Source: an uncultured bacterium (GTDB lineage: Bacteria; Acidobacteriota; Aminicenantia; Aminicenantales; Saccharicenantaceae). From it: DNA of 64,000 nt. Shown here piece by piece: positions 1-64,000 of the stretch; within the stretch, counting starts at the first letter, position 1; each line of letters starts with the position of its first letter. The stretch lies in assembly GCA_963805015.1 (NCBI GenBank), contig CAWDSL010000030.1, positions 6,258 through 70,257 of the forward strand, given 5' to 3'. The notes beneath the pieces were generated by a model, which worked only from the letters and a program-made list of their open reading frames with translations, was not told where the DNA came from and ran no database searches. The translations under genes were made by a program, and so were the position numbers.

Positions 1-620
1 AGGGCCTGGCCGGGGCCTACAACTCGAACCTGCTGGCCGCGGCCGACGCCTTCATCGCCGGGAAGGCGCGGACGTCCGAGGTCCGGCTCGTCGTCGTCGG
101 CAAGAAGGCGGCCCACCACTACCGCAAGACGGCCGCACGCGGTCGACAAGGTCTTCGGCGACCGGACCGACCGCCTGACGCGCGAGGAGCTGCGCGACCT
201 GGCCGAGTCCCTCATGCGGGACTACACGTTCCAGAGGATCGACGCCGTCTACATCGTCTCCAACGAGTTCAAGTCCATCCTGGCGCCGCAGATCATGACC
301 CACCGGGTGCTGCCGCTCGAGCCCGCGGCCGGCGCGGAGGCCTCGGCCCTGCTGGCGCCCGACTGGGAGCCGGGGGACGCGGCGCCTGGCCGCGTTCCTC
401 CTGCCCCTCTACGTCGAGAGCCAGATCCATCCATGCCGTCCACGAATCGCAGGCGGCCGAGCAGGCGGCCCGGATGATGGCCATGGACAACGCCACCAAG
501 AACGCCGAGGAGCTCATCGACGACCTCGTCCTCCTGCTCAACAAGATCCGCCAGGCCGGCATCACCAAGGAGCTCCTGGAGATCATGACCGCGGTCGAAG
601 CGCTCAAGCAGACGAACTAG
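1..620 (+). CDS. atpG: F0F1 ATP synthase gamma subunit, 5'-partial, three apparent +1 frameshifts (~135, ~385, ~430)
   Basis: Frame-repaired translation gives [10 protein letters not shown]...VVGKK...[12 protein letters not shown]...[47 protein letters not shown], stop TAG at 618-620; lies directly upstream of atpD. Confidence 0.95.
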
Positions 621-631
621 GGAGAGAACCC

Positions 632-2322
<1,691 letters not shown>

Positions 2323-2351
<29 letters not shown>

Positions 2352-3064
2352 CGGCGGCGAGACCCTCGACGCGTTCTATCACGGGCGCGTCCGCGTGCTC
2401 CAGAGGAAAAAGGGCTACCGGTTCTCCGTGGACGCACCGCTTCTCGCGGATTTCATCCGGACGCGGGAGGGGGACGAGGCCCTCGAGATCGGGACCGGGA
2501 GCGGCGTCGTCGCGCTTCTCCTCAGCATCAAACCCTTCCGGCGCGTCACGGCGCTCGAGATCCAGCCGGGGCTGGCCGATCTGGCCCGGCGCAACGTCGC
2601 TCTCAACGGGATTGGAGGGCCGGATCGAGGTCGTCGAGGCGGACCTCAGGACCTACGAACCCGGGCGGACGTTCGACCTCGTCTTTTCGAATCCTCCTTA
2701 TATCAAGAAGGCGACCGGCTTTCTGAGCGCGTCGGCCGAGAAGTCGGCGGCCAAGCACGAGCTCCACGGCACGATCGGGGAGATCATGGAGCGGACCGCG
2801 GCGTGGCTCGCGCCGGAGGGGCGGGCGTGTTTCGTCTACCCCGAGAAGCGGCGGGCGGACCTATTGGCCGCGGCGGCCAAGGCGGGGCTCGGCGTCCGGC
2901 GCCTGCGTTTCGTCCACCCGCGCGACGGCGAGCCGGCCAACCTGTTCCTCGTCGAGCTCGGGAAAGGGGAGGGGACAGGGGAGCCGGAGCTCATGCCCCC
3001 GCTCGTCCTCCTGGGCCCCGACGGCAAGTACACCCCCGCCGCCGAATCCGTCTTTGCCGGTTAA
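2323..3064 (+). CDS. trmN6: tRNA1(Val) adenine-N6 methyltransferase family, one apparent +1 frameshift at ~2611
   Basis: GYRFSVDAPLLADF, LEIGTGSGVVALLL (SAM motif I), FDLVFSNPPY (motif IV), KRLRFVHP-like segment; joins ORFs 2323 and 2612. Confidence 0.85.
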
Positions 3065-3067
3065 ATC

Positions 3068-3123
3068 GGGGACACAATACCTATTCACCAATTAATAAAT
3101 TGGTGAATAGGTATTGTGTCCCC
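3068..3123. repeat. Perfect 26-bp inverted repeat (4-nt loop) followed by T6; REP-like palindrome and probable terminator
   Basis: GGGGACACAATACCTATTCACCAATT-aata-AATTGGTGAATAGGTATTGTGTCCCC then tttttt, between convergent genes. Confidence 0.9.
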
Positions 3124-3137
3124 TTTTTTATCCCCGA

Positions 3138-4016
3138 TTACCGCTTGGCCGCAAGGAGGGTAGCGAGCTCTTCGAAGGCGAACAGGCGGGCGTAATCGAG
3201 GGCCGTCCGTCCCGTGCCGTCCTTGGCGTCGACGTCGGCGCCGGCGGCGATGAGCGACCGGGCGGCGCCGACTTGGCCGCAGCGCGAAGCCCGCAGCAAC
3301 GGTGTAGCCCCACCCGCGTCCCTGGCATCGGGACGGGCCCCGCGCTCGAGGAGCAAGGCGACCACATCGCAATCCCCGGCCAGTGCGGCCAGGTGGAGAG
3401 GCGTCTCGCCCAGGTCATCGGAGGGATCGATCGCCGCGCCGTGGTCCGCGAGCAGGCGGGCCGCGTTCTCGTGGCCCTCCTGACAGGCCAGATGGAGAGG
3501 CGTCAGGCCCTCGGCATCCCGGACGTCGACCGATCCGCCGTGCCCGACGAGAAGCTCGAGGGCCTTCACTTGCCCCTGCTCCGCGGCGGCATGGACGGCC
3601 GTCCGTCCCGTCCTCTCCCTTCCGTTCACGCCCGAGCCCCTGGAAAGAAGGGCTTCGATGACGTCCTCCCGGCCTCTCAAAGACGCCAGGTAAAGCGCCG
3701 TGCGGCCCTCCTCTCCGGCGGGCGCGTCAACCTCGGCGCCGGAGTCCAGCAGGAGGTCCAGGACCTTTCGGTGGCCGCAGAGGGCGGCCCAATGCAGGGC
3801 GGTATACCCGAATTGATCCGTTCCGGTCACGGCCTCGGGCGAGGTCCGGACGGTCTTGAGGACGAGGGGCAGATCGCCCTCGCGCGCCGCCCGGCAGAGC
3901 CTTTTGGCCGAGTCGACGGGCGGCTTCGCGGCCGCGGCGGGTCCGGCGACCGCCCCGGCGATCCCCAGCGCGAGGACGGCGCGAAGGAAGTGTCGGCCGG
4001 ATCTTGATCGGTGCAA
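3138..4016 (-). CDS. Secreted ankyrin-repeat protein
   Basis: Repeated GxTALH/TPLH..A..G units (GYTALHWAA, GRTALYLAS, GRTAVHAAA, GLTPLHLAC, GETPLHLAA, GATPLLRAS); TTG start after GGGGGAA; hydrophobic signal. The 569-aa fused ORF in the track results from the upstream frameshift. Confidence 0.85.
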   Translation of the reverse strand: MHRSRSGRHFLRAVLALGIAGAVAGPAAAAKPPVDSAKRLCRAAREGDLPLVLKTVRTSPEAVTGTDQFGYTALHWAALCGHRKVLDLLLDSGAEVDAPAGEEGRTALYLASLRGREDVIEALLSRGSGVNGRERTGRTAVHAAAEQGQVKALELLVGHGGSVDVRDAEGLTPLHLACQEGHENAARLLADHGAAIDPSDDLGETPLHLAALAGDCDVVALLLERGARPDARDAGGATPLLRASRCGQVGAARSLIAAGADVDAKDGTGRTALDYARLFAFEELATLLAAKR

Positions 4017-4036
4017 GCGTTCCCCCGGTGGCGCGG

Positions 4037-4826
4037 CTATTTGGACGTCCCTGGCGTCCCCATCGGGATCCCGGCGATGACGCAGGCGTAATATTTCCGC
4101 AGGGGACAGGGGATCATGGCTTTGGTCGTAAAGAGCCTTTCGGCGAGCCAGGCGAACATCTCGTGGCCGCACATGGCCCGGGTCGGGTTGGCCGCCAAGA
4201 TCTCCCCGATACCGGCGTAGGACCGGAGGCAGCGCGGATCGGCGGCGTCGTCCCCGGCGAGCGCGAGGAAGCGCCGCGTCTCGTCGGCGGTCTGGGCCCT
4301 CCGGTAATCCCGCATGAAGGCTTCGCCCTCCCGGGAGAACGCGGCCCGCTCCCGCTCGTCGAGGACGTTCGACCACAGGTCGTGGAAGATCTCGTGGACG
4401 AGGACCGGCAGGACCCTCCCGCCCACGTCCGGGCGCTCGAGGACCCCCTCCAATCCGACTTCGAAGTGGGCGAACAGGTCTTTCTTCAGGAAGATGGTAT
4501 CCCGCGCGCCCGGGGTCCGGGAAAAACAGGCCAGGCCCAGGATCCCTCTCGGGCGCCAGCGGGCCGCCCTGGTCGAAGAAGGCGTAGTTGTTGTTGAGGA
4601 GCTCCCCCAGGACCGCTTCGTTCCGCCTGAAGAAGCCGGACGCCCATAGCCGGGCGAGCAGGGGTTCGGCCGCCTTGGCCCCGGGGGTATCGCCCAGGAC
4701 GATACGCGCCTCCGGTGCCCTAACGGCGGGCCCGTCCTCTGTCCCGCGGCCGGCCGCCCCGGCCGCGGCGGCCAAGAGAAGAAGGGCCGCCGCGACAAGG
4801 ACGGTGCGCCCCCAGGGCTCCCTCAT
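4037..4826 (-). CDS. Secreted zincin-like metalloprotease (HExxH plus downstream E-x-F-A), one apparent +1 frameshift at ~4545
   Basis: Signal peptide (VLVAAALLLLAAAAGA); repaired PLAPERILGLACF; LVHEIFHDLW and later GHEMFAWLAE. Confidence 0.6.
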
Positions 4827-4868
4827 CGGCCCTTTCCTCACGGTCACCCCCTCCGTGACGGAGAAGCC

Positions 4869-5189
4869 TTACATCGGTTCTTTGACGATCTGCTTCGTGA
4901 TCAGGATATGCTGTCTCTTGACCTTCCAGTTCAGGGTCTGTTTCTTGAGCTTGAGGAACGCGGCCGTGTCCTTTTGGCTGCCGTGCGTCCGGAGCAGGGC
5001 CTCGAAGACGACGGCCCGCTCGAAACGGACCAGAAAATCGTGGAGGCTGAGCTCGGGCGGGTCGCCGCAGTACCTGATGTAGAAGCTGTAGGCGGCGTGG
5101 TCGAAATGCCGCTGCAGCTTGGCCTCCCTGAGGGCTCTGCCGCCGAATCCCACGTCCGTGGACGGCGGCTTCTCGGGATTCCTCATCAC
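4869..5189 (-). CDS. Stand-alone Fis-type helix-turn-helix protein
   Basis: FERAVVFEALLRTHGSQKDTAAFLKLKKQTLNWKVKR matches the Fis/HTH_8 pattern; 106 aa, no AAA+ domain. Confidence 0.75.
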   Translation of the reverse strand: MMRNPEKPPSTDVGFGGRALREAKLQRHFDHAAYSFYIRYCGDPPELSLHDFLVRFERAVVFEALLRTHGSQKDTAAFLKLKKQTLNWKVKRQHILITKQIVKEPM

Positions 5190-5282
5190 CAGCGCTCCTG
5201 TCTCATAGGCTTTCTGCCGGATGCCTTATCTGCTTCTGGACCTGTCCACAAAATGGGACCGGGCCGGAAGATTGTCAATGGG

Positions 5283-5302
5283 GATGCGCATGATTGCGCA
5301 TC
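5283..5302. promoter_or_regulatory. Perfect 8-bp inverted repeat, operator candidate, next to a minus-strand TTGACA (5273-5278)
   Basis: GATGCGCA-tgat-TGCGCATC upstream of the Fis-like gene. Confidence 0.45.
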
Positions 5303-5345
5303 ACCGGCCACAATGTCGGATTGTGTCGTATGCCCCGGCGTAATG

Positions 5346-7658
5346 TTACTTTACGACGGGGCCCAGGTATCGGTCCAAAAAGCCGAAGGTGTCCTTCCAA
5401 TGCTCGTTGAGCAGCCAGACGGAGTGACCGGTCGGATAGACGATCAGATGCTTGTCCTTGTCCGGAGTGCCGAAGAGACGGAATAGCGGGCGGGCGTTGG
5501 TCTCGAGCGGGTAGAAGGCGTCGTACCGCCCGTTCTGCATCAGCAGGGGCGTCTTGACCCGGGGAGCGAAATGGACGGGATCCCATTCGGGCGAGCCCAG
5601 TTCCGGGACGTAGGTTTCCCAATAGAATCCGCCTCCGACGAGGATCGCCGCCTTGAACCGTCTTTCGAGCGCCAGGTGGACCGGCGCGGCGTAGGCCCCC
5701 CAGCTCAGTCCTTGATAAGCGATCCGGGCCGCGTCGAGATCCGGCCTCGTCTCCAGGTAGTCGAGAACGCGGGACAGCTCCCGGTCGTGCCGGATCATAC
5801 GGTCCCTCAAGTACCGGCGGTCTCGCGGCGGGAGCGGCCTGACCCGCCGCTCGAAGGTGTTCCAGAACACGGGGAAGACGAACGCCCGCCCCTTCCTCGT
5901 ATAAAGCTCGACCTCGCGGCTCTTGACCGATCCGTATTCGAAGACCGAGTCCAGCTGCAGGGCGGAAGATCCGGGGAAGTAGACGATCGATTGGTAAGGG
6001 GGCGGCGTCCTCCGGGGCAGGAAAATGTAGGCGTAGATGCGCTCGCCGCCGCCGGCGTCCAGGAACGAGACTTTCTCCAAGACGGTATCGGCCGACCAGT
6101 CCTGACGGGATTCGACACGGGGGTCGAGGTCTGTCTTGACGTATCCGTAGAGCGAACGATAGGCTTCGAAGACCGCGTCCGAGCAAGGCGTCATCGCGGC
6201 ATAATCCGGCTCCGGCGTGACTTTCAGGGGGGCGTCGCAAGGCGCCGGCCCCTCGGCCTCCGTCACGGGCTTCATGCACCGGAAGCCGAAGTTGTCGGAG
6301 CGCAGGAACGCCGGGTAGGAATCGAACGCGAAGCTCGCATACTGGGCCTCGTTCCAGGCCCCGCCGAGGTTCGCCCGCCGTCCTCCGGCCTCGTTCGAGC
6401 ACCATTCCTTGGCGTTGCCCGCCAAGTCGTAAGTGCCGAAGGGGCCCAGGCCCTTGTATGCTCCGACCGGGGCGAGCGCCCGGCCGTCGAAGTTGCTCGC
6501 GGGTATGACGTAATCCGTGTCCGTCAGGATCCCCGCGGCCAGGCACCAATGATAGACGCTCGGCAGGCGCTTGCCGGCGAATTCGGCGAACGCGGCGGCC
6601 TCGTACCAGCTGATCCCCGTGACGGGATCGTCATCCCGGCCCGCCGGGCAGGCGCCGGACTCCCAGGTCGCCGGGCCCGGCCTTCCCGTGCGGTCCACGA
6701 ACGCGGCCATCGATTCCTCCCAGCCGAGCGTCCGTCCATCCCGCACGAACGGGTGTTTCCAGTAGCGCCGGTCCGCGTAACCTCCCGCTTCGACGAAGGA
6801 CCGGTACTGCCGGTTGCTGACCTCGAACCGGTCGAGCCAGAAATCGCCGAGCGTCGCCCGGGGAGAGAAGCGGACCTGGAATTGGATGAGCGCGACCGTG
6901 TCCCCCGGGACCCGGACCATGCCTTCGGGCGCGGCCGCCGCTTCGGCGAGCGTGATCCGCAGCTTCTCCGGCTCGCCGGGGCGGACCTGGGCGCTCCCCT
7001 CGGCGGTCGCGTACCCGGGCCGCCCGACCCGCCATCGCTTGGGTCCGGCGGACAGGCGGCAGTCCGAGACGGGGGTCCGTCCGAGGGGCTGCCAGTCCGC
7101 GTCCTGGCTGCCGTAGGGCCGGACGCTCAGGTCGGCGCCGGGCGGATCGGTCTCAAAGGAAAGGGAGCCGGAAACCAGGGGCATGAGCTGGCGCAGACGC
7201 GGGTTTCCGGGAACGATCCTCTCGACGCGCGCGGCCAGATCGTAAGCCCGTTCCTTTTCGGGCGTAAGGACGAGCCTTTCGATCTCCGGTATCGCGACGT
7301 CGTTGGCCCAATCGGCCCTGGCGTTATGAACGGCGAGGAGGACGACGGTGAACGCGCCGGCGGCGGTCAGGATCGAGAGAGCGGCGATCAGGCGCTTGTT
7401 CCATCGCGGCAGCGTGGGGAGCGCCTTCCCGTGCCCCCGGCCCTTGGGCGGAGCGTCCGCCGGGCCGGACCAGTGGCGCCGCTCCTCGAGCCAGGCGTCG
7501 AGCTCGTCCGCATAGGCGAAGACGCGGGACTTTGGGGAGCCGTCCAGGCGGTGAATGGGCAAACCGTGCTCGCGCTCCCAGAGCTGACAGGTCCGGGCGT
7601 TGCGGCGGAGATAGGCGGAGATCTCCTTCCAGGATTCGAGAATAGTACGCTTCTCCAT
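5346..7658 (-). CDS. Membrane-anchored protein: N-terminal 'SWKEI' HTH-like domain, TM, PEGA-like, FGE-sulfatase (SUMF1) domain, C-terminal alpha/beta hydrolase
   Basis: LESWKEISAYL...WEREHGLPIHR; TM LIAALSILTAAGAFTVVLLAV; DRFEVSNRQY, PVTGISWYEAAAFAEFAGKRLPS, YDLAGNAKEW, GFRC; GLSWG nucleophile elbow, GRYD, PTGH. Confidence 0.85.
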   Translation of the reverse strand: MEKRTILESWKEISAYLRRNARTCQLWEREHGLPIHRLDGSPKSRVFAYADELDAWLEERRHWSGPADAPPKGRGHGKALPTLPRWNKRLIAALSILTAAGAFTVVLLAVHNARADWANDVAIPEIERLVLTPEKERAYDLAARVERIVPGNPRLRQLMPLVSGSLSFETDPPGADLSVRPYGSQDADWQPLGRTPVSDCRLSAGPKRWRVGRPGYATAEGSAQVRPGEPEKLRITLAEAAAAPEGMVRVPGDTVALIQFQVRFSPRATLGDFWLDRFEVSNRQYRSFVEAGGYADRRYWKHPFVRDGRTLGWEESMAAFVDRTGRPGPATWESGACPAGRDDDPVTGISWYEAAAFAEFAGKRLPSVYHWCLAAGILTDTDYVIPASNFDGRALAPVGAYKGLGPFGTYDLAGNAKEWCSNEAGGRRANLGGAWNEAQYASFAFDSYPAFLRSDNFGFRCMKPVTEAEGPAPCDAPLKVTPEPDYAAMTPCSDAVFEAYRSLYGYVKTDLDPRVESRQDWSADTVLEKVSFLDAGGGERIYAYIFLPRRTPPPYQSIVYFPGSSALQLDSVFEYGSVKSREVELYTRKGRAFVFPVFWNTFERRVRPLPPRDRRYLRDRMIRHDRELSRVLDYLETRPDLDAARIAYQGLSWGAYAAPVHLALERRFKAAILVGGGFYWETYVPELGSPEWDPVHFAPRVKTPLLMQNGRYDAFYPLETNARPLFRLFGTPDKDKHLIVYPTGHSVWLLNEHWKDTFGFLDRYLGPVVK

Positions 7659-7740
7659 CCCCGTCGTTCAGTTTTGACTAGGCTGACCTTCGTGACCTGT
7701 ACTGATTCTGGGACGAACGTCCGAAGATGTCAAGTCCGTC

Positions 7741-8082
7741 TCAGGTCAGGAGCGCCCGGAGCTTTCCGAGGGCCTCCTCGACGGTGGTCGCGGGAAGCGA
7801 GCCGACCGGCTCGGCCCGCAGGGCGCGCCAGTCGAAGCATTCGGCCTGGTCGGCCAGCAGGACGCCCCGGACCGGGAGATCCGGGGGCAGGGGGACTTCG
7901 AAAGGATAGCCCTTGGCCTCGGTGACGACGGGACAGAGGATGGCCAGTCCGACCCGGGCGTTGTAGGCTTGAGGGGAGAGGACGACGGCGGGGCGCCGGC
8001 CGTCCTGGGCCCGGCCCGATCGCGGCGCGAACGAGACCAGGACGAGATCGCCGCGCTCCGGAACATAGAAGACCGGTTTCAT
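7741..8082 (-). CDS. mazF: MazF/PemK-family toxin with degenerate active-site positions
   Basis: YVPERGDLVLVSF...GRRPAVVLSP..YN...KGYPFEV...GVLLADQ; ATG at 8082 overlaps the antitoxin stop (ATGA). Confidence 0.9.
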   Translation of the reverse strand: MKPVFYVPERGDLVLVSFAPRSGRAQDGRRPAVVLSPQAYNARVGLAILCPVVTEAKGYPFEVPLPPDLPVRGVLLADQAECFDWRALRAEPVGSLPATTVEEALGKLRALLT

Positions 8083-8303
8083 ATATTCCCGGTCTCCCAG
8101 GCGGGGTGGATGTTGTCGTCGGTCACCTTGTCGAGAAGGGCCGCGAGGTCCCAGGACCTCTCGCGATCGGACCGGACGACGAGGGCGCCTTCGTCGAGCG
8201 TCATCTCGACCGGTGCGGCTTCCTCCCAATCCAGCTCTTCGGCGAACGACTTGGGGATGCGGACGGCCAGGCTGTTGCCCCACTTCTGGACGCGCGTTTT
8301 CAT
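8079..8303 (-). CDS. mazE: MazE/AbrB-family antitoxin
   Basis: MKTRVQKWGNSLAVRIPKSFAEEL...LAALLDKVTDDNIH. Confidence 0.92.
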   Translation of the reverse strand: MKTRVQKWGNSLAVRIPKSFAEELDWEEAAPVEMTLDEGALVVRSDRERSWDLAALLDKVTDDNIHPAWETGNI

Positions 8304-8330
8304 TTTATGAGCCAAAATGTATCTACAAAG

Positions 8331-8359
8331 AGTATACAATTTTAAAAAGTATTAGTCAA
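8331..8359 (-). promoter_or_regulatory. sigma70 promoter of mazEF
   Basis: TTGACT-N17-TATACT on the minus strand, with GTATCTAC/GTATAC operator-like elements adjacent. Confidence 0.75.
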
Positions 8360-8402
8360 ATCAATACGCTCCGAGGCCGGGGGCGGCCGTGAGGGGTCTT
8401 CC

Positions 8403-9635
8403 TTACTTCTTGGCCAGGGCCTTTTCGATCTCCGCGAGACCGACGCCGAACACCCGCCGGGCGATCGCGTCGAGCGCCTTCTCCGGCCCCGCGAAGTGCA
8501 TGGTCGTGTGGACGTGGGTCAGCGTCCCGCCGGGCCCCAACGCCGCGGCCGGCGAGGACGACTCGAGCTCGTAGAACGGGCCGAGGGGCTTGGCCCCGGG
8601 CGCGGCCGGCCCGTCGTTGTAGCTGTTGACGACGTCCCCGGCGAAGGGCTTCTCCTGGATCTCCCACATCGAGTTGACGTAGTCCGTCGCGCCCTCGGGC
8701 ACGGTCAGGTGGACGACCGTCAGAACGCCGTTGGCGGCGTCGTAGCTCCCGGCGAAAGGCCTGACCCGCCGCGGGGAGATGCCGATCTTGCTCCGGTACT
8801 TGCCGTCGCCGCTGAAGAAGAGGACGCCCTCGCTTTCCCGGACGGCCAGGCGGCCGGCCGGGACCTTGCCGAAATAAGCGTCGTTGACGGCCGGGCCCAG
8901 CTCCGCCTCCGGCCCGGTCTTGAACGGGACCACGATGGTGGTCGCCGGCGAGGGATTGAACATGCCCAGGATCCAGATCGAGAGCAGGCCCGCGTCCTTG
9001 GTCCAGGCGCTCGCCCCGAGGTTGGTGATGTTGTTGTCCGAGGCGTAGGCGACCATCTTGACGCCGTCCGGGACCTCGATGCCCAGGGCCGCGACTTCGG
9101 CCTTGCCGAGCAGGCGGATCTCCCGGTTGACCTCGAGGTCGAACGTCGTCCCGGAGTAGTTCACGAGCGATATCGTCTTGCGGAAGTGGATGCGGTCGGC
9201 GTCTTTGGCCACGACCTCGAAGGCGCCCTCGTTGACGGCCGGCGGGGTCCACCAGTGGTCGAGGTCGAAGGGATCGCCCTTCTTGAAGAAGATGGAGAAC
9301 TGCCCGCCCTCGGGCCCGAGCCAGAAGCGGTCCTCGCCGCCGAAGGAGTTCATGTGCGGGTTGTTGACGCCCGAGGCGATGGCCTCGCGTCCGATCCAGC
9401 CGAAGCTCAGCCCGTCCGGACCGGCGGCCGTGCTGGTCATGACCCGGCCCTGGAGGTCGGGATTGACCGCGATCCGGGCCTGCCCGTCGGCGCTCTCGAG
9501 CACGACGACCTTGGTGTGCGTTTCGAGGAAGGCCAGATCGTCCTTGAACAGGACGCCCTCCGGTGCCTTGGCGGGCTTGGCGCAGGCCGCCGCTAAAAAG
9601 AGGATCAGTAACGCCGCTCCGATACCGTATCTCAT
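8403..9635 (-). CDS. DUF6786-like lipoprotein (galactose-mutarotase-like fold suspected)
   Basis: Lipobox LAAAC; GRVMTST..G.DG.SFGWI, FGGEDRFWLGPEGGQFSIFF, GPFYELESSSPAA recalled as typical of the family. Confidence 0.7.
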   Translation of the reverse strand: MRYGIGAALLILFLAAACAKPAKAPEGVLFKDDLAFLETHTKVVVLESADGQARIAVNPDLQGRVMTSTAAGPDGLSFGWIGREAIASGVNNPHMNSFGGEDRFWLGPEGGQFSIFFKKGDPFDLDHWWTPPAVNEGAFEVVAKDADRIHFRKTISLVNYSGTTFDLEVNREIRLLGKAEVAALGIEVPDGVKMVAYASDNNITNLGASAWTKDAGLLSIWILGMFNPSPATTIVVPFKTGPEAELGPAVNDAYFGKVPAGRLAVRESEGVLFFSGDGKYRSKIGISPRRVRPFAGSYDAANGVLTVVHLTVPEGATDYVNSMWEIQEKPFAGDVVNSYNDGPAAPGAKPLGPFYELESSSPAAALGPGGTLTHVHTTMHFAGPEKALDAIARRVFGVGLAEIEKALAKK

Positions 9636-9681
9636 GGGTAACTCCTTTGCGCGTATCAGCCCCCATTATAAACAAATAAGC

Positions 9682-9712
9682 AAATCGGGGACACAATACC
9701 TATTCACCAATT
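9682..9712 (+). repeat. Exact 31-bp copy of the left arm of the 3063-3093 palindrome
   Basis: AAATCGGGGACACAATACCTATTCACCAATT is identical at 3063-3093 and 9682-9712. Confidence 0.9.
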
Positions 9713-10111
9713 TCCGCCCGGTTGATACACGGCATATCAGCAGGCCGGCGGGTCGAATAGATCTGGGCCTATCGGTTCATATGGGGGAATAGGCCCCTTT
9801 ACCCATTTACGTTGCCGGCGCCCGGCCTATGGTGTGAGAGCGATGAAAAAGACCGGGACGACCATGGACGCTTCCATCCAACAAACCAAAGGAGGTGGTG
9901 GCCACTCCGCACAGAAGCACCCCCATTCCATCGGGTCGGGAGTGATCTCGCCGTGTTCCTCGCGAGGCCCTTCGGCCTCCCCCGCCGCGACGCGCGGAGT
10001 CTCGCTCCAGGCAAGGACATCCAGACGCGCCGGCCCCAAAGCCCGGCGCGCGGACAGAGAGAACGGCCCGGCCGGCCCTGTCGGGGTTACGGTCCGGGAT
10101 AAGGAGAAACC

Positions 10112-13100
10112 ATGAAGTCTCTCAGATCGCTTTCCATGACGGCTTTCGCCGTCCTTCTCCTGGCCGGGGTCCTCTCAGCCCAGGCTCCGACAGCCGGCAG
10201 GATCATCGGCACGGTCAAAGACGACCAGGGGGCGCCGCTCCCCGGCGTCACGGTGGAGGCGAAGGGCACGCGCCTCGTGGGCATCGCGGCCGCCGTCTCC
10301 GACGCGAACGGCGTTTACCGCCTGCTCGCCCTTCCCCCCGGCGCCTACGCCATCACCTATAGCCTCCAGGGCTTCGGCGCGGTCGTCCGCAACGATATCG
10401 TCCTGGCCGTCGAACAGGCGCTGGTCGTGGACGTCTCCCTGAAGCCCAGCGCCGTCGAAGAGGAGGTCGTGGTCGTCGGCCAGGCCCCGCTCATCGACGT
10501 CAAGAACACGGCCCGGGGTCAGGTCCTCACGGCCGAGACCTTCAACGCCCTGCCCAAGGGCCGCAGCTTCGATTCGCTGGTGACCATCCTGCCGGGCGTC
10601 CAAAGCGAGGACGACCTGCTCGACGGCATCTCGGTCGACGGCGCCTCGGGGGCCGAGAACGTTTTTTTCGTCGACGGGACGGACACCTCGGACCTGAACG
10701 GCGGGACCCGCAAGCAGAACGTGGTCTTCGATTTCGCCGAGGAGGTCCAGTTCAAGGCCTCCGGCTATAACGCCGAATACGGCGGCTCGGTCGGCGGCGT
10801 CGTCAACGTCATCACCCGCTCGGGCGGCAACGCCTTCCACGGCGAGCTCGTCGGCTACTATTCGGGCACGGCCCTCGAGGGCCAGCGCCGCGACAAGCTG
10901 TCGCTCGACCTGAGCGATGACGATCTGGCCCGCTATTACCCCTACGACGAGTACGTCGGCAAGGACACGGAGCACGCCTACGAAGTCGGCTTCCTCCTCG
11001 GCGGCTACGTCGTCAAGGACCGTCTCTGGTTCTTCGGGGCCTTCACTCCGGGGATCTTCCAGCGGAACCGGGTCATGGACATGGCCATCCAGGGCGATAC
11101 GGGTGTCAATTCCTATGATAGGACCGAGGAAAGCTGGAACGCCTCCTTCAAGCTGACCGCCCAGCCCCTGAAGAACCTCCGGGCCGGGGCCAGCTTCGTC
11201 ATGAACCTCTTCAAGTACAAGGGCGGCAGCGATCCCATGACCTACCCGTCCGACCAGACCTACGCCGCCACCTCCAACGCGACGGGCGACTACAACAACC
11301 TCGGCTACTCCTATCCGAACTACTCGGTCACCGCCTATGCCGACCTGACCCTCAGCAACAACGCCCTGCTCAGCGTCCGCGGCGGATACTTCTACAGCAA
11401 CATGAACAACCGCGTCGCGCCCCTGCCCTCGACCCCCTACTACGGCTTCCGCCTCGAGCAGCCCGGCGGCTACGCCTTCGTCACCAACGACATGTTCCCC
11501 GAGATCCCGGACGAGCTCGTCCATCCGGCGGGCTGGCAAAACTTCCCCCGGGCCAACGTCCTGGGCCTCGTCCAGCGAATGGACGGACGGCTGAGCGCGA
11601 ACGCCGATTTCACGTACTATCTCAATCTCGGCGGCGAGCACGCTTTCAAGGCGGGCGTCCAGTTCATGCGCCGCACCCAGAACGTCAACGAGACGGGCCA
11701 GGTGCCGGTCATCTACCTGGGCTGGGACCAGGAGCTCGACGCCTACGGCACGAACTACGGCCGCGGCACCTACGGGTACTATGCCGTCCGCGGCTTCGCC
11801 GACGCCGGTCCCTACGGCGACAACTACCTCGTCAACATGAACAGCTGGTCCCTGTATCTCCAGGACAGCTGGACGATCGCCGGCCGGCTGACCCTCAACC
11901 TCGGCCTGCGCGCCGAATCGGAGTACCTGCCGAGCTACACGACCGATCCGCTCTTTTCCAGCATCCAGAAGCCGATCAACTTCTCCTTCGCCGACAAGCT
12001 CGCGCCCCGCGTCGGCTTCGCCTACGACGTCTTCGGCGACTCGAGCCTCAAGGTCTTCGGCAGCTTCGGCATCTTCACGGACGTCATGAAGCTCAACATG
12101 GGCGCCAACGGCCTGGGCGGCTTCAAGTGGCAGAGCGCCTATTACACCCTCGACGATTGGGATTATACCCAGATCGGTATCGACGGCAATTTCCCCGGCA
12201 CCCTGCTCACGATCATCGACTTCCGTCCGCCCCTCTTCGACGTCATCGACCCCGACATGAAGCCCTTCACCCAGCGGGAGATCTCCTTCGGCCTCGAGAA
12301 GAAGCTGGCCGAGGACACTTCGCTCTCCCTGCGCCTGGTCAACAAGAAAGTCCTCTGGGCCATCGAGGACGTCGGCGTCCCCATCGAGAACTACTACTAC
12401 GGCAATCCCGGCAGTGAATTCATGCACAACATCTTCGAGGAATGCCGCGAGAGCGGCCTGCTCCTGCCCGGGACCCCGGACGCGCCCAAGGCCAAGCGGG
12501 ACTATTACGCCATGAACCTGTCGCTCGAGAAGCGCTTCAGCCACAGCTGGCAGGGCGGCGTGTCCTACACGCTCAGCCGGCTGGCCGGCAACTACAGCGG
12601 GCTGGCCTCGTCCGACGAGGACGGCCGGAACTCGCCGAACGGCGAGAGGTTCTGGGACATGTGGCACCTGTCCTACGACAAAGCGCTCAATCCGATCGAC
12701 GGCGCCCTGCCGACCGACCGGACGCATTCCCTCAAGGCTTACGGCAGCTACGCCCTGCCCTTCGGCCTGACCGTGGGCCTGGTGGCCAACGCCTACAGCG
12801 GCACTCCGATCACCGAGGAGTGGAACGTCGATTCGGTGGGCTACTTCCCGTACAACCGGGGCAACATGGGCCGGACGCCGTTCGTTTTCTTCGCCAACGG
12901 CTACGCCGAGTACGAAGTCCGGCTGGGCGGCCGCAAATCGCTCCGGTTCAACGTCAACGTCGACAACATCTTCAACGCCCGGACGGCCCAGCGGATCTAT
13001 TCGCTGAAGTACCGGTACAACATCTCGCCCGGCGACGCGGCGCTGCTCGCGCTCGATTGGCAGCCGGACCCGGACGAGCCTCTCGATCCGCGATTCGGGA

Positions 13101-13159
13101 TGCCCTACAGCTTCATGGCCCCCATTTCCGGGCGCTTCGGCGTGCGGTTCACGTTCTAG
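10112..13159 (+). CDS. TonB-dependent receptor (Oar-like) with carboxypeptidase-regulatory-like N-domain
   Basis: Signal peptide, GRIIGTVKDDQGAPLPGVTVE, plug motif NAEYGGSVGGVVNVITRSGGN, LTLNLGLRAE, terminal RFGVRFTF; RBS AAGGAG. Confidence 0.92.
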   Translation: MKSLRSLSMTAFAVLLLAGVLSAQAPTAGRIIGTVKDDQGAPLPGVTVEAKGTRLVGIAAAVSDANGVYRLLALPPGAYAITYSLQGFGAVVRNDIVLAVEQALVVDVSLKPSAVEEEVVVVGQAPLIDVKNTARGQVLTAETFNALPKGRSFDSLVTILPGVQSEDDLLDGISVDGASGAENVFFVDGTDTSDLNGGTRKQNVVFDFAEEVQFKASGYNAEYGGSVGGVVNVITRSGGNAFHGELVGYYSGTALEGQRRDKLSLDLSDDDLARYYPYDEYVGKDTEHAYEVGFLLGGYVVKDRLWFFGAFTPGIFQRNRVMDMAIQGDTGVNSYDRTEESWNASFKLTAQPLKNLRAGASFVMNLFKYKGGSDPMTYPSDQTYAATSNATGDYNNLGYSYPNYSVTAYADLTLSNNALLSVRGGYFYSNMNNRVAPLPSTPYYGFRLEQPGGYAFVTNDMFPEIPDELVHPAGWQNFPRANVLGLVQRMDGRLSANADFTYYLNLGGEHAFKAGVQFMRRTQNVNETGQVPVIYLGWDQELDAYGTNYGRGTYGYYAVRGFADAGPYGDNYLVNMNSWSLYLQDSWTIAGRLTLNLGLRAESEYLPSYTTDPLFSSIQKPINFSFADKLAPRVGFAYDVFGDSSLKVFGSFGIFTDVMKLNMGANGLGGFKWQSAYYTLDDWDYTQIGIDGNFPGTLLTIIDFRPPLFDVIDPDMKPFTQREISFGLEKKLAEDTSLSLRLVNKKVLWAIEDVGVPIENYYYGNPGSEFMHNIFEECRESGLLLPGTPDAPKAKRDYYAMNLSLEKRFSHSWQGGVSYTLSRLAGNYSGLASSDEDGRNSPNGERFWDMWHLSYDKALNPIDGALPTDRTHSLKAYGSYALPFGLTVGLVANAYSGTPITEEWNVDSVGYFPYNRGNMGRTPFVFFANGYAEYEVRLGGRKSLRFNVNVDNIFNARTAQRIYSLKYRYNISPGDAALLALDWQPDPDEPLDPRFGMPYSFMAPISGRFGVRFTF

Positions 13160-13168
13160 ACGATCTGC

Positions 13169-13235
13169 GAGGGGAGTGACGCGGAGCCCGTCACGGCCCG
13201 CCCCAATCCCGGAGGGGCGGGCCACCCCTCTTTTT
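13169..13235 (+). terminator. Intrinsic terminator with three-way-junction architecture
   Basis: Outer GAGGGG/CCCCTC stem encloses GTGACG/CGTCAC and GGCCCGCCCC/GGGGCGGGCC hairpins, followed by a T-tract. Confidence 0.7.
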
Positions 13236-13260
13236 CTTGCCTTCCCCCGGCCCGGGGACG

Positions 13261-15694
13261 CTAACGGGCCTTGCCGGCGGTGGCCGGCAGGGACGACAAG
13301 CGGCCCCGGGCCTCCTCTATCTCGCGCCGGCCGGGCTCGGCGTCCTTCCAGAGCCCGAGGAACGCGCGATAGCCGTCGCGGGCCGCGTCCGCCCGTCCGA
13401 GCTTCTCGTCGAGCCGGGCCAGGTCGAGGACCGCCAGGGCATAGCGCCCTTCGGAGCGCAGGATGTCGCCGGGCGAGCCGGCGAGCGTTCTCAAGACCTC
13501 GGCGGCCCCGGCTGCGTCGCCGGCCCGCTCCCGGGCCGCGGCGAGAGCGCGGCCGTAAAGGAAGATCCGGCCGTCGAAATGGTCGCGCCGGGCGACCATC
13601 GATGCGGCCTTCCCGATGAGCTTGGCGGCTTCGGCGGGCCGGCCCGCGTCGAGCTCGATGAGCCCCCTCAGGAACTCTTGTTCGCGCCGCAGCCGGGTCG
13701 TCTTGCCCGTCGAGGCCAGGGCCAGGGACTGGACCGCCGTCGCTTCGGCGGCCGCGGCGTCCCCCGCGGAGAGCTGGGCCGTTGCCAGGAAGGTGAGCGC
13801 CGCGGCGAGCCGATAGCCCTGGCTCGCCTTGCGGGCCGCTTCGACCGCTTTCCCCGCCTCGGTCACGGCGGCTGCGGCGTTCCCAGCGTAGAGATAGGCC
13901 TGGCCCCGGCTGAGACGGAGGCTCGACACCCAGTCGTGCTGGCCGGTCGTCTCGGCCACGTCGGCCCCCTTGCCGAGCTCCTCCACGGCCTCACGGCACC
14001 GTCCTTCCGCCATGGCGACGGAGCCGAGCCGCTCGTGGGCCTTCAGGAACCAGGGCGCCTCCTCCATGAGGAAGAGGCGGCGGAACTCCTCCCGGGCCGC
14101 CGCGGCGCCCTGCGTATGGAACAGGACCGTGCCGCGCCAATAGGACCAGGAGGGATCGGGGAAGACGGAGACGGCCTTATCGAGCACGGCCCCGGCCGCC
14201 GCGAAGTCCTGGTTGTCGATCTGGATGTCGAGCAGGGTCTCGTAGACCAGCCGGTTGGCCGGGTGCTCCTCGTGGTAGGACTCGAGGAGCCGGACCGCGT
14301 CCCCGCCCCGGCCCAGGGCGTTCAGCGAAATCGCCCTCGTATGGTAGGGGAAGGGGCTGTCCGTGCCCCTGCGGATGGGGACCTCGGCGCACCTGGCCGC
14401 GGCGGCGTAATCCTCGAGATCGAAGTAGAGCATGGCCAGGTTGTTGTTCGCGACGATGTCGTCCGGATGGCCCTCGAGGACCATTTCGAAGGCCTCGACG
14501 CCCAGGGGGAACGTCGATTCCGAGAGGCTGTAGTAGTCGCCCCGGATGAGGTGGCGCTCCCGGGAGCTCTCGGGCAGGCCGCCGCTCAGGTCGAAAGCCG
14601 TCCGCGCGTAATCGATCTCCTGAGCGAAGTACCCGAGGTTCCGGGCGTCGACCGACATGAGCCGGTAGGCCATGGCGAACTTCGGATCGAGCTCGACGGC
14701 CTTCTTCAGCATGAGGAGGCTCTGCTCGTAGTCGCCCGTGGCGTGATAGCGCTGGGCTTCCGCGTAGTACCTGTAGGCCAGGGCGTAGGACGTGGTCAGG
14801 TCTTCGACGTCGAGGTCGACGTCCTCCCCGGCCGCGGCCGACCTCTGGGCGAGCCCGGACTTGACCTGGCGGACGAGCGCGTCGGCCTCGTCGAGCAGGC
14901 CTTGTTCGTCGGCGCAGACGATCCGGTCGGTCCGGACGGTGTCCCCGGTCCGGGCGTCCTGGAGGAAGGTCGTCACGACGATCGCGCTGCCGGCCTTCAT
15001 CAAGGTGCCGCAGAGGAGGTAATCGGCCTTCAGCTCCCGGGCCAGGCGCCGCAGCTCCTCCCGCGAGAAGCGGCGGCTCGTGGTCAGGCCGTGCTTCCTG
15101 AGGGCCCCGTAGACGAGGTCGCTCCCCACGGTCCGGAGACGCCGCGATTGGAGGAGGTCCGTGGTCAGGAGCGTCGGGAAGCCGGTCGCCCATTTCTCGA
15201 GGTCCGGGTCGCCCGAGGCGTTCTCGAAATCGAGGACGGCCAGGGCCGGCGCCGGCGGAAGGACGGCCGGGGCCTTTCCCCTCTGCCAGGGCTTCCAGGC
15301 GACCAGGGCGACGATCGCGACGCCGAGGACGAGGACCGCGGGGAGCGCCGCCCGGCGAGGCGCGAGCCCGGCCCGGAACGGGGACGGACCCGGCGGCCGG
15401 GGCGCGTCCGGTCTCTTCGAGCGCGGGCTGGAACGAGCGGACGAGCTGGATGCGGTTCCGGACGCCGAGCTTCCGGTAGATGTTGTGGATGTGGTTCTTG
15501 ACCGTATGGTCGGAGATGAAGAGCTCCGCGGTGATCCGCTTGTTGTCTTTGCCCTCGAGGAGCAGGCGGATGATCTCGCCTTCGCGGGCCGTGATCCCGA
15601 ACCGCTCGGCGCAGGCGGCGAAGGCGTCCCCGTTCTTCACGCGGAGGGAGGCCGCCGGTCCGGTCCGGCGGACGAGCGAACGGAACAAGCCCAT
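13261..15694 (-). CDS. LuxR-type HTH, TM, TolB_N/FlgO-like, TPR protein; one apparent +1 frameshift in the GC-rich linker (~15360-15420)
   Basis: GITAREGEIIRLLLEGKDNKRITAELFISDHTVKNHIHNIYRKLGV; next frame gives TM AALPAVLVLGVAIVALVAW, then LAVLDFENASGDPDL and TPR repeats (KKAVELDPKFAMAY). Confidence 0.8.
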
Positions 15695-15791
15695 CCCGGT
15701 TTCACCTCGCTCCTGGAGCCAGGGCGGTCATGACCTGACGAACGCATCCATGATATCGCCCGTCCGGAGGGGTGTCAAACGGGTGAACGGG

Positions 15792-16964
15792 TCAGCGGCC
15801 GTGACTCTCCACGAGCTTCGAGCCGAACCAGGCCCAGACGGCCTTGTTGAACGCTACGCTCGGCGGCGTGCCCTCGAGGATGGCCAGGAAGCTGGTGGGG
15901 GCGTCGCCCGGCTTCTGGCGGTGGCGCGGTTCGGCGTCGAAGAGCAGGGGATGCTCGGGGTGGAACTGGACGCCGAGCACGGCGCGATACTTGGCGTGCT
16001 CGACGGCCTCGACGATCCGCCCGTCGCGCGAGCTGGCGATGGCCACCAATCCCTTGCCCATCCGCTCCAGGGCCTGGTGATGCGAGCTCAGGATGCGCGG
16101 GTGGTCGGACGACTTGAAACCCATCCCCTTGACGAAAAGCCCCGTGTCGCCGAGCTGGAGCGAATGGAAGTTGTAGCCGATGAGCTTGTCGAGGGGGAAA
16201 AGCACGCGGTAGGGATTGTTGTGCCACTGCTCGGGGCCGAGGGCGATGACGTCCTCGGCCGTCGTCTTGCCGTAGGCCTCCGTCCAGATGTCCTGGACGA
16301 GCGTCCCGCCCGTGCCGACGTTGAGCGTCTGGAAGCCCAGGCAGATGCCGAGGACCGGGAAGCCGGGGCGCCCCTCGAGGAGCGGGACGGACTTCTCGTC
16401 CTGGGACCCGCCGAGGAGGTGGAAGACGGCCGAGGCCTCGAGGTAGTGGCGGTAGGGGTCGCTGATCTCGGTGAGCAGGAGCGTCTTCTCGCCGAAGACC
16501 GAGGGCGGGATGTCGGGGCCGCCGAAGAAGATGACCCCGTCGGCCTTCTTCACGATCGTCTCGAACTCGGGCGTGCAGGGGTTCTTTTTGAACAGGACCG
16601 GCTCGCTGATCTCGGCCGAGACGACGTGGAACTTGAACCAGCCGAGCTTGTTCTCTTCGACGTACTTGCGGCTGTCGGCGAAGTTCCCGGTCTGCCGCTC
16701 GTGGTAGACGCCGACGACGGTCAGGCCGGGGACGTCGAGGACGCCGTTCTTGCGCAGCGTCGCCAGGGCCCGGATGTTGAAGGTCTCGGGATTGAAGACG
16801 ACCAGGCGGACCGAGCCGTCCCGGTCGGGCGCGCCGTCGAGCCAGCGGTCGGGGGCCGGCGCGGGCGTCTGGCTGGCCAGGGGCACGGCCGCGGCCAGGA
16901 CCAGGGCCAGGGCGATGAATACGAGGGCGGAATGGGGGGATCTCGGGGCCGGGATCGTCATCAT
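15792..16964 (-). CDS. Gamma-glutamyl-gamma-aminobutyrate hydrolase family (peptidase C26) with signal peptide
   Basis: DGVIFFGGPDI, LGICLGFQTLNV (catalytic Cys), SSHHQA, GVQFHPE (His-Glu); hydrophobic N-terminus. Confidence 0.85.
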   Translation of the reverse strand: MMTIPAPRSPHSALVFIALALVLAAAVPLASQTPAPAPDRWLDGAPDRDGSVRLVVFNPETFNIRALATLRKNGVLDVPGLTVVGVYHERQTGNFADSRKYVEENKLGWFKFHVVSAEISEPVLFKKNPCTPEFETIVKKADGVIFFGGPDIPPSVFGEKTLLLTEISDPYRHYLEASAVFHLLGGSQDEKSVPLLEGRPGFPVLGICLGFQTLNVGTGGTLVQDIWTEAYGKTTAEDVIALGPEQWHNNPYRVLFPLDKLIGYNFHSLQLGDTGLFVKGMGFKSSDHPRILSSHHQALERMGKGLVAIASSRDGRIVEAVEHAKYRAVLGVQFHPEHPLLFDAEPRHRQKPGDAPTSFLAILEGTPPSVAFNKAVWAWFGSKLVESHGR

Positions 16965-17357
16965 GGGCGCACCTCCGCGGGGTCCGGGATTACTCCGCGT
17001 ATTATAGGCGTCCGCGCACTCCCTCGCAACCTCCGTCCTCCCGCTTCACGCCGGATGCTACAATGGAAGTGGGCATCATCTCCCGAAAAAGGGTCTGGGA
17101 TCGAACCGGCGGAAAGACGGCCGAGATCTGGCGCTGTCGATTGGAGGACAGGCGGGAGATCACGGTCGAGCGGCTCGAATACGGGGTTTGACAGGTCTTC
17201 GCCAGGAGATGAACGCTTATGGGCAACCGGTTACCCCGAAGGGAACCTTTCCCGGATCGTTTTCGTCATTTCCTGCGCAGGGAGTGATATCGCCGCCCGG
17301 CCGCAGCGTAGTACAGGGCGATGGATCCCCGGTCATCCCGATATGAGGAAAGATGTC

Positions 17358-19523
17358 ATGACAAAAAGAGCGACCCTCGCGGTGATCGCCATAGTCCTGG
17401 CGGCCGGGTCCGCCCTGGCCTTTCCCGCCGCCCAGACGCCCGCCAAGGAGCCCCTCCGCATCCCGCGCCTGGCGGAAGCCCCCAAGATCGACGGTGTCCT
17501 CGACAATCCCATCTGGGAGACCCAGGCCCTCAAGGTCGAGAATTTCATCCAGCTCGCGCCCAAGGAGAACGGCGCCCCGACCGAGAGGACCGTCGCCTAT
17601 CTCGGCTTCGACGAGAAGCACCTCTATATCGCCTTCCGGGCCTTCGATTCCCAGCCGTCCAAGGTCCGCTGCTCCATCACCAAGCGCGACGGCTGCATGG
17701 AGGACGACTGGGTCTTCGCCATGATCGACACCTTCAACGAGAAGCGCAGGGCCTTTTCCTTCCTCATCAACCCCGCCGGCGTCCAGATGGACATGATGCG
17801 CGTCGAAGAGGGCGGCAACGACAACATGGACGACAGCTGGGACACCGTATTCGCCTCCGACGGCAAGATCGACGCGGAGGGCTACACGGTCGAGATGGCC
17901 ATCCCGTTCAAGAGCCTGCGCTTCCCGGACCAGGACCTCAAGACCTGGAACATCGTCCTCGGCCGCAACCTGCCCCGGACCGGGGAGGTCATCATGTACC
18001 CGAACTTCTCCCGCGACATCCCCGGGCTCCTCTCGAACGGCCAGACCTATACCCTCCAGGGCGCCGTCGAGCGCAGCCGGAACGTCGAGGTCATGCCCTT
18101 CGTCACCTCGCTCGCCCGGGGCGGGGCGTCGGTCGAGGGAAGCAAGTTCGCCTTCGAGCCGGGCGCCAACTTCAAGCTCGGCGTCTCCTCCAACATGACC
18201 GTCGACCTGACGGCCAACCCCGATTTCAGCCAGATCGAGGCCGACGAGCCCAAGATCGACTACAACGTCCGCTACGCCCTGCGCTACAACGAGAAACGGC
18301 CCTTCTTCCTGGAGGGCATGGAGATCTTCAATTCGCCCGAGATCGAGACCGTCTACACCCGCCAGATCAACGACCCCATCTTCGGGGCCAAGGCCTCCGG
18401 CAAGTCCGGGCGCTTCACCTACGGGCTGCTGTCGGCCTACGACATGCACCCCGTCGAAAGCCTCTGGGACATCTCCGGCGGGGAGGGCCTGCCCGATACC
18501 AAGTCCTTCTCCAACGTCTTCCGGACCAAGGCCGACGTCGGCCAGGGCTCCTATGTCGGGTTCACCCTGACCGACAAGGAGCTCGGCGGCGGCACCTGGA
18601 GCCGGCTCGGCGGCCTCGACGGCCAGCTGCGCTTCAAGGACCGGGTCTTCTTCAACTTCCAGGCCCTGGCCTCGAGCTCGAGCTTCGAGGGCGACCGGAC
18701 GGATCTCGCGCCGGGCCTCTACGGCGAGCTCTACTACACGAACAAGCACTTCACGGTGGGCGGCTACTACAAGGCCATCCACCCGGACTTCCAGGCCTCC
18801 CTGGGCTTCGTCAACCGGACCGACTACCGGACCGTCGGCGGCTTCGCTTCCTACCACATCTACACGGACAAGAAGTTCCTCAACCAGATCCAGCTCCGGC
18901 TCCAGGCCGGGCAGCGCTTCGGCTACGCCGACAGCGTCAAGCAGGACACCTGGATCCGGCCCCAGGTCCAGTTCCGGCTGACCGAGTTCAACCAGGTCTT
19001 CGTCATGTACGAGGCCGGCCTGGAGCGGTTCGCCGGCGTCGATTTCAAGAAGCAGAACATCTCGATCGAGTCGCAGTTCACCGTCATCAGCTGGATGCCC
19101 TTCTTCCTCTTCTTCGAGACCGGCGACAGCATCAACTACGACCCGGACAACGCCTATCTCGGCTACAGCAACACCTACGGCGTGTCCCTGACCTTCAAGC
19201 CCAGCAAGCGGCTGCAGCTCGGCACCGACTTCAGCAAGCAGACTTTTTGGGACCGGGCCGACGGCGCGGGGAACTGGGACTACAACGTCGTCCGGGAGAA
19301 GGCGACCTACCAGGTCAGCAAGACGCTGTCCTTCCGGGCCATCGTCGACTACAACTTCTTCTACAAGGAGGCCTTCGGCAGCCTCCTCGCGAGCTGGGTC
19401 CTGCGGCCCGGCACCGTCTTCTTCCTGGGCTTCGACAACAACTACCTCCGGGACGAGTTCGGCCACCTCCTCCGGGACAACTACAACGTCTTCGTCAAGT
19501 TCTCCTACTGGTGGCGCCTCTAA
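17358..19523 (+). CDS. DUF5916 / CBM9-like domain outer-membrane protein
   Basis: Signal peptide; PKIDGVLD, TVEMAIPFKSLRF, DLTANPDFSQIEAD, EKRPFFLEG, YTRQI; ends FSYWWRL. Confidence 0.8.
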   Translation: MTKRATLAVIAIVLAAGSALAFPAAQTPAKEPLRIPRLAEAPKIDGVLDNPIWETQALKVENFIQLAPKENGAPTERTVAYLGFDEKHLYIAFRAFDSQPSKVRCSITKRDGCMEDDWVFAMIDTFNEKRRAFSFLINPAGVQMDMMRVEEGGNDNMDDSWDTVFASDGKIDAEGYTVEMAIPFKSLRFPDQDLKTWNIVLGRNLPRTGEVIMYPNFSRDIPGLLSNGQTYTLQGAVERSRNVEVMPFVTSLARGGASVEGSKFAFEPGANFKLGVSSNMTVDLTANPDFSQIEADEPKIDYNVRYALRYNEKRPFFLEGMEIFNSPEIETVYTRQINDPIFGAKASGKSGRFTYGLLSAYDMHPVESLWDISGGEGLPDTKSFSNVFRTKADVGQGSYVGFTLTDKELGGGTWSRLGGLDGQLRFKDRVFFNFQALASSSSFEGDRTDLAPGLYGELYYTNKHFTVGGYYKAIHPDFQASLGFVNRTDYRTVGGFASYHIYTDKKFLNQIQLRLQAGQRFGYADSVKQDTWIRPQVQFRLTEFNQVFVMYEAGLERFAGVDFKKQNISIESQFTVISWMPFFLFFETGDSINYDPDNAYLGYSNTYGVSLTFKPSKRLQLGTDFSKQTFWDRADGAGNWDYNVVREKATYQVSKTLSFRAIVDYNFFYKEAFGSLLASWVLRPGTVFFLGFDNNYLRDEFGHLLRDNYNVFVKFSYWWRL

Positions 19524-19525
19524 GC

Positions 19526-19595
19526 AAAAGAAGGGACCTGGTCTTCACGACTGCCGGATCCCCCCTGGAGATGTGAAGACCTGGTCCCTTCTTTT
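19526..19595. repeat. 23-bp inverted repeat (1 mismatch) with GGGACCTGGTC core; terminator or REP-like
   Basis: AAAAGAAGGGACCTGGTCTTCAC ... GTGAAGACCTGGTCCCTTCTTTT, 2 nt after the DUF5916 stop. Confidence 0.75.
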
Positions 19596-19636
19596 TTCCT
19601 GAGTTCGGTGCTAAGATAGCCGGCGCCGGGGAGACC

Positions 19637-21044
19637 ATGGGCAAGTACCGCTGCCGCATCTGTCATTACATCTACAACGAGAAGACCGAGGGCGTCTTCT
19701 TCGACGACCTCTTCCCCGACTGGATCTGCCCCGTCTGCGGGGCGGCCAAGTCGGAGTTCGACCGGCTCGAGGACGAGCCCGCGCCGCCGCCCCCGCCGGC
19801 CGAGCCCGTCCGGGAGCCGAAGTCGATCGAAGACCTCCGCCGCGCCTCCGACGAGCTCGAGACGCGCATGGCCGACATCCACCGCATGGCCCTGTCCGGG
19901 GAGTCGGTCATCGAGCCGATGCGGACGCGCAAGCCCGTCGTGTCCTGGGACGACATCCTGATCAAGGGCGCCCAGCTGGCCCGTCTGCCGCTCAACCGCG
20001 ACGAGACCGTGGACACCAGGACGGTCATCGGGCCCGGGGCGAAAAAGCCCCTGGTCATCGGAACTCCGATCATCATCAGCCACATGTCGTTCGGGGCGCT
20101 GTCGAAGGAGGCCCACTCCGCCCTGGCCCTCGGCAGCGGCGCGGCGGGCACGGCCATGGGCTCGGGCGAGGGCGGCATCCTGCCCGAGGCCCTGGGCCTG
20201 GCCCACAAATTCATCTTCGAGTACGTCCCCAACCGCTACGGCGCCACCGCGGAAAACCTGGCGCGGGTCGACGCCGTCGAGATCAAGATCGGCCAGTCGG
20301 CCAAGCCGGGCATGGGCGGGCATCTGCCCGCGAGCAAAGTGACCGCGGAGATCGCCGCCCTGCGCGGCTTCCCCGAGGGAGCGGACATCGTCAGCCCCAC
20401 GCGCTTCCCCGACATCGCCACGCGGCAGGACCTGCGGCGCAAGGTCGACGAGCTGCGGGAGCTCTCGGGCGGCCTCCCCGTCGGCATCAAGTTCGCCGCC
20501 GGCGACGTCGAGGCCGACCTCGATTTCGCCCTGTCGGCGGGGCCGGATTTCATCACCATCGACGGCCGGGCCGGGGCCACCGGCGCCGCCGTCAAGCTCA
20601 TCAAGGACGCGACCTCCATCCCCACGATCTACGCCCTCGACCGGGCCCGCCGCTACTCTCGAGGCGCGCGGCATCGAGGGCGTGACGCTCATCGCGACCG
20701 GGGGCTTGCGCGTCTCGTCGGATTTCGTCAAGGCCCTGGCCCTCGGCGCCGACGTCGTGGCCGTCGGCACGGCCGCGCTCATGGCCATCGGCTGCCAGCA
20801 GTACCGCATCTGCGATTCCGGGCGCTGCCCCGTCGGCATCGCCACCCAGGACCCGGGCCTGCGGGCCCGGCTCGACGTCGACGAGGCGGGCCGCGGGCTG
20901 GCCAATTTCCTGCGCGTCTCGACCGAGGAGCTCCGGGACTTCGCCCGGCTCACCGGGCACGACAGCATCCACACGCTCTCCGTGCGCGATCTGGTCACGA
21001 CGAGCTCCGAGATCTCGAACTACACCTCCATCCCTCACGCGTAG
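19637..21044 (+). CDS. Rubredoxin-fused FMN-binding glutamate synthase-like protein, one apparent +1 frameshift at ~20657
   Basis: CRICHYIY...WICPVCG rubredoxin; SHMSFGALS, GSGEGG, EIKIGQSAKPGMGGHLP, DFITIDG, CQQYRICDSGRCPVGIATQD. Confidence 0.88.
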
Positions 21045-21143
21045 ATCAACGGGCTGTCCTCGTTTTTTCTTTCCTCCTGACCTCGTGAGAATACCCGTCT
21101 CGGGAGGCCGTCTCATTAAATGTGATCAAAGCCTCTAATCAGC

Positions 21144-21172
21144 TTGACAGCGCGGTTAGTATGACCTATGGT
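21144..21172 (+). promoter_or_regulatory. sigma70 promoter of the RHH-MazF TA pair
   Basis: TTGACA-N17-TATGGT, overlapped by a GTAT...ATAC inverted element. Confidence 0.65.
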
Positions 21173-21190
21173 AATACCTTAGACCAGAAG

Positions 21191-21433
21191 ATGCCCAAAG
21201 CCAAGATCGCCATTTCCATCGACGCAAAGTTCCTTGAGCGGGTCGACAGGCTTGTTCGGGACGGGATCTTCGGCAACAGGAGCAAGGCTATCGAAGATGC
21301 CGTCGCCGAGAAGCTGGCCCGACTTGACAGGGTCCGGCTCGCTGACGAATGTGCCAAGCTGGATCCTCGCTTCGAAAAGGAGCTTGCCGAAGAAGGTCTC
21401 TCTGAAGAAGGGTCCGGATGGCCCGAATATTAA
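21191..21433 (+). CDS. Ribbon-helix-helix (CopG-like) antitoxin
   Basis: [20 protein letters not shown]...[10 protein letters not shown]; acidic tail ending WPEY; overlaps the downstream toxin. Confidence 0.85.
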
Positions 21434-21756
21434 GGGGGGAGGTCCGGTGGGCCGATCTCGGCTCCGGCTCCGGCCATGAGAAGGCGGGCCGCCGGCCGGT
21501 CCTCGTTCTCAGCCATGACGTATTCAATGCGCGTTCGGGGACGGCGATCGTCATGGCCCTTACCAGCCGGCCTCAGAAGGCGGGATTTCCGCTGACCTTG
21601 GAGATCGCCTCGAAGAGCTTACCGAAGAGATCATGGATCAAGATCAGCCAGGTCCGGACCCTTTCCGTCGAGCGGATGGGCGGTCTCGCTGCCGTGCTCT
21701 CCCCGGAAGAGCTCGCCCTCGCTGTCGAGGGCTTGAACGAGATTGTCGGGGATTAG
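21418..21756 (+). CDS. mazF: MazF/PemK-family toxin with canonical active site
   Basis: [30 protein letters not shown]...MALTS...[10 protein letters not shown]. Confidence 0.9.
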
Positions 21757-21773
21757 AAAGCGGAAACGACCGG

Positions 21774-22217
21774 CTATCTCAGCCGGGCGGCCCAGCGGTC
21801 CCAGTCCTTCTCGGGGACGAGATGGACCTTCCTCACGGGAGTGCCGCGTTCGGCCAAGGCGAAGCTCATCATCTTCTTTTTTTTAAAATTCTCTTTCGCC
21901 ATCAAGACGGCCACGATGAGCGCAACGATGGCCCAGACGCCGAATATCCAGGCCAGAGATTCATCTTTCGTAATGGCCATAATTCCTGCGGGCACCATGA
22001 ACGTGACGATGTAGAAGCCGATGAACAATATGAGGGCGGCCGGAAACATCTTTAGAATGGAACCGGGCCTGAGGAAATGGATCTCGAAAGCATGATGACG
22101 CCGGTCCCGCAGGTCAAAGAACGTTGTCGTTTGAACCCTTCTCTGGGCCGGGGACGGACCCGGCAGCTCGATCCGCGATTCGTCCAAGACAGGGACGCTC
22201 CAGAATCTCAGGATCAT
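21774..22217 (-). CDS. Hypothetical membrane protein (2 TM), lower GC
   Basis: ATG after GGAGGGA; two hydrophobic stretches followed by a basic KKKK. Confidence 0.6.
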   Translation of the reverse strand: MILRFWSVPVLDESRIELPGPSPAQRRVQTTTFFDLRDRRHHAFEIHFLRPGSILKMFPAALILFIGFYIVTFMVPAGIMAITKDESLAWIFGVWAIVALIVAVLMAKENFKKKKMMSFALAERGTPVRKVHLVPEKDWDRWAARLR

Positions 22218-22354
22218 ATTGGTCCCTCCCTTCGGAAGAATAGCGGATCCGAATGGCCTCGTCCCCGCCGAGGGTATGGGATCCCGAGGACCTGGGCGGG
22301 ATTCTAATCGGTTCGTTCCGGGTCTGTCAATGAGATCATGGACCCGGGCCGACT

Positions 22355-23725
22355 TCAATGCTTCTCTATCCAGGCCGCGATGTCGTCGACGACGTACGGC
22401 GCGACGCTGCCGTGCTTCTGCATGTACTCGAGAGGGACGAGGACCCCTTCGCCCTCATAGAAGAGATGGTTGAGCTTGGGATAGAGGTGGAACTCGACGT
22501 CGGATCGTGAGCCCAGGGCCTTCTTCCAGTTCTCGAGGTCGGCCGTCTGGACCTGGTAGTCGCGGGCGCCCTGCAGGAACAGCATGGGCTTGCGGACGGC
22601 CTTGGCCGTTTCGGGCGGGTCGTAGCCGCGCACGTCGAGCCAGTAGGCCGGCATGACCCCGACGAGCTTCGCCGTCGAGCCCCGGTCCGCGTCGGTCAGG
22701 GCCTTGATCTTCGCCACCTGAGCCTTGATGTCCTCGAGCCTCTTCCGGTCGTCGTCCGAAAGCGTGTTCCCGGCCAACCCGTAGAGATAGGTCATCTGGC
22801 GGATGATCGTGTCGTCGAGCGGGCGAGTCAGGCCGGCCATACTGATGAATCCGGCGACATCGAGCGGGGCGGCCGCCAGGGCGATCCGCGGCATGAGGAA
22901 TCCGCCCAGGCTGTGGCCGAGGATGAAGACGCGCTTCGGATCGATGCCCTTCGACTTTTGGAGCAGCGCCGCCGCGGCCAAGGCGTCGTCGATGGTCTCG
23001 TCCTTGACCGTCATCGTCGCCTCGAGCTTGGGATCGGCCAGGATCTTCTTGCCGTGGACCTTGCTGCGCTTTTCGTATCGCAGGACGGCGATGCCGCGCG
23101 TCGCCAGCCCCCAGGCCAGGTCCTTGAACGGCTTGTTCGGGCCGAGCGTCTCGTCCCGGTCGTTCGGACCCGAGCCGTGGACGAGAACGAGCCCGGGGAC
23201 CGGGCCGCCGCCTTTCGGCATGGTCAAGGTCCCCGGCAGCGCCCATTCCCCCGAACCGACGGTGACGTCCGTCTCGTCGAACTTCGAGGGATCGGCGTAA
23301 GCGGGGGGCTCGTATTTCGCGGGCGGCGCCGGCGGCACGAACCCGAGCCCGGCGATCTTCCCGGCCTTGTCGAAGACGACGCGGGCGTCGAGCATGGTCT
23401 TCTCGAACGAGCAGGTGATGAGAACGATCTCGTACCCCTGCAGCTGCTCTCTCCGTGCCGGGCCCTGTTGCTTGAAGGCCCCGACTTGGGCCGGGAGCTG
23501 CTTCGCCCACATCGTCTCGAGCTTCTCGGGTCCCGAGAGCTTGAGCATGGTCTCGTCGAAGTCGCGGACCGCCCCCTGAAAGTCGCCTTTGGCCAGGGCC
23601 GCGAGGAAAGCCCGGGCTTTAACCGTCAGGGCATCCTCTCCTTGCGCGGGGCCCTGGGCGAGGAGGGTGCAGGCGAGTGAGAGTAGGGCGATAGCGACAA
23701 GTGATGATAAAACCTTTCTATTCAT
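22355..23725 (-). CDS. Secreted alpha/beta hydrolase with DUF3887-like N-domain
   Basis: Signal peptide; LVLVHGSGPNDRDE, KPFKDLAWGLA..GIAVLRYEKR, GHSLGG nucleophile, QGARDYQV, LNHLF. Confidence 0.88.
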   Translation of the reverse strand: MNRKVLSSLVAIALLSLACTLLAQGPAQGEDALTVKARAFLAALAKGDFQGAVRDFDETMLKLSGPEKLETMWAKQLPAQVGAFKQQGPARREQLQGYEIVLITCSFEKTMLDARVVFDKAGKIAGLGFVPPAPPAKYEPPAYADPSKFDETDVTVGSGEWALPGTLTMPKGGGPVPGLVLVHGSGPNDRDETLGPNKPFKDLAWGLATRGIAVLRYEKRSKVHGKKILADPKLEATMTVKDETIDDALAAAALLQKSKGIDPKRVFILGHSLGGFLMPRIALAAAPLDVAGFISMAGLTRPLDDTIIRQMTYLYGLAGNTLSDDDRKRLEDIKAQVAKIKALTDADRGSTAKLVGVMPAYWLDVRGYDPPETAKAVRKPMLFLQGARDYQVQTADLENWKKALGSRSDVEFHLYPKLNHLFYEGEGVLVPLEYMQKHGSVAPYVVDDIAAWIEKH

Positions 23726-23761
23726 GTCAAACACCTCTGAGGCTAAAACTATAGCCCAAGG

Positions 23762-23815
23762 CTGGTCCCGAATCCAGCCCGACCTGACTGCCCCGCCCGG
23801 AAGGGACCAGGTCCC
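23762..23815. repeat. GGGACCAGGTCCC palindrome with an upstream CTGGTCCC arm
   Basis: ctggtccc (23762-69) pairs with gggaccag (23803-10); GGGACC-A-GGTCCC is itself palindromic; same core as the 19526-19595 element. Confidence 0.5.
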
Positions 23816-23863
23816 TCTTTGATGCTGTTTGACCGCGTCCGGCCGGGCCGCTAGAATAGCGCG

Positions 23864-27286
<3,423 letters not shown>

Positions 27287-27312
27287 AATACAATGAGTTG
27301 ATATTAAAAAAG

Positions 27313-28278
27313 ATGGACAGTTTCCACCGGACCGCCATTCTCGTCATGGCCCTGTCGGCCGCCCTGGCCTGCGGCCGCGACGAGGGCCGGGGTCCGGTCT
27401 CCCGCGTCGCCGGGCTCGTCCAGGGCAAGCTCCGCGGCCGCCCGGTCCTGACGGTCGAGAAACGGGAGTTCTATAACGCCGACTTCAGGGCCTACCTCGA
27501 GGCCTCGGGGGCCGAGGCCAAGGGCCTGCCGGCCGAGTCGCTGAGCCGGCTCTTCGACCGGTTCGCCGACGAGAGGATCCTGCTCGAAGCGGCCCTCGAG
27601 CGCGGCATCGTCCTCACCGAGGACGAGAAGAAGGAGTACCTGGCCCGGCTGGCCGTCGCCGGCCTTTCGCCGAGCGCGGCCGGCGGCTCGCCCGCCGATC
27701 CCGCCGAGGGGGCCTTCGACCGGCTGCTCGTCGAGAAATACACCTTCCTCGTCGTCAAGGACGTCCGGGTCGACGCCGGCGAGATCCGGGATCACTACGA
27801 GCGGAACAAGAAGGACTTCCTTCACCAGGGCCGGGCCCAGGTCAGCCAGATCCTCGTCGCGACCGAGGAGAAGGCGATCGGCGTCCTGCGGCGGCTCCAG
27901 CGGACCGGCGAGCCGGAGTTCCGCAAGATCGCCGCCGAGGAGTCCCTGGGCCCCGAGTCCGCCCGCGAGGGCGTCATGGGCGTCTTCGAGCAGGGGGACC
28001 TGCCCGCGGACATGGAAAAGGTCATTTTCTCGCTCGATGAGGGCCGGACGAGCCAGGTCGTCGAGTCGTCCTACGGCTATCACATCTTCCGGCTGGACCG
28101 GAAGTTCCCCCCGGCCCTGCGGACCGAGGAGGAGGCCGCCCCGGAGATCCGGGAGCGCCTCCTGGCCCAGAAGATGAAGGACGCCCTGTCCTCCCACCTG
28201 GGCGGGCTCAAGGAGACCCTGGACTGGCGGGCCCTGACCGAGAACCTATTCTTCAAGTATCAGAGGTCGGACGAATGA
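27313..28278 (+). CDS. PpiC/parvulin-type peptidyl-prolyl isomerase lipoprotein (PrsA/SurA-like)
   Basis: Lipobox ALAC; AQVSQILV, S.GPE..REG.MG, SSYGYHIFRL; conserved position after mfd. Confidence 0.85.
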   Translation: MDSFHRTAILVMALSAALACGRDEGRGPVSRVAGLVQGKLRGRPVLTVEKREFYNADFRAYLEASGAEAKGLPAESLSRLFDRFADERILLEAALERGIVLTEDEKKEYLARLAVAGLSPSAAGGSPADPAEGAFDRLLVEKYTFLVVKDVRVDAGEIRDHYERNKKDFLHQGRAQVSQILVATEEKAIGVLRRLQRTGEPEFRKIAAEESLGPESAREGVMGVFEQGDLPADMEKVIFSLDEGRTSQVVESSYGYHIFRLDRKFPPALRTEEEAAPEIRERLLAQKMKDALSSHLGGLKETLDWRALTENLFFKYQRSDE

Positions 28279-29261
28279 AAAAGATCATCGCGTGTCTGGC
28301 AATGGCCGGCGTCCTCGGCCCGCTGGCGGTCCCCGTCATCGGCCAGGAGGTCGTCGAGGAGATCGTGGCCGTCGTCAACGACGACATCATCACCCTGACC
28401 GAGTACCGGGGGCAGTTCGAGCAGGCCGCGGCCCAGCTGCGGGCCCAGCAGATGGACCCGGCGGAATACCAGAGGCAATACGACAACCTCAAAAAGCAGC
28501 TGCTCGAGCTCATGATCACGGAGACGCTGCTCCTGCAGAAGGCCAAGGAGCTCGGCCTGAACGTCCAGGAGCAGCTCAAGGGGATGGTCGAGAAGATCAA
28601 GCAGGAGAACAACTTCACCTCCGACCAGGACCTGCGCCGGGCCATCCAGCAGTCGGGCATGTCCTACGAGGCCTGGCTCAAGCAGTACGAAGAGGGCATG
28701 ATGCGGCAGGGCGTCCTCTACACCGAGGTCGAGCGGGCCATCGCCCTCGAGGATTCCGAGATCGTCCAGTACTACAAGAAGAACCCCGCCGAGTTCACCG
28801 TGCCCACCGAGTACCGGCTCAGCGCCATCTACCTCGCGGCCGAGGGGCGCACGCCCGAGACGTTGGGAGAGCTCAAGGCCGCGATCGACGCCAAGCTCAA
28901 GGGCGGCGCGCCGTTCGGCGATACGGCGGCGGAGCTGTCCGACCCGCCGATGAAGGACGCCAAGGGCGACCTGGGGACCTTCAAGGCGGGGGAGCTCGAC
29001 AAGGACCTCGAGACGCCCGTCGAGAAGATCAAGGCCGGCGAGACGACCCCCTGGATCAACACCAAGAACGGCTGGTACCTGCTCCAGCTCGTCGAGAAGA
29101 AGGACAGCCACCTGCTGCCGTTCGACGAGGCCCGGAGCCGGGTCGAAGAGAGGATCTACAACGAGAAGCGCGCCGTCAAGGGCGAGGCCTACATCAAGAC
29201 GCTCCGTGAGCGGAGCTACGTCAAGATCCTGAAGCCCGACCCGCTGGGACTCAACAAATAA
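28275..29261 (+). CDS. SurA-like chaperone / PPIase
   Basis: EEIVAVVNDDIITLTE (SurA_N), GDLGTFKAGEL, TKNGWYLLQLVEK, LRERSYVKI. Confidence 0.85.
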   Translation: MKKIIACLAMAGVLGPLAVPVIGQEVVEEIVAVVNDDIITLTEYRGQFEQAAAQLRAQQMDPAEYQRQYDNLKKQLLELMITETLLLQKAKELGLNVQEQLKGMVEKIKQENNFTSDQDLRRAIQQSGMSYEAWLKQYEEGMMRQGVLYTEVERAIALEDSEIVQYYKKNPAEFTVPTEYRLSAIYLAAEGRTPETLGELKAAIDAKLKGGAPFGDTAAELSDPPMKDAKGDLGTFKAGELDKDLETPVEKIKAGETTPWINTKNGWYLLQLVEKKDSHLLPFDEARSRVEERIYNEKRAVKGEAYIKTLRERSYVKILKPDPLGLNK

Positions 29262-29810
29262 CTATTTTTCGATGATCAACACGGCGGCCGCGATGGCCGT
29301 CGTCCAGACGCCCTTTTCCCCCCGCGCCGTCCGGGTCGCGCTCCGTGTCTTGAGGGACAGGCCGTTCGAGATGCGGAACGACCGGGCGGCCTTCCCCGGT
29401 TCCCTGAGCTTGTGACCGAGCTTGGTCGCCAGCATCTCGGCGGCCAGGTACTCGGTGTGGAGCGAAGTCTCCCGCTGGTTTTTGCCGGCGTCCGAGTGCT
29501 CGGCCAGGTAGCCGTACTGCGCGGGATCGTCGGGGACGGCCACGCCGATCGAGGCCGAGATCAGGCACCCGGGCTCGTCCGTGGCGTTCTCGCTGAGGAC
29601 GACGAACAGGATCTGGCCCGGGTCGAGGAGCGCGAGGCCCGCCGCCTTCGAGACGAACTTGGCCTGCGGCGGGAAGATGCTCGAGACCCGGACGAGGTTG
29701 AAGGGAGCGATGCCGGCCTCGCGCAGGGCCTTCTCGAAGCTGACGAGCTTCTCCTTGTGCCGGCCGAGGCCGCGGACGAGGAAGACCTTGGAGGGGACGA
29801 GAGGGCCCAT
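29262..29810 (-). CDS. pdaD: Pyruvoyl-dependent arginine decarboxylase
   Basis: SFEKALREAGIAPFNLVRVSSIFPP (Ser-Ser cleavage site), ISASIGVAVP, YGYLAEH, WTTAIAAAV. Confidence 0.92.
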   Translation of the reverse strand: MGPLVPSKVFLVRGLGRHKEKLVSFEKALREAGIAPFNLVRVSSIFPPQAKFVSKAAGLALLDPGQILFVVLSENATDEPGCLISASIGVAVPDDPAQYGYLAEHSDAGKNQRETSLHTEYLAAEMLATKLGHKLREPGKAARSFRISNGLSLKTRSATRTARGEKGVWTTAIAAAVLIIEK

Positions 29811-29811
29811 C

Positions 29812-30339
29812 TTATTTCTTCGGCTCCACCGGTTCGGGCTCCTTGAAGTCGATGTCGCGCGAGACGTCGTAGACGCCGAGGAGAACGGGCGTCGAGCCCT
29901 TGGAGATGGCGAAGAGCCGGACGAAAGCCTGTTTCCACTGCGGATTGTCGCGGATGCCGGCCAGGTTCTTGCCTTCGACGCCGAGGTTGCTCTTCAGGAC
30001 GATGAGGTCGCCCGTGCCGCCGGGCGGGATGGCCTTGCCCCGGATGGCGGCCATGAAGGAGTCGCCGAAGTTCTCCGGGTCGCCCTTGAACTGATAGACG
30101 GCGTTGAAGTTGACGTAGCTCAGCGGCTTAGCCCCGATGTTCTTGACGCGGAACGAGATCTGGGGGACGAGGATGAGCCGCTGCGGCCAGGGCTGGTAAT
30201 ACTTGGCGACCCAGATGGACGAATAGTCCAAGATCTCGATCGAGCCCTTCAGCTCGTCGCGGGACATGGTCTTGCACGCCGGCAGGACGGCCAGCGCCAG
30301 GACGCCGAGCACGAGCGCGATGGGGGCGATTCTCTTCAT
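29812..30339 (-). CDS. Hypothetical lipoprotein
   Basis: Lipobox VLPAC; host-like codon usage; translationally coupled to pdaD. Confidence 0.7.
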   Translation of the reverse strand: MKRIAPIALVLGVLALAVLPACKTMSRDELKGSIEILDYSSIWVAKYYQPWPQRLILVPQISFRVKNIGAKPLSYVNFNAVYQFKGDPENFGDSFMAAIRGKAIPPGGTGDLIVLKSNLGVEGKNLAGIRDNPQWKQAFVRLFAISKGSTPVLLGVYDVSRDIDFKEPEPVEPKK

Positions 30340-30400
30340 GGGCTCCTCCTCTCTCTCTCGTTCGTATGATAGCGCCCGGACGGCGATTACGCAACTGCCC

Positions 30401-30460
30401 GATAAATTCCCGGGACACGATACGAGATCCGGAGATCTCGTTCATGTCCCGGAATTTATC
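30401..30460. repeat. Long imperfect hairpin with GGGACA/TGTCCC arms (REP-like); overlaps the yibQ-like stop codon
   Basis: GATAAATTCC/GGAATTTATC, GGGACA/TGTCCC and ACGAGATC/GATCTCGT pair; GGGACACGATAC resembles GGGACACAATAC at 3069. Confidence 0.75.
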
Positions 30461-31730
30461 GGACGAGCTTCGAGACGGGGACGGCCTCGAGGCCGTAGGC
30501 GTCGAGGAGGCGGTAGGTCGATCTGAGGACGGCCAGCGTTTCCGGGAAGGGGTGGCAGATGCCGACCGCCCGGCCCTTCTTGCGGGCCTTCTGGAAGAGC
30601 TCGATCAGGCGCCCCCGGATGCGGCCGCGGTCCTCGTCGGCGTCGAGGAAGACGTCGCGCTGGGTGGACGGGATGCCCATCTTCCGGGCCTCCTCGAGGG
30701 CGACGGTCTTGGCCGTCGTCCGGCTGTCGACGAAGAACAGGCCCCTGTCCTTGATCGGCCTCAGAAGGACGCGCATCAGGTCGCGCTCGGCGGTGAACCG
30801 CGAGCCCATGTGGTTGTTCGTGCCCGTCGCGAAGGGCACCCGGTCGTAGCTCGCCTCGAACGCGGCGACGATCGCCGGCTCGGTCATCATGGTCATGATC
30901 AGACCTTCGGTGCCCGTCATGGCCTCGTGGTTGTTGACGGACTCGAGCGGAAGGTGGAGCAGGACCTCGAGCCCCCGCTCGTGGGCCAGCCGGGCCGTTT
31001 CGGCCGCGTAGGCGCTGTAGGGGAGGACCGAGACCGTGATGGGCCGGCCCAGGGCGATGAGCTCGTCGAGGGTCTCGAGGTTCGAGCCCATGTCGTCCAT
31101 GATCAGGGCGACCTGGCCGCGGGGGCCTTTCTTCGCGGCCGGCGCCTTCTCCGCGACGGCGACGAGCGGTTCGACCGGCAGGACGAACGAGATGGCCGCG
31201 TCCTGCTTCGTGGGCCGCCGCAGCGACCAGAGGACCTCGGTCCGCTCCTCGCCGGGCGTCCGCTTCTTGTTGAGGACGCGGACGCCCTCGGCCTTGAGCG
31301 CTTTCTCGACCGCGGGCCCGACCGATTCGTAGAGCTCCGACGGGATCTCGACCTCGAAGAGCGGCCGGCCTTTCGGGCCTTTGAGCCGGAGGACGGAGTC
31401 GTCGGAAACGCCGGCCGCGGCCAGGCTCGCCGCCAGGACCTCCTCGAAGGTCTTGACGGCCGCGCCCGGCGCCTGGCCCGGGCCGGGCTTTTCCGAGGGC
31501 GTTTCCAGCCGATACGGCCTGGCTCCGGCGGCCGGGGCGGCCGGCGACGTTTTCCCGGCCGCTTCCTTCAGGGCCGCGGCGAAGGAGAAAAGGTAGGACC
31601 GCTCGCCCCGACGGGCCCCGATGTAATCGAGGACCAGCACCGAGACGACCGCGCAAGTCGCGAGGACCACGGTGAGAAGCGTGAAGACCGGTCCGGGCTG
31701 GCGACCTTTGGGCTGGGGCCTCTTCCTCAT
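30456..31730 (-). CDS. Divergent polysaccharide deacetylase family (YibQ/DUF610) with N-terminal TM
   Basis: VALIMDDMG, ITVSVLP, EVLLHLPLE, GTNNHMGSRFT, LFFVDSRT, RDVFLD, AVGICHP. Confidence 0.92.
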   Translation of the reverse strand: MRKRPQPKGRQPGPVFTLLTVVLATCAVVSVLVLDYIGARRGERSYLFSFAAALKEAAGKTSPAAPAAGARPYRLETPSEKPGPGQAPGAAVKTFEEVLAASLAAAGVSDDSVLRLKGPKGRPLFEVEIPSELYESVGPAVEKALKAEGVRVLNKKRTPGEERTEVLWSLRRPTKQDAAISFVLPVEPLVAVAEKAPAAKKGPRGQVALIMDDMGSNLETLDELIALGRPITVSVLPYSAYAAETARLAHERGLEVLLHLPLESVNNHEAMTGTEGLIMTMMTEPAIVAAFEASYDRVPFATGTNNHMGSRFTAERDLMRVLLRPIKDRGLFFVDSRTTAKTVALEEARKMGIPSTQRDVFLDADEDRGRIRGRLIELFQKARKKGRAVGICHPFPETLAVLRSTYRLLDAYGLEAVPVSKLVR

Positions 31731-31733
31731 CCG

Positions 31734-32873
31734 TCAGAGCTTGGGGAGGTGCGCGGCGGTCTTCTCGAAGTAGCTCTTGTCGTCGAGCTTGTCCACGGGG
31801 AGCCCGGCGTCGGGGACGACGCCGTCGTCCCAGAGCTTGCGCCCCGAAGGCAGAGCGTAGATGCCCGAAGTGAGCAGGATGGCGCTGTCGTCCTTCATCG
31901 GGAAGAGCGTCGTCCGCCCGACCAGGCCGGACGTCGCGTAGCCGACGACCTTGACCTTGCGCAGCTCCTGGAGGAGGCCGGCGACGAGCTCGGCCGGTCC
32001 GGCCGTCCCGGCGTCGGTCCAGACGACGAGCGGGAGCGCGCCGAGCGCGGGCTCATCGGGGCAGGCGACGGCCGTCTTCTCGCCCCCCCGCCCCTCGAAA
32101 CGCCCTGCGTCGGGGGCCTTGATGAACAGGTTGGCGAGCGCGAGGGCCTCCTCGATCTCGCCCTCCTGGCAGCTTCGGAGGTCGAGGACCAGGGGCGTCT
32201 TGCCGCCTTTCAGGGCGGGGACGACGGTCTTGCGGAGCTCGGGCAGGAGCGAGGCGTCGATCCGGCGGACGCTGAGGACCGCGGGCCGGCCCGCGGCCCG
32301 GACGAAGGTGTACGCCGCGGGGAAGAGAAGGGCGCGCGGCACGTCGAGGTCGAGGGTCTCGTTAGCGCGCAGGACGCGGAGCCGGACGGGTTTCTCGTCC
32401 CGGCCGCGGAGCAGGATCTTGACCTCGGCCAGGCTCATGCTCAGCGTGTTCCGGCCTTCGATGGCGCTCAGCAGGTCGCCCATCCGGATCCCGGCCGTTT
32501 CGGCGGGGGATTTGGGGACGACGGCCACGACCTGGGGGAAGGCGGCGTAGCGCTTCAGGACGATCGCCCCCGGCTCCGTCTCCCGGCCGGTGCGGCTCTC
32601 GTATCCCGCGCGCAGGTCCTTGGAGAGGTAGGCGGACAGCGGGTCCAGGGAGTTGACCATGCCGCGGTAGGTCCCTTCGGCCGTCTGGAGCGGGTCCCGT
32701 TCCTCGAGATAGTCCCGGCGGATGTGGCTCATCAGGGAGTCGAGGAGCTCGAATCCCTTGGACACCTGGGCCCCCGGCTTGCCGGGCAGGAAGTCCATCT
32801 GGATGACGAAGAACAGGGCCGCGGCCAGGAAGGCCGCCCAGAGGATCCAACGGTATCTCGGGACCTTTTTCAT
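31734..32873 (-). CDS. S41/CtpA-like PDZ protein lacking the catalytic Ser and Lys (pseudo-protease)
   Basis: GMVNSLDPLSAYL, PDZ VVPKSPAETAGIRMGD, LVLDLRSC; GTAGPAE replaces GSASASE and TSGLVG replaces TFGKG. Confidence 0.8.
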   Translation of the reverse strand: MKKVPRYRWILWAAFLAAALFFVIQMDFLPGKPGAQVSKGFELLDSLMSHIRRDYLEERDPLQTAEGTYRGMVNSLDPLSAYLSKDLRAGYESRTGRETEPGAIVLKRYAAFPQVVAVVPKSPAETAGIRMGDLLSAIEGRNTLSMSLAEVKILLRGRDEKPVRLRVLRANETLDLDVPRALLFPAAYTFVRAAGRPAVLSVRRIDASLLPELRKTVVPALKGGKTPLVLDLRSCQEGEIEEALALANLFIKAPDAGRFEGRGGEKTAVACPDEPALGALPLVVWTDAGTAGPAELVAGLLQELRKVKVVGYATSGLVGRTTLFPMKDDSAILLTSGIYALPSGRKLWDDGVVPDAGLPVDKLDDKSYFEKTAAHLPKL

Positions 32874-32895
32874 GGCGGAACGGTTAACCATTCTA

Positions 32896-34113
32896 TCACC
32901 TCCGCTTCAGCCATTGCAAGGGATCGAGGGCCTTGGTCTTGTAGCGGACCTCGAAATAGAGGCACTCGCCCTTGAGCGAGCCGCTGTCCCCGACCACGGC
33001 CACGGGCTGGCCGGTCCGGACCATGTCGCCGACCGCGGCCAGGAACTCCGAACAGTGCCCGTAGAGGGTGTAGTAGGTCATGCCGTGGTCGACGATGAGC
33101 AGGTTCCCATAGCCTTGGAAGTAGTCCGCGTAGACCACCTTGCCCGCGTGGACGGCCAGGATGAGCGACCGGCCCTTGGCCGGCGCGATCTCGACGCCCT
33201 TGTTCATGACCACGGTGTTGAAGTCCGGATGCTTCTCGTAGCCGAACGGCGTGACGATCCGGCCTTCGATCGGCCAGGCGAGCTGGCCCCGCCGCTCGGT
33301 GAGGGGGACGAAGGCGGCCGGCAGCACCCACTCCTGGGCGATGATCTTGGCCATCAGCTTCTGGAGCTCTTCGGCGCTCTCGGCGAGCTCGGCCAGCGTC
33401 CGCTTGTAGGTCTCCCGGTTCCTGCGGATCTCCTGGACCAGGGTGGCGTTCTTCCGGGCCTCGGTCTCGAGCTCCTGGCGCTTGAGGCTCGCGGCCCGGG
33501 CCATCTCGGCCAGGTCCCGCTGCTTGCTCTCGAGCGCGGACTGGGCCGCGCGCAGCTCCTCGAGCGAGGCCAGATAGCCCGCGACGACCTCGTCCTGGCT
33601 GCGGGCGAGCAGGGCCAGATGCTTGCTCTCGGAGGCGTAGGTCTCGATATCCCGGGCCTGGAGCAGGAACTGGAAGAAATCGAAGCGGCCGAACTTGTAG
33701 AGCGTGACCAGGGTCCTCTCCATCGATTCGCGCTCCCGGTCGATGCCGGCCCGCAGGCCCCTGAGGTTCGTCTGGATCGCGGCGAGCTCGGCCCGGCCGC
33801 GCTCGAGCTCGACGTTCTGGGCGGCCAGCTCTCTCTCGACGAGCTTCCGGGTGAGGTTGATGCGGGCCAGGGAGGAGAGGACCGAAGATTCCTTGCGGGC
33901 TTCGGTCTCGAGCCGCGTCCGAAGGTCCTTGATCTGCCCGTTGATGCGGTTCAGGCGCTGCTCGAAGTCGGCGACGTTCTTGTCCTGGGGGGCGGCCTTG
34001 GAGGCGGGCGCGGGCTGTCCGGCGATCCCGCCCGGGAAAAGAAGGGGCCAGGCCAGGGCCAGGAGGAGAGCGACGGCGCCCGGGACGGGAACGCGCGCGG
34101 CAACGCTTCGCAT
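32896..34113 (-). CDS. envC: Murein hydrolase activator EnvC family (coiled coil plus degenerate M23)
   Basis: Signal, long coiled coil, GQLAWPIEG, NKGVEI, GYGNLLIVDHG, TLYGH, LYFEVR..LDPLQWL. Confidence 0.9.
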   Translation of the reverse strand: MRSVAARVPVPGAVALLLALAWPLLFPGGIAGQPAPASKAAPQDKNVADFEQRLNRINGQIKDLRTRLETEARKESSVLSSLARINLTRKLVERELAAQNVELERGRAELAAIQTNLRGLRAGIDRERESMERTLVTLYKFGRFDFFQFLLQARDIETYASESKHLALLARSQDEVVAGYLASLEELRAAQSALESKQRDLAEMARAASLKRQELETEARKNATLVQEIRRNRETYKRTLAELAESAEELQKLMAKIIAQEWVLPAAFVPLTERRGQLAWPIEGRIVTPFGYEKHPDFNTVVMNKGVEIAPAKGRSLILAVHAGKVVYADYFQGYGNLLIVDHGMTYYTLYGHCSEFLAAVGDMVRTGQPVAVVGDSGSLKGECLYFEVRYKTKALDPLQWLKRR

Positions 34114-34183
34114 CGCCTATTTTATAGCACAGATCGGCCTTTCGGATTAGCCGGCTGTGAGGTTCGATGATAGAATCGGGTCG

Positions 34184-35335
34184 ATGGCGCCCGTGTCGCG
34201 GAGCTTTCAGGTCTTCGTCAAGCCGGCGGGATCGGTCTGCAACCTGGCCTGCCGTTACTGCTATTACCTGGGCCGGGGCACGATGGGGGAGCCCGGGAAC
34301 GAGCCGGCCCGTATGCCCGAAGATCTCCTCGAATCCTACATCGCCCAGCACATCGCCGCCTCGCCCGACGAGATCGTCCGTTTCTCCTGGCACGGCGGCG
34401 AGCCGACGGTCCTCGGCGTCGACTATTTCCGGAAGACCGTCGCGATCGAACGCCGGCTCTGTCCGCCGGGCCGGACGATCGCCAACGGCCTCCAGACGAA
34501 CGGGACGCTCCTCGACGAGGAATGGGGGCGTTTTCTGGCGGCCGAAGGGTTCTCCGTCGGGCTCAGTCTCGACGGCCCGCGCGAGCTCCACGACCGCTAT
34601 CGCCGGACCCTCTCGGGCCGGCCGGCCTTCGACGAGGCGATGCGGGGCTACGGCGTGCTGCGCCGGCACGGCGTGCCGACCGATGTCCTCTGCGTCGTCG
34701 GCGCGCACAACGTCCGGCACCCCGCGGAGGTCTACGGCTTCTTCCGGGAGATCGGGGCCGCGTTCGTGACGTTCCTGCCGCTCGTCGAGAGGCGCCCCGA
34801 GCAACCCATGGGCGTCAGCCCGGCTTCCGTTCCGGCCGCGGCCTGGGGAGAGTTCCTCTGTGCCGTCTTCGACGAGTGGCTGGACCGCGACGTCGGACGC
34901 ATCAAGGTCCAGATCGTCGAGGAAGCGGCTCGCCTGGCCTTCGGCCAGGAGCACTCGCTCTGCCTCTTCCGGCCGGTCTGCGGCGACGTCCCGGTCCTCG
35001 AGCGCGACGGCGACCTCTTCTCCTGCGATCACTATGTCGACGCGGCCCACCGCCTCGGGACGATCCGCGAGACGCCGCTCGCCGTCCTGCTCGAGAGCCC
35101 CGCCCAGCGGGCGTTCGGAAGGGCCAAGCTCGAGACCCTGCCCGGGACCTGTCGCGCGTGCGCGGTCCTGGACATGTGCCACGGCGAATGCCCCAGGAAC
35201 CGGTTCGCGATCGCCCCCGACGGCGAGCCGGGGCTGAACTATCTCTGCGCGGGATACAAGAAGTTCTTCACCCACGTGCGTCCGTTCGTGGACGCCGTGG
35301 CCGCGGCCTGGCGCCGCGGGAACGCTAGCTCCTGA
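34184..35335 (+). CDS. Anaerobic sulfatase maturase (radical SAM/SPASM)
   Basis: KPAGSVCNLACRYCYY, WHGGEPT, LQTNGTLL, SLDG, SCDHYV, C..C....CHGECPRNR, NYLCAGYK. Confidence 0.93.
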   Translation: MAPVSRSFQVFVKPAGSVCNLACRYCYYLGRGTMGEPGNEPARMPEDLLESYIAQHIAASPDEIVRFSWHGGEPTVLGVDYFRKTVAIERRLCPPGRTIANGLQTNGTLLDEEWGRFLAAEGFSVGLSLDGPRELHDRYRRTLSGRPAFDEAMRGYGVLRRHGVPTDVLCVVGAHNVRHPAEVYGFFREIGAAFVTFLPLVERRPEQPMGVSPASVPAAAWGEFLCAVFDEWLDRDVGRIKVQIVEEAARLAFGQEHSLCLFRPVCGDVPVLERDGDLFSCDHYVDAAHRLGTIRETPLAVLLESPAQRAFGRAKLETLPGTCRACAVLDMCHGECPRNRFAIAPDGEPGLNYLCAGYKKFFTHVRPFVDAVAAAWRRGNASS

Positions 35336-36183
35336 GCTTGTCCGCGAAGAACGCGACCGTCCGCTTCCAAGCCAGCTCGGCCGCTTCCTTGTTGTAGCGC
35401 TGTCCCGTGTCGTTCATGAAGGCGTGGCCCGCGCCCTCGTACATGTGGATGGTGTATTCGATGCCGGCCTTTTTGAGGGCCTCCTCGAAGGCCGGGATGC
35501 CGGCGTCGATGCGCTCGTCGTCGCCGGCGTAGTGGAGGAGCATGGCCGCTTTGATCTTCGGCACGTCCTCCGCCGCGGGCTGACTGCCGTAGAAGGGGAC
35601 GGCCGCCGCGAGGTCGGGCGCGTGGACGGCCACCTGGTTCGTCACCGCTCCGCCCCAGCAGAAGCCCATGCAGGCGACCTTGCCCGTCGCCTGCGGGCCG
35701 GTCTTGAGGTAGGCGACGGCCGCGACGAAGTTCTTCGTGTTCGCCTCGCGGTCGAGCTTCTGGAAAAGGGGCCGGGCCTCGTCCGGGTTCGCCGGCGTCC
35801 CGCCGAGGGGAGATAAGGCGTCCGGCGCGACGGCGTGGTAGCCTTCGAGGGCCATGCGTCGGGCGATATCCTCGGTGTGGGGATTGAGGCCCCGGTTCTC
35901 GTGGATGACGATGACCCCGGCGTGCTTCCCGCCGCCTTTGGGCCTGGCCGAGTAGGCCCTCATGGTCCCGCCTTCGATGGGATAGTCGACGTATCCCGTC
36001 TCGAGCCGCGGGTCGTCCTTGGCCACGAGCTGGGCGCGGGGCTCCGCGCCTTCGAGCGACGCGAGCGATACCGCCGCGACGGCCGTCCCGCCGGCGAGCG
36101 CGGCGAGCTTCGACAGGAACTCGCGGCGGTCCATCCCCCCGCGGGCGTAGGTCGCCGTAAAGCTCTTCGAAATCGGATCTCAT
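35325..36183 (-). CDS. Dienelactone hydrolase family (YghX-like), one apparent +1 frameshift at ~36155
   Basis: Repaired N-terminus MRSDFEELY..YARGGMDRREFL; VIVIHENRGLNPH, GFCWGG, DERI, GHAF. Confidence 0.9.
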
Positions 36184-36303
36184 GGGTGACCTCCCTCGAT
36201 GCGGACGCGTCGTTCGAGACCATCGTAGGAGACGCCGCCGCGCGTGTCAATCCGGAAAAAGGGTATCCCCAAGATCTGGGATTTGGTCTATAGTAATACC
36301 GCC

Positions 36304-37662
36304 ATGGATCTCGCCCGGGGGAGGAGCGGTTTCGCCGACGGCGCCGAGGCCATCTGGCGCGCGGCCGTTGCGGCCGTCGATCCCTGGTCCCTCATCCGGG
36401 AGAGCGTCGTGCGCGAAGGCGACGTCGTCCGGGTCAAGGGCCGCGAATTCGACCTGGCCGCCCGGGACCGCGTCTTCCTCGTCTCTTTCGGCAAGGCCGC
36501 GGCGGCCATGGGCGAAGCCCTGGCCGCCGTCCTCGACGACCGGCTGACCTCGGGCCTCGTGGTCGTGCCCGGGCCGGTCGGGCACGAAGGATCCCGGCTC
36601 GAATATCTCGAGGCCTCCCATCCCGTCCCGGACGCGCGGAGCGTCGAGGCCGCCCGGCGCGTGCTCGAGATCGCCGGCGCGGCCGGCGAGCGCGACCTCC
36701 TCTTCGTCTGCATCTCCGGCGGCGGGTCGTCGCTCCTCACGCTCCCGGCCGAGGGGATCGCGCTCGACAAGAAGCGCCGCTTGGCCGACGACCTGATGCG
36801 CGCCGGGGCGACCATCCAGGAGCTCAACGCCGTCCGCAAGCACCTCTCGGCCATCAAGGGGGGGCGCCTGGCCCGGGCGGCCTTCCCGGCCGAAGTGGTC
36901 ACCCTGGCCATCTCCGACGTCGTCGGCGACGACCTCGGGACCATCGCTTCGGGCCCGACCCACTGGGACGCGTCGACCTTCGCCGAGGCGCGGGCCATTC
37001 TCGAACGGTACGGCGTCTGGGATTCGGCCTCGGCCCTCGTCCGGGCCCGCTTCGAGGAAGGGGAGCGCGGCCTGGTCGAGGAAACCCTCAAGGAGGGCGA
37101 CCCCGTTTTCGAGCGCGTCCGCGCGTTCGTCGTGGGCGACAACATGACCGCCCTGCGGGCCGCCAAGCACGAGGCCGAGAAGCTCGGCTTCGAGCCCATC
37201 TTCCTGTCGTCGAGCGACGGCGGGGAAGCCCGCAAAACGGCCGCGAGCTACGCCGCCTTCCTGGCCGAGCTGGCCTGTTCCGCCTCGTCCCTGCCCCGGC
37301 CGCTCTGCCTCCTCGCCGGGGGCGAGCTCACGGTCACGGTCACCGGGCGGGGGAGGGGCGGCCGCAACACCGAGTTCGTGCTGGCCGCGCTCGTCGAAAT
37401 GGAGAAGGCGGAGGTCCGCGGGCTCGATTGGCTCATCCTCAGCCTGGGCACGGACGGCATCGACGGCCCGACCGACGCCGCCGGGGCCTGGGCCGACGGC
37501 TCGACCGCCGGGCGGGCGCGGGCCCTCGGGCTCGATCCGGCCGCCTACCTCGACGACAACGATTCCTACGGCCTCTTCAAGCAAACGCGGAATCTGATCG
37601 TCACCGGTCCGACCGGCACCAACGTGATGGACCTCCGGGTCTTCCTGCTCCGCGCCGCCTGA
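36304..37662 (+). CDS. Glycerate 2-kinase / MOFRL family (DUF4147)
   Basis: SFGKAA, ASHPVPD, ISGGGSSLL, VRKHLSAIKGG, SDVVGDD...IASGPT, GGELTV, GRGGRN, GTDGIDGPTDAAGA, TGPTGTNVMD. Confidence 0.93.
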   Translation: MDLARGRSGFADGAEAIWRAAVAAVDPWSLIRESVVREGDVVRVKGREFDLAARDRVFLVSFGKAAAAMGEALAAVLDDRLTSGLVVVPGPVGHEGSRLEYLEASHPVPDARSVEAARRVLEIAGAAGERDLLFVCISGGGSSLLTLPAEGIALDKKRRLADDLMRAGATIQELNAVRKHLSAIKGGRLARAAFPAEVVTLAISDVVGDDLGTIASGPTHWDASTFAEARAILERYGVWDSASALVRARFEEGERGLVEETLKEGDPVFERVRAFVVGDNMTALRAAKHEAEKLGFEPIFLSSSDGGEARKTAASYAAFLAELACSASSLPRPLCLLAGGELTVTVTGRGRGGRNTEFVLAALVEMEKAEVRGLDWLILSLGTDGIDGPTDAAGAWADGSTAGRARALGLDPAAYLDDNDSYGLFKQTRNLIVTGPTGTNVMDLRVFLLRAA

Positions 37663-37673
37663 ACGGCGCGGCC

Positions 37674-38504
37674 CTATTTATAGACGCCGGCCGCGTCCCA
37701 TTTCCGGATCGTGTCGAGGACGAGCTCGGCGACGCGGTCGTTGACCTTGCGGAAATACTCCTTGGCCTGGGCGGCGTCGAAGGTCGGGGCGCCCTGGCCC
37801 TTCTCGTAGAGGAGGATCGTCGAGGAGACCGGGACCGTATAGTACGCTCCGGCCGGGGCGTTGGGCTCGGCCATCTCGGGCTTGTAGCGCTCGGGGTGGA
37901 TGAAAGCGGGGAGGAAGGCCTGGACGTAGGCCGTCTCGTTGTTCCCCGCGTGCCCGCCGTTCTGCTTGAACACGGCCTTGGTGATGTCGTCGGCCAGCGT
38001 CCACCAGTTGACGACCAGGACCCGGACGCGGCGGGCGTTGGCGACCTTGGTCGCGGCGGCGTTGAGGACGGCCGTGTTGCCGCCGTGCCCGTTGAGGACG
38101 ACGAGGTTCTTGAAACCCTGCGCGGCCAGGTTGTCGAGGACCGATTCGGCGAACGGCGCGTAGGCCTCGGCCGGGATGGAGACGGCCCCCGGATAGGCCT
38201 TCATGGCCTCGGTCATGCCGTAATTCAGGGTCGGCGCGATCAGGGCGTCCACCCGGGCGGCGATGTCGCGGGCCATGGCCTCGGGCGCGAGGCTGTCGGT
38301 GCCGTTGGGGATGACGCCGTGGGGCTCGAGCGAGCCGAAGGGGACGAGGACCGTTCGGACGCGCGCCGGCACCAGCTCGGCGAACTCCTGCCAGCAGAGC
38401 AGGGCCATCTCGCGCGTCGTCGGGGCTTTCGTCTGGGCCGCGGCCGGGGCGACGGCCGCCGCCGCCAATATCGCCACCGTCAGGACCGTCAGCGCTTTTC
38501 TCAT
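37674..38504 (-). CDS. Creatininase family amidohydrolase with signal peptide
   Basis: VPFGSLEPHGVIPNGTD, NGHGGN, GGHAGNNET; N-terminal signal peptide. Confidence 0.88.
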   Translation of the reverse strand: MRKALTVLTVAILAAAAVAPAAAQTKAPTTREMALLCWQEFAELVPARVRTVLVPFGSLEPHGVIPNGTDSLAPEAMARDIAARVDALIAPTLNYGMTEAMKAYPGAVSIPAEAYAPFAESVLDNLAAQGFKNLVVLNGHGGNTAVLNAAATKVANARRVRVLVVNWWTLADDITKAVFKQNGGHAGNNETAYVQAFLPAFIHPERYKPEMAEPNAPAGAYYTVPVSSTILLYEKGQGAPTFDAAQAKEYFRKVNDRVAELVLDTIRKWDAAGVYK

Positions 38505-38573
38505 GTCGGTCGCCTCCTCGCTCCCCTCATCTTACGACATCCGGCGCCCGTTCGGGAAATCCGGCGGCGGCTC

Positions 38574-38700
38574 TTGATTTTTTCCGCGGAGCGACTATAA
38601 TACCACCAAGTTTTCTTGTGCCGGCTGGAGGAAACTTCAACCCCATGAAATACATCATTTTCCCCCTTATCTGCTGTTAAAAAAACAGCCGGCATTTTCC
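38574..38700 (+). ncRNA. Candidate sRNA unit 1 (promoter plus stem-bounded RNA)
   Basis: TTGATT-N16-TATAAT (38574-38601), then TGCCGGCTG (38619) ... CAGCCGGCA (38694) enclosing ATCA-tttt-CCCCCTT. Confidence 0.55.
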
Positions 38701-38726
38701 CCGCGCGACACAAAAAAAATTACTCC

Positions 38727-38845
38727 TTGATTTTCCGACCGGCCGGACTATAATGGCTTCGGCTCTCTTTCGCCGGCTGGAGAGGGCTCCCTCAATTTCC
38801 AATCATCACCCCCCTTTTGCTGACCTCAGCCGGCACTTTCTCCCG
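38727..38845 (+). ncRNA. Candidate sRNA unit 2, tandem paralog of unit 1
   Basis: TTGATT-N16-TATAAT (38727-38754), then GCCGGCTG (38772) ... CAGCCGGC (38834) enclosing ATCA-tcac-CCCCCTT. Confidence 0.55.
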
Positions 38846-38904
38846 CTTCTCCCGGCGGCGCGATTGTGCTATCATACGGGCAATTCCCGAGCGCGGAGTT
38901 CCCG

Positions 38905-39369
38905 ATGGGCAAGATCGACTGGAAGAAAGAGCTGGCCAACCACTTCGAGAACGTGCGGGTCATCGAGCTCTGCCAGGCCGAGACCGTCGGGCAGTTCGAC
39001 CAGTTCTGCGAATTCATCGCCGAGCCCGCCTTCGAGGCCCTGGCCGACGAGCTGGCGAGCTTCCGCATCAAGTGCGAGCAGCAGAAGACCAAGGGCAAGA
39101 GCATCCGCTTCGTCATCTTCTTCCCGGGCCTGAAGGACGAACAGTTCCATTACCGGATCTCACTGCCCAAGAACGCGGTCGAGCTGCGGCTGAAGCTGCA
39201 GGTCAAGGCCCGGCGCACGCCCAAGGCCGAATATCAAACGGTGGACGAGGATTTCATGCCGGGGTTGTTCCCGTTCAAGGTGCTGAGGATGGACAAGGAC
39301 GAGGTCATCGCCGACGTCGTCAAGCACTACACGGGTTTTTGCTACACCGCGCTGACGTCGCCGGACTGA
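38905..39369 (+). CDS. Hypothetical cytoplasmic protein
   Basis: Clean 154-aa ORF with host-like codon usage; extended -10 TGcTATCAT upstream. Confidence 0.7.
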   Translation: MGKIDWKKELANHFENVRVIELCQAETVGQFDQFCEFIAEPAFEALADELASFRIKCEQQKTKGKSIRFVIFFPGLKDEQFHYRISLPKNAVELRLKLQVKARRTPKAEYQTVDEDFMPGLFPFKVLRMDKDEVIADVVKHYTGFCYTALTSPD

Positions 39370-39385
39370 GTGGCGGGGAGAGCGT

Positions 39386-39721
39386 TTACTTCTTTTTCTT
39401 GGCCTTGGCCGCTTTCGGCTTGCCCGTCTCGATCTTCTTCCACTTGCCGGCCGTCCAGACCCAGCGGCTGCCCACCTGCTCCCACGTGCCCGGGACCCAT
39501 TCCCGGCCCTTCTTGGCCTTGACCCAGCGGCCTTCGACCCAATCGTAGTTGACGTCCTTCCACTTCCAAAAGCCGGGGACCCAGACGTGCACGGGGCTGG
39601 GCCGGAGGGTCGGGGACTCGACCCGGAGCGGGGGAGGGCCGACCCGCGGCTGTTCCGCGGCCAGGCCGGATACCGCCATCAGGCAGACGGCGGCCAAGAC
39701 AAAAAGAGCGGTCTTCCTCAT
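39386..39721 (-). CDS. YXWGXW (WXXGXW) repeat secreted protein
   Basis: Signal peptide; VWVPGFWKW, WVEGRWV, EWVPGTWE, WVWTAGKW; basic tail. Confidence 0.88.
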   Translation of the reverse strand: MRKTALFVLAAVCLMAVSGLAAEQPRVGPPPLRVESPTLRPSPVHVWVPGFWKWKDVNYDWVEGRWVKAKKGREWVPGTWEQVGSRWVWTAGKWKKIETGKPKAAKAKKKK

Positions 39722-39768
39722 CGCATCCTCCACCTGTTTAGTCGGCGGAGGGGAGGAAAAGTCGGGCT

Positions 39769-40569
39769 TCACTTCCCGGCGTTGATGACCTCGAGGACCT
39801 TAAGGAGGTAATCGTAGCCCGGGCGGTCGACCGTGTTCTGGCTGACATACTTGAACTGGAGCACGCCCTGGGCGTCGACGATGTAGACGGCCGGGATGTT
39901 CTGGTCGACCTTGCTGCCTGTCCACTCGTGCCGGAAGAGGTCGAGCTTCGTGGAGAGCGCCCGCTCGCCGTCGACCAGGATGGGGAAGGGGGCCAGGACC
40001 GCGCCCTTCTCGAGCGCATAGTCGTTCGGATAGATCTGGCGCGCCCGCTCCATCCGGGCCTTGCCCGCATCGTCGAGCTTGACCGCGTCGGCGGGGAATT
40101 TCCGGGCCTTGATCGACTCGAGCTGCCCGGGCAGGGCCTCGAGCCAGACCTTGACGACGTCCGGCGCGTAGGGGAAGACGACCAGGATCTCCAGGTTGTA
40201 CTTTTCGCGGATCCCCTTGGCCTTCTCGAGCTCGGCCAGCTCGACGTAGCGGTAGTTGCAGATCGTGCACCAGTAGTTCTCGGCCGCGTAGCCGCGGGGA
40301 AAGAGGATGAGGACGTTCTTGCCGCGGAGCGACGACAGGGTCAGCGTCCCGCCCTGGTAGACGGGCAGCGTGAAATCGGGCATGGGCTGGCCGACGATGG
40401 CCGGCGAGGGCCTCACTTCGGGCTTGGCCGGGGGAACGGCGGGCTGGGCCTGTTGGGCCGGGACGGCCTGCTGTCCCTTGGCCTGGCCATTGAACAGGAT
40501 GATCATCGCGCCGACGGCCAGGACGACCAGGGCGATGACGAGGATGGTGGCTTTCTTCTTGTCGATCAT
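39769..40569 (-). CDS. Membrane-anchored peroxiredoxin-like redoxin (AhpC/TSA family)
   Basis: N-terminal TM; VGQPMPDFTLP, LSSLRGKNVLILFPRG..WCTIC, PAVYIVDAQGVLQFKY. Confidence 0.8.
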   Translation of the reverse strand: MIDKKKATILVIALVVLAVGAMIILFNGQAKGQQAVPAQQAQPAVPPAKPEVRPSPAIVGQPMPDFTLPVYQGGTLTLSSLRGKNVLILFPRGYAAENYWCTICNYRYVELAELEKAKGIREKYNLEILVVFPYAPDVVKVWLEALPGQLESIKARKFPADAVKLDDAGKARMERARQIYPNDYALEKGAVLAPFPILVDGERALSTKLDLFRHEWTGSKVDQNIPAVYIVDAQGVLQFKYVSQNTVDRPGYDYLLKVLEVINAGK

Positions 40570-40639
40570 GGGCGGATCTCCTTCGAGAGGATACCCTTAT
40601 TAGAGACGACCCGCTCCTCCGAGTCAAGCCGCCCGGCGC

Positions 40640-41845
40640 TCAGCCCTTGATGCGGTACTCCTTGAACTGGGTGCCGCGGAGCTTGTCCAGGAGGAAGAGG
40701 CGGTCGCCGAAGATGAAGATGCCGTCGACGAAGAGATCGAGCGGGAGCGAGCCGAGCAGCGCGCCGTCGGCGTCGAAGACCTCGAGCTTGTAGGCGTTGG
40801 TCGTCCGGAGCTCCTGGCCCTCGCCCTGGGGCTTCATCCCCATCGTCCGCCCGCCGCCGGCTTCCATGCTCATGGTCATCATCATCCCGACCTGCTCCTC
40901 CTTCTTGAGCTGGCGGGTCATGGTGACGACCCAGACGCGGCCCCGGCCGTCGACGGCGATCCCCGACGCGCAGCGGTTCAGCTGCGGCCCCCGGATGGAA
41001 ACATTGCCGCCGTCCCGCTTGATCTCGCCCTTGTCCTTGATCTCCATGGAGTAGGGCAGCTCGCGGTCGGCCCGCCAGAGGAGCTTTCCGTCGGCCGCGT
41101 ATTTCTCGATCCGGTTCTGGACGGTATAGGCCAGATAGACCTGGCCGGCCTGGTCGACCGCCAGTAGGACCTCGTTCCCGGCGGTGTTGAGCATATCGGC
41201 GCCGAACTCGCGGGGCTCGCCGATCTCGCGGACGGGCTTGCCGTCGGCGTCGAGGACCTTGACCAGCTTCGGGAGGGCCGCGGGCTTCTCCTCGTCCGGA
41301 TTGATGAAGAAGCGCATCCGCGGCGCGCCCGTGACGAGTTCCCCGTTGGCCCCGAGGAAAACCGGCCCGGCGCCCTGCTCGAGGCCCTTGATCACCTTGT
41401 GGTCCTTGCCGTCCGGAGTCAGGACCTGGATGCGCTGGTTAAACGGGTCCGTGACGTAAATGAAGCCCTTGGCGTCGACCACCAGCCAGGCGGGGTATTG
41501 GAACTCGCCGGGGCCCTGGCCGTGGCGGCCGTAGGTGGCCAGGTATTTCGCGTCCGGGCCGAACTTCTGGACCCGGTGGTTGCCCGTGTCGAGCACGTAG
41601 AAGTTGCCGGCGCCGTCGACGGCGATGGCCGACGGCATAAAGAAGGCCAGGTTCTCGTCGGCCGTGTCGACGTCGCCGAGCGTGCGCACGGGCTCGAGCG
41701 CCACCTTGGCCGTCTTGCCCCAGGCTCCGGGCCCGGAGTTGTGGACGAGCTTGGCGCCGTTCACGGTCTCGGTCTTCTGTCCGGCGGCGAGAGAGGCCGC
41801 CAGCGCGAGCGCGAAGGATGCGATGACGAGGGATCTTGTTTTCAT
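40640..41845 (-). CDS. Secreted NHL / 6-bladed beta-propeller protein
   Basis: PSAIAVDGAGNFYVLDTGNHRVQKF, GQGPGEFQYP, YVTDPFNQRIQV. Confidence 0.85.
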   Translation of the reverse strand: MKTRSLVIASFALALAASLAAGQKTETVNGAKLVHNSGPGAWGKTAKVALEPVRTLGDVDTADENLAFFMPSAIAVDGAGNFYVLDTGNHRVQKFGPDAKYLATYGRHGQGPGEFQYPAWLVVDAKGFIYVTDPFNQRIQVLTPDGKDHKVIKGLEQGAGPVFLGANGELVTGAPRMRFFINPDEEKPAALPKLVKVLDADGKPVREIGEPREFGADMLNTAGNEVLLAVDQAGQVYLAYTVQNRIEKYAADGKLLWRADRELPYSMEIKDKGEIKRDGGNVSIRGPQLNRCASGIAVDGRGRVWVVTMTRQLKKEEQVGMMMTMSMEAGGGRTMGMKPQGEGQELRTTNAYKLEVFDADGALLGSLPLDLFVDGIFIFGDRLFLLDKLRGTQFKEYRIKG

Positions 41846-41972
41846 GCCCTTTTCTCCTTGTATCGTTAACGGATTATAGTCCGAAACCGTTGCCGGAGAG
41901 AATCATGCGGGAATTGAACGGGGTATCCGATTCCATTATAGTGTCGGCGAAGAACCGGCGGGAGGGACGCAC

Positions 41973-43145
41973 ATGGACGACCGCGGCATCCTCGAGCTCC
42001 TGATGGAGATGGTCAAGGCCCCGAGCCACCCGGGTGTCCCGAGGCAGGAGGAGGCGGCCGCCCTGGCCCTCGCGGGATATCTGCGGGAGCGCGGCCTGCC
42101 GGCCGACCTGGTCGAGGTCCGCGAGGGGCGTCCGAACGTCGTCGCCTCGATCGCCGGCCCGAAGCCCGGGCCGCATCTCCTTCTTTGCGGCCACCTCGAC
42201 ACCGTGCCGCCCAACGCCGGCTCCGCGGCGGACTTCTTTTCGGCCGCGATACGGGACGAACGGATGCTCGGCCGCGGCACCGTGGACATGAAGGGCGCCC
42301 TGGCGGCCATGGCCGGAGCGCTCGTCGACATCCGCGATTCGGGAGGGCTCGCCTCCGGCCGGGTCACTCTCGCGGCGGTCATCGACGAGGAGATGGAGAG
42401 CCTCGGCGCGGAAGCCCTCATCCGGAGCGGCTTCCAGGCCGACGGAGCCATCGTCGGCGAGCCCACGGAAAACCGCGTGGCCATCGGCCACAAGGGATTG
42501 GAGTGGCTCGAGATCGGGTTCACCGGCCGGGCCGCCCACGGCAGCACGCCCGAGGCGGGGATCAGCGCGATCGCCGCCGCGGCCCATTTCGTCTCCCTTG
42601 TCGAAGGCGAGCTCGTCCCCGCCTTCGAGAAGCGTCGCGACCCGGTCCTGGGCCTCCCGGCCATCAACCTGGGCACGATCCGCGGCGGCCAGCAGCCGAG
42701 CATGGTCGCCGCCGATTGCGTGATCCAGCTCGACCGGCGCTGGGTGACCACGGAGGCGATCGACCAGGTCATGGGCGATCTCGAGGCCATCCTGGCCAAG
42801 GTCCGCGAAGCCCGCCCGGGGCTCAAGACCCGCCTCGAGCGGATGCCCGGGGGCATGGCCACCATGCTCCACGGCCCGCTCGTCATCGACCCGGCCCATC
42901 CGCTGGTCGAGGCCGCCCTGGGCGCGTTCGGAGACCTGGGCCGGGCCGCCGCGCCGACCTCCGTCTTCCCGGCCTGGACCGACGGGGCCCTCCTCTCGCG
43001 GGAGGCCGGCATCCCGACGCTCGTCTGGGGTCCGGGAGAGCTGGCGCTCGCGCACTCGGCCGAGGAGAGCGTCCCGCTCGACGAGATCCTGCTCGCGGCC
43101 CGCCTTTACGCCGCGGCGGCCCGCCGGTTCACGGCGGCGCGTTGA
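41973..43145 (+). CDS. M20 family metallopeptidase (ArgE/DapE-like)
   Basis: GHLDTVP, GRGTVDMKG, DEEMESLG, VGEPT, GRAAHGSTP, GPGELALAHSAEE. Confidence 0.92.
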   Translation: MDDRGILELLMEMVKAPSHPGVPRQEEAAALALAGYLRERGLPADLVEVREGRPNVVASIAGPKPGPHLLLCGHLDTVPPNAGSAADFFSAAIRDERMLGRGTVDMKGALAAMAGALVDIRDSGGLASGRVTLAAVIDEEMESLGAEALIRSGFQADGAIVGEPTENRVAIGHKGLEWLEIGFTGRAAHGSTPEAGISAIAAAAHFVSLVEGELVPAFEKRRDPVLGLPAINLGTIRGGQQPSMVAADCVIQLDRRWVTTEAIDQVMGDLEAILAKVREARPGLKTRLERMPGGMATMLHGPLVIDPAHPLVEAALGAFGDLGRAAAPTSVFPAWTDGALLSREAGIPTLVWGPGELALAHSAEESVPLDEILLAARLYAAAARRFTAAR

Positions 43146-43149
43146 GACG

Positions 43150-44529
43150 ATGAAGGTCCGCGTCCCGCACACCTACGTCCTGCTCGTCGGGCTCATCGCC
43201 CTGGCCGCGGTCTCGACCTGGATCATCCCGGCCGGAAGCTACGACCGCGTCATCGCCAACGGGCGGGAGGTCGTCGATCCCCTGTCCTTTCATTTCGTCG
43301 AGGCCCGTCCGGCCGGGCCCGGCGCGTTCATCCTGGCCTTCCCGCGGGGCCTGCGGGAGATCGCCGAGATCGTCTTCTACATCTTCATCATCGGCGGCGC
43401 GTTCGGCGTCCTCGACCGGACCGGCGTCATCCGGTCCGGCGTCCGGGGGCTGGTGAGGCGACTGGGGCGGAACAAGGCCCTCATCGTGCCCTTGCTCACC
43501 ATCGTCTTCGCCGTCGGCGGCGGCACGATCGGCATCGCCGAGGAGACGCTCGTCTTCCTGCCGGCGCTCCTGCTCCTGGCCCGTTCGCTCGGCTACGATT
43601 CGCTCGTCGCGGGCGGCGTCGCCCTCGTCGGGGCCAATGCCGGATTCGCCGGGGCCTTCATGAACCCGTTCACCGTGGGCGTCGCCCAAGGCATCGTCGG
43701 CCTGCCGCTCTTCTCGGGCCTGGGCTTCCGGCTGGGGCTCTGGACGGTGATGACGGCCGTCACGGTCGTCTTCCTGACCCGCTACGCCAAACGCGTGGCG
43801 GCCAAGCCCCGGACGAGCCTCGTGTACGAGCTCGACCGGGCCCGCGAGCCGGAGGCCGATGCGGAAAGACCCGAACCGTTCGCCCGCAAGCACCTGGCCG
43901 TGCTCGGCCTGGTCGTCGCCGCCCTCGTCCTGCTCGTGGTCGGCGCCCTTCGCTGGCGGTGGGGCATCCTCGAGCTGTCGGGGCTTTTCTTCGGGCTGGC
44001 CGTCGCCGCCGGCCCGCTCGGCGGGCTGACCCTCGACGACACCGCCCGGGCCTTCGTCCGGGGCGCCGCGGACATCGCCTACGCCGCGCTCATCGTCGGG
44101 CTGGCCCGGGGAACGCTCGTCGTGCTGCGCGACGCCCGCGTCGTCGACACCATCACCCACGCCCTGGCCGCATCGCTCCGGGGCTTGCCGTCGTCGATGA
44201 GCGCCGTCGGCATCTACGCCGTCCAGAACCTGCTCCACTTCATCGTGCCGTCCGGCAGCGGCCAGGCCGCCGTCTCCATGCCGGTCCTCGCGCCGCTCGG
44301 CGACCTCGTCGGCGTGACGCGGCAGACCAATGTGCTCGCCTACCAGCTCGGCAACGGCCTGACCAACGTCTTCATCCCGACGCAGGGCTACTTCATGGCG
44401 GCGCTGGGCATCCTGCGCATCCCCTGGACGAAGTGGGTCCGCTGGCTCCTGCCGCTCCTCCTGATATGGCTGGCGATCGGGTGCGCCGCGGTCGTCCTGG
44501 CCAGCCTCGTCCGCCTCGGCCCGTTCTAG
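43150..44529 (+). CDS. yfcC: YfcC family basic amino acid / short-chain acid transporter
   Basis: PHTYVLL, IIPAGSYDR, GIAEET, NPFTVGVAQ, PSGSGQAAVSMPVLAPLGDLVG, YQLGNG. Confidence 0.9.
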   Translation: MKVRVPHTYVLLVGLIALAAVSTWIIPAGSYDRVIANGREVVDPLSFHFVEARPAGPGAFILAFPRGLREIAEIVFYIFIIGGAFGVLDRTGVIRSGVRGLVRRLGRNKALIVPLLTIVFAVGGGTIGIAEETLVFLPALLLLARSLGYDSLVAGGVALVGANAGFAGAFMNPFTVGVAQGIVGLPLFSGLGFRLGLWTVMTAVTVVFLTRYAKRVAAKPRTSLVYELDRAREPEADAERPEPFARKHLAVLGLVVAALVLLVVGALRWRWGILELSGLFFGLAVAAGPLGGLTLDDTARAFVRGAADIAYAALIVGLARGTLVVLRDARVVDTITHALAASLRGLPSSMSAVGIYAVQNLLHFIVPSGSGQAAVSMPVLAPLGDLVGVTRQTNVLAYQLGNGLTNVFIPTQGYFMAALGILRIPWTKWVRWLLPLLLIWLAIGCAAVVLASLVRLGPF

Positions 44530-44864
44530 CCCACACCGACGGCTTTTTTAAGAGATTTGACGACGAAGGCATTCAGGCTTTCGCCTTTGCTCAGGGCGCG
44601 AATGGCCAAAGCCCTGTGCATATCGGGATCGGTCCTGAGGACGAAGCGGCCGGAATAATCCCGATTGGTGGGCGGGGGGAGGGGCCGGCCGTCCTTTCGA
44701 TAGATCCCGATCCATTCCTCCAAGATGCGACAGAGCTCCCGGTAGACCTCCGCCTCGTCGGCGCCGTGACAACAGGCGTCGATCCAGCCGGGCACGGACC
44801 CGACATAGCACCCGTCTTCCTTTGACCAGAGCACCATCTTCAAGTAATTGTCGCTCGGCTTCAT
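44526..44864 (-). CDS. hicB: HicB-family antitoxin with RHH
   Basis: WSKEDGCYVGSVPG...CCHGADEAEV; YSGRFVLRTDPDMHRALAIRAL..GESLN. Confidence 0.9.
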   Translation of the reverse strand: MKPSDNYLKMVLWSKEDGCYVGSVPGWIDACCHGADEAEVYRELCRILEEWIGIYRKDGRPLPPPTNRDYSGRFVLRTDPDMHRALAIRALSKGESLNAFVVKSLKKAVGVG

Positions 44865-45055
44865 CGAGCCCCCTCCTTCAGTTTGTTCCTGACCAGCCGG
44901 ACCTGATAGGGCTTGGCGTCATCACCCGGGTGTCCCGAGACGGTCAGGGCGATCCCTTTGGGGTGGATGAGATTGCGGTGGCTGCCCTTGCCGCCCCGGT
45001 CGATGAAACCGGCCATTTCGAGCTCCTTGAGGAGTTCCCGGATCTTCTTAGGCAT
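44861..45055 (-). CDS. hicA: HicA-family mRNA interferase
   Basis: MPKKIRELLKELEMAGF..GGKGSHRNLIHPKG..TVSGHPGDDAKPYQ. Confidence 0.92.
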   Translation of the reverse strand: MPKKIRELLKELEMAGFIDRGGKGSHRNLIHPKGIALTVSGHPGDDAKPYQVRLVRNKLKEGAR

Positions 45056-45059
45056 AAAA

Positions 45060-45088
45060 ATGATACTAAAATGATACTATAATGTCAA
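45060..45088 (-). promoter_or_regulatory. sigma70 promoter of hicAB, probably leaderless, with a tandem AAATGATACTA repeat
   Basis: TTGACA-N17-TATCAT ends 4 nt before the hicA ATG; no SD. Confidence 0.75.
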
Positions 45089-45212
45089 TTCGCGCACTGT
45101 TCTCGGCCCTATCCCAAAGACGCTCCCCTTCCGGTTCTTTTCTCAGCAGGCGTAAAACGGGAGAGCAGGCAAGGGAACGGCGTTCTTCAGGTGCGGGAGG
45201 ACGGCCGTACCG

Positions 45213-46145
45213 TCAGCGGGGCAGGGCCGTTTCGAGGCGGGCGCGGGCGGCCGCTTCGTCCGGTTCGCCCAGGACGAGCGCGGCGCTCTTCCCCCGCAAG
45301 GCGAAGAGGAACCAGCGGCCGGCTTCGTTGCGGCCTTCGATGACGCCGCTTTCCTGCCGGACGTCCCGGAGGTAATAGCGGAACGAGGCCAGGACGGCGT
45401 CTTCGATAGAAGCGGCCGGGGGGATCGCCGCGAACTCGACGAGGACGAGCTTCGAGACGGAGGGCGCCGCGCCGTACTTCGCGGTGAAGGCCACCATGGC
45501 GCTTCCTCCGGCGCCGTCCCCGCCGAATCCCCAGGATTCGCCCTCGAGGAAGGGCGACTCGTTCGCCGCGGCGACCGCGCCCTTGATGAACCGCCCGCTC
45601 GCCGCGATCATCCCGTCGCGCGGCAGACGGCCCATACCTCTCGGCCGCACGGTGTCCGCCCCCGGGACCTTCCGTTCGACCGCCGCCGCGAATTCGCCGA
45701 TCTCCCGTTCCGTGCACTCCGGCGCCAGGATGTTGACCACGAACGCGCCTTTGACCAGGCTGGCCTGCCCGGGGCCTATCCAGTTGTCCGGCGCGATCCC
45801 CGGCCAGCCCGTTTCGCCGCCCTCGAGCTTGGTCGAATAGAGCCCGAAGGCGTCCTCGCCCGTGGCCGTCCGGTAGATCTCGAGGACGAGCTCCTTGTCT
45901 CGGCCCGCCGCTTTGAGCCTTGACACGGCGACCTCGAGGAAGCCGTAGGGGAGGACGATCTCGGCCCCGCCGTCGATGTAGCCGTAAAGACCCTCCCTGT
46001 TGAAGATCTCGACCTCGCCCGTCCGCGCCCAACCCGGGATCCCGTCCGCGGCCCGCGCGATCGAAGCCGCGTCCGGCCTTTCTCCCGCGCAGCTCGTTGT
46101 CCATATCATCGCTAGTGCCAATGCGAGCGTCATTTTCGATCTCAT
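45213..46145 (-). CDS. DUF6599-like lipoprotein
   Basis: Lipobox TTSC; FNREGLYGYIDGGAEIVLPYGF, LEIY......DAFGLYS, KGAFVVNI. Confidence 0.7.
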   Translation of the reverse strand: MRSKMTLALALAMIWTTSCAGERPDAASIARAADGIPGWARTGEVEIFNREGLYGYIDGGAEIVLPYGFLEVAVSRLKAAGRDKELVLEIYRTATGEDAFGLYSTKLEGGETGWPGIAPDNWIGPGQASLVKGAFVVNILAPECTEREIGEFAAAVERKVPGADTVRPRGMGRLPRDGMIAASGRFIKGAVAAANESPFLEGESWGFGGDGAGGSAMVAFTAKYGAAPSVSKLVLVEFAAIPPAASIEDAVLASFRYYLRDVRQESGVIEGRNEAGRWFLFALRGKSAALVLGEPDEAAARARLETALPR

Positions 46146-46285
46146 CAGCGCTCCTTGCACGGGAGTATATTTCGGTTCCTCGCCGGTAAGCAAGAAACCG
46201 GTTCATGAGAGAGTCCAGGTCCCCGGACCGTCCTTTGGATTAGGGGATCGGATCCGAGAGAATGAAATCCCTTGCCGGCCAGGGA

Positions 46286-46314
46286 TTGACAGAATGAGCA
46301 GATATAAATACAAT
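46286..46314 (+). promoter_or_regulatory. sigma70 promoter of brnTA
   Basis: TTGACA-N17-TACAAT. Confidence 0.75.
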
Positions 46315-46324
46315 GTAAATAACC

Positions 46325-46617
46325 ATGGACTTGACTTCGAATGGGATGGGCGTAAGAGCTCTCGGAATTTCCGGAAGCATGGGCTGGCTTTTGAAGAAGC
46401 GAGGAGCGTGTTTTATGACGAGAACGCCCTGCTCATCCACGATCCCGACCATTCCGAGGTCGAAGACCATTTCGTGTTGTTGGGGCTAAGCGGCCAGCTT
46501 GGCGTCCTGGCCGTTTGCCATGCTTATAGGCGGGGCGGTCGGAGCATAAGGATCATTTCGGCGAGAAGAGCCTCTAGGCCGGAACAACATCAGTATTGGC
46601 GGGGGCGATCGGAATGA
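46325..46617 (+). pseudogene. brnT: BrnT-family toxin; natural ATG (46325) is out of frame because of a 5-bp tandem duplication GACTT-GACTT
   Basis: DFEWDGRKSSRNFRKHGLAFEEARSVF.D...HSEVEDHFVLLG...IRIISARRA; removing one GACTT gives MDFEWD. Confidence 0.75.
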
Positions 46618-46859
46618 GAAAGAACTATGATTTCTCCAAGGCCGTCAAGAATCCCTACTCTCATATGCTCAAGAGGCCGATCACGATCCGGCTCGATGAA
46701 GAGACGATCGGCTATTTCAAAAGAATGGCGAAGAACGCCGGAGTGCCCTACCAAACCCTCATCAACCTATACTTGAGGGACTGCGCCGCGTCGGGCCGGA
46801 AGCTGCGTATCCATTGGGATGATCCGGCCGAGCCCCTTTCGGCGTCCCGAGGCACCTAA
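46614..46859 (+). CDS. brnA: BrnA-family antitoxin (CopG-like)
   Basis: MRKNYDFSKAVKNPY...KRPITIRLD..TIGYFK.MA...GVPYQTLINLYLRDC; ATGA overlap with brnT. Confidence 0.9.
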   Translation: MRKNYDFSKAVKNPYSHMLKRPITIRLDEETIGYFKRMAKNAGVPYQTLINLYLRDCAASGRKLRIHWDDPAEPLSASRGT

Positions 46860-46867
46860 GGGACCGA

Positions 46868-48754
46868 TCACCGTTCGATCGCGCCGATGTCGCCGGCCGT
46901 GCCGTTCGGCCGCGCCGCCTTCACCTGGTCTTGGCTTTCCCTCCAAAAGGTGTCCGAGGTCCGGGTGACCGTGATGACGCAATGGTCACCGACGGGTCCG
47001 CTCGCGAACGTCCCCCAAAAGTCGTCGCCCAGGACGACCTGCCCCAGCCGGTCGCCGATGGCGGTGTCGAGGTTCCGCCAGAAGGCGATCCAGGCGGCGT
47101 TCTGCGCGTTGGTCGGCCAGGTGACCGCCGGGCCGTACCAGGTCGTCCCGGTCAGGTCGCCGAACTCCGATCCGAATTCGGCCCCCAGGATGGTCCCGTA
47201 CTGGGACCGGCACTTCAGGATGACGTGGTTCAGGAAATCGTCGGTCGTCTGCCCGAAGCCGCTGTAGCCGGCGTTGACGTAGGTGAGGGAGTAGCTCTGG
47301 GCCGCGATCTTGTCGACGGCCAGGTCGGCCGGGGGATACCACAGGACGGCCGGCCCGCCGGCGTCCGTCCCGGCCGAGAGCGCCGTGGCGTGGAACTGCG
47401 CCGCGCCCACGTCGAGCGCCTGCTCGAGGGTCGCGCCGTCCGCATCGCCGGCCTTGGGCCAGCGCTTCCGGCTGGACATCATCCAGTCGGGCACGGGCAC
47501 CAGGATCTGGCTGAAGTTGAGCTTGCCGACGAGGTTGTAGCCCCCGCTGTTGAAGAACAGGATGGACCCGGCGAACCAGTCCTCGGGCTCGCCGTTGAGC
47601 GTGTTGCCGACGACGATCGAGTTCTGGACCGTGACATATTCCACGGTGTGGGCGTTGCCGATGGTCGCCGAGACGCCCCCGGCCATGTTCGGCTTGCCGC
47701 TGAAGACGGCCGCCTGCCCCGTCGTGGCGTTCTCGGCGATGGTGCAGGCCGTGACGTTGAGCGAGCCGCCGCCCATGTAGATCCCGGAGCCCCGGTAATA
47801 GAACTGGCCGGCGTTCGCGATATCCGGATTGTCCTCGACGACGTTGCGGGCGATCGTGCAGTTGGTCAGGTACATCGTGGCCAGGTTGTTCGGCCCGCCG
47901 CTCAGGGTGAAGATGCCGCCGCCGTAGGCGTGCTGGGCCGTCACCCGGTTGCCGCTGACCGTGCACCGCGTCAGGGCGGTGTCGTTGCCCCGGCCGTAGC
48001 CGTTGTCGGCCCCGCCGACCGAATAGATGCCGCCGCCCGCCGCCCCGGACCCGAGGGCCCGGTTGCCGCTGACGACGGTGTCCTCGAGGTCGAGCCCGTT
48101 GGAGTAGATGCCGCCGCCGTAGGTGCCGCGGTCGCGGCTGGAGGCGGTATCGCCGACGCAGGTGTTGCCGGTGACGACGCAGTCGCGCAGCCGGGCCATG
48201 CCCCAGACGGCCAGGCCGCCGCCCCGGGCCAGCGTGTAGGGCTGGGTCCCCCCGGAGATGGCCTCCGCCAGCGAATAGCCGTCGGCGATGGTCACGTTGG
48301 TCATGGTCAGGTTGCCGTACACGGCCATCACCCGGGCATGGCTCGCGTCGCCGCCGCCCCAGCGGACCGTGATCCCGTTCGGCAGGCCGGAGGCGTCGAT
48401 GACCACGGTCTTGCGGGCGTAGAGGGCCGACTTGCCGTAATCCCGGTCGCTGTAGCCCGAATAGACGTTGGCGACGTAGACCTCGCCCGGCAGGACCGAG
48501 TGCTCCTCGCCGACGGTCGTCAGCACGATCGTCCCGCCGTCGAGCGACCCGTCGAACGAGATGACCTCGCCCGCCCCGGCCGCCTCGAGGGCCGATCTCA
48601 GGGTGATCGTCCCGGCCGCCGGGGAAGCGATGTCGTCGAGCGAGTTGACGATGAGGTCCGGGTCGGGCTCGTTATCGTCCTTCGTGGCGCAGCCGCCGGC
48701 GACGAGCGCCAGGGCCAGCGCCACGATCCAAAGCGAACGGGGAATGTGGGTCAT
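46868..48754 (-). CDS. Surface lipoprotein with right-handed beta-helix (pectin-lyase / Pmp-like) repeats
   Basis: Lipobox VAGGC; ITLRSAL (CSLREA-like); repeated GGGI/GGGL..N..SGN motifs; ends GDIGAIE. Confidence 0.75.
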   Translation of the reverse strand: MTHIPRSLWIVALALALVAGGCATKDDNEPDPDLIVNSLDDIASPAAGTITLRSALEAAGAGEVISFDGSLDGGTIVLTTVGEEHSVLPGEVYVANVYSGYSDRDYGKSALYARKTVVIDASGLPNGITVRWGGGDASHARVMAVYGNLTMTNVTIADGYSLAEAISGGTQPYTLARGGGLAVWGMARLRDCVVTGNTCVGDTASSRDRGTYGGGIYSNGLDLEDTVVSGNRALGSGAAGGGIYSVGGADNGYGRGNDTALTRCTVSGNRVTAQHAYGGGIFTLSGGPNNLATMYLTNCTIARNVVEDNPDIANAGQFYYRGSGIYMGGGSLNVTACTIAENATTGQAAVFSGKPNMAGGVSATIGNAHTVEYVTVQNSIVVGNTLNGEPEDWFAGSILFFNSGGYNLVGKLNFSQILVPVPDWMMSSRKRWPKAGDADGATLEQALDVGAAQFHATALSAGTDAGGPAVLWYPPADLAVDKIAAQSYSLTYVNAGYSGFGQTTDDFLNHVILKCRSQYGTILGAEFGSEFGDLTGTTWYGPAVTWPTNAQNAAWIAFWRNLDTAIGDRLGQVVLGDDFWGTFASGPVGDHCVITVTRTSDTFWRESQDQVKAARPNGTAGDIGAIER

Positions 48755-48917
48755 GGCCGCGTCTCCTTATCAACCTTGGCTCCAGTATAGGCCCCGGGCG
48801 CGCCCAATTCAAATGGCCCCGCTCCTCTCCCGCCTTGACAGGATCTTGACACTTTCTTCACGCCGGGTTGACACCTCCGCTCCGGCCGCCCATTATGATG
48901 GAGGCGAGGGAAGGGCG

Positions 48918-50495
48918 ATGAGAGAATCCGTCAAACTAGCCTGGGTCGCGGCCGCCGCCCTCTTGGCGGCCTCCTGCACGTTCTATCACGTCAAGAGCAT
49001 GGACCCCAAGGTCCTGGCCGGCAAGGGTCCCAAGGGGCAGATCGTTTCCGTGCGGACGGCCTACGAGTCGTACGAATTCCCGGCCGAGGACCCCGCCGTC
49101 GTCCGCGACGGGGCCGTTCTGGGCAACGTCCATTTGACCTATACGGTCGATCCCTTCGACATCGCCGACATCTCGCCCGGCCAGCCCGGGCCCAACGTCG
49201 TGCTCAAGGACGGGACCCGGTTCCGGGCCCCGGACAGTCGCCCCGATGGAGAGGTTATCGTCTGTGAAGCGCTTCGGACGGTCTGCATACCGGCCGACGA
49301 GGTCGTCCGGATCGGCGTCCGCCGGGTCGACGGGCTGGCCTCGGTCCTGGGCTCGATCGCGGGAGCGGCCCTTTTCGTGGCCGCCCTGGCCGTCGATCCC
49401 GATGGGGAGTCCTGGGCGGACGACGACGATCTCGGGGCCTTAGACGCGGGATACGCCGCGCTGGACTTCTTCGGCACGCTCCTCGAAGAGGCCGGCGACA
49501 CCGTCGAGACGGCGCGCCGGCGGTGTGCCAATCGGGCCCTCTACGGGTTGAAGGACGACTGGGATCCGGCCGGCGAGACGGAATACTGGACGATCGATTG
49601 GGCCCCCGTCGACGCCCGGCCCGGTCCGGACGGCAGGCTCGCCGTCGAGTTGGGTAACGCCTCGGGCGTGCCGCGGGAGATCGAAGAAGCCCGCCTGGTC
49701 GTCATCGACCATCCGCCCGGCGTCCGCGTCGCGCCGGACCCTTACGACGAGATCCGGGGCTACGCGGCGCCGGTCCCCCCCGATTCCGCCGTCGACGGAG
49801 CGGGGGCGGACATCCTCGACCCGGTCGCCGCCCCGGACGGTGTTCTCTGGCGGTCGACCGCGGGAGAGGCGTCACCGGGCAAGCCCGCCGCGGCCCGGGA
49901 CGAGCTCTGCTTCTCGTTCCCCCGGGCCAAGGGGGCGCGCCGGGCCAAGCTCGTCGTCAGCGCCGCCAACTCCGCCTGGCCGGCGGAGTTCGCCCGCGAG
50001 GCCGGCGCCCTGTCACTGACGGGCTCCTTTCTCAATTGGGAATTCGGCAAGCTCCGCGTCCGCCTCCTGACCGTCCTCGGCTGGCAGACGGCCCAGGCGC
50101 TCATCGCCGGCGGGCCGCTGGCGCCGGGCGACCGGATCTACGACCTCGACCTGGGAGACGTCGGCACCGACAAGGTCTGGATCAAGCTGACGTCGCCCGC
50201 CGGGTACTGGCTCTTCGACCGGCTGGCCTTGGACTTCGGGGAGGAGCCGCCCGTCGAAGCGTTCGAGATCGCGGCGGAAGCGGTGGACGGACCGGACGGG
50301 GCGGAAGTCCTCGCGGCCCTCGAGGCAGAGGACGGGACCACGCTGCGCCTCGACGCCAGGGGCGCGCCGGCCCTGCTGACCTTCATCCTGCCGCCGCCCA
50401 AGGAGGGCCTGGAGCGGTCCTTCTTCCTCCGGACCTTCAGCTGCTACGAGATGCCCCCACTCGGGGAGGCCCGGCCGCCCGCCTCGCGGCGCTGA
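48918..50495 (+). CDS. Hypothetical lipoprotein with internal TM-like segment
   Basis: Lipobox LAASC; 525-aa clean ORF; no family recognised with confidence. Confidence 0.65.
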   Translation: MRESVKLAWVAAAALLAASCTFYHVKSMDPKVLAGKGPKGQIVSVRTAYESYEFPAEDPAVVRDGAVLGNVHLTYTVDPFDIADISPGQPGPNVVLKDGTRFRAPDSRPDGEVIVCEALRTVCIPADEVVRIGVRRVDGLASVLGSIAGAALFVAALAVDPDGESWADDDDLGALDAGYAALDFFGTLLEEAGDTVETARRRCANRALYGLKDDWDPAGETEYWTIDWAPVDARPGPDGRLAVELGNASGVPREIEEARLVVIDHPPGVRVAPDPYDEIRGYAAPVPPDSAVDGAGADILDPVAAPDGVLWRSTAGEASPGKPAAARDELCFSFPRAKGARRAKLVVSAANSAWPAEFAREAGALSLTGSFLNWEFGKLRVRLLTVLGWQTAQALIAGGPLAPGDRIYDLDLGDVGTDKVWIKLTSPAGYWLFDRLALDFGEEPPVEAFEIAAEAVDGPDGAEVLAALEAEDGTTLRLDARGAPALLTFILPPPKEGLERSFFLRTFSCYEMPPLGEARPPASRR

Positions 50496-50541
50496 GCCCC
50501 TCGGATACCCATAATTTCCGGAATCCTCTATGATAGAAGGG

Positions 50542-53382
50542 ATGAAAAACCCGCGTAAAACCCTCCTCGTCGTTTTTTCCGCCGTCTTCTCCCTGGTCCT
50601 GGCCGCCGGCCCCCTCGCCGCCCAAGCGCCCGCCCCGGCCGCGACCTATTCCCTCGACCAGAAGATCCCGGTCGACCCGAGGATCACGGTCGGCGCGCTC
50701 CCGAACGGCCTCCGCTATTGGATCCGCGAGAACCGCGAGCCCAAGAACCGGGCCGAGCTGCGCCTGGTCGTCAACGCCGGCTCGGTCCTCGAGGACGAGG
50801 ACCAGCGCGGCCTGGCCCATGTCGTCGAGCACCTGGCCTTCAACGGCTCGGCCCACTTCCCCCAGCAGAAGCTGGTCGAGTTCATGGAGTCGATCGGCAT
50901 GCGCTTCGGCTCCGACCTCAACGCCTTCACCAGCTTCGACGAGACGATCTACATGCTCAAGGTCCCGACGGACTCGCCGGAGATCATGCGCAACGCCTTC
51001 CTCGTCCTCGAGGACTGGGCCCACGGCCTGACCTTCGACCCCAAGGCCATCGACAAGGAGCGCGGCATCATCGTCGAGGAGTGGCGCCTCGGCCAGGGCG
51101 CCGAGGCCCGCATGCGGGACGCCCAGATCCCGGTCCTGCTCAAGGGCTCGCGCTACGCCGAGCGCCTGCCCGACGGCAAGAAGGAGGTCATCGAGACCTT
51201 CGCCTACGACACCCTCAAGCGCTATTACCGGACCTGGTACCGGCCGGACCTGATGGCGGTCGTCGCCGTCGGCGATTTCGACAAGGCCAAGATCGAGGCA
51301 TTCATCAAGAAGCACTTCGGCCCGCTGGCCGTCCCGCCCGACGCCAAGCCCCGGCCGACCTATCCCATCCCCGACCACGACGAGACGCTCTTCTCCATAG
51401 CCGCCGACAAGGAGGCCTCGCAGAGCGTGGTGGCCGTCTACCACAAGCTGCCGCTCGCGGACCAGGACACCGTCGGGGCCTACCGCCGGATGCTCGTCGA
51501 GCGCCTGTTCAACGACATGCTCAACGAGCGCCTGGCCGAGATCGCCCAGAAGCCCGACCCGCCCTTCCTCGGGGCCGTCTCGAGCCGGGGGCGCTTCGTC
51601 GGCACAAAGGACGTCTACGTCCTGTCGGCCCTCGTCGGCGAGGGCGGCATCGCCCGCGGCCTCCGGGCCCTCTACACGGAAGGGGAGCGGGTGGCCCGCT
51701 TCGGCTTCACCGCGACCGAGCTCGAACGCCGCAAGAGCGAGGCCATGCGCTACTTCGAGCGGGCCGTGACCGAGAAGGAGACCGAGGACTCCAGCGCCTA
51801 CGCCGAGGAGTTCACCCGGGCCTACCTCGAGGGCGAGCCGACGCCCGGCATCCAGTTCGAGTACGACCTCCACAAGCAGTACATGCCCGGCATCGCGCTC
51901 GACGAGGTGAACGCCCTGGCCAGGGAATGGATGACCGACCGCAACCGGGTCATCATGGCCAACCTGCCCGAGAAGCCGGGCGCCAAGATCCCCACCGCGG
52001 CGGAGCTCTCCGCCGTCCTCGAGGAGGTCAAGAGCGCCGAGGTCACCGCCTACGAGGACACGACGACCGACGCGCCGCTCCTCTCCGCGGCGCCCGAGCC
52101 GGGCACGGTCGTTTCCCGGCGCGCGATCGAGGCCATCGGGGCGACCGAGTGGACGCTCTCCAACGGCGCCCGCGTCGTCCTCAAGCCGACCACGTTCAAG
52201 GAGGACGAGATCCTCTTCCGGGCCCTGAGCGCCGGCGGCATCTCGCTCGCCGAGGACGCCAGTCTCGTCCCGGCCAACACGGCCGACCAGGTCGTGGCCG
52301 CGGGCGGGCTCGGAGAGTTCAGCGCCGTCAACCTCGAGAAAAAGCTGGCCGGCCAGGCCGTCCAGATCCGGCCGTCGATCGACGAGCTCGAGGAGGGCCT
52401 CGCGGGCAACGCCTCGCCCAAGGACGCCGAGACGCTCTTCCAGCTCATCCACCTGACCTTCACCGCGCCTCGTCCCGACCCCGTGGTCTTCGACGTCCTC
52501 AAGACCCAGCTCAAGACCTACCTGGAGAACCGCACCCAGAGCCCCGAGACCGTCTTCAGCGACACCCTGCGGACGACGATGCAGCGCGACCAGCCCCGCT
52601 TCCGGCCCATGACGGTCGACGAGATCCCCCAGATGAGCCTGGAGAAGTCGCTGGCCTTCTACCGCGACCGCTTCGCCGACGCGAGCGACTTCACGTTCTT
52701 CTTCGTCGGCAACCTGGACCTGGAGAAGATCGAGCCGCTCGTCTGTACTTATTTGGCTTCGCTCCCGTCGCTCCACCGCAAGGAAACGTGGCGCGACTGG
52801 CGCGTCGCCCCGCCCGAGGGCGTGGTGAAGAAGACCGTGGAGAAGGGCGTCGAGCCCAAGAGCCTGACGGCCATCGTCTTCTCCGGCCCGTTCGCGAACG
52901 ACCCCGGGAACCGCGTCCACATCCGGGCCGCCGCCCAGGTGCTGGAGACGCGCCTGCGCAAGCTCCTGCGCGAGAAGCTCAGCGGCACCTACGACGTCCG
53001 GGTCTCGCCGGGCTACAGCAAGATCCCCCGGGAGGAGTTCCGGATGTCGATCGACCTCGGCACCGACCCGGCCCGCATCGACGAGATGAGCGCGGCCATC
53101 TTCCGCGAGATCAAGTCGCTCCAGAAGAAGGGCCCGACCGCCAAGGAGGTCGAGGAGGTCCGGCTGGGCGAGTCGCGCGACTTCGAAACGAGCAGCCGCC
53201 AGAACGACTGGTGGCTGTCGCAGATCTCCGAGCGCTACCGGGTCGGCGAGGACCCGGCCGCGATCGTGCGCCTGCCCGAGTCGTTCGGCCTGCTGACGCC
53301 GGCCTCGGTCAAGGCCGCGGCCAAGCGCTACTTCGACACCAAGCGCTACGTCCAGGTGACGTTGTACCCGGAGAAGCGCTAG
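50542..53382 (+). CDS. M16 (insulinase / PqqL-like) zinc protease
   Basis: LPNGLRYWI, GSVLEDEDQRGLAHVVEHLAFNGS (HxxEH), NAFTSFDETIY, ERGIIVEE, WYRPDLM; second half LSNGARVVLK. Confidence 0.95.
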   Translation: MKNPRKTLLVVFSAVFSLVLAAGPLAAQAPAPAATYSLDQKIPVDPRITVGALPNGLRYWIRENREPKNRAELRLVVNAGSVLEDEDQRGLAHVVEHLAFNGSAHFPQQKLVEFMESIGMRFGSDLNAFTSFDETIYMLKVPTDSPEIMRNAFLVLEDWAHGLTFDPKAIDKERGIIVEEWRLGQGAEARMRDAQIPVLLKGSRYAERLPDGKKEVIETFAYDTLKRYYRTWYRPDLMAVVAVGDFDKAKIEAFIKKHFGPLAVPPDAKPRPTYPIPDHDETLFSIAADKEASQSVVAVYHKLPLADQDTVGAYRRMLVERLFNDMLNERLAEIAQKPDPPFLGAVSSRGRFVGTKDVYVLSALVGEGGIARGLRALYTEGERVARFGFTATELERRKSEAMRYFERAVTEKETEDSSAYAEEFTRAYLEGEPTPGIQFEYDLHKQYMPGIALDEVNALAREWMTDRNRVIMANLPEKPGAKIPTAAELSAVLEEVKSAEVTAYEDTTTDAPLLSAAPEPGTVVSRRAIEAIGATEWTLSNGARVVLKPTTFKEDEILFRALSAGGISLAEDASLVPANTADQVVAAGGLGEFSAVNLEKKLAGQAVQIRPSIDELEEGLAGNASPKDAETLFQLIHLTFTAPRPDPVVFDVLKTQLKTYLENRTQSPETVFSDTLRTTMQRDQPRFRPMTVDEIPQMSLEKSLAFYRDRFADASDFTFFFVGNLDLEKIEPLVCTYLASLPSLHRKETWRDWRVAPPEGVVKKTVEKGVEPKSLTAIVFSGPFANDPGNRVHIRAAAQVLETRLRKLLREKLSGTYDVRVSPGYSKIPREEFRMSIDLGTDPARIDEMSAAIFREIKSLQKKGPTAKEVEEVRLGESRDFETSSRQNDWWLSQISERYRVGEDPAAIVRLPESFGLLTPASVKAAAKRYFDTKRYVQVTLYPEKR

Positions 53383-53410
53383 TCCGCGAACCGGCCTCCG
53401 GCGCTCTCCC

Positions 53411-53674
53411 TCATTCGTAGTGCGTCCACATCCTGATGACCTTGACCGTTTTGATATCGGGCAGAACCTGGTAGACGAGACGGTGTTGGATGTTTATGCG
53501 CCGCGAATAGGCGCCGGCGAGGTCCCCCATGAGCTTTTCGAAGGGCGGGGGATCCTGGAAAGGATCTTCGGTCAGGATATCGAGCAGTATCTCCGCCTTG
53601 GGGCGCAGACCCGAAGCCGTCAGCTTCTTGGCGTCGCGCTGGGCCTGTCGCGTAAAGACGAGCTTCCAGCTCAC
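53411..53674 (-). CDS. yoeB: YoeB/Txe-family toxin
   Basis: MSWKLVFTRQAQRD...PPPFEKLMGDLAGAYSRRINIQHRLVYQV...MWTHYE; GTGA overlap. Confidence 0.95.
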   Translation of the reverse strand: MSWKLVFTRQAQRDAKKLTASGLRPKAEILLDILTEDPFQDPPPFEKLMGDLAGAYSRRINIQHRLVYQVLPDIKTVKVIRMWTHYE

Positions 53675-53913
53675 CACTCGAGCTCGGACCGGCATTTGCC
53701 GACGGGTTCCTTCAGGCCCTTGAGAATGGACTCGCGCATCCCCGGGATCGAGACGAGGAAGAGCGTTTCCTGGATGGAGCGCCAGTCGTCCTCGGAGACG
53801 AGGACGGCGTTGGCCCTCTTCCCCGTGATCTGGATGGGCTCGTGGGACGCCGCGGCCTGGTCGAGGAGCTTGTAGAGCTTGGCCCGGGCCTTGCTGGCCG
53901 TCAACGTCGTCAT
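53671..53913 (-). CDS. yefM: YefM/Phd-family antitoxin
   Basis: MTTLTASKARAKLYKLLDQ...PIQITGKRANAVLVSEDDWRSIQETLFL.SIPGM. Confidence 0.95.
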   Translation of the reverse strand: MTTLTASKARAKLYKLLDQAAASHEPIQITGKRANAVLVSEDDWRSIQETLFLVSIPGMRESILKGLKEPVGKCRSELEW

Positions 53914-53932
53914 CGCGGTGACCTCAGCCGAA

Positions 53933-53961
53933 AGCGTACCAAAAAGCGTACGTTCAGTCAA
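53933..53961 (-). promoter_or_regulatory. yefM-yoeB promoter with two GTAC operator cores 12 bp apart
   Basis: TTGACT-N17-TACGCT; GTAC at 53936 and 53948, resembling the paired TGTACA boxes of the E. coli yefM-yoeB operator. Confidence 0.7.
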
Positions 53962-54117
53962 GCGCGGCGCCTCGACGGGCTCCGTCCATCCCCATGAGGA
54001 CCTCCAGATCGCTCGCGTTCTACTTATCAGACGGCTCTCGGGGACGGCCACTTCTCAGCGTATGGCCGCACAAGCCGCTCTCAAACCGACTAAACTCTAA
54101 AGCCTGGAGGAAGAACC

Positions 54118-54888
54118 ATGCCCAGAGAGTCCGGCCGATCGCGTGCCTGTGCGCGTGCTCTCGTTCTTGCGGCCTGTAATTCCGGACCGTCGTCGTCCGG
54201 CCCTGATAAATCCACGGTCCTCGAGCGTAAAGCCGAGTTCCTCGAAGAGCTCGTGAGCCGGCGCGGCCCTGCGGCCAGGACCTGGAGCGAGCTCGAGGCG
54301 GCCGCTCCCGAGCGGCTCTGGCCGACCGAGGTCGTCTGGAAGGACGGCGAGGTCAAGATCACGGGAAGCGCCCTTTCCTACGAACTCCTGGCCGACTTCA
54401 TCTCGCGCCTCGAGGAAGGCTCCCGCTTGACGGATGTGGATCTCCGGTCGTCCGTTCAGAAGAAGGGCCGGGCCGGGGACTACTACGAATTCACTGTCAC
54501 GGCCCGCGCGGCAGGCGATGGGGAAGCCCGGCCCTCCCGGGGGTCCGCCCCGACGGAGGCGCGCCTGGCCGAGCTCGAACTAGCCCTCTCGGAACGCCCC
54601 CAGACCGCCGACGGCCTCCGCGAGCTCCAGCGCCTCGCTTCGGACTCGGGCCTGCGGATGACCAAGTGCACGTTCGGGCAGGCGCTCACGGGCGAGTTCG
54701 CCGGCGAGCAGCCCGCCCTTATCGAGATCGAGGGGAGCCGCGGCGAGCTCGGCCGCTACCTCAGCGGCATGGTCGAACTGCCCCATTTCCGGTACGTGAA
54801 GGAGCTCCGCGTCAAGGCCGTCGATCCCCGGGACGCCCGTTCTCCCGTCAAGGCCTCGATGACGGCCCTAGCTTACTTTCCGAACTGA
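54118..54888 (+). CDS. PilN-like plus PilO-like fusion, putative lipoprotein
   Basis: LAAC lipobox; PERLWPTEV...VKITGSALSY..LADFISRLE..SRLTDVDL (PilN-like); LQRLASDSGL...IEIEGS..ELGRYL..MVELP (PilO-like). Confidence 0.65.
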   Translation: MPRESGRSRACARALVLAACNSGPSSSGPDKSTVLERKAEFLEELVSRRGPAARTWSELEAAAPERLWPTEVVWKDGEVKITGSALSYELLADFISRLEEGSRLTDVDLRSSVQKKGRAGDYYEFTVTARAAGDGEARPSRGSAPTEARLAELELALSERPQTADGLRELQRLASDSGLRMTKCTFGQALTGEFAGEQPALIEIEGSRGELGRYLSGMVELPHFRYVKELRVKAVDPRDARSPVKASMTALAYFPN

Positions 54889-54911
54889 GGCCCTCGGGCG
54901 GGCGCCCCGGC

Positions 54912-55395
54912 TCAGCCCTTACCCGGCGGGTCGGGCTGGGGCGAGAGCTTGATGAGCGCCTGGCGGTTGAAGATGCGGATCGAGGGAAACTCGATGACGG
55001 CGGGGAGCCAGGTCACTTCGTCGTCGATCTTGATGTAGTCCGTGGGCGGAGCCCCCTTGACGGCCTTCGCCACCGGCGCCTTGAGCACGCCGTTGGTGCC
55101 CGTGGCGATGAGCTTGCCCTTGGCGTCTCGGATGCCGCAGTCGCCGATGATCCCACAGTCCCCGAGGATGCCCGCGGCGCCCGGGCGCCGCCAGGGCCTT
55201 GGCCGCTTTCTTGAAGGACGTGATCGAGAAGACCGTGCCGTCGGGGGTGGTCAGCTTGAAGCTGCCCGGCCCGAGCTTCTCGCACTTCGTCCCCTTGGGG
55301 ATGGCCACGGACTTGCCCTCGGCCAGGGCCGTGCCCGCGACCGAGACGAGGAGCAGCGCTCCCACGACCAGAACCAGGAAGGCAGACCTCTTCAT
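54912..55395 (-). CDS. Small secreted protein ending LSPQPDPPGKG, one apparent +1 frameshift at ~55190
   Basis: Signal peptide; repaired frame ILGDCGIIGDCGIRDAKG...DYIKIDDEVTWLPA...LIKLSPQPDPPGKG, stop at 54912-14. Confidence 0.6.
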
Positions 55396-55587
55396 GAAAC
55401 CTCCTTCTCTGCTGCCGGCGAGATAACCCTTATGCTTACAATATGGGTCCGGAACGGGGACCTGTCAAGAGGCCGCCGGGCGGGCCAAGGGACCAGGGAG
55501 GCGGCTCGCTCGGGCGGGGGATTGACCCCTGGTCCGCGCTAGGCTACCATCATGCCGTCATCGCGCCGTCAATAGGAAGGGGTCGCC

Positions 55588-56385
55588 ATGAAACGCCTGA
55601 TCGGGCCGCTTTCCGCCGTGTTTCTCGGGATCTTAAGCGCCGCATCGTGCTCGAGGCCGGCCAAGCCGGTCGTCGTGAGCCAGGTCGTAGGGCCGATCGA
55701 GGTCGATAGCTATCTCCTTTACGACGCCAAGAGCGGGGAGGCCGCGCTCGTCGACGCGCCCGGCCCCATCGACCGGCTGGAGTCCGAGATCGGGGCGAAG
55801 GGGCTCTCGGTAAAATACATCTTCGTCACCCACGCCCACTGCGACCACGTCATCGGCCTGACGGCCCTCCGGCAGCGCTTCCCCGGGGCCAAGGTCTGCT
55901 TCTCCCGCGAGGAATACGAGGACATGCCCCTCTACGAGCGCTGGGAGGAGAAGCTCCCGCCCCAGGAAGTGGCGCGGATGAAGACCGCCCTGGGGCCGGG
56001 CGGGGATCCGGCCCTGGCCGCCCTGCTGACCCTCGATTTCGACAGCATCGGGAAGCCGGACATCTTCGTGTCCGACGGCCAGGTCTTCGAGCTGGGCGGC
56101 CTCGAGGTCCGGGCCATTCTCGCTCCGGGCCATTCCCGGGGCAGCGTGTGCTATCGGGCCGACGGCGTCCTGTTCTCGGGCGATGTCCTCTTCGCCGGGC
56201 AGGTCGGGCGGACCGATCTCATGGACGGCGGCAGGGAGGCCATCGTCAAGTCGGTGCGCCGCCTCTACGCCGAGCTTCCCGACGGCACGAAGGTCTATCC
56301 AGGCCACGGGCCCGCGACGACGATCGGCGCCGAAAAGAAGGGGAACGAGGAAGTCTCCGCGACTTCCATCGCTATCAAGAACTGA
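55588..56385 (+). CDS. MBL-fold metallo-hydrolase (glyoxalase II-like), lipoprotein
   Basis: THAHCDH, APGHSRGS, FSGDVLF, GRTDL, YPGHG. Confidence 0.92.
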   Translation: MKRLIGPLSAVFLGILSAASCSRPAKPVVVSQVVGPIEVDSYLLYDAKSGEAALVDAPGPIDRLESEIGAKGLSVKYIFVTHAHCDHVIGLTALRQRFPGAKVCFSREEYEDMPLYERWEEKLPPQEVARMKTALGPGGDPALAALLTLDFDSIGKPDIFVSDGQVFELGGLEVRAILAPGHSRGSVCYRADGVLFSGDVLFAGQVGRTDLMDGGREAIVKSVRRLYAELPDGTKVYPGHGPATTIGAEKKGNEEVSATSIAIKN

Positions 56386-56389
56386 GCTC

Positions 56390-57514
56390 TCAGAGCTTCC
56401 AGATGATCTTGTACCGCTTGAGGACGGGATTGCCGTCGTCGTCCTCCTCGGCCGCGTAGAGCCGGTCCTTGTGGATGAGCGGCTGCTTGTCCGGCACGGC
56501 GGCCCGGGCGATGTAGCGGCCTTCCGGATCGAAGACGTCGAGGTAGTAGCCTCGCCGCCCCGGCGGGCGCTCCCAGCACAGGACGTAGACGCGGCCGGCG
56601 TCGTCGGCGAGGAGATAGCGGAAGGCCGGGTAGTGCTTGGGGACCTTCATGTTCTGCAGGACGGCCGGAGGGGCGCCTTCCGTGCGTTCCTCGACGTCCT
56701 CCTTGGCGACGGCGACGGGATCCCGGTCCATTTCGATCCTGAGGACGAGCTTTCCCGCGGCGTCGTACCTGCGGAGCTCGCTCTTGACCGCGTAGCCGCA
56801 GACGACGCCGCCGTCCGGGAGGATGGCCCAGCGGACGATCGGGAAGAACGGATCGAACCCGTCCCTGGACGAGTTCGCGAGCGGGGACGACTCGAGCGCG
56901 TAGAGCGCCTTGAACCCGGCGTCGACCTTCCTCAGCTCGTAGCGCGGATTCTCCTCCTCCATCTGGAGTAGATAGACGTAGAAATTCCCCGCCGGATCCG
57001 GCCGGGCGTCGGCGAAGCTCATGGAGGCCACCGAGATGTCGCGGACATGCCGGCCGTCCGCCTTGAAGATGAGGACGCTCCGCCGGACGTCGACCACGGC
57101 CAGTCCGTCCGGATCCATCCAATGGATCGACATGGGCATGGTGTATTCCCCGGGGCCCTGGCCGGTCTTTCCGATCGAATGCAGGAACTTCCCCTCACGG
57201 TCGAAGGCTTTGACGGTCTTGTCCTTCTGGTCGAGAACGAAGATGGTCCCATCGGGGCCCACGGCGATCGAATTGATCGAGGCGAAGACGTAACCGGCAG
57301 CCCCCTCGCCTCCGATGGCCAGCTCCTCCACGAGGGAGAAAGCGCCGGCTCCGTAGACGGGCTTGGCGGGGTTCTTGACGACGACGACCTGGCCCTCTTT
57401 CTCGATGCGGCCCTTCCAGTCGGCCTGCTTCTGGGGAGAGGCCGGGCCGGCGAAGATGATGGCCGCCGCCAAAAGAAGGAAAATCGGACGTGCGGACGAA
57501 GGCGAAGCTCTCAT
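56390..57514 (-). CDS. Secreted 6-bladed beta-propeller protein
   Basis: Signal; WKGRIEKEG, IAVGPDGTIFVLD, GQGPGEY, DVFDPEGRYI. Confidence 0.8.
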   Translation of the reverse strand: MRASPSSARPIFLLLAAAIIFAGPASPQKQADWKGRIEKEGQVVVVKNPAKPVYGAGAFSLVEELAIGGEGAAGYVFASINSIAVGPDGTIFVLDQKDKTVKAFDREGKFLHSIGKTGQGPGEYTMPMSIHWMDPDGLAVVDVRRSVLIFKADGRHVRDISVASMSFADARPDPAGNFYVYLLQMEEENPRYELRKVDAGFKALYALESSPLANSSRDGFDPFFPIVRWAILPDGGVVCGYAVKSELRRYDAAGKLVLRIEMDRDPVAVAKEDVEERTEGAPPAVLQNMKVPKHYPAFRYLLADDAGRVYVLCWERPPGRRGYYLDVFDPEGRYIARAAVPDKQPLIHKDRLYAAEEDDDGNPVLKRYKIIWKL

Positions 57515-57620
57515 GGACACCTCCCCCGAGAACACGCGTTGCTTCCCTTTAATGATTATGGGCCGGCGCCCGGGGGCTGTCAAATGGGAGCGAGTCCAGG
57601 CTCGCCGGTCGGCGCCGGTC

Positions 57621-58853
57621 TTATCCCAGCGCCACTTCGCCGATCTTGATCTTGTCCCTGTCCGCGACGCCCAGTCCCAGGCTTGCGGCGAGGTCCAGGA
57701 AAGCGGCGCTCCGCCGCCTGGGATCGTCCACCTGCTGGGTGCCCCGGGCCATCCGCTCCTTGACGATGACGTCGTGGGCCACGGCGTCCACGGCCACGGG
57801 GTCGGTGCCGAGGAGCAGGAGGTTGGCGTCGTAGATGAACTTGGGATTGGCCCCGGGCCCGCCGTCGTAGCAGGCCTGGAGCCCGTCGACGACGTTGAGG
57901 ACGACCTTGTCCCGGAGCACGGGGAAGGCGCAGGGCTCGGCCACCGACTTCATCCAGAGCTTGTGCAGGCGCCCGGTGTTGCTGAGCGCGCCGTAGGACA
58001 GGTTCTTGAGGCAGCAGGTGGTCGTGGCCCCGGCGTTCTTGAGGATGGGGACGTTGACGATCTTGGTCACGACGTCCGTGACGATCTTGCTGAAGTAGGA
58101 GGCCTTGCCTTCGTTGATCATGTAGCCCAGGGTCTCCGCGTCGTACTTCTGCTCGACCTCGGCGACGTAGGGCAGGGCCTCCCGGTCGATGTTGTCCTTG
58201 GCCCAGAGCTCGCCCTTCTCGTCGTAGAACTTGCCGTTGGGGCCCATCATCTCCGTGCCCAGGATGCGGATGCCGGGGAAGCGCTCGGCCGTGAACCCGG
58301 CCTCCGTGAGCTGGAACAGGCGCCGGTCCCAGATGACGATGTTCTCCTTGCGGACGCCCGCCGCGAGCAGGCCCTCGATAATGGCGTCCACGACCTCGGG
58401 CTTGGTCGAGAGCAGCTTCTCCCCGATGGGATTGACCTTGATGCCGACGACGTCCTTGGGCCCGACGAACTGGCCCCAGGCCTTGCCCGGCTTCTTCTGT
58501 CCGGTGAGCTCGGCCATGCCGGCGGCGAGCTCTTTGCGCACCCGGGCCCCGTCGATGGGCTGCCCGACGGGGTTGGCCCCGGTCTTGACCCGGACCACCT
58601 TGCCCGGGTACTTCCCAGGCAGCGACCCCGCCACCCGGGGGATCGAGCGGACCTCGTCGATGTTGGTCTTGATGTCGGGAGGGGCGGCAGGCACCTTGCG
58701 GTCCTCGGGCTTATCCTGGCCTATCAGGCGGGGGGCGATGGCCGCCCCGGCCGCGGCGACCGCGGCGGAGCCCAAGAACTTGCGGCGTGAGAATTTATCC
58801 GAAGGACAAGCGTCTTTCTCTCCTGTGAGGGTCACGATGTCGTCTTTGCGCAT
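57621..58853 (-). CDS. DUF362 domain protein with Tat signal
   Basis: SRRKFL; DVVGIKVN, IVIWDR, IVNVPILK..G..T.CLKNLSYG, DPVAVD. Confidence 0.88.
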   Translation of the reverse strand: MRKDDIVTLTGEKDACPSDKFSRRKFLGSAAVAAAGAAIAPRLIGQDKPEDRKVPAAPPDIKTNIDEVRSIPRVAGSLPGKYPGKVVRVKTGANPVGQPIDGARVRKELAAGMAELTGQKKPGKAWGQFVGPKDVVGIKVNPIGEKLLSTKPEVVDAIIEGLLAAGVRKENIVIWDRRLFQLTEAGFTAERFPGIRILGTEMMGPNGKFYDEKGELWAKDNIDREALPYVAEVEQKYDAETLGYMINEGKASYFSKIVTDVVTKIVNVPILKNAGATTTCCLKNLSYGALSNTGRLHKLWMKSVAEPCAFPVLRDKVVLNVVDGLQACYDGGPGANPKFIYDANLLLLGTDPVAVDAVAHDVIVKERMARGTQQVDDPRRRSAAFLDLAASLGLGVADRDKIKIGEVALG

Positions 58854-58880
58854 GGGGGCCTCCTGGGGGTGGATGGGGGA

Positions 58881-58909
58881 AGTATAGGGGAGGGAGGGGG
58901 AAATGGCAA
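58881..58909 (-). promoter_or_regulatory. sigma70 promoter of the DUF362 gene within a G-run tract
   Basis: TTGCCA-N17-TATACT on the minus strand. Confidence 0.6.
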
Positions 58910-58992
58910 TGGAGGTTGGTTGATTCCTGGAAAAGTGGAACCTATAATCAACTAGATGGGAAGAACACTACAGTCTGGGGGAAACTTTAATC

Positions 58993-61834
58993 TTGGATAA
59001 AAGGGCCATTGCTTATTGGGGCGCTCTTTCGTTCTTCTTGAGCGTCTTTGCTTTGGACGCAAAGCAGAGTCCCGTGTCCTTTTTTGATGATATAGCAAAT
59101 TCAACTCGGCTATCAGCACAAGGCGAGCACATTAAAGCGCTCGCTCTGCTTAAGAATCGGCTTGAACTTACCCGTCTTGATCACGTGCCATTTGCCGAAC
59201 AAAAATGTCTGGTGAGACTGGCAATGCTTCAATGGGATATCGGAAATATTCCTGAGTCCCTTCTTTGCTTTCTTGATGCCAGAGAAGCTTATCGCAAAGT
59301 GAGCGATAGGCGGTCCGATGAATTCTGTTCTAAATGCATCGAGATTATCAGGCTCTATGCCCAAGCTAAAGAAGAGCGGATACGCCAGCATTATGATCTT
59401 TCGACAAGGTGGCTTGAGCGGGCGATCCAATTGGGGAGGGAGACCGGATTTCCGAATTTTTGAACTGAAATGCTTAAGGCAACTAGGCGCCAATTCGTGG
59501 GATAGAAACCAATTAGCCGATTTCTTTAGGTGCAACGCGGCTGGATTGAAATTAGCGGTGGATTTCAACAACAAAATCGAGGAGGGGCGATATCTGAATA
59601 ATATTGGGATCTATTATAAAAGGACCGGATATCTTTCGCACGCCGCACAATACCTAGAGAAGGCGCAGAAGATAGCCAGGCTCTCATGCGATAAGCCAAC
59701 CGAAGCGGAAAGTCTTAGCAATCTCGGACTGCTTTATCGTGATATTGGCGATAGCGGCAAAGCACGCTCTTTTCTATACAGCGCCTACTGTATCGATAAT
59801 GAAATCGGTGATTTGAAGGCGCTGGCCATTGATTTGGTTAATATGGCTGCCGTCTCACTAAGAAAGGGTATCGATGAAAAAAGTCAACAAGAGCTGATCG
59901 ATGCTTTGGATTTGTATCAACGAAGTTTGAATACAGATCGATTGGAGCCCTATTTCAAGTTCGTCGCTCTCAATAACAAAGGAGTCATACTCAACGAACA
60001 GGGTATGCATGTTGAAGCCCGTGACCATTTCCTGCGGGCTATTAAGGTCCTTGGCGAGAATGAGCATCTTCTGGAAAGATGCTCTGCGCGTAACAATATC
60101 GCCTCTACCTATCTGTATGAAAACGATTATAAGAACGCCTTAGATCATTTCCGGCTCGCTAGGGAAATGTGTATTACGGCTTTTCCATCCTATCCTTTGA
60201 TGGAATCATATGTAGGGATGGGCCAATGTTATGAGAACAGCCATGACAACACAGCGGCGCTTTTATGCTATCAAAACGCCATGGAAGTCCTGGGCGGGCA
60301 AATCGCCAAGATCTCCTCTGACATATTTATGATCGGCTATGCACGTAACAAGTACAACGCCTTCCATGCGATGATTAATATCCTTATCGAAGAGTCCGGC
60401 ACACGGCTCTCTCGGCCTGTATTTGCTAACTTGTTCAGCGCCATCGAAAAGGCAAAAGCTAAAGCATTCCTGGAGAAGCTACGAAGATCTACGAACAAGA
60501 GTCATCAAGGCGACCAACTAGATACGATAAGCAGAATAGGTACCAATCGCAAACTCGAAAACTATGAGGGCGAAGAAGAAAACAACCTCATGATGAGTCC
60601 TTCGGAAAATCCAATTCAATGGGAGTTTGATGGACGCACGAGTCCGGATCTCCTCCTCGAGGAAACGCAGAAGCGCTTGATCGACGATAAGACAATTGTA
60701 CTGGAATACTTCCTTGGAGACGATCGATCCTGCCTTCTTTCGATTTCTAAAGGAGCATTCCGATTGTATCTTTTGCCGGGCCAATCGGAGATATTTCGAT
60801 CAATACGAGGATTCCTAAAGACATTGTCCGACCCTGGTATCCAGGGTAGTTATGGCCAGGAGGCCAATGAGCGAATCGTTAGAACACTTCTTCCTTCGTC
60901 TCTTCTCGAGGAATTGAAGGGATATCATTCCCTCATTATCATGCCCGACGGAGTGCTCAATTATCTTCCTTTTGAGGCATTGCGCATTACCGATGGAAGG
61001 GACGAGCGTTTCTTGATTGAGACCTGGACGATATCGTATTGTCCTTCCGTATCGATCATGAAGACACTGCAAAATAGAAGGACCGGAGGGCGCAGGGACC
61101 AGCCGATCTTAGCGATCGGGGATATCCGATATGATCGAGACCCTGGCGGAAAAAGTAAAGTGGCCGGCGGCGGAAGCAGAGATGATCAAACGAATAGCTA
61201 TGGAGCCGGTGGCGGCGCATTACATGATTTGCCATTTAGTAAAAGGGAAGTCGCCACTATCACGGAGCTTTTCTCGAAAACGAGAGTCCGTGTATTGCTG
61301 GGACACGACGTAAATGAAAGGGCTGTTAAAAGTTTGCCATTAAGGGAATATGGAATAATTCATTTTGCCTGCCATGGGTATTACGACGAAATCGATCCTT
61401 TAATGACAGCGTTGATGTTAACATCTGGTCCGGCAGAGATAGAAGATGGTCTTCTACGAATAGAGGAGATCGAAGATTTGGATATTGGAGCCGACCTGGT
61501 TGTTTTGTCAACTTGCCGTTCCGGGAGGGGGTATCTCGAAAACGGCGAGGGACTCATTAATCTGGCTCGTCCATTCTTCTTCGCCGGTGCTCGTTCTGTA
61601 ATTGCATCCCTTTGGCCGATCAGTGACAAATCAACGGCGAGGTTTATGGGGGAATTCTATAGAGCTCTTAAAAACGGCCATAAGATCGGGGATGCTTTAA
61701 GGAACGCCAAAATCAGGATGATCCAGTCCTCTCTGGCTCATCCCTTTTTCTGGGCGGGCTTTGTGCTCCAGGGAAATCCGGTGATCTCGAAATCACGCGT
61801 CATCTCTGGGAACATCCCTAATCCTCTGTCATGA
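58993..61834 (+). CDS. Signal-peptide TPR-CHAT (caspase-like) protease, one apparent +1 frameshift in a T5 run (59457-59461)
   Basis: N-terminal hydrophobic signal; TPRs (EGRYLNNIG, AESLSNLG, ARNNIA); EKAKAKAFL; IIMPDGVLNYLPFEAL; IIHFACHG (His); LVVLSTCRSG (Cys); AGARSVIASLWPISD; HPFFWAGFVLQG. Confidence 0.92.
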
Positions 61835-62516
61835 CAAACCTGGCCAAATTAGATTCCTTGATATCATCGGCTCCAGAATAGGCCGTGACCATCCAAAAGT
61901 ATGCTTTTCCCGGCTGCAGTATTGACCGGGCTTCTTCTGAGAATTGAATTTGAGGAACTTCTGTTTTGCCGCTTGTCCAGACCGGCAGCAGAGCGTCATC
62001 AAAGAGCTCTAGGATATAATAGCGGGCCGAAGCGTAAGGGTTCCATCGAAAAATTAATTTATCTGTGATATTGTGCGAAACCGTCGGATATTCCAGAATG
62101 ATATCCATATTCTCTTCTCTGAACTGATATGAGACATAATTATGTTGCGTAATAACCAATATTGAAACGGCGATCATTAAGCAGCCGGCGATCAGCGACG
62201 AAACACGCGCAGTAAACAATTGCCGCGGACGATAATGAAGGGGACTTTTCAAAAAGCGTGAACTATGGTCCTCAGTACTCGATTCTTGCTTTGTTTGTTT
62301 GTCGTACTCCATGATCGTTATTAATAAATCGAAAGCTCCTCGACACTTGGGACATCCCGATATGTGGTCGACAATTTTAGTCTTCAAGCGATTCGATGCT
62401 GAAGGCGCGAATGAAGCGACCAATTCCTTTGAAGAAGGGCAATGGGTTTTAGACGAAGCATTTTGCGCGGGGATCTTCCGCAAGAGATCTAGGAGATCTT
62501 TATTGCTCATGTTCAT
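61818..62516 (-). CDS. ZAS (zf-HC2) anti-sigma factor with TM and extracytoplasmic Ig/FN3-like (DUF928-reminiscent) domain
   Basis: HCPS...HISGCPKC (HxxxCxxC); TM VSSLIAGCLMIAVSILVIT; FRWNP..ARYYILELFD...LQPGKAYFWMVTAY; overlaps the ECF stop. Confidence 0.8.
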   Translation of the reverse strand: MNMSNKDLLDLLRKIPAQNASSKTHCPSSKELVASFAPSASNRLKTKIVDHISGCPKCRGAFDLLITIMEYDKQTKQESSTEDHSSRFLKSPLHYRPRQLFTARVSSLIAGCLMIAVSILVITQHNYVSYQFREENMDIILEYPTVSHNITDKLIFRWNPYASARYYILELFDDALLPVWTSGKTEVPQIQFSEEARSILQPGKAYFWMVTAYSGADDIKESNLARFVMTED

Positions 62517-63045
62517 CGGGGATTCCTGCGTTGTGCAAATATTTGCGAATATCGGCCAAGCCTCTATAGAGCAAGTTACGGATCTTATCTTGGCTCATAT
62601 TGAGATAGCTGGCGATCTCACGAATATTCAGGTTTAGAAGATATAGTTTTACAACTCGCCGTCTGGACTTGATGAGATGTTCCACAGCGTTCCATAGAGC
62701 CTCTGACATAGCGCTTTTGCGGATAGCCTCGCCGTCGTAATATGACTTTGTTTCTGAGATATGGTTATGCTTTTCATGTCGGAGCAGTTCCTCTTCTCGT
62801 CGGTTCTTACGGAATTGGTCTATGATCGCCGTGTAAACGATCTTTTTAATATATGGCCCATGATTATGGATCACCCTATCCGTGCATATAATTTTCCATA
62901 TCCGGACTTTCACTTCTTGGACGACGTCCTCGGGATCTAAGCCGTATTTTGGAAGATTGTAATTATGAATAAGAGAGTTTATTAACCGATCGTAGCCATT
63001 AAGAATTCCGTGGAATTCTTCTTCCCTTTTTCGGCTAACGTCCAT
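62500..63045 (-). CDS. ECF-type RNA polymerase sigma factor
   Basis: PEDVVQEVKVRIW (region 2), YTAIIDQFRK, REIASYLNMSQDKIRNLLYRGL (region 4). Confidence 0.92.
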   Translation of the reverse strand: MDVSRKREEEFHGILNGYDRLINSLIHNYNLPKYGLDPEDVVQEVKVRIWKIICTDRVIHNHGPYIKKIVYTAIIDQFRKNRREEELLRHEKHNHISETKSYYDGEAIRKSAMSEALWNAVEHLIKSRRRVVKLYLLNLNIREIASYLNMSQDKIRNLLYRGLADIRKYLHNAGIPDEHEQ

Positions 63046-63150
63046 AGAAATTTCAGCAGCCTGAATGCATATGTTGTTATTCTATTAATATAGATGAAAT
63101 CAATGAAGGGGAATTCTCACTCGAGATTCTAAAAATTAGCTGGAAAGCTA

Positions 63151-63173
63151 GCATGTCCAGGTAATGGACATGC
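63151..63173. promoter_or_regulatory. 9-bp inverted repeat, operator candidate, in the divergent intergenic region
   Basis: GCATGTCCA-ggtaa-TGGACATGC. Confidence 0.5.
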
Positions 63174-63360
63174 ATTTGTCAACTAGAATTGGCAGATTTT
63201 TTAAATGTCCTCATGGCGAATTCAAGAGTGATCTAAGTGCTAAAAATTGAGCTATATAATGTTTAGCGGAGTAACACAGAAAGGCCCAATTCTCTGCATG
63301 TGATCTCATCGTTGACATCTTGGACCGGATAAATAAGATATTGGTTAATTAAGCGCATAG

Positions 63361-64000
63361 ATGCACGAACTCTCCAAAGACAACCTCCTCCGCTCCTGGA
63401 AGGACATCTCCGCCTACCTGGGGTGCGATGTCCGGACCTGCCACCGCTGGGAGGAAAGGCACGGCATGCCCGTCCACCGGGCCGAGGGGGGAGAGCGGAA
63501 ATCCCCCGTTTTCGCCTATAAGGACGAGCTCGACGCCTGGTTCAAGGAGACCTTCCGGAACTCCCACCCGAACGGGGAGAAGGCCAAGCCCGAGCGCCCC
63601 CGCCTGGCCTGGATCCTAGGGATCGCCGCCGTGGTCGTCCTGGCCGGGGCCTTCGCCCTCTACAGGGAGGTTGGGGCTCGCCGCCAGCCGGCCGGTTTCG
63701 AGATCGAGGGCTCCGTCCTCATCGTCAAGGACAAGTCCGAGCGCGAGCTCTGGCGCTTCGATACCGGGGTCGACAACCTCGAGACCGACGCCTACTACCA
63801 TGCGAACTTCCAGGTCATCCACAAGAGCACGGGCAACATCCTGCCCATCATCGCCATCCGGGACATCGACGCGGACGGGGACCGGGAAGTGCTTTTCGCC
63901 CTCAGGCGGCAGTCCGACCAGACCGGCGAGGGGCTGCTCTATTGCTTCGACCGCAAAGGCGAAAAACGATGGGAGTTCAAGGCCGGCGGGCCGCTCGTCT
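63361..64000 (+). CDS. 3'-partial membrane protein: 'SWKDI' HTH-like domain, TM, FG-GAP / propeller-like extracytoplasmic domain (absent from the ORF track because it has no stop)
   Basis: My translation: MHELSKDNLLRSWKDISAYLGCDVRTCHRWEERHGMPVHRAEGGERKSPVFAYKDELDAWF...LAWILGIAAVVVLAGAFAL...DIDADGDREVLFA...LYCFDRKGEKRWEF. Confidence 0.85.
   Translation, partial: MHELSKDNLLRSWKDISAYLGCDVRTCHRWEERHGMPVHRAEGGERKSPVFAYKDELDAWFKETFRNSHPNGEKAKPERPRLAWILGIAAVVVLAGAFALYREVGARRQPAGFEIEGSVLIVKDKSERELWRFDTGVDNLETDAYYHANFQVIHKSTGNILPIIAIRDIDADGDREVLFALRRQSDQTGEGLLYCFDRKGEKRWEFKAGGPLV

Follow-up and report, generated by a model that had tools for sequence, protein, structure and literature searches.

We consider it fairly likely that two proteins encoded in the window (the whole 64,000-nucleotide stretch of DNA analyzed here) are transmembrane one-component transcription regulators, each with a cytoplasmic winged helix-turn-helix (wHTH) output of the MerR/excisionase/gpNu1 type. 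The family they belong to is missed by the domain databases and its head replaces a kinase on identical sensors, so it is probably a new subfamily, a kind of membrane-bound gene regulator not yet catalogued. The argument draws on the following features.

5346..7658, minus strand: gene 1, an ORF of 770 aa with HTH, TM helix, PEGA, FGE-sulfatase-like domain and alpha/beta hydrolase (Pfam; full-length homologues)
7470..7658, minus strand: gene 1 winged HTH, aa 1-63 (AF2 model, Foldseek, gpNu1 profile match)
7329..7391, minus strand: gene 1 single TM helix, aa 90-110, LIAALSILTAAGAFTVVLLAV, predicted N-in (hydropathy scan, positive-inside statistics)
6942..7097, minus strand: gene 1 PEGA domain, aa 188-239 (Pfam PF08308, 21.4 bits against a cutoff of 20.8)
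6273..6884, minus strand: gene 1 FGE-sulfatase-fold domain, aa 259-462 (Pfam PF03781, 94.2 bits against a cutoff of 23.3)
5349..6041, minus strand: gene 1 alpha/beta hydrolase, aa ~540-770 (sub-threshold Pfam; triad Ser652, Asp713, His745)
63361..64000, plus strand: gene 2, first 213 of 448 aa, with HTH, TM helix and FG-GAP beta-propeller (ORF, Pfam, AF2)
63370..63558, plus strand: gene 2 winged HTH, aa 4-66 (alignment with gene 1, AF2)
63598..63672, plus strand: gene 2 single TM helix, aa 80-104 (AF2 helix)
63046..63360, no strand: intergenic region flanked by gene 2 and the divergently oriented ECF sigma gene; no more than a candidate for a control region
62500..63045, minus strand: ECF sigma factor, divergent from gene 2 (Pfam)

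Gene 2 is open at the window end; its full length of 448 aa was read on genome contig C30.

Sequence and fold of the shared domain

The initial annotation pointed to a close alignment of the two N-termini, and this holds far beyond chance. BLASTP gives 43% identity over 108 aa with an E-value of 5e-23, the shared domain is about 60 aa long, and both proteins carry the motif SWK(E/D)ISAYL..RTC..WE..HG(L/M)P(I/V)HR..KS.VFAY.DELDAW. The AF2 model of gene 1 aa 1-75 (pLDDT 79) has the layout b-a1-a2-b-b-a3, with RTCQLWE within helix a2. Its best Foldseek matches are RacA, BldC, CarH, Xis, RdfS and gpNu1 at probabilities of 0.96-0.99, and every top structure is a DNA-bound wHTH of the MerR-like or excisionase kind; the E-values are weak (0.07), as expected of a model of only 75 aa. 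Against the PDB, a 62-sequence profile matches the DNA-binding domain of lambda gpNu1 (1J9I) at E 6e-5 and RacA at E 1e-3. Significance comes only with this larger profile, a four-sequence profile giving gpNu1 at a non-significant 0.14. Trans_reg_C (PF00486), the OmpR-type wHTH, has zero matches at E<=1 in either window protein. The gpNu1 and Foldseek matches thus sustain the suggestion that the domain is of the MerR/Xis type and not the OmpR type.

The domain had also been called unnamed, which is right for the membrane-tethered proteins only. The window proteins miss every Pfam and NCBIfam HTH cutoff. Their sub-threshold matches are Phage_Nu1, PrtN, MerR_1, HTH_23, TIGR01764 (13.3 bits against a cutoff of 28.8) and MADS1 HTH, and HTH_17 (PF12728) is unlisted at E<=1. 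The soluble relatives, however, exceed the HTH_17 cutoff of 27 bits (P0067 49.4, P0058 43.4, P0059 38.9), and one carries the JGI name 'excisionase family DNA binding protein'. Since these relatives reach HTH_17, we are dealing with a divergent branch of a known superfamily and no new fold. Judged from sequence and models, the domain is a divergent, Acidobacteriota-centered branch of the HTH_17/excisionase family. We rejected as unsupported the idea that the RTC cysteine serves in redox or metal chemistry, because the soluble class has Val at the same position (RTVQRWE).

Membrane topology and extracytoplasmic modules

Each window protein has a single hydrophobic helix about 18 aa past the shared domain, so the claim of one TM segment after each N-terminus stands. 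Throughout the family the domain is N-terminal, a signal peptide is absent, and the TM helix begins 6-44 aa on (median 18); a hydropathy scan found the order of domain then TM in about 150 members. The N-side flank of the helix has a mean of 3.99 K+R against 2.60 on the C-side, and it is the richer flank in 198 of 286 proteins and the poorer in 43 (p 5e-25), in line with the positive-inside rule. Domain order and charge bias support, as a prediction, the proposed layout of cytoplasmic HTH, one TM helix and extracytoplasmic module.

The scores above and the triad agree with the order PEGA, FGE-sulfatase, alpha/beta hydrolase first read in gene 1. The hydrolase region is below Pfam cutoffs (Peptidase_S9 16.8 bits, DLH 15.1 bits), and its homologues carry precomputed PF01738, PF00326 and PF05448 assignments. 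It has a G-x-S-x-G nucleophile elbow followed by Asp and His in the canonical order. These residues had been described as intact, and they are also conserved across 116 homologues: Ser652 (GLSWG) in 114, Asp713 in 112 and His745 in 115. Catalytic activity of the hydrolase, and its use as the sensor, are putative. The FGE catalytic Cys pair, which by human SUMF1 we take to lie in a GGS..C....C motif shortly before GFRC, is absent from gene 1, where the region reads GGAWNEAQYAS. A column check of the 116 homologues found Cys in one sequence at two of the twelve motif columns and in none at the remaining columns. Lacking the catalytic Cys, the FGE-fold domain of gene 1 is probably a binding domain.

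In gene 2, FG-GAP_3 scores 27.6 bits against a cutoff of 26.9. The AF2 model (pLDDT 88) has an all-beta stretch at aa 112-425 and matches beta-propellers with a Foldseek probability of 1.0 and E-values down to 1e-6, confirming the FG-GAP/propeller assignment.

Size, spread and modularity of the family

The host genome is an Aminicenantes, and it carries four genes with the domain rather than just the two first noticed; the others are at C6:429978(-) and C17:~10905(+). The domain profile recovers 12,044 protein clusters at E<=1e-3 and 8,665 at E<=1e-10, most of them in Acidobacteriota such as Aminicenantes. The domain is found in 37 of the 41 genomes of the order and in 43 of the 151 genomes of the phylum. 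Presence outside the Acidobacteriota was considered on the strength of two matches in 'Anaerolineales' MAGs. These are probably mis-binned, because they lie on contigs of 1-2 kb and score as high as Acidobacteriota genomes in the same search. The phylum, Aminicenantes included, is abundant in soils and sediments, rarely cultured, and poorly understood in its regulation. With more than 8,000 clusters outside the Pfam DNA-binding models, membrane-bound one-component regulators have been under-counted there.

A survey of architectures with this profile found thousands of homologues with the domain-TM layout and four sensor classes: FGE-sulfatase plus hydrolase, TolB-like plus TPR, PD40, and FG-GAP. 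Mapped on the HTH tree, the four classes need 10 label changes, where shuffled labels need 34. Sensors are swapped between close HTH relatives, one swap having 98% support. This supports the modularity proposed from two proteins. Soluble relatives carry tandem copies of the domain, in the architectures REC-PAS-2xHTH and REC-2xHTH, and in REC-PAS response regulators the HTH is the C-terminal module. At present many members go under the labels 'TPR repeat protein', 'VCBS repeat-containing protein' or 'hypothetical', and a dedicated HMM would give an immediate annotation gain.

Exchange with Ser/Thr kinases

Aligned over 99-100% of its length, the gene 1 ectodomain (aa 120-770) shares 43-54% identity with Ser/Thr-kinase-TM proteins of about 1000 aa. 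Those that NCBI names bifunctional Ser/Thr-protein kinase/formylglycine-generating-enzyme proteins (e.g. P0295) have the same PEGA, FGE-fold and conserved-triad hydrolase, but a Pkinase cytoplasmic module of about 330 aa where gene 1 has its 60-aa wHTH. Within the host genome, TolB-like/TPR modules likewise occur both on kinases and on the HTH (the C6 paralogue). Since so many kinases share the gene 1 ectodomain, an enzyme used as a sensor is not peculiar to the HTH family. As far as sequence can tell, the kinase exchange, the REC-PAS coupling and the positive-inside flanks support an output role for the HTH. A 60-aa head and a Ser/Thr kinase on identical ectodomains amount to a natural experiment, in which one extracellular signal would go either to phosphorylation or straight to DNA, and the head may serve as a compact module for synthetic transmembrane sensors.

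Comparison with known systems

ToxR, TcpP and CadC likewise have a cytoplasmic N-terminal DNA-binding domain, one TM helix and an extracytoplasmic sensor. The PD40 and TolB/TPR members found here parallel the CadC-like proteins with PD40/TolB-like sensors, which appear in the TTR census of Demey et al. 2023 as Trans_reg_C,PD40,PD40 (PMC10269533). The DNA-binding domain of ToxR and CadC is of the OmpR type (Trans_reg_C), whereas that of the window proteins is of the MerR/excisionase type. The census rests on Pfam models and counts 151 HTH_17, 386 MerR and 350 MerR_1 proteins, so TM-tethered HTH_17 or MerR regulators as such are already counted (PMC10269533). Being below the HTH_17 and MerR models, the window proteins would have escaped a Pfam-based census. 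Searching the literature for use of the domain as an output module turned up nothing specific to it.

HTH_17 (PF12728), TIGR01764 and gpNu1 (1J9I) have the same fold as the window domain and detectable homology to it. The membrane-tethered 'RTC' subgroup differs in being fused to a TM helix and sensors instead of serving recombination or packaging. Among the best structural matches are two minimal MerR-like wHTHs, BldC of Streptomyces (6AMA/6AMK) and RacA of B. subtilis (5I44). Like the window domain they have no coiled coil or effector domain, but they are soluble and have neither TM tether nor sensor fusion. BldC forms head-to-tail multimers on direct repeats, and these resemble the tandem copies of the soluble relatives. 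MerR-family regulators follow their wHTH with a long antiparallel coiled-coil dimerization helix and a C-terminal effector-binding domain. The window proteins differ from that family: after helix a3 (~aa 63) AF2 gives a disordered linker and then the TM helix, with no coiled coil.

Mechanism and alternatives

As one-component regulators, the window proteins would use their extracytoplasmic modules (PEGA, FGE fold and Ser-Asp-His hydrolase in gene 1, FG-GAP propeller in gene 2) to bind or process an envelope or external ligand. This event may alter oligomeric state or geometry across the single TM helix, so that activation would be driven by dimerization, and two or more wHTH heads would then bind DNA from the membrane and change transcription. 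Soluble relatives would reach the same pairing of heads through tandem copies in one chain. The identities that this scheme gives to signals and targets are putative.

The most serious competitor, though we think it unlikely, is that the head is not transcriptional at all. It could be a RacA-like tether between DNA or nucleoid and membrane, an architectural bender, or a protein-interaction domain, and the proteins would then be mainly anchored extracytoplasmic enzymes or binders. The top fold match, RacA, anchors the chromosome, and domains of the gpNu1 and Xis type frequently bind DNA in an architectural role instead of acting as transcription factors. The conserved hydrolase triad means the ectodomain may have an enzymatic job of its own. 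The search for a shared operator came up empty as well: strand-symmetric 8- and 10-mer counts in the 260 nt upstream of 82 family genes yielded only GC-rich words, none of them in more than 11 genes, and words as generic as these lend no support to a shared autoregulatory site. However, plain anchoring would need just a TM helix, and an ectodomain that also occurs on Ser/Thr kinases, with an HTH that also occurs on REC receivers, is the pattern of a signaling output.

Somewhat less probable is that the proteins are latent regulators freed by regulated proteolysis, the soluble wHTH acting away from the membrane like RIP-controlled factors. The short membrane linker (median 18 aa) restricts reach to DNA and makes access at the membrane awkward, and gene 2 adjoins a cassette of TPR-CHAT protease, anti-sigma and ECF sigma genes in 13 of 13 same-genus genomes. 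Yet ToxR, CadC and TcpP are active in the tethered form, a lone released wHTH would be without the pairing present in the tandem soluble relatives, and neither a site-2-protease gene nor a conserved cleavage motif was identified. Finally, many spurious long ORFs do arise in high-GC DNA such as this genome's, but chance or low-complexity similarity and ORF-calling artefacts are refuted, to the point of near certainty, by the pairwise E-value of 5e-23, the thousands of homologues in which the domain-TM order recurs, and the confident AF2 models.

The neighborhood of gene 2

Across 80 loci surveyed no partner gene is conserved family-wide. Synteny is instead specific to orthologue groups: gene 2 orthologues have the ECF cassette, a 120-aa membrane protein follows some TolB/TPR-type members, and uroporphyrinogen-decarboxylase-like genes adjoin C17-type members. 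The low-GC cassette divergent from gene 2 encodes the ECF sigma factor, a ZAS anti-sigma factor and an exported TPR-CHAT protease. The 13 genomes counted for the adjacency are those of the same genus with the gene 2 orthologue and cassette, and synteny limited to one genus may merely reflect shared descent. Ahead of gene 2 lies a promoter-like TTGACA-N16-TAAGAT (63312-63339). The palindrome TCTATtaatATAGA at 63081-63094 occurs once in the genome and is conserved in 4 other loci.

We offer one speculative extension of the one-component reading, which we rate as unlikely. Gene 2 and the ECF/ZAS/TPR-CHAT cassette may form one envelope-signaling unit, in which the wHTH would bind the shared intergenic region, for example at the TCTATtaatATAGA palindrome, and adjust ECF operon expression to whatever the propeller senses outside. 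Family-wide, Acidobacteriota would have a direct transcriptional read-out parallel to the Ser/Thr-kinase paralogues with the same sensors, and FGE/hydrolase members would signal by turnover of an external substrate.

While no DUF4062-type giant protein lies beside gene 2 in the genome analyzed, one with the N-terminus VFxSSTFRDM is found downstream of the gene 2 orthologues in L033, L039 and L042.

The head and its copies

ORF calling confirmed the positions that the initial annotation had claimed for the two genes, and BLASTP aligns their N-termini with 43% identity over 108 residues (E 5e-23). The SWK(E/D)ISAYL-type motif it had quoted is indeed present in both. The host genome is an Aminicenantes MAG of 3.48 Mb with a GC content of 67% (0.667). 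It carries four copies of the head, the shared N-terminal domain, and 24 positions are invariant across all four.

Copies of the head in the host genome
5346-7658, minus strand: gene 1, an ORF of 770 aa
From 63361, plus strand: gene 2, frame open at the window end, 448 aa on genome contig C30
C6:428124-429978, minus strand: third copy, TolB-like plus TPR type, reading frame broken near aa 368
C17:~10905, plus strand: fourth copy, a second FG-GAP type, found by genome search

With protein query P0005, tblastn shifts from frame -3 to -1 at C6:~428846, outside the window. This frameshift in the TolB-like/TPR paralogue is either a sequencing error or the mark of a pseudogene.

The fold of the head

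Pfam and NCBIfam scans of both window proteins gave no HTH-type model at cutoff for the head. Below cutoff they matched Phage_Nu1, PrtN, MerR_1, HTH_23 and the MADS1 HTH, and TIGR01764 ('excise') scored 13.3 bits against a cutoff of 28.8. A profile made from 62 diverse family domains aligns over the whole domain with the DNA-binding domain of lambda terminase gpNu1 (1J9I, E 6e-5) and with RacA (E 1e-3). The AF2 model of residues 1-75 (pLDDT 79) has the order b-a1-a2-b-b-a3. Its top PDB matches are RacA, BldC, CarH, excisionases and gpNu1, with probabilities of 0.96-0.99; the small size of the domain limits the E-values to about 0.07. The best matches are MerR-like or excisionase winged HTHs throughout, and several of those structures are bound to DNA. 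Profile and model matches together bear out the earlier suggestion of a MerR/Xis-type winged HTH. The conserved R-T-(C/V)-Q-R-W-E falls in helix a2 and aligns with RTIQNWQ of gpNu1, the recognition helix of the MerR/excisionase/gpNu1 class.

Relatives that are soluble and carry the domain two or three times in tandem score above the HTH_17 cutoff, and JGI names one of them 'excisionase family DNA binding protein', so the fold is already known. Judged by sequence, the 'RTC' subgroup of membrane-tethered proteins forms a diverged branch within that fold, for which no model exists. A literature search found no paper describing this head subfamily.

Size, spread and architectures

An exhaustive profile search returned 12,044 clusters (50% identity) at E<=1e-3 and 8,665 at E<=1e-10. 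Among the best 197 proteins the usual layout is an N-terminal head followed by one hydrophobic helix, with a median gap of 18 aa between them; members of another class lack a TM helix and carry two or three heads in tandem.

Ectodomain types after the TM helix
Type 1: PEGA, FGE-sulfatase and alpha/beta hydrolase
Type 2: TolB-like and TPR
Type 3: PD40 / DPPIV-type propeller
Type 4: FG-GAP propeller

The domain also occurs in proteins of the form REC-PAS-2xHTH, REC-2xHTH and 2xHTH-TPR. By name, the genomes matched are Aminicenantes, Terriglobia, Bryobacterales, Solibacteraceae, Vicinamibacteria and Thermoanaerobaculia; MAGs labelled Terracidiphilus are among those with hits. Of 41 genomes of the order, 37 have the head, with 1-13 copies each; across the phylum it is present in at least 43 of 151, a lower bound since scoring was limited to at most 40 candidates per genome. 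Two matches labelled 'Anaerolineales' both lie on contigs of 1-2 kb and are probably mis-binned. One genome from another family of the order (G038:C11:716972-744083) has seven HTH-TM paralogues within 28 kb, with open frames of 573-665 aa; this cluster is a local family expansion.

The head as a probable output module

Proteins of about 1000 aa with a cytoplasmic Ser/Thr kinase carry the entire gene 1 ectodomain (aa 120-770), matching 99-100% of it at 43-54% identity. Kinases in the host genome also bear TolB-like/TPR modules. The head is thus interchangeable with a kinase on the same sensors. In response regulators it takes the C-terminal place behind REC and PAS. The TM-tethered members have no signal peptide, and across 286 proteins K+R around the TM helix averages 3.99 on the N-side versus 2.60 on the C-side (p 5e-25), the N-side flank being richer in 198 and poorer in 43. 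On the head tree, which is poorly resolved, sensor classes are clustered and not monophyletic (10 label changes versus 34 with shuffled labels); one swap of sensor, from TolB/TPR to PD40, has 98% support. The modular family first proposed stands on the four ectodomain types and this swap.

Kinase exchange, REC coupling, topology and modularity are evidence that would make the head a cytoplasmic output module. We believe the family is probably best read as transmembrane one-component regulators. Events in the ectodomain would control the pairing or positioning of the winged HTH heads, which would then bind DNA from the membrane. Since the soluble relatives carry tandem heads, the working unit is likely to be a pair of heads. 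For these proteins we infer DNA binding and enzyme activity, as well as targets and signals. It is unlikely that the head is a non-transcriptional tether or protein-interaction module. We consider it somewhat less likely still that the head of these membrane-tethered proteins is released by proteolysis. That the shared N-terminus is an artefact is hardly credible.

As transmembrane regulators the family would have the same working design as ToxR, CadC and TcpP. However, those have an OmpR-type DNA-binding domain while the family has a MerR/excisionase-type one. A Pfam-based census of transmembrane transcription regulators lists 151 HTH_17, 386 MerR and 350 MerR_1 among 50,302 (PMC10269533); these proteins were beyond its reach. 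The family is genuine and large; it is a subfamily without a domain model, and both its fold and its type of architecture are known.

The ectodomains of genes 1 and 2

The hydrolase triad of gene 1, said at first to be apparently intact, is kept across 116 homologues, kinase-linked ones included: Ser652 (GLSWG) in 114, Asp713 in 112 and His745 in 115. A working hydrolase is plausible. The FGE-fold domain lacks the catalytic Cys pair, with GGAWNEAQYAS at the place of GGS..C....C, the FGE catalytic-cysteine motif as positioned in human SUMF1. Two of the motif columns contain cysteine in just 1 of the 116 sequences, and the rest contain none. This is probably a binding domain.

Pfam (FG-GAP), an AF2 model and structure matches make the gene 2 ectodomain a propeller. 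Its homologues in a word-indexed search are all about 440 aa and named 'VCBS repeat-containing protein' or 'hypothetical'. The C-terminal 25 or so residues, just past the window (C30 ~70880-70965, window-equivalent ~64620-64707; orthologue comparison and AF2), are unlike the orthologues (consensus ...GIRYWNG..W..EP) and have pLDDT <50, which may reflect a frameshift near the 3' end.

Gene neighbourhoods

Neighbours of gene 1
7741-8082, minus strand: MazF, PemK_toxin 72.6 bits
8079-8303, minus strand: MazE, MazE_antitoxin 46.4 bits
3138-4847, minus strand: ankyrin ORF of 569 aa, downstream, Ank_2 190 bits in the C-terminal half

The mazEF pair (7741-8303) immediately precedes gene 1 in the same orientation, and its two ORFs overlap by 4 nt. 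The neighbourhood survey found no recurrent neighbour of gene 1 orthologues. The N-terminal ~300 aa of the ankyrin ORF are R/G/P-rich and overlap a long ORF at 4037-4798, so its true start is uncertain.

Neighbours of gene 2 (Pfam)
62500-63045, divergent from gene 2: ECF sigma
61818-62516, also divergent from gene 2, beside the ECF sigma gene: anti-sigma, HxxxCxxC
59318-61834, convergent: predicted TPR-CHAT protease

Thirteen same-genus genomes have the ECF orthologue, and at all 14 loci in them the HTH gene sits close by on the other strand (gap ~0.2-0.45 kb at 13, 2.2 kb at one). More distant genomes show no such adjacency, so the link may be inherited and not functional. The cassette (~58900-63300) is a sharp low-GC island, 0.45-0.49 versus 0.667 for the genome; flanking gene 2 has 0.658. 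At six other loci or genomes the cassette is also below the adjacent HTH gene (0.38-0.58 versus 0.60-0.64).

The intergenic region between the ECF gene and gene 2 holds a palindrome, TCTATtaatATAGA (63081-63094), single in the genome and kept in 4 other loci, and a candidate promoter-like element precedes gene 2. Across the family, the upstream regions have no motif in common. The stretch upstream of the ECF sigma gene also contains a perfect 9-bp inverted repeat, GCATGTCCA-N5-TGGACATGC in the minus-strand reading (63151-63173), which follows a TTGACA hexamer at a distance of 3 nt. Its sequence is not kept elsewhere; some loci have another GC-rich palindrome at the aligned place.

At six other family loci (L010, L013, L015, L016, L017 and L021) a conserved membrane protein of ~120 aa (MRLALDSKKVLALSMTALVLLF...) follows the HTH-TM gene on the same strand. 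Only the HTH genes of L010/L016-type lengths and those of L017 and L021 (595-596 aa) resemble the TolB/TPR class, and this by length only. The gap to the membrane protein is 20-80 nt in L013, L016, L017 and L021 and ~1.4 kb in L010 and L015.

What the first reader, a model, noticed from the sequence alone, without database searches (positions are those of the whole stretch)
38571..38850. Two tandem promoter-driven structured sRNA candidates with anti-Shine-Dalgarno-like loops
Seen: the intergenic region holds two diverged copies of one unit. Each is TTGATT-N16-TATAAT (spacers both end GAC), then 17-18 nt, GCCGGCTGGAG, ATCA-N4-CCCCCTT, TGCTG, CAGCCGGCA(T/C)TTT..CCCGC. GCCGGCUG/CAGCCGGC closes each RNA. 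A GGAG-N4-CUYC hairpin is kept despite different loops (GAAA versus AGGG). The 3' CAGC can alternatively pair with the nearby GCUG, so the fold may switch. Only structural and seed elements are conserved while linkers diverge, which points to selection at the RNA level. Inference: paralogous trans-acting sRNAs whose CCCCCUU...AUCA seed could pair with AAGGGGG..UGAU translation starts, analogous to C-rich-loop sRNAs such as staphylococcal RsaE/RNAIII. I do not recognise an Rfam family.
Basis: partly seen in the sequence, partly recalled or inferred. Interest (0 to 1): 0.75.

Follow-up and report, generated by a model that had tools for sequence, protein, structure and literature searches.

The report
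Pseudoknotted sibling small RNAs, Aminicenantes
The gap holds two real, separately promoted genes for ~80-90-nt RNAs of an uncatalogued, extremely conserved RNA family found in nearly every genome of the uncultured Aminicenantales; comparative data show the fold is a pseudoknot displaying a C-rich loop, but what the RNAs act on is still not shown.

Summary
TTGATT-N16-TATAAT occurs twice in the window against 0 expected.

The units are two subtypes (T1, T2) of one RNA family. A third, universal subtype (T3) lies elsewhere in the same genome. The family is:
- present in 63 of 64 sampled genomes of the order, with 1-8 copies each, and in one further family of the class;
- absent from about 229 other Acidobacteriota;
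- without a match in Rfam 15 or in the searched literature.

In 99 of 119 distinct copies a near-consensus -10 box ends exactly 6 nt before the same nucleotide. This fixes the strand and the 5' end.

Covariation redraws the fold as an H-type pseudoknot:
- GCCGGCUG/CAGCCGGC is a second helix that crosses the first (two covarying pairs).
- The connecting loops are fixed at 3 nt and 1 nt.
- The 17-53-nt third loop carries the invariant AUCA-C5-6-U2-4 motif.

Pairing with G-rich ribosome-binding sites is the most likely function but remains unproven.

The parts
38574..38601 (+). Promoter of sRNA T1: -35 TTGATT (38574-38579), 16-nt spacer, -10 TATAAT (38596-38601)
   Evidence: Across 18 distinct T1 copies the -10 box ends exactly 6 nt before the first paired nucleotide, with a mean of 5.9 of 6 matches to TATAAT.
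38608..38698 (+). sRNA T1, about 91 nt. Parts:
- S1 5' strand, 38608-38616 (AAGUUUUCU)
- L1, 38617-38619
- S2 5' strand, 38620-38627 (GCCGGCUG)
- L2, G38628
- S1 3' strand, 38629-38637 (AGGAAACUU)
- L3, 38638-38685
- S2 3' strand, 38686-38693 (CAGCCGGC)
- AUUUU tail, 38694-38698
   Evidence: Model R1 scores it 74.6 bits, E 4.7e-16. Helices are supported by covariation. A U-run follows S2 in T1 copies. Coordinates checked.
38654..38668 (+). Conserved single-stranded motif of T1 within loop L3: AUCAUUUUCCCCCUU (candidate seed)
   Evidence: Conserved in all T1 copies. It is complementary to AAGGGGGAAAAUGAU-type ribosome-binding-site and start-codon sequences. There is a 13-nt match at one lipoprotein gene start in the same genome, only partly conserved in orthologues.
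38727..38754 (+). Promoter of sRNA T2: -35 TTGATT (38727-38732), 16-nt spacer, -10 TATAAT (38749-38754)
   Evidence: The -10 box ends 6 nt before S1 in 23 of 26 distinct T2 copies.
38761..38838 (+). sRNA T2, at least 78 nt; the 3' end is not defined. Parts:
- S1 5' strand, 38761-38768 (GGCUCUCU)
- L1, 38769-38771
- S2 5' strand, 38772-38779
- L2, G38780
- S1 3' strand, 38781-38788 (AGAGGGCU)
- L3, 38789-38826
- S2 3' strand, 38827-38834
   Evidence: Model R1 scores it 83.1 bits, E 3.1e-18. The sequence is nearly invariant across the genus and into other families of the order. Covariation. No conserved terminator follows.
38802..38818 (+). Conserved single-stranded motif of T2 within loop L3: AUCAUCACCCCCCUUUU
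   Evidence: AUCA followed within 0-4 nt by a run of at least 5 C occurs in 76 of 93 distinct family members. A C5+ run followed by at least 2 U occurs in 85 of 93.
38867..38875 (+). Extended -10 (TGCTATCAT) of the downstream protein gene. This is a separate promoter, not part of the sRNA.
   Evidence: GATTGTGCTATCAT recurs downstream of T2 in other genomes.
38905..39369 (+). Gene for a 154-aa orphan protein that is syntenic with T2. A functional link to the RNA is unproven.
   Evidence: - It follows T2 at a median of about 80 nt in 37 loci.
- It is single-copy in 60 of 64 genomes of the order and in none outside the order.
- It has no Pfam, NCBIfam or PDB match.
- The confident model (pLDDT 91) has no fold match.
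37674..38504 (-). Creatininase-family gene, the divergent left neighbour (context only)
   Evidence: Pfam PF02633, E 4.5e-43. It is the left neighbour in 41 T1/T2 loci.

Best explanation
**Shown.** Window 38608-38698 (T1) and 38761 to about 38838 (T2) are two paralogous genes for small non-coding RNAs. Each is transcribed from its own near-consensus sigma-70 promoter, and transcription starts at the first nucleotide of the structure. They belong to an uncatalogued RNA family of the class Aminicenantia that is essentially universal in the order Aminicenantales. The same genome carries the universal third paralogue (T3) as an orphan gene between two opposite-strand genes.

The RNA folds as an H-type pseudoknot:
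- Helix S1 joins the 5' end to the GGAG-containing segment.
- Helix S2 (GCCGGCUG/CAGCCGGC) joins the loop of S1 to the 3' end.
- L1 is 3 nt, L2 is 1 nt, and L3 is a variable-length loop of 17-53 nt.

**Inferred.** The knot ties down both ends, which would give stability, and presents L3 as a single strand. L3 carries a C-rich box after S1 and the near-invariant AUCA-C5-6-U2-4 box. This loop base-pairs in trans with G-rich Shine-Dalgarno and start-codon regions of mRNAs and blocks translation initiation. The siblings T1, T2 and T3 would have overlapping but distinct target sets, because their sequences differ around the C-run. An Hfq-like protein is encoded and could assist.
For: **Family and distribution**
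- DNA search: 61 of 61 relatives have matches.
- Covariance model R1: 63 of 64 sampled genomes of the order, plus family f13; 0 in the other classes of the phylum.
- Record titles name Candidatus Aminicenantes.
- The own genome has exactly 3 copies.

**Strand and 5' end**
- The -10 box ends 6 nt before S1 in 99 of 119 distinct copies.
- 94 G-U cells in the helices would become mismatches on the other strand, against 23 unpaired cells on the + strand.

**Fold**
- On a MAFFT alignment of 60 sequences, 98.8% of cells pair, against 41-53% when partners are slid. Seven of 9 S1 pairs change on both sides.
- On 93 distinct sequences gathered without imposing S2: all 8 S1 pairs covary. S2 pairs in 99% of cells. 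One S2 pair reads GC 43, CG 42, UA 3, AU 1, and another reads UA 87, CG 3.
- L1 is 3 nt in 86 of 90 sequences and L2 is 1 nt in 90 of 90, while L3 ranges from 17 to 53 nt.

**Not a leader**
- T3 lies between two minus-strand genes in this genome.
- In about 60 of 95 T3 loci the downstream gene is convergent.

**Loop motif**
- The motif is conserved.
- Diverged members carry CCUCCUU, the exact anti-Shine-Dalgarno core.
- The 16S rRNA tail in this order is canonical, GAUCACCUCCUUUC.
- SD-type sites are used by the genome, and about 4% of genes have a run of at least 5 G there.

**Chaperone.** An Hfq-like domain is present in 29 of 31 relatives.
Against:
- No target is identified. Three scans of the genome showed no enrichment over reversed-seed controls:
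  - duplex energies near 2,997 predicted gene starts;
  - 11-mer complementarity genome-wide;
  - 9-mer complementarity near gene starts, at T1 37 net against 32, T2 46 against 28, T3 31 against 33.
- Near-100% conservation of about 45 nt of loop across an order is more than a short seed needs. It would fit a protein or machine partner at least as well.
- CCCCCC pairs imperfectly with the commonest SD, GGAGG.
- T2 and T3 lack a conserved terminator.
- In some genomes T1 or T2 sit directly upstream of a same-strand gene.
Confidence: 0.5

Rival explanations
1. Protein-binding or decoy RNA. The invariant loop is a binding site for a conserved protein or machine, not a seed for mRNAs. Candidates are the co-distributed 154-aa orphan protein, an Hfq- or KH-type protein, or a factor that reads the 16S 3' tail.
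For: - Conservation of the whole loop far exceeds a typical seed.
- The orphan protein has the same order-level distribution (60 of 64 genomes) and sits next to T2 in 37 loci.
- No mRNA target enrichment was found.
- CGGCUGGA is shared with the 16S helix-45 3' strand, reached by 0-2 of 2000 shuffles for T1 and T2.
Against: - The orphan protein has no recognisable RNA-binding fold: best PDB match E 0.15, TM at most 0.43.
- Genus g18 keeps the protein and T3, but no T1 or T2 was detected there.
- Family f13 has the RNA but not the protein.
- Likeness of the C-run box to the 16S tail is not beyond chance: 243, 688 and 1523 of 2000 shuffles.
Confidence: 0.2
2. Cis-acting leader or riboswitch-like pseudoknot aptamer. 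It would control the gene downstream: the 154-aa protein after T2, and a GT9-like gene after T1 in some genomes.
For: - The H-type pseudoknot architecture resembles small riboswitch aptamers.
- T2 is followed at about 80 nt by the same gene in 37 loci.
- In G037 a gene starts 20 nt after T1.
- T2 and T3 lack a clear terminator.
Against: - T3, the universal member, is an orphan between opposite-strand genes here. It faces a convergent gene in about 60 of 95 loci.
- The right-hand neighbours of T3 vary among agmatinase, a GAF-domain gene and others.
- The gene after T2 has its own conserved extended -10 promoter.
- T1 is followed by a U-run and then by another promoter.
- No riboswitch family matches.
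Confidence: 0.1
3. Type III toxin-antitoxin-like module: tandem pseudoknotted RNA repeats (antitoxin) upstream of a small protein (toxin).
For: Two tandem RNA units that form pseudoknots lie directly upstream of a 154-aa protein of unknown function.
Against: - Each unit has its own promoter and the units are 150 bp apart. They are not short head-to-tail repeats.
- The protein has no sequence or fold match to ToxN, AbiQ or CptN.
- RNA and protein are universal, single-locus and vertically conserved in the order. That is unlike mobile defence or TA modules.
- T3 stands alone.
Confidence: 0.03
4. Minus-strand small-peptide genes: AAGGGGG followed by ATGATG on the opposite strand would be a real ribosome-binding site and start codon.
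For: The reverse complement reads like an SD, a spacer and ATG. A 27-aa frame is open in 19 of 73 T3 copies.
Against: - Open frames range from 3 to 63 codons.
- The same conserved DNA is read in different frames in different genomes (T2: MIGNFEGALSS... against MIGFLREPSPAG...).
- The frames run through the + strand promoter.
- Indels in the loop are not multiples of 3.
- Covarying helix positions give non-conservative amino-acid changes.
- G-U pairs fit only the + strand.
- The promoter geometry is on the + strand.
Confidence: 0.02

Closest known systems
RsaE/RoxS of Bacillales (Rfam RF01820)
   Same: - Short, strongly promoted, order-wide conserved trans-acting sRNA type.
- Unpaired C-rich boxes pair with G-rich Shine-Dalgarno regions.
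- Paralogous copies occur in some genomes.
   Different: - No sequence or structure homology: no Rfam match even at E 10.
- RsaE is built of hairpins plus a terminator (own knowledge). This RNA is a pseudoknot that ties the 5' and 3' ends together.
- The phylum is different.
- Targets here are unknown.
6C RNA of Actinobacteria (Rfam RF01066)
   Same: - Small RNA of high-G+C bacteria, defined by runs of at least 6 C in exposed loops.
- Very high sequence conservation.
   Different: - 6C displays its C-runs in two hairpin loops (own knowledge). Here one C-run lies in a long pseudoknot loop, with a second C-rich box after S1.
- No covariance-model match.
Small H-type pseudoknot riboswitch aptamers (SAM-II RF00521, preQ1-II RF01054, fluoride RF01734)
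   Same: Compact H-type pseudoknot with short fixed L1 and L2 and strongly conserved loop nucleotides.
   Different: - No conserved downstream gene or expression platform for the universal member T3.
- Each copy has its own promoter.
- L3 is long and variable in length.
- No covariance-model match.
Sibling sRNA sets such as Qrr1-5, OmrA/B or the Prr RNAs
   Same: Several paralogous sRNA genes per genome, some in tandem, each with its own promoter. They share a scaffold and a conserved seed, with divergent linkers.
   Different: Unrelated sequences and hosts. Those siblings are hairpin RNAs with known regulators and targets (own knowledge).

Membership tests
RsaE/RoxS (RF01820) | Match to the Rfam covariance model | tested here: not met
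   No hit at gathering score in the window. No hit up to E 10 in 38480-38930 or at the T3 locus.
RsaE/RoxS (RF01820) | Unpaired C-rich motifs that pair with G-rich ribosome-binding sites | tested here: inconclusive
   C-rich boxes lie in the unpaired loop L3. Pairing with ribosome-binding sites is not shown, because scans found no enrichment.
6C RNA (RF01066) | Match to the Rfam covariance model; two hairpin loops each with at least 6 C | tested here: not met
   No Rfam hit. The supported structure is a pseudoknot, not two hairpins.
H-type pseudoknot riboswitches (SAM-II, preQ1-II, fluoride) | Match to a riboswitch covariance model | tested here: not met
   none.
H-type pseudoknot riboswitches (SAM-II, preQ1-II, fluoride) | Location in the 5' UTR of a functionally coherent set of downstream genes | tested here: not met
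   T3 lies between opposite-strand genes in this genome. The downstream gene is convergent in about 60 of 95 T3 loci. Right-hand neighbours vary.
Type III toxin-antitoxin (ToxIN-like) | Toxin of the ToxN/AbiQ/CptN fold downstream of short tandem RNA repeats | tested here: not met
   - PDB profile search: 0 hits.
- Foldseek with the pLDDT-91 model: no hit with E at or below 0.001.
- The units are 150 bp apart, each with its own promoter.
HDV-like self-cleaving ribozymes | Nested double pseudoknot starting at +1, with a P3/L3 hairpin between P2 and P1 and a catalytic C in J4/2 | tested here: not met
   Only 1 nt (L2) lies between the S2 5' strand and the S1 3' strand in 90 of 90 sequences, so there is no room for P3. 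No Rfam ribozyme hit.
tRNA / tmRNA | Cloverleaf detected by ARAGORN | tested here: not met
   ARAGORN finds nothing at any of the copies.
Aminicenantes pseudoknotted sRNA family (defined here, model R1) | The family is defined by four features:
- a near-consensus -10 box 6 nt before the RNA;
- S1 formed by the 5' end and a GGNGNNNN segment;
- S2, GC(C/G)GGCUG with CAGCC(G/C)GC;
- an AUCA-C5-6-U2-4 box in L3. | tested here: met
   T1 scores 74.6 bits and T2 83.1 bits against R1. All features are at the coordinates checked.

The most novel reading that the evidence does not exclude
The RNAs are not ordinary seed-pairing regulators. They would be the RNA half of an Aminicenantales-specific ribonucleoprotein or decoy system. 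In this reading the ultra-conserved pseudoknot loop imitates part of the 16S rRNA 3' end (a shared CGGCUGGA, and AUCACC-C/U-CC-UUU). It would titrate whatever reads that tail: SD-bearing mRNAs globally, or a ribosome-maturation factor. It might work together with the equally lineage-restricted 154-aa orphan protein encoded next to T2.
Probability: 0.08. Interest if true: 0.85.

Novelty: new variant of a known kind. Interest (0 to 1): 0.6.

Why it matters
Aminicenantes (candidate phylum OP8) are abundant in anoxic sediments, aquifers and digesters. They have no cultured member, and in the library searched here no paper describes an RNA regulator for them.

This family is about as conserved as a tRNA gene and is driven by near-consensus promoters. 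It is present in essentially every genome of the order, often as several siblings. It is therefore probably a central, highly expressed regulator of the lineage.

Its architecture is unusual for bacterial sRNAs: a covariation-proven pseudoknot locks both RNA ends and exposes one long C-rich loop. That makes it a clean target for structure and mechanism studies in surrogate hosts. It also gives a ready marker for Aminicenantes transcripts in metatranscriptomes and a candidate new Rfam family.

Tried and rejected
- **Rfam.** At gathering and E-value thresholds, on the window and on the T3 locus, only chance hits with E at or above 0.59.
- **tRNA/tmRNA.** ARAGORN found nothing at the copies.
- **Single-sequence folding.** z-scores of -0.3 to -1.6 on either strand are uninformative, and the method cannot see the pseudoknot.
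- **Target prediction in the genome.** There was no enrichment over reversed-seed controls for duplex energies at 2,997 gene starts, for 11-mers genome-wide or for 9-mers near starts. The 12-mer or longer matches are mostly inside coding regions.
  - The best lead is T1 against AGGGGGAAAAUGA at the start of lipoprotein paralogues on contig C12. It is only partly conserved in orthologues and looks like a generic strong ribosome-binding site.
- **Creatininase 5' region as a T1 target.** The complementary AGAUGAGGGG is a conserved TAAGAT -10 box, so most of it is probably not transcribed.
- **DUF3467 and the 154-aa gene as targets.** Duplexes were long, gapped and unconvincing.
- **The 154-aa neighbour.** No hit in Pfam, NCBIfam, PDB sequence search or two Foldseek searches.
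- **16S-tail mimicry.** The C-run box is no more similar to the tail than shuffled sequences are.
- **Triple helix.** I considered one between the C/U run and the purine strand of S1. I dropped it because the register fits T1 and T3 only partly and does not fit T2 (by inspection, not computed).
- **Hfq, CsrA and ProQ by tblastn.** The Pfam search superseded this and found an Hfq-like domain.
- **Literature.** No paper combines Aminicenantes with small or non-coding RNA.
Full report
**1. The observation**

The 400-bp gap lies between a minus-strand creatininase-family gene (37674-38504, Pfam PF02633) and a plus-strand gene (38905-39369).

| Element | Unit 1 | Unit 2 |
|---|---|---|
| -35 TTGATT | 38574-38579 | 38727-38732 |
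| -10 TATAAT (16-nt spacer) | 38596-38601 | 38749-38754 |
| Gap to GCCGGCTGGAG | 18 nt | 17 nt |
| ATCA...C-run...T-run box | 38654-38668 | 38802-38818 |
| CAGCCGGC | 38686-38693 | 38827-38834 |

- The promoter pattern occurs twice in 64 kb against 0 expected. The promoter scan gives 2 sites against 0.1 expected.
- G+C falls from about 0.70 to 0.49-0.52 over the gap.

**2. What it belongs to**

*Distribution*
- A DNA search of 61 related genomes found the tandem pair, or its second unit, in all of them. It also found further look-alike copies elsewhere in each genome.
Most of their titles read Candidatus Aminicenantes or Aminicenantales; many other records carry a generic 'uncultured Eubacteriales' placeholder title.
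- I built covariance model R1. It finds 3 copies in the window's own genome. That genome is a 3.48-Mb MAG, 83% complete. The copies are the two units here and a third at G000:C9:14423-14506.
- R1 finds 1-8 copies in 63 of 64 sampled genomes of the order. It finds copies in one family (f13) of another order of the class. It finds none in the other classes of the phylum.

*Not catalogued*
- Rfam 15 has no match at gathering or permissive thresholds.
- ARAGORN finds no tRNA or tmRNA at the copies.
- No paper in the library links Aminicenantes with small or non-coding RNAs.

*Three subtypes*
- T1 is unit 1: AAGUUUUCUUGY GCCGGCUGGAGAAAACUUC ... AUCAUUUUCCCCCUUUUCUGCUGUU-A-rich-CAGCCGGC-AUUU.
- T2 is unit 2, nearly invariant.
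- T3 is the universal member: GGCUUUCUUGN GCGGGCUGGAGAAAGCCCCCACCUUUUUGGUUCCCAUCAUCAACCCCCCUUUUGCUGACAACAGCCCGCAC.

**3. Strand, ends, and the coding alternative**

- In 99 of 119 distinct copies a -10 hexamer ends exactly 6 nt before the first nucleotide of the 5' helix. The hexamers match TATAAT at 5.5-5.9 of 6 positions on average, and a -35 box lies 16-18 nt upstream.
It also fixes the + strand as the transcribed one.
- The helices contain 94 G-U cells, which would be A-C mismatches on the other strand, against 23 non-pairs on the + strand.

- The open frames there range from 3 to 63 codons.
- The same conserved DNA is read in different frames in different genomes.
- The frames run through the + strand promoter.
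- Loop indels are not multiples of three.

The peptide reading is rejected.

The 3' ends are less clear. T1 copies have a U-run right after the last helix (here AUUUU, 38694-38698). T2 and T3 are followed by pyrimidine-rich sequence, with or without a C-run/G-run hairpin.

**4. The fold**

- AAGUUUUCU / AGAAAACUU
- GGCUCUCU / AGAGGGCU
- GGCUUUCU / AGAAAGCC
- in diverged members, AAUCUUAU / GUAAGAUU and AACCUUGU / ACAAGGUU

| Test | Result |
|---|---|
| MAFFT alignment of 60 sequences | 98.8% of cells pair, against 41-53% for slid partners; 7 of 9 S1 pairs change on both sides |
| 93 distinct sequences collected by a model and pattern that did not impose S2 pairing | all 8 S1 pairs covary (97.8% paired); S2 is 99% paired, with one pair GC 43 / CG 42 / UA 3 / AU 1 and another UA 87 / CG 3; 0 of 500 shuffles reach any observed measure |

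S2's 5' strand lies inside the loop of S1, so the two helices cross. This is an H-type pseudoknot.

- L1 is 3 nt in 86 of 90 sequences, L2 is 1 nt in 90 of 90, and L3 ranges from 17 to 53 nt. This fits a compact, stacked knot.
- Helix energies are about -16 kcal/mol for S2 and -7 to -11 for S1.

It is 91% paired, and one pair is broken in 17 of 60 sequences. It competes with S1.

GCUGAC is absent from several otherwise intact members (L182-184, L168, L170). I do not consider it a conserved feature.

Covariation cannot by itself prove that S1 and S2 form at the same time.

**5. Cis or trans**

- The universal member T3 lies on the + strand between two minus-strand genes in this genome. These are DUF3467 at 13987-14280 and an agmatinase-like gene at 14605-15453.
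- Across loci its downstream gene is convergent in about 60 of 95 cases.
- Its constant neighbour is the divergent DUF3467 gene. The right-hand neighbour varies.

This excludes a leader or riboswitch role for the family as a whole.

T1 and T2 have conserved synteny: creatininase gene, T1, T2, then a 154-aa protein gene. That gene carries its own conserved extended -10 box (TGCTATCAT, 38867-38875). In family f2 a GT9-like gene starts 20 nt after T1 and separates it from T2. Some copies may therefore also act as 5' leaders.

**6. Function**

The most conserved part is the unpaired loop.
- AUCA followed within 0-4 nt by a run of at least 5 C occurs in 76 of 93 distinct members.
- A C5+ run followed by at least 2 U occurs in 85 of 93.
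- A second C-rich box follows S1.
- Diverged members carry CCUCCUU, the anti-Shine-Dalgarno core.
- The 16S tail in this order is the canonical GGAUCACCUCCUUUC.
- The genome uses SD sites. GGAGG lies upstream of 21% of predicted starts, and a G5 run upstream of about 4%.
- The reverse complement of the T1 box reads AAGGGGGAAAAUGAUG, a ribosome-binding site plus start codon.

The best-supported mechanism is therefore antisense masking of G-rich translation initiation regions, as in the C-rich sRNAs RsaE/RoxS and 6C. An Hfq-like domain is encoded in 29 of 31 relatives.

This step is inference. In the window's genome I found no enrichment of complementarity over reversed-seed controls. The one attractive hit is a 13-nt match of T1 at the start of lipoprotein paralogues. 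It is only partly conserved and looks like a generic strong ribosome-binding site.

The loop is far more conserved than a seed needs to be. This keeps a protein- or machine-binding role open. Likeness of the C-run box to the 16S tail is not beyond chance. An 8-mer, CGGCUGGA, is shared with the helix-45 3' strand in T1 and T2.

**7. The neighbour protein**

- The 154-aa protein has no Pfam, NCBIfam or PDB-sequence relative.
- All 170 homologous clusters that carry a name are named 'hypothetical protein'. The named ones come from Aminicenantes or, in one case, Acidobacteriota.
- It is single-copy in 60 of 64 genomes of the order and absent outside it.
- With a 57-sequence alignment AlphaFold gives pLDDT 91. 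The fold is a long N-terminal helix, a five-stranded sheet and a C-terminal helix. No PDB fold match is found: best E 0.15, and weak resemblances to RNA-phage coat proteins and PUR repeats are not significant.
- A functional link to T2 is possible but unsupported. Genus g18 keeps the protein with only T3 detected. Family f13 has the RNA without the protein.

**8. Earlier notes of this scan**

Other readers and follow-up agents had flagged the same family in other genomes. They reached the same general reading: an undescribed pseudoknotted sRNA family of Aminicenantes with RsaE-like C-rich loops. I treated these as leads. The family, the pseudoknot, the promoter geometry and the distribution were all re-derived here from my own alignments and searches.

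**9. Verdict**

- The feature is real.
- The secondary structure needs correcting. It is a pseudoknot with the 5' end, not a GGAG hairpin, and there is no evidence for a switch.
- The family is new to public catalogues. I class it as a new variant of a known kind, the C-rich regulatory sRNAs. Its scaffold is unusual and its target is still unknown.

Noticed in passing
window 38905-39369 (+): A 154-aa orphan protein family of constant length, specific to the Aminicenantales.
- Single-copy in 60 of 64 genomes of the order and in none outside it.
- No Pfam, NCBIfam or PDB relative.
- A confident AlphaFold model (pLDDT 91) with no PDB fold match.
- It always sits about 80 nt after T2 and has its own extended -10 promoter.
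   Followed up: yes
G000:C9:14423-14506 (own genome, outside the window); L163: This is the third and universal paralogue, T3, of the RNA family. It is an orphan + strand gene between a divergent DUF3467 gene and a convergent agmatinase-like gene. The DUF3467 neighbour is conserved in at least 22 loci.
   Followed up: partly
Several MAG contig ends, e.g. L048 1-61, L073 1-40, G043:C186:10-50, G034:C13:18-60, G023:C105:20-62: T3 copies are cut off at contig ends in many MAGs. The near-identical sequence across co-occurring species probably breaks metagenome assemblies, as rRNA genes do.
   Followed up: no
L042 (G037:C1:1984000-1985700) 242-1424: In family f2 a GT9-like (heptosyltransferase-type) gene starts 20 nt after T1 and separates T1 from T2. 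T1 may double as that gene's 5' leader there.
   Followed up: partly
window 38505-38573 (- strand sense), and homologous loci: The creatininase gene's upstream region holds a conserved TAAGATG(A/G)GGG motif about 25-35 nt before the ATG. It is probably that gene's -10 box. With it, the 400-bp gap would hold four promoters.
   Followed up: partly
G000:C12:29572-31269 (own genome): Three tandem paralogous lipoprotein genes (MKK..ACQDK). Their start regions, GGAGGGGGAAAAUGA, match the T1 loop over 11-13 nt. This is a candidate target, but the match is only partly conserved in orthologues.
   Followed up: partly
G000:C26:158346-158513 and relatives: An Hfq/Sm-like domain scores just above the Pfam cut-off (28-38 bits) in 26 of 31 Aminicenantales genomes. 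It is a possible sRNA chaperone.
   Followed up: no
window 39386-40569 (-): Downstream lie a WXXGXW-repeat mini-protein (PF12779) and an AhpC/TSA-type redoxin. They appear unrelated to the RNAs.
   Followed up: no

What the first reader, a model, noticed from the sequence alone, without database searches (positions are those of the whole stretch)
58993..63045. ECF sigma, ZAS/TM anti-sigma and exported caspase-like TPR-CHAT protease: candidate caspase-triggered envelope signalling cassette
Seen: three overlapping genes in one AT-rich block. The ECF sigma is coupled (17-bp overlap) to an HxxxCxxC anti-sigma with one TM and an extracytoplasmic beta domain. A convergent TPR-CHAT gene (17-bp overlap at the stops) has an N-terminal signal and both catalytic motifs (HFACHG, LSTC). 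Established: CHAT domains are caspase-clan His-Cys proteases. In type III-E CRISPR the TPR-CHAT Csx29 cleaves Csx30, which sequesters the ECF-like CASP-sigma. ZAS/TM anti-sigmas are typically released by regulated proteolysis. Inference: a CRISPR-independent system in which a TPR-gated periplasmic caspase-like protease acts as site-1 protease on the anti-sigma's outer domain. ECF-CHAT neighbourhoods occur in other genomes, but I know of no experimental description of this wiring.
Basis: partly seen in the sequence, partly recalled or inferred. Interest (0 to 1): 0.8.

Follow-up and report, generated by a model that had tools for sequence, protein, structure and literature searches.

The report
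Split sigma switch with exported CHAT protease
Three tightly linked genes (an alternative sigma factor, its membrane-bound inhibitor and an exported caspase-like protease) form a conserved, self-regulating envelope signalling unit. It looks like a split version of the one partly studied system of this kind, DdvA/DdvS of Myxococcus, and how the protease acts is still untested.

Summary

- **Linkage:** the trio is kept together in every related locus examined, 6 metagenome contigs and 31 loci from the same order.
- **Compartment:** CHAT orthologues carry N-terminal signal peptides. The anti-sigma's outer domain models as an Fn3-like beta-sandwich.
- **Closest relative:** the nearest solved structure to the CHAT protein is DdvA of Myxococcus xanthus, a fused ZAS-TM-TPR-CHAT anti-sigma published in 2024.
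- **Promoters (new here):** a bipartite ECF-type motif (GTGAGAATT-N17-TCTxT) occurs exactly twice in the 3.48-Mb genome. One copy lies upstream of sigma and one upstream of CHAT. CHAT also has a consensus sigma-70 promoter.
- **Divergence (new here):** the cassette is hypervariable within one species, 64-81% protein identity against 99% in the flank.

Direct cleavage of the anti-sigma by CHAT remains an inference, at about 30%. Both halves are under purifying selection, so it is recent or an assembly error.

The parts
58787..58818 (+). Candidate ECF-type promoter for the CHAT gene: GTGAGAATT (58787-58795), 17-nt spacer, TCTTTC (58813-58818). It lies inside the 5' coding region of the oppositely oriented DUF362 gene.
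   Evidence: GTGAGAATT occurs only twice in the 3.48-Mb genome, here and upstream of sigma, with the same 17-nt spacing to TCTxT. It is conserved in L002, L003 and, with a weaker -10, L006. It forces rare AT-ending codons in DUF362 (inference).
58920..58948 (+). Sigma-70-type promoter of the CHAT gene, TTGATT-N17-TATAAT
   Evidence: Conserved with identical spacing in L001, L002, L003 and L006. It is one of only 24 near-consensus sites in the genome.
58993..59463 (+). CHAT gene, 5' piece (frame 1, 156 aa): TTG start, signal peptide (58993-59052), first TPR-like helices. It ends at TGA just after the T5 run.
   Evidence: dN/dS is 0.23 against L001.
59457..59461 (+). Run of five T where the two CHAT reading frames meet (a one-base frame break)
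   Evidence: The intact orthologue L002 is collinear across the junction. No reads were available.
59462..61834 (+). CHAT gene, main piece (frame 2, 790 aa): TPR array, then the CHAT domain (about 60866-61777), with catalytic His in HFACHG (61361-61378) and Cys in LSTC (61505-61516)
   Evidence: Pfam CHAT E 2e-67. His and Cys are invariant in 62 homologues. The model of the L002 orthologue (pLDDT 81) matches DdvA best, then Csx29, then separase.
61818..62516 (-). Anti-sigma factor, 232 aa. It has an N-terminal zinc-type domain (Cys26 at 62439-62441; H51-x3-C55-x2-C58 at 62343-62366). The TM helix is at 62148-62204. A short linker follows, with a near-universal Arg (residue 132/133, about 62118-62123). 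The C-terminal Fn3-like domain is at 61821-62096.
62500..63045 (-). ECF sigma factor, 181 aa, translationally coupled to the anti-sigma (17-bp overlap)
   Evidence: dN/dS is 0.09.
63079..63120 (-). ECF-type promoter of the sigma/anti-sigma operon: GTGAGAATT (63120-63112), 17 nt, TCTATA (63094-63089), then TAGAAT (63084-63079)
   Evidence: The bipartite motif is conserved, with a non-conserved spacer, upstream of sigma in about 25 loci from several families of the order.
63132..63152 (.). Conserved palindrome CATGTCCA-N5-TGGACATG just upstream of the sigma promoter; function unknown
   Evidence: kept in L001 and L002
58860..63360 (.). Low-G+C, hypervariable island that holds the whole cassette
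   Evidence: G+C is 43-50% against 63-72% in the flanks. The same holds in L001 and L002. Nucleotide identity to L001 is 76-88% inside and 98% outside.

Best explanation
This is a self-contained, autoregulated envelope signalling module, a split form of the DdvA/DdvS system.

**Resting state.** The ECF sigma is held at the membrane by a zinc-type (Cys-His-Cys-Cys) single-pass anti-sigma. That anti-sigma's only periplasmic part is a roughly 95-residue Fn3-like domain. The TPR-CHAT protein is exported by a signal peptide and is made constitutively from a consensus sigma-70 promoter.

**Proposed activation (inferred).**
1. The TPR array senses a periplasmic ligand and/or binds the Fn3 domain.
2. 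The caspase-like His-Cys site is switched on.
3. The anti-sigma is cut in its short juxtamembrane linker or outer domain (site 1).
4. An RseP-type M50 protease finishes the job (site 2), and sigma is freed.

**Output.** Free sigma reads its own bipartite promoter (GTGAGAATT-N17-TCTATA) in front of sigma/anti-sigma, and a second copy in front of CHAT. This gives positive feedback.

**Status of each step.**
- Shown here: gene linkage, predicted topology, folds, invariant catalytic and zinc residues, the two promoter copies, and presence of an M50 protease.
- Inferred: binding between TPR and Fn3, the cleavage itself, the signal, and any further regulon.

**My odds.**
- The three genes work as one unit: about 0.9.
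- CHAT acts upstream of sigma release: about 0.5.
- CHAT itself cuts the anti-sigma: about 0.3.
For: **Linkage.**
- The arrangement sigma -> anti-sigma -> <- CHAT is found in all 6 metagenome contigs looked up, in two different genomic contexts.
- It is found in 11 of 11 same-genus loci.
- All 20 further loci from other families of the order, or paralogous copies, carry the three genes. In 19 the order is the same; in L036 CHAT lies upstream, co-directional.
- A second, high-G+C copy of the module exists in the same genome.

**Same compartment.**
- The CHAT N-termini of the window, L001, L002, L003 and L006 are signal-peptide-like. L004 has a lipobox.
- 46 of 62 homologues have an N-terminal hydrophobic segment. 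Several of the rest look like truncated gene calls.
- The anti-sigma model has one TM helix followed by a confident (pLDDT >90) Fn3-like domain.

**Competent parts.**
- The CHAT His and Cys are invariant.
- Anti-sigma residues C26, H51, C55 and C58 are invariant. This is the same CHCC ligand set described for DdvA (PMC11506125).
- M50 site-2 protease candidates are present in the genome.

**Precedent.**
- DdvA is the only CHAT chain in the PDB hit by sequence (8rot_B, E 2.8e-4).
- It is the top fold match (8rot_A, E 1.8e-15).
- In DdvA the TPR-CHAT is fused to the anti-sigma, a gene-fusion argument for a direct functional link.

**Regulation.**
- The 9-mer GTGAGAATT occurs twice in 3.48 Mb. 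Both copies are in the cassette, facing sigma and CHAT, with identical spacing.
- The motif is conserved across about 25 loci.
- A second copy lies upstream of CHAT in L028, and upstream of a response-regulator/CHAT operon in L004.

**Selection.** All three genes are under purifying selection: dN/dS is 0.09, 0.38 and 0.24.
Against: - No biochemical evidence exists for this family.
- Even for DdvA, CHAT as site-1 protease is only a hypothesis. H862A and C907A variants behaved like wild type, and no signal-induced autocleavage was seen (PMC11506125, section read).
- The ECF-type promoter in front of CHAT fits an output or effector role as well as feedback.
- The sigma shows no detectable similarity to DdvS or any solved sigma at E<=0.001.
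- No protein fusing this Fn3-type domain to CHAT was found among the long hits examined.
- An earlier check in this scan, on a related triad in other DNA, priced 'protease cuts anti-sigma' at only 9%.
- In this genome the CHAT gene is broken by a one-base frame shift, which may be real.
Confidence: 0.4

Rival explanations
1. CHAT is mainly the output of the pathway. The Fn3 domain of the anti-sigma is the sensor. Another protease, or a conformational change, releases sigma. Sigma then induces the exported CHAT protease, which acts on some other periplasmic or foreign substrate.
For: The only two genome-wide copies of the promoter 9-mer are in front of sigma and CHAT. ECF-motif copies precede CHAT in L028 and L004. 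No other convincing regulon member was found.
Against: CHAT also has a near-perfect, conserved sigma-70 promoter directly upstream, one of 24 such sites in the genome. It is therefore probably made before induction. In DdvA the TPR-CHAT is physically part of the anti-sigma (PMC11506125). The two roles are not exclusive: FecA is both sensor and target in FecIR signalling (established knowledge).
Confidence: 0.25
2. The TPR-CHAT protein is a non-cleaving partner of the anti-sigma. It acts as an RseB-like guard or co-receptor that binds the Fn3 domain. Its protease activity is directed at itself or at a ligand precursor, and a housekeeping protease performs site-1 cleavage.
For: TPR arrays and Fn3 domains are protein-binding modules. 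The Fn3 surface motifs (FRW, YYILELFDxxLLPVW, YFWMVTA) are more conserved than the cytoplasmic domain. The anti-sigma has the size and topology of RseA (established knowledge).
Against: The strictly invariant catalytic dyad argues that proteolysis matters. There is no evidence for which substrate.
Confidence: 0.2
3. In this particular genome the module is defunct. The frame shift in CHAT is real, so the cassette is a fresh pseudogene, whatever the family does elsewhere.
For: The assembly reads a stop after the T5 run. The second CHAT cassette of the same genome also shows several frame breaks, and they are not at long homopolymers.
Against: Both halves have dN/dS of about 0.23-0.24 and no other lesion. 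One-base homopolymer differences also break genes in the sister assemblies: the G-run in the L002 HTH gene, and many sites in L001. This is typical of long-read assembly error. Other long genes checked by motif look intact: mfd 1143 aa, gyrB 799 aa, uvrA 983 aa.
Confidence: 0.33
4. The three genes are neighbours by chance or by shared horizontal transfer only, with no functional coupling.
For: The cassette is a low-G+C island that may move as a block.
Against: Linkage is kept in every homologous locus examined, down to 21-25% anti-sigma identity, in different genomic contexts and in high-G+C paralogues. The genes share a promoter motif. A fused precedent exists.
Confidence: 0.03

Closest known systems
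DdvA/DdvS of Myxococcus xanthus (PMC11506125; PDB 8rot, 8rw5)
   Same: An ECF sigma with a single-pass anti-sigma whose cytoplasmic domain carries a Cys-His-Cys-Cys zinc site. A periplasmic TPR-CHAT with a His-Cys dyad. An RseP-type site-2 protease in the genome. DdvA is the best sequence and fold match for this CHAT protein.
   Different: Here the TPR-CHAT is a separate, signal-peptide-bearing protein encoded convergently. The anti-sigma carries only a small Fn3-like outer domain. The sigma is not detectably DdvS-like. There is no adjacent CBASS/CRISPR island. The paper reports fused DdvA-like proteins only in Myxococcota and one Comamonas; this split family is dense in an Aminicenantes-type order.
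Type III-E CRISPR Craspase: Cas7-11, Csx29 (TPR-CHAT), Csx30, Csx31, CASP-sigma (PMC10028731)
   Same: A TPR-CHAT protease genetically tied to an ECF-like sigma and its inhibitor. Csx29 is the second-best fold match.
   Different: Craspase is cytoplasmic and RNA-guided. Here there is no Cas7-11, no Csx30/31 homologue and no CRISPR context. The protease is exported and the inhibitor is a membrane ZAS protein.
RseA/DegS/RseP/RseB control of sigma-E (established knowledge)
   Same: A single-pass anti-sigma of about 220 aa with a periplasmic domain of about 100 aa. Site-1 then site-2 proteolysis. An autoregulated sigma operon with a GGAACTT-N16-TCTRA-like bipartite promoter.
   Different: The proposed site-1 enzyme is a clan-CD cysteine protease with a TPR sensor, not a PDZ serine protease. 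It is encoded next to the sigma and carries the sigma's promoter motif.
FecA/FecR/FecI cell-surface signalling (established knowledge)
   Same: The accessory envelope protein is both part of the sensing path and a transcriptional target of the ECF sigma.
   Different: There is no TonB-dependent receptor and no FecR domain. The anti-sigma is ZAS-type.

Membership tests
ECF (group IV) sigma-70 factors | [quoted passage not shown] | tested here: met
   Pfam Sigma70_r2 (E 1.3e-5) and Sigma70_r4_2 (E 6e-8). TIGR02937 at 57.8 bits against a cut-off of 42.9. No curated ECF subfamily model reached its cut-off.
ECF (group IV) sigma-70 factors | Co-transcribed cognate anti-sigma and an autoregulatory bipartite promoter | tested here: met
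   17-bp overlap with the anti-sigma gene. Conserved GTGAGAA(T/A)(T/A)T-N17-TCTATA upstream of sigma in about 25 loci. Use of the promoter by this sigma is inferred.
ZAS (zinc-binding) anti-sigma factors | N-terminal H-x3-C-x2-C plus a fourth upstream ligand | tested here: met
   C26, H51, C55 and C58 are invariant in 34 homologues. The Pfam zf-HC2 profile is only weakly hit (5 of 34 members, best E 0.024).
ZAS (zinc-binding) anti-sigma factors | Binds zinc and its sigma | not testable with these tools
   Needs biochemistry or a multimer model.
CHAT / clan CD caspase-like proteases | CHAT domain with a conserved catalytic His and Cys | tested here: met
   Pfam PF12770 E 2e-67. H in ACHG and C in LS(A/T)C are invariant in 62 homologues. 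Fold matches are DdvA, Csx29 and separase.
CHAT / clan CD caspase-like proteases | Proteolytic activity | not testable with these tools
   No assay was possible. In this genome the gene has a frame break.
DdvA-type anti-sigma (M. xanthus) | ZAS domain, TM helix and periplasmic TPR-CHAT in one polypeptide | tested here: not met
   The anti-sigma is 232 aa with an Fn3-like outer domain. TPR-CHAT is a separate convergent gene. The cassette is therefore not a member. It works like a split version.
DdvA-type anti-sigma (M. xanthus) | TPR-CHAT fold of the DdvA periplasmic domain | tested here: met
   The model of the L002 orthologue (64% identical to the window's protein; pLDDT 81, pTM 0.77) has 8rot_A as top Foldseek hit, E 1.8e-15. 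8rot_B is the only CHAT chain hit by sequence.
DdvA-type anti-sigma (M. xanthus) | Cognate sigma related to DdvS; regulon is a CBASS/CRISPR defence island | tested here: not met
   No PDB sigma is hit at E<=0.001. No defence-system family above noise in the cassette or its flanks. The promoter motif is found only at sigma and CHAT.
Type III-E Craspase | Cas7-11 (gRAMP), Csx30 and Csx31 beside the TPR-CHAT; cytoplasmic location | tested here: not met
   The flanking genes are DUF362, beta-propeller and HTH-TM-beta-propeller proteins. CHAT has a signal peptide.
Regulated intramembrane proteolysis of anti-sigma factors | Site-2 (M50, RseP-type) protease present | tested here: met
   Three PF02163 matches in the genome; the best is C13:36077-37345 in a 475-aa frame, E 5e-46.
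Regulated intramembrane proteolysis of anti-sigma factors | Signal-dependent site-1 cut of the periplasmic part | not testable with these tools
   Only a near-universal Arg about 9-10 residues after the TM helix was seen. It is a candidate site, no more.

The most novel reading that the evidence does not exclude
A stand-alone, exported caspase-like TPR-CHAT protease is a ligand-gated site-1 protease. It cuts a ZAS/Fn3 anti-sigma in the periplasm and so releases an ECF sigma. This would be an envelope-located, CRISPR-independent counterpart of the Craspase-Csx30-sigma circuit. The strain-level hypervariability of the cassette would reflect diversifying recognition of a variable ligand, from phage, competitor or kin. 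Because protease and substrate are separate proteins, this split form would make the unproven DdvA mechanism directly testable.
Probability: 0.27. Interest if true: 0.8.

Novelty: new variant of a known kind. Interest (0 to 1): 0.6.

Why it matters
- **A new entry point to sigma release.** Release of ECF sigma factors by proteolysis is a central theme of bacterial envelope signalling. All established site-1 enzymes are serine or metallo-proteases.
- **A testable form of the DdvA hypothesis.** A caspase-clan protease in that role has been proposed only for the fused DdvA. There it could not be tested because the signal is unknown and protease and substrate are one chain. A split system allows a direct test: co-expression, Cys-to-Ala controls and a reporter on a defined promoter.
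- **Reach.** The family is common in an uncultured Aminicenantes-type order (43 of 61 genomes) and patchy across the phylum (14 of 201).
- **A second question.** The cassette behaves as a low-G+C, fast-diverging allele at a fixed chromosomal site. That raises the question of what variable signal it reads.

Tried and rejected
- **Fusion search for the anti-sigma's outer domain.** 427 representative clusters carry the domain. The long hits I scanned against Pfam are generic Fn3/Ig-repeat surface proteins, some with weak DUF928 matches. None of them carries CHAT.
- **Literature on DUF928 and CHAT.** Nothing useful was found.
- **Relation of the sigma to DdvS or other solved sigmas.** No hit at E<=0.001.
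- **Wider regulon.** Relaxed motif scans gave a few sites, for example C24:426479(-) 22 nt upstream of the ribosome-binding site of a flavodoxin-like gene, and C24:77812(-). They lack the full 9-mer and may be chance.
- **Known defence systems.** PADLOC gave only weak TPR and BovA-like hits.
- **tRNA genes.** No tRNA gene lies in the window. Integrase genes and flanking repeats were not searched for. The island sits at the same site in relatives, so a recent one-off insertion is rejected.
- **Assembly chimera as the cause of the low G+C.** Rejected, because L001 and L002 show the same low-G+C cassette between the same high-G+C flanks.
- **Programmed frameshifting.** Rejected as unlikely, because the orthologues L001, L002, L003, L004 and L006 read straight through the corresponding point.

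Full report
**1. What is there**

The region 58.9-63.4 kb is a sharp low-G+C block, 43-50% against 63-72% in the flanks. It holds three genes.
- The ECF sigma is at 62500-63045(-), 181 aa. It matches Sigma70_r2 and Sigma70_r4_2, and TIGR02937 above its cut-off.
- The anti-sigma is at 61818-62516(-), 232 aa, and overlaps sigma by 17 bp. No Pfam family was hit at E<=0.01.
- The convergent TPR-CHAT gene has a stop region that overlaps the anti-sigma's by 17 bp. Pfam CHAT scores E 2e-67.

The CHAT gene is read in two frames that meet at a run of five T (59457-59461). The upstream piece (58993-59463) and the downstream piece (59462-61834) align end to end with an intact 931-aa orthologue, with no other lesion.

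**2. The frame break**

The indirect evidence is as follows.
- Both pieces show purifying selection against a sister strain, dN/dS 0.23 and 0.24. The gene was therefore functional until very recently.
- The sister assemblies carry one-base indels that break genes. L001 has them throughout, and L002 has one in a G-run of the neighbouring HTH gene. The source's contig names and the 30-contig genome suggest long-read assembly.
- Against this, the genome's second CHAT cassette has several frame breaks that are not at long homopolymers.

I put an assembly error at about two in three.

**3. Is the linkage real?**

Homologues of the anti-sigma were found in metagenomes. All six long-enough contigs carry sigma -> anti-sigma -> <- CHAT. 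The loci are L002, L003, L006 and L007 in the same chromosomal context, and L004 and L005 in a different one between mfd/surA-type genes and a response regulator.

In whole genomes of the same order the anti-sigma is present in 43 of 61 genomes and 14 of 16 genera.
- All 11 same-genus loci fetched have the trio.
- All 20 further loci from other families, or paralogous copies, also have it. One variant, L036, has CHAT upstream and co-directional. Several loci have a second CHAT gene.

Across an even sample of the phylum the family is patchy, 14 of 201 genomes. Source labels of homologues point to Aminicenantes.

**4. Topology and folds**

The CHAT N-termini of the window, L001, L002, L003 and L006 are signal-peptide-like, and L004 has a lipobox. 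Among 62 full-length homologues, 46 have an N-terminal hydrophobic segment. Several of the rest look like truncated gene calls. This rests on a heuristic; SignalP was not available.

The anti-sigma model (34-sequence alignment) shows the following, in order:
- N-terminal helices;
- a disordered stretch;
- one long helix that includes the TM segment (residues 105-123);
- a short low-confidence linker;
- a confident beta-sandwich (residues 141-230, pLDDT >90).

The best PDB matches of that sandwich are fibronectin type III domains, which a profile search confirms weakly.

Invariant residues are C26, H51, C55 and C58. The Fn3 motifs FRW, YYILELFDxxLLPVW.S and YFWMVTA are nearly invariant down to 25% overall identity. 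An Arg 9-10 residues after the TM helix is near-universal.

A model of the intact L002 CHAT orthologue (pLDDT 81, pTM 0.77) shows an N-terminal helix, about 13 TPR-like helix pairs and the CHAT domain. Its best PDB matches are DdvA (8rot_A, E 1.8e-15), then Csx29 of Craspase, then separase. By sequence, DdvA is the only CHAT chain in the PDB that is hit.

**5. Regulation (new here)**

Directly upstream of CHAT there is TTGATT-N17-TATAAT (58920-58948). It is kept with the same spacing in L001, L002, L003 and L006 despite 36-40% protein identity. It is one of only 24 near-consensus sigma-70 sites in the genome.

Upstream of sigma there is a different bipartite element, GTGAGAATT-N17-TCTATA (63120-63089). 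Its two boxes, but not its spacer, are conserved in about 25 loci from several families. This is the pattern expected of the ECF sigma's own promoter.

The 9-mer GTGAGAATT occurs exactly twice in the 3.48-Mb genome. The second copy is at 58787(+), 206 nt upstream of the CHAT start. It has the same 17-nt spacing to TCTTTC and points at CHAT.
- It lies on the opposite strand of the DUF362 gene's TAT-signal codons.
- It is kept in L002 and L003, and, with a weaker -10, in L006.
- The codons it imposes (GAT, AAA, TCA) are unusual for a gene with about 90% G+C at third positions. That last point is my inference.

In L028 a second motif copy precedes CHAT. In L004 two copies drive a small secreted Cys-rich protein and a response-regulator/CHAT operon.

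CHAT is thus probably made constitutively and also induced by the sigma. No other convincing regulon member was found.

**6. An unexpected population feature**

The flanking DUF362 gene is 99% identical in protein between the window and L002, and about 98% identical in DNA among the window, L002 and L001. Inside the cassette, protein identity between the window and L002 falls to:
- 81% for sigma;
- 65-67% for the anti-sigma;
- 64% for CHAT.

Against L001, synonymous divergence is 0.41-0.59 in the cassette and 0.10 in the flank, with dN/dS of 0.09-0.38.

The low G+C is shared by the alleles. In milder or stronger form it is shared by many relatives' cassettes, for example L015 at 42% and L023 at 24-38% beside 64% flanks.

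The cassette is therefore an old, divergent allele set kept or exchanged at one chromosomal site. That pattern is usual for loci under diversifying or frequency-dependent selection. What drives it here is unknown.

**7. Mechanism**

The best reading is a split DdvA-like switch. The exported TPR-CHAT and the Fn3 ectodomain of the anti-sigma meet in the periplasm. A signal read by the TPR array activates the His-Cys site. The anti-sigma is then cut outside the membrane, an M50 protease completes the release (candidates are present), and sigma activates its own operon and CHAT.

The fusion of the same parts in DdvA supports a direct link. However, the paper itself shows only the following:
- removal of the TPR-CHAT domain exposes DdvA to RseP;
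- catalytic-dyad mutants behaved like wild type;
- no signal-induced autocleavage was seen.

The rivals are CHAT mainly as induced effector, and CHAT as a non-cleaving partner or guard. Neither is excluded. An earlier check in this scan of a related triad gave direct cleavage low odds.

My odds are 0.9 for one functional unit, 0.5 for CHAT acting upstream of sigma release, and 0.3 for CHAT cutting the anti-sigma.

**8. Comparison and novelty**

The cassette is not a member of the DdvA family in the strict sense. The defining fusion is absent, the sigma is not DdvS-like, and there is no defence island. It is not a Craspase system either.

It is a new variant of a known kind. In the searchable literature, only four papers mention both a CHAT domain and ECF, and all concern DdvA or type III CRISPR systems. 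Within this scan, similar split triads have been noted many times in other phyla. The general idea is therefore not new to the project.

This instance adds four things:
- order-wide strict linkage;
- an Fn3-type anti-sigma;
- the two-copy promoter;
- the intraspecies hypervariability.

Noticed in passing
G000:C15:106300-110089 (locus L008): A second, high-G+C (about 70%) paralogous module in the same genome. It has a sigma-like ORF, an HxxxCxxC anti-sigma with the same Fn3-type C-domain (…VKGRIYVWTVSAQDEDS…) and a convergent CHAT gene. There are at least two or three frame breaks. Sigma region 4 and the anti-sigma lie in one open frame.
   Followed up: partly
window 58860-63360 compared with L001 and L002: The cassette is a hypervariable allele within one species. 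Synonymous divergence is 4-6 times that of the flank. Recombination-like boundaries coincide with the G+C switch. The cause is unknown.
   Followed up: partly
window 63361-63999 (+), continuing beyond the window: A divergent neighbour encodes an N-terminal HTH (weak MADS1/excisionase-like hit), a TM segment and a beta-propeller (Beta-prop_CGLA / FG-GAP-like). It looks like a membrane-bound one-component regulator. It has its own TTGACA-N16-TAAGAT promoter at 63312-63339 and is syntenic with the cassette in L002, L003 and L006.
   Followed up: partly
window 63132-63152: A perfect palindrome, CATGTCCA-N5-TGGACATG, lies 12 nt upstream of the sigma promoter's -35 box. It is kept in L001 and L002 and may be an operator.
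   Followed up: no
L004:5985-6451 and L004:10896-11426: In the more distant cassette type, two near-identical copies of the ECF motif (GAGTGAGAAAATT…ACGTCTATA) face a 132-aa secreted cysteine-rich protein and a response-regulator gene followed by CHAT. No copy faces sigma itself.
   Followed up: partly
L022, L023, L024, L026, L028, L031, L034, L035: Several relatives carry two CHAT genes, one on each side of the sigma/anti-sigma pair.
   Followed up: no
G000:C24:426479-426508 (-) and C24:77812-77841 (-): Weaker copies of the promoter motif (CTGAGAATC-N17-TCTATC). The first is intergenic, just upstream of the ribosome-binding site of a flavodoxin-like gene. The second lies in another low-G+C patch. 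They are possible extra regulon members or chance matches.
   Followed up: partly
window 52500-57600 compared with L002: Synteny with the 98%-identical sister strain stops just beyond the DUF362 gene. L002 has a HEAT-repeat gene where the window has beta-propeller and metallo-beta-lactamase-fold genes. The wider neighbourhood is therefore also variable.
   Followed up: no
L001 (GCA_023156085, labelled Desulfobacterales): This public MAG contig is 98% identical to the window's flanks and riddled with frameshifts. Other homologues' source labels point to Aminicenantes, so its taxonomic label looks doubtful.
   Followed up: no
window 61784-61834: The C-terminal tail of CHAT differs in length and frame between alleles: the window ends …NPVISKSRVISGNIPNPLS and L002 ends …NPAF. 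The 17-bp stop-to-stop overlap is therefore not a conserved feature.
   Followed up: partly
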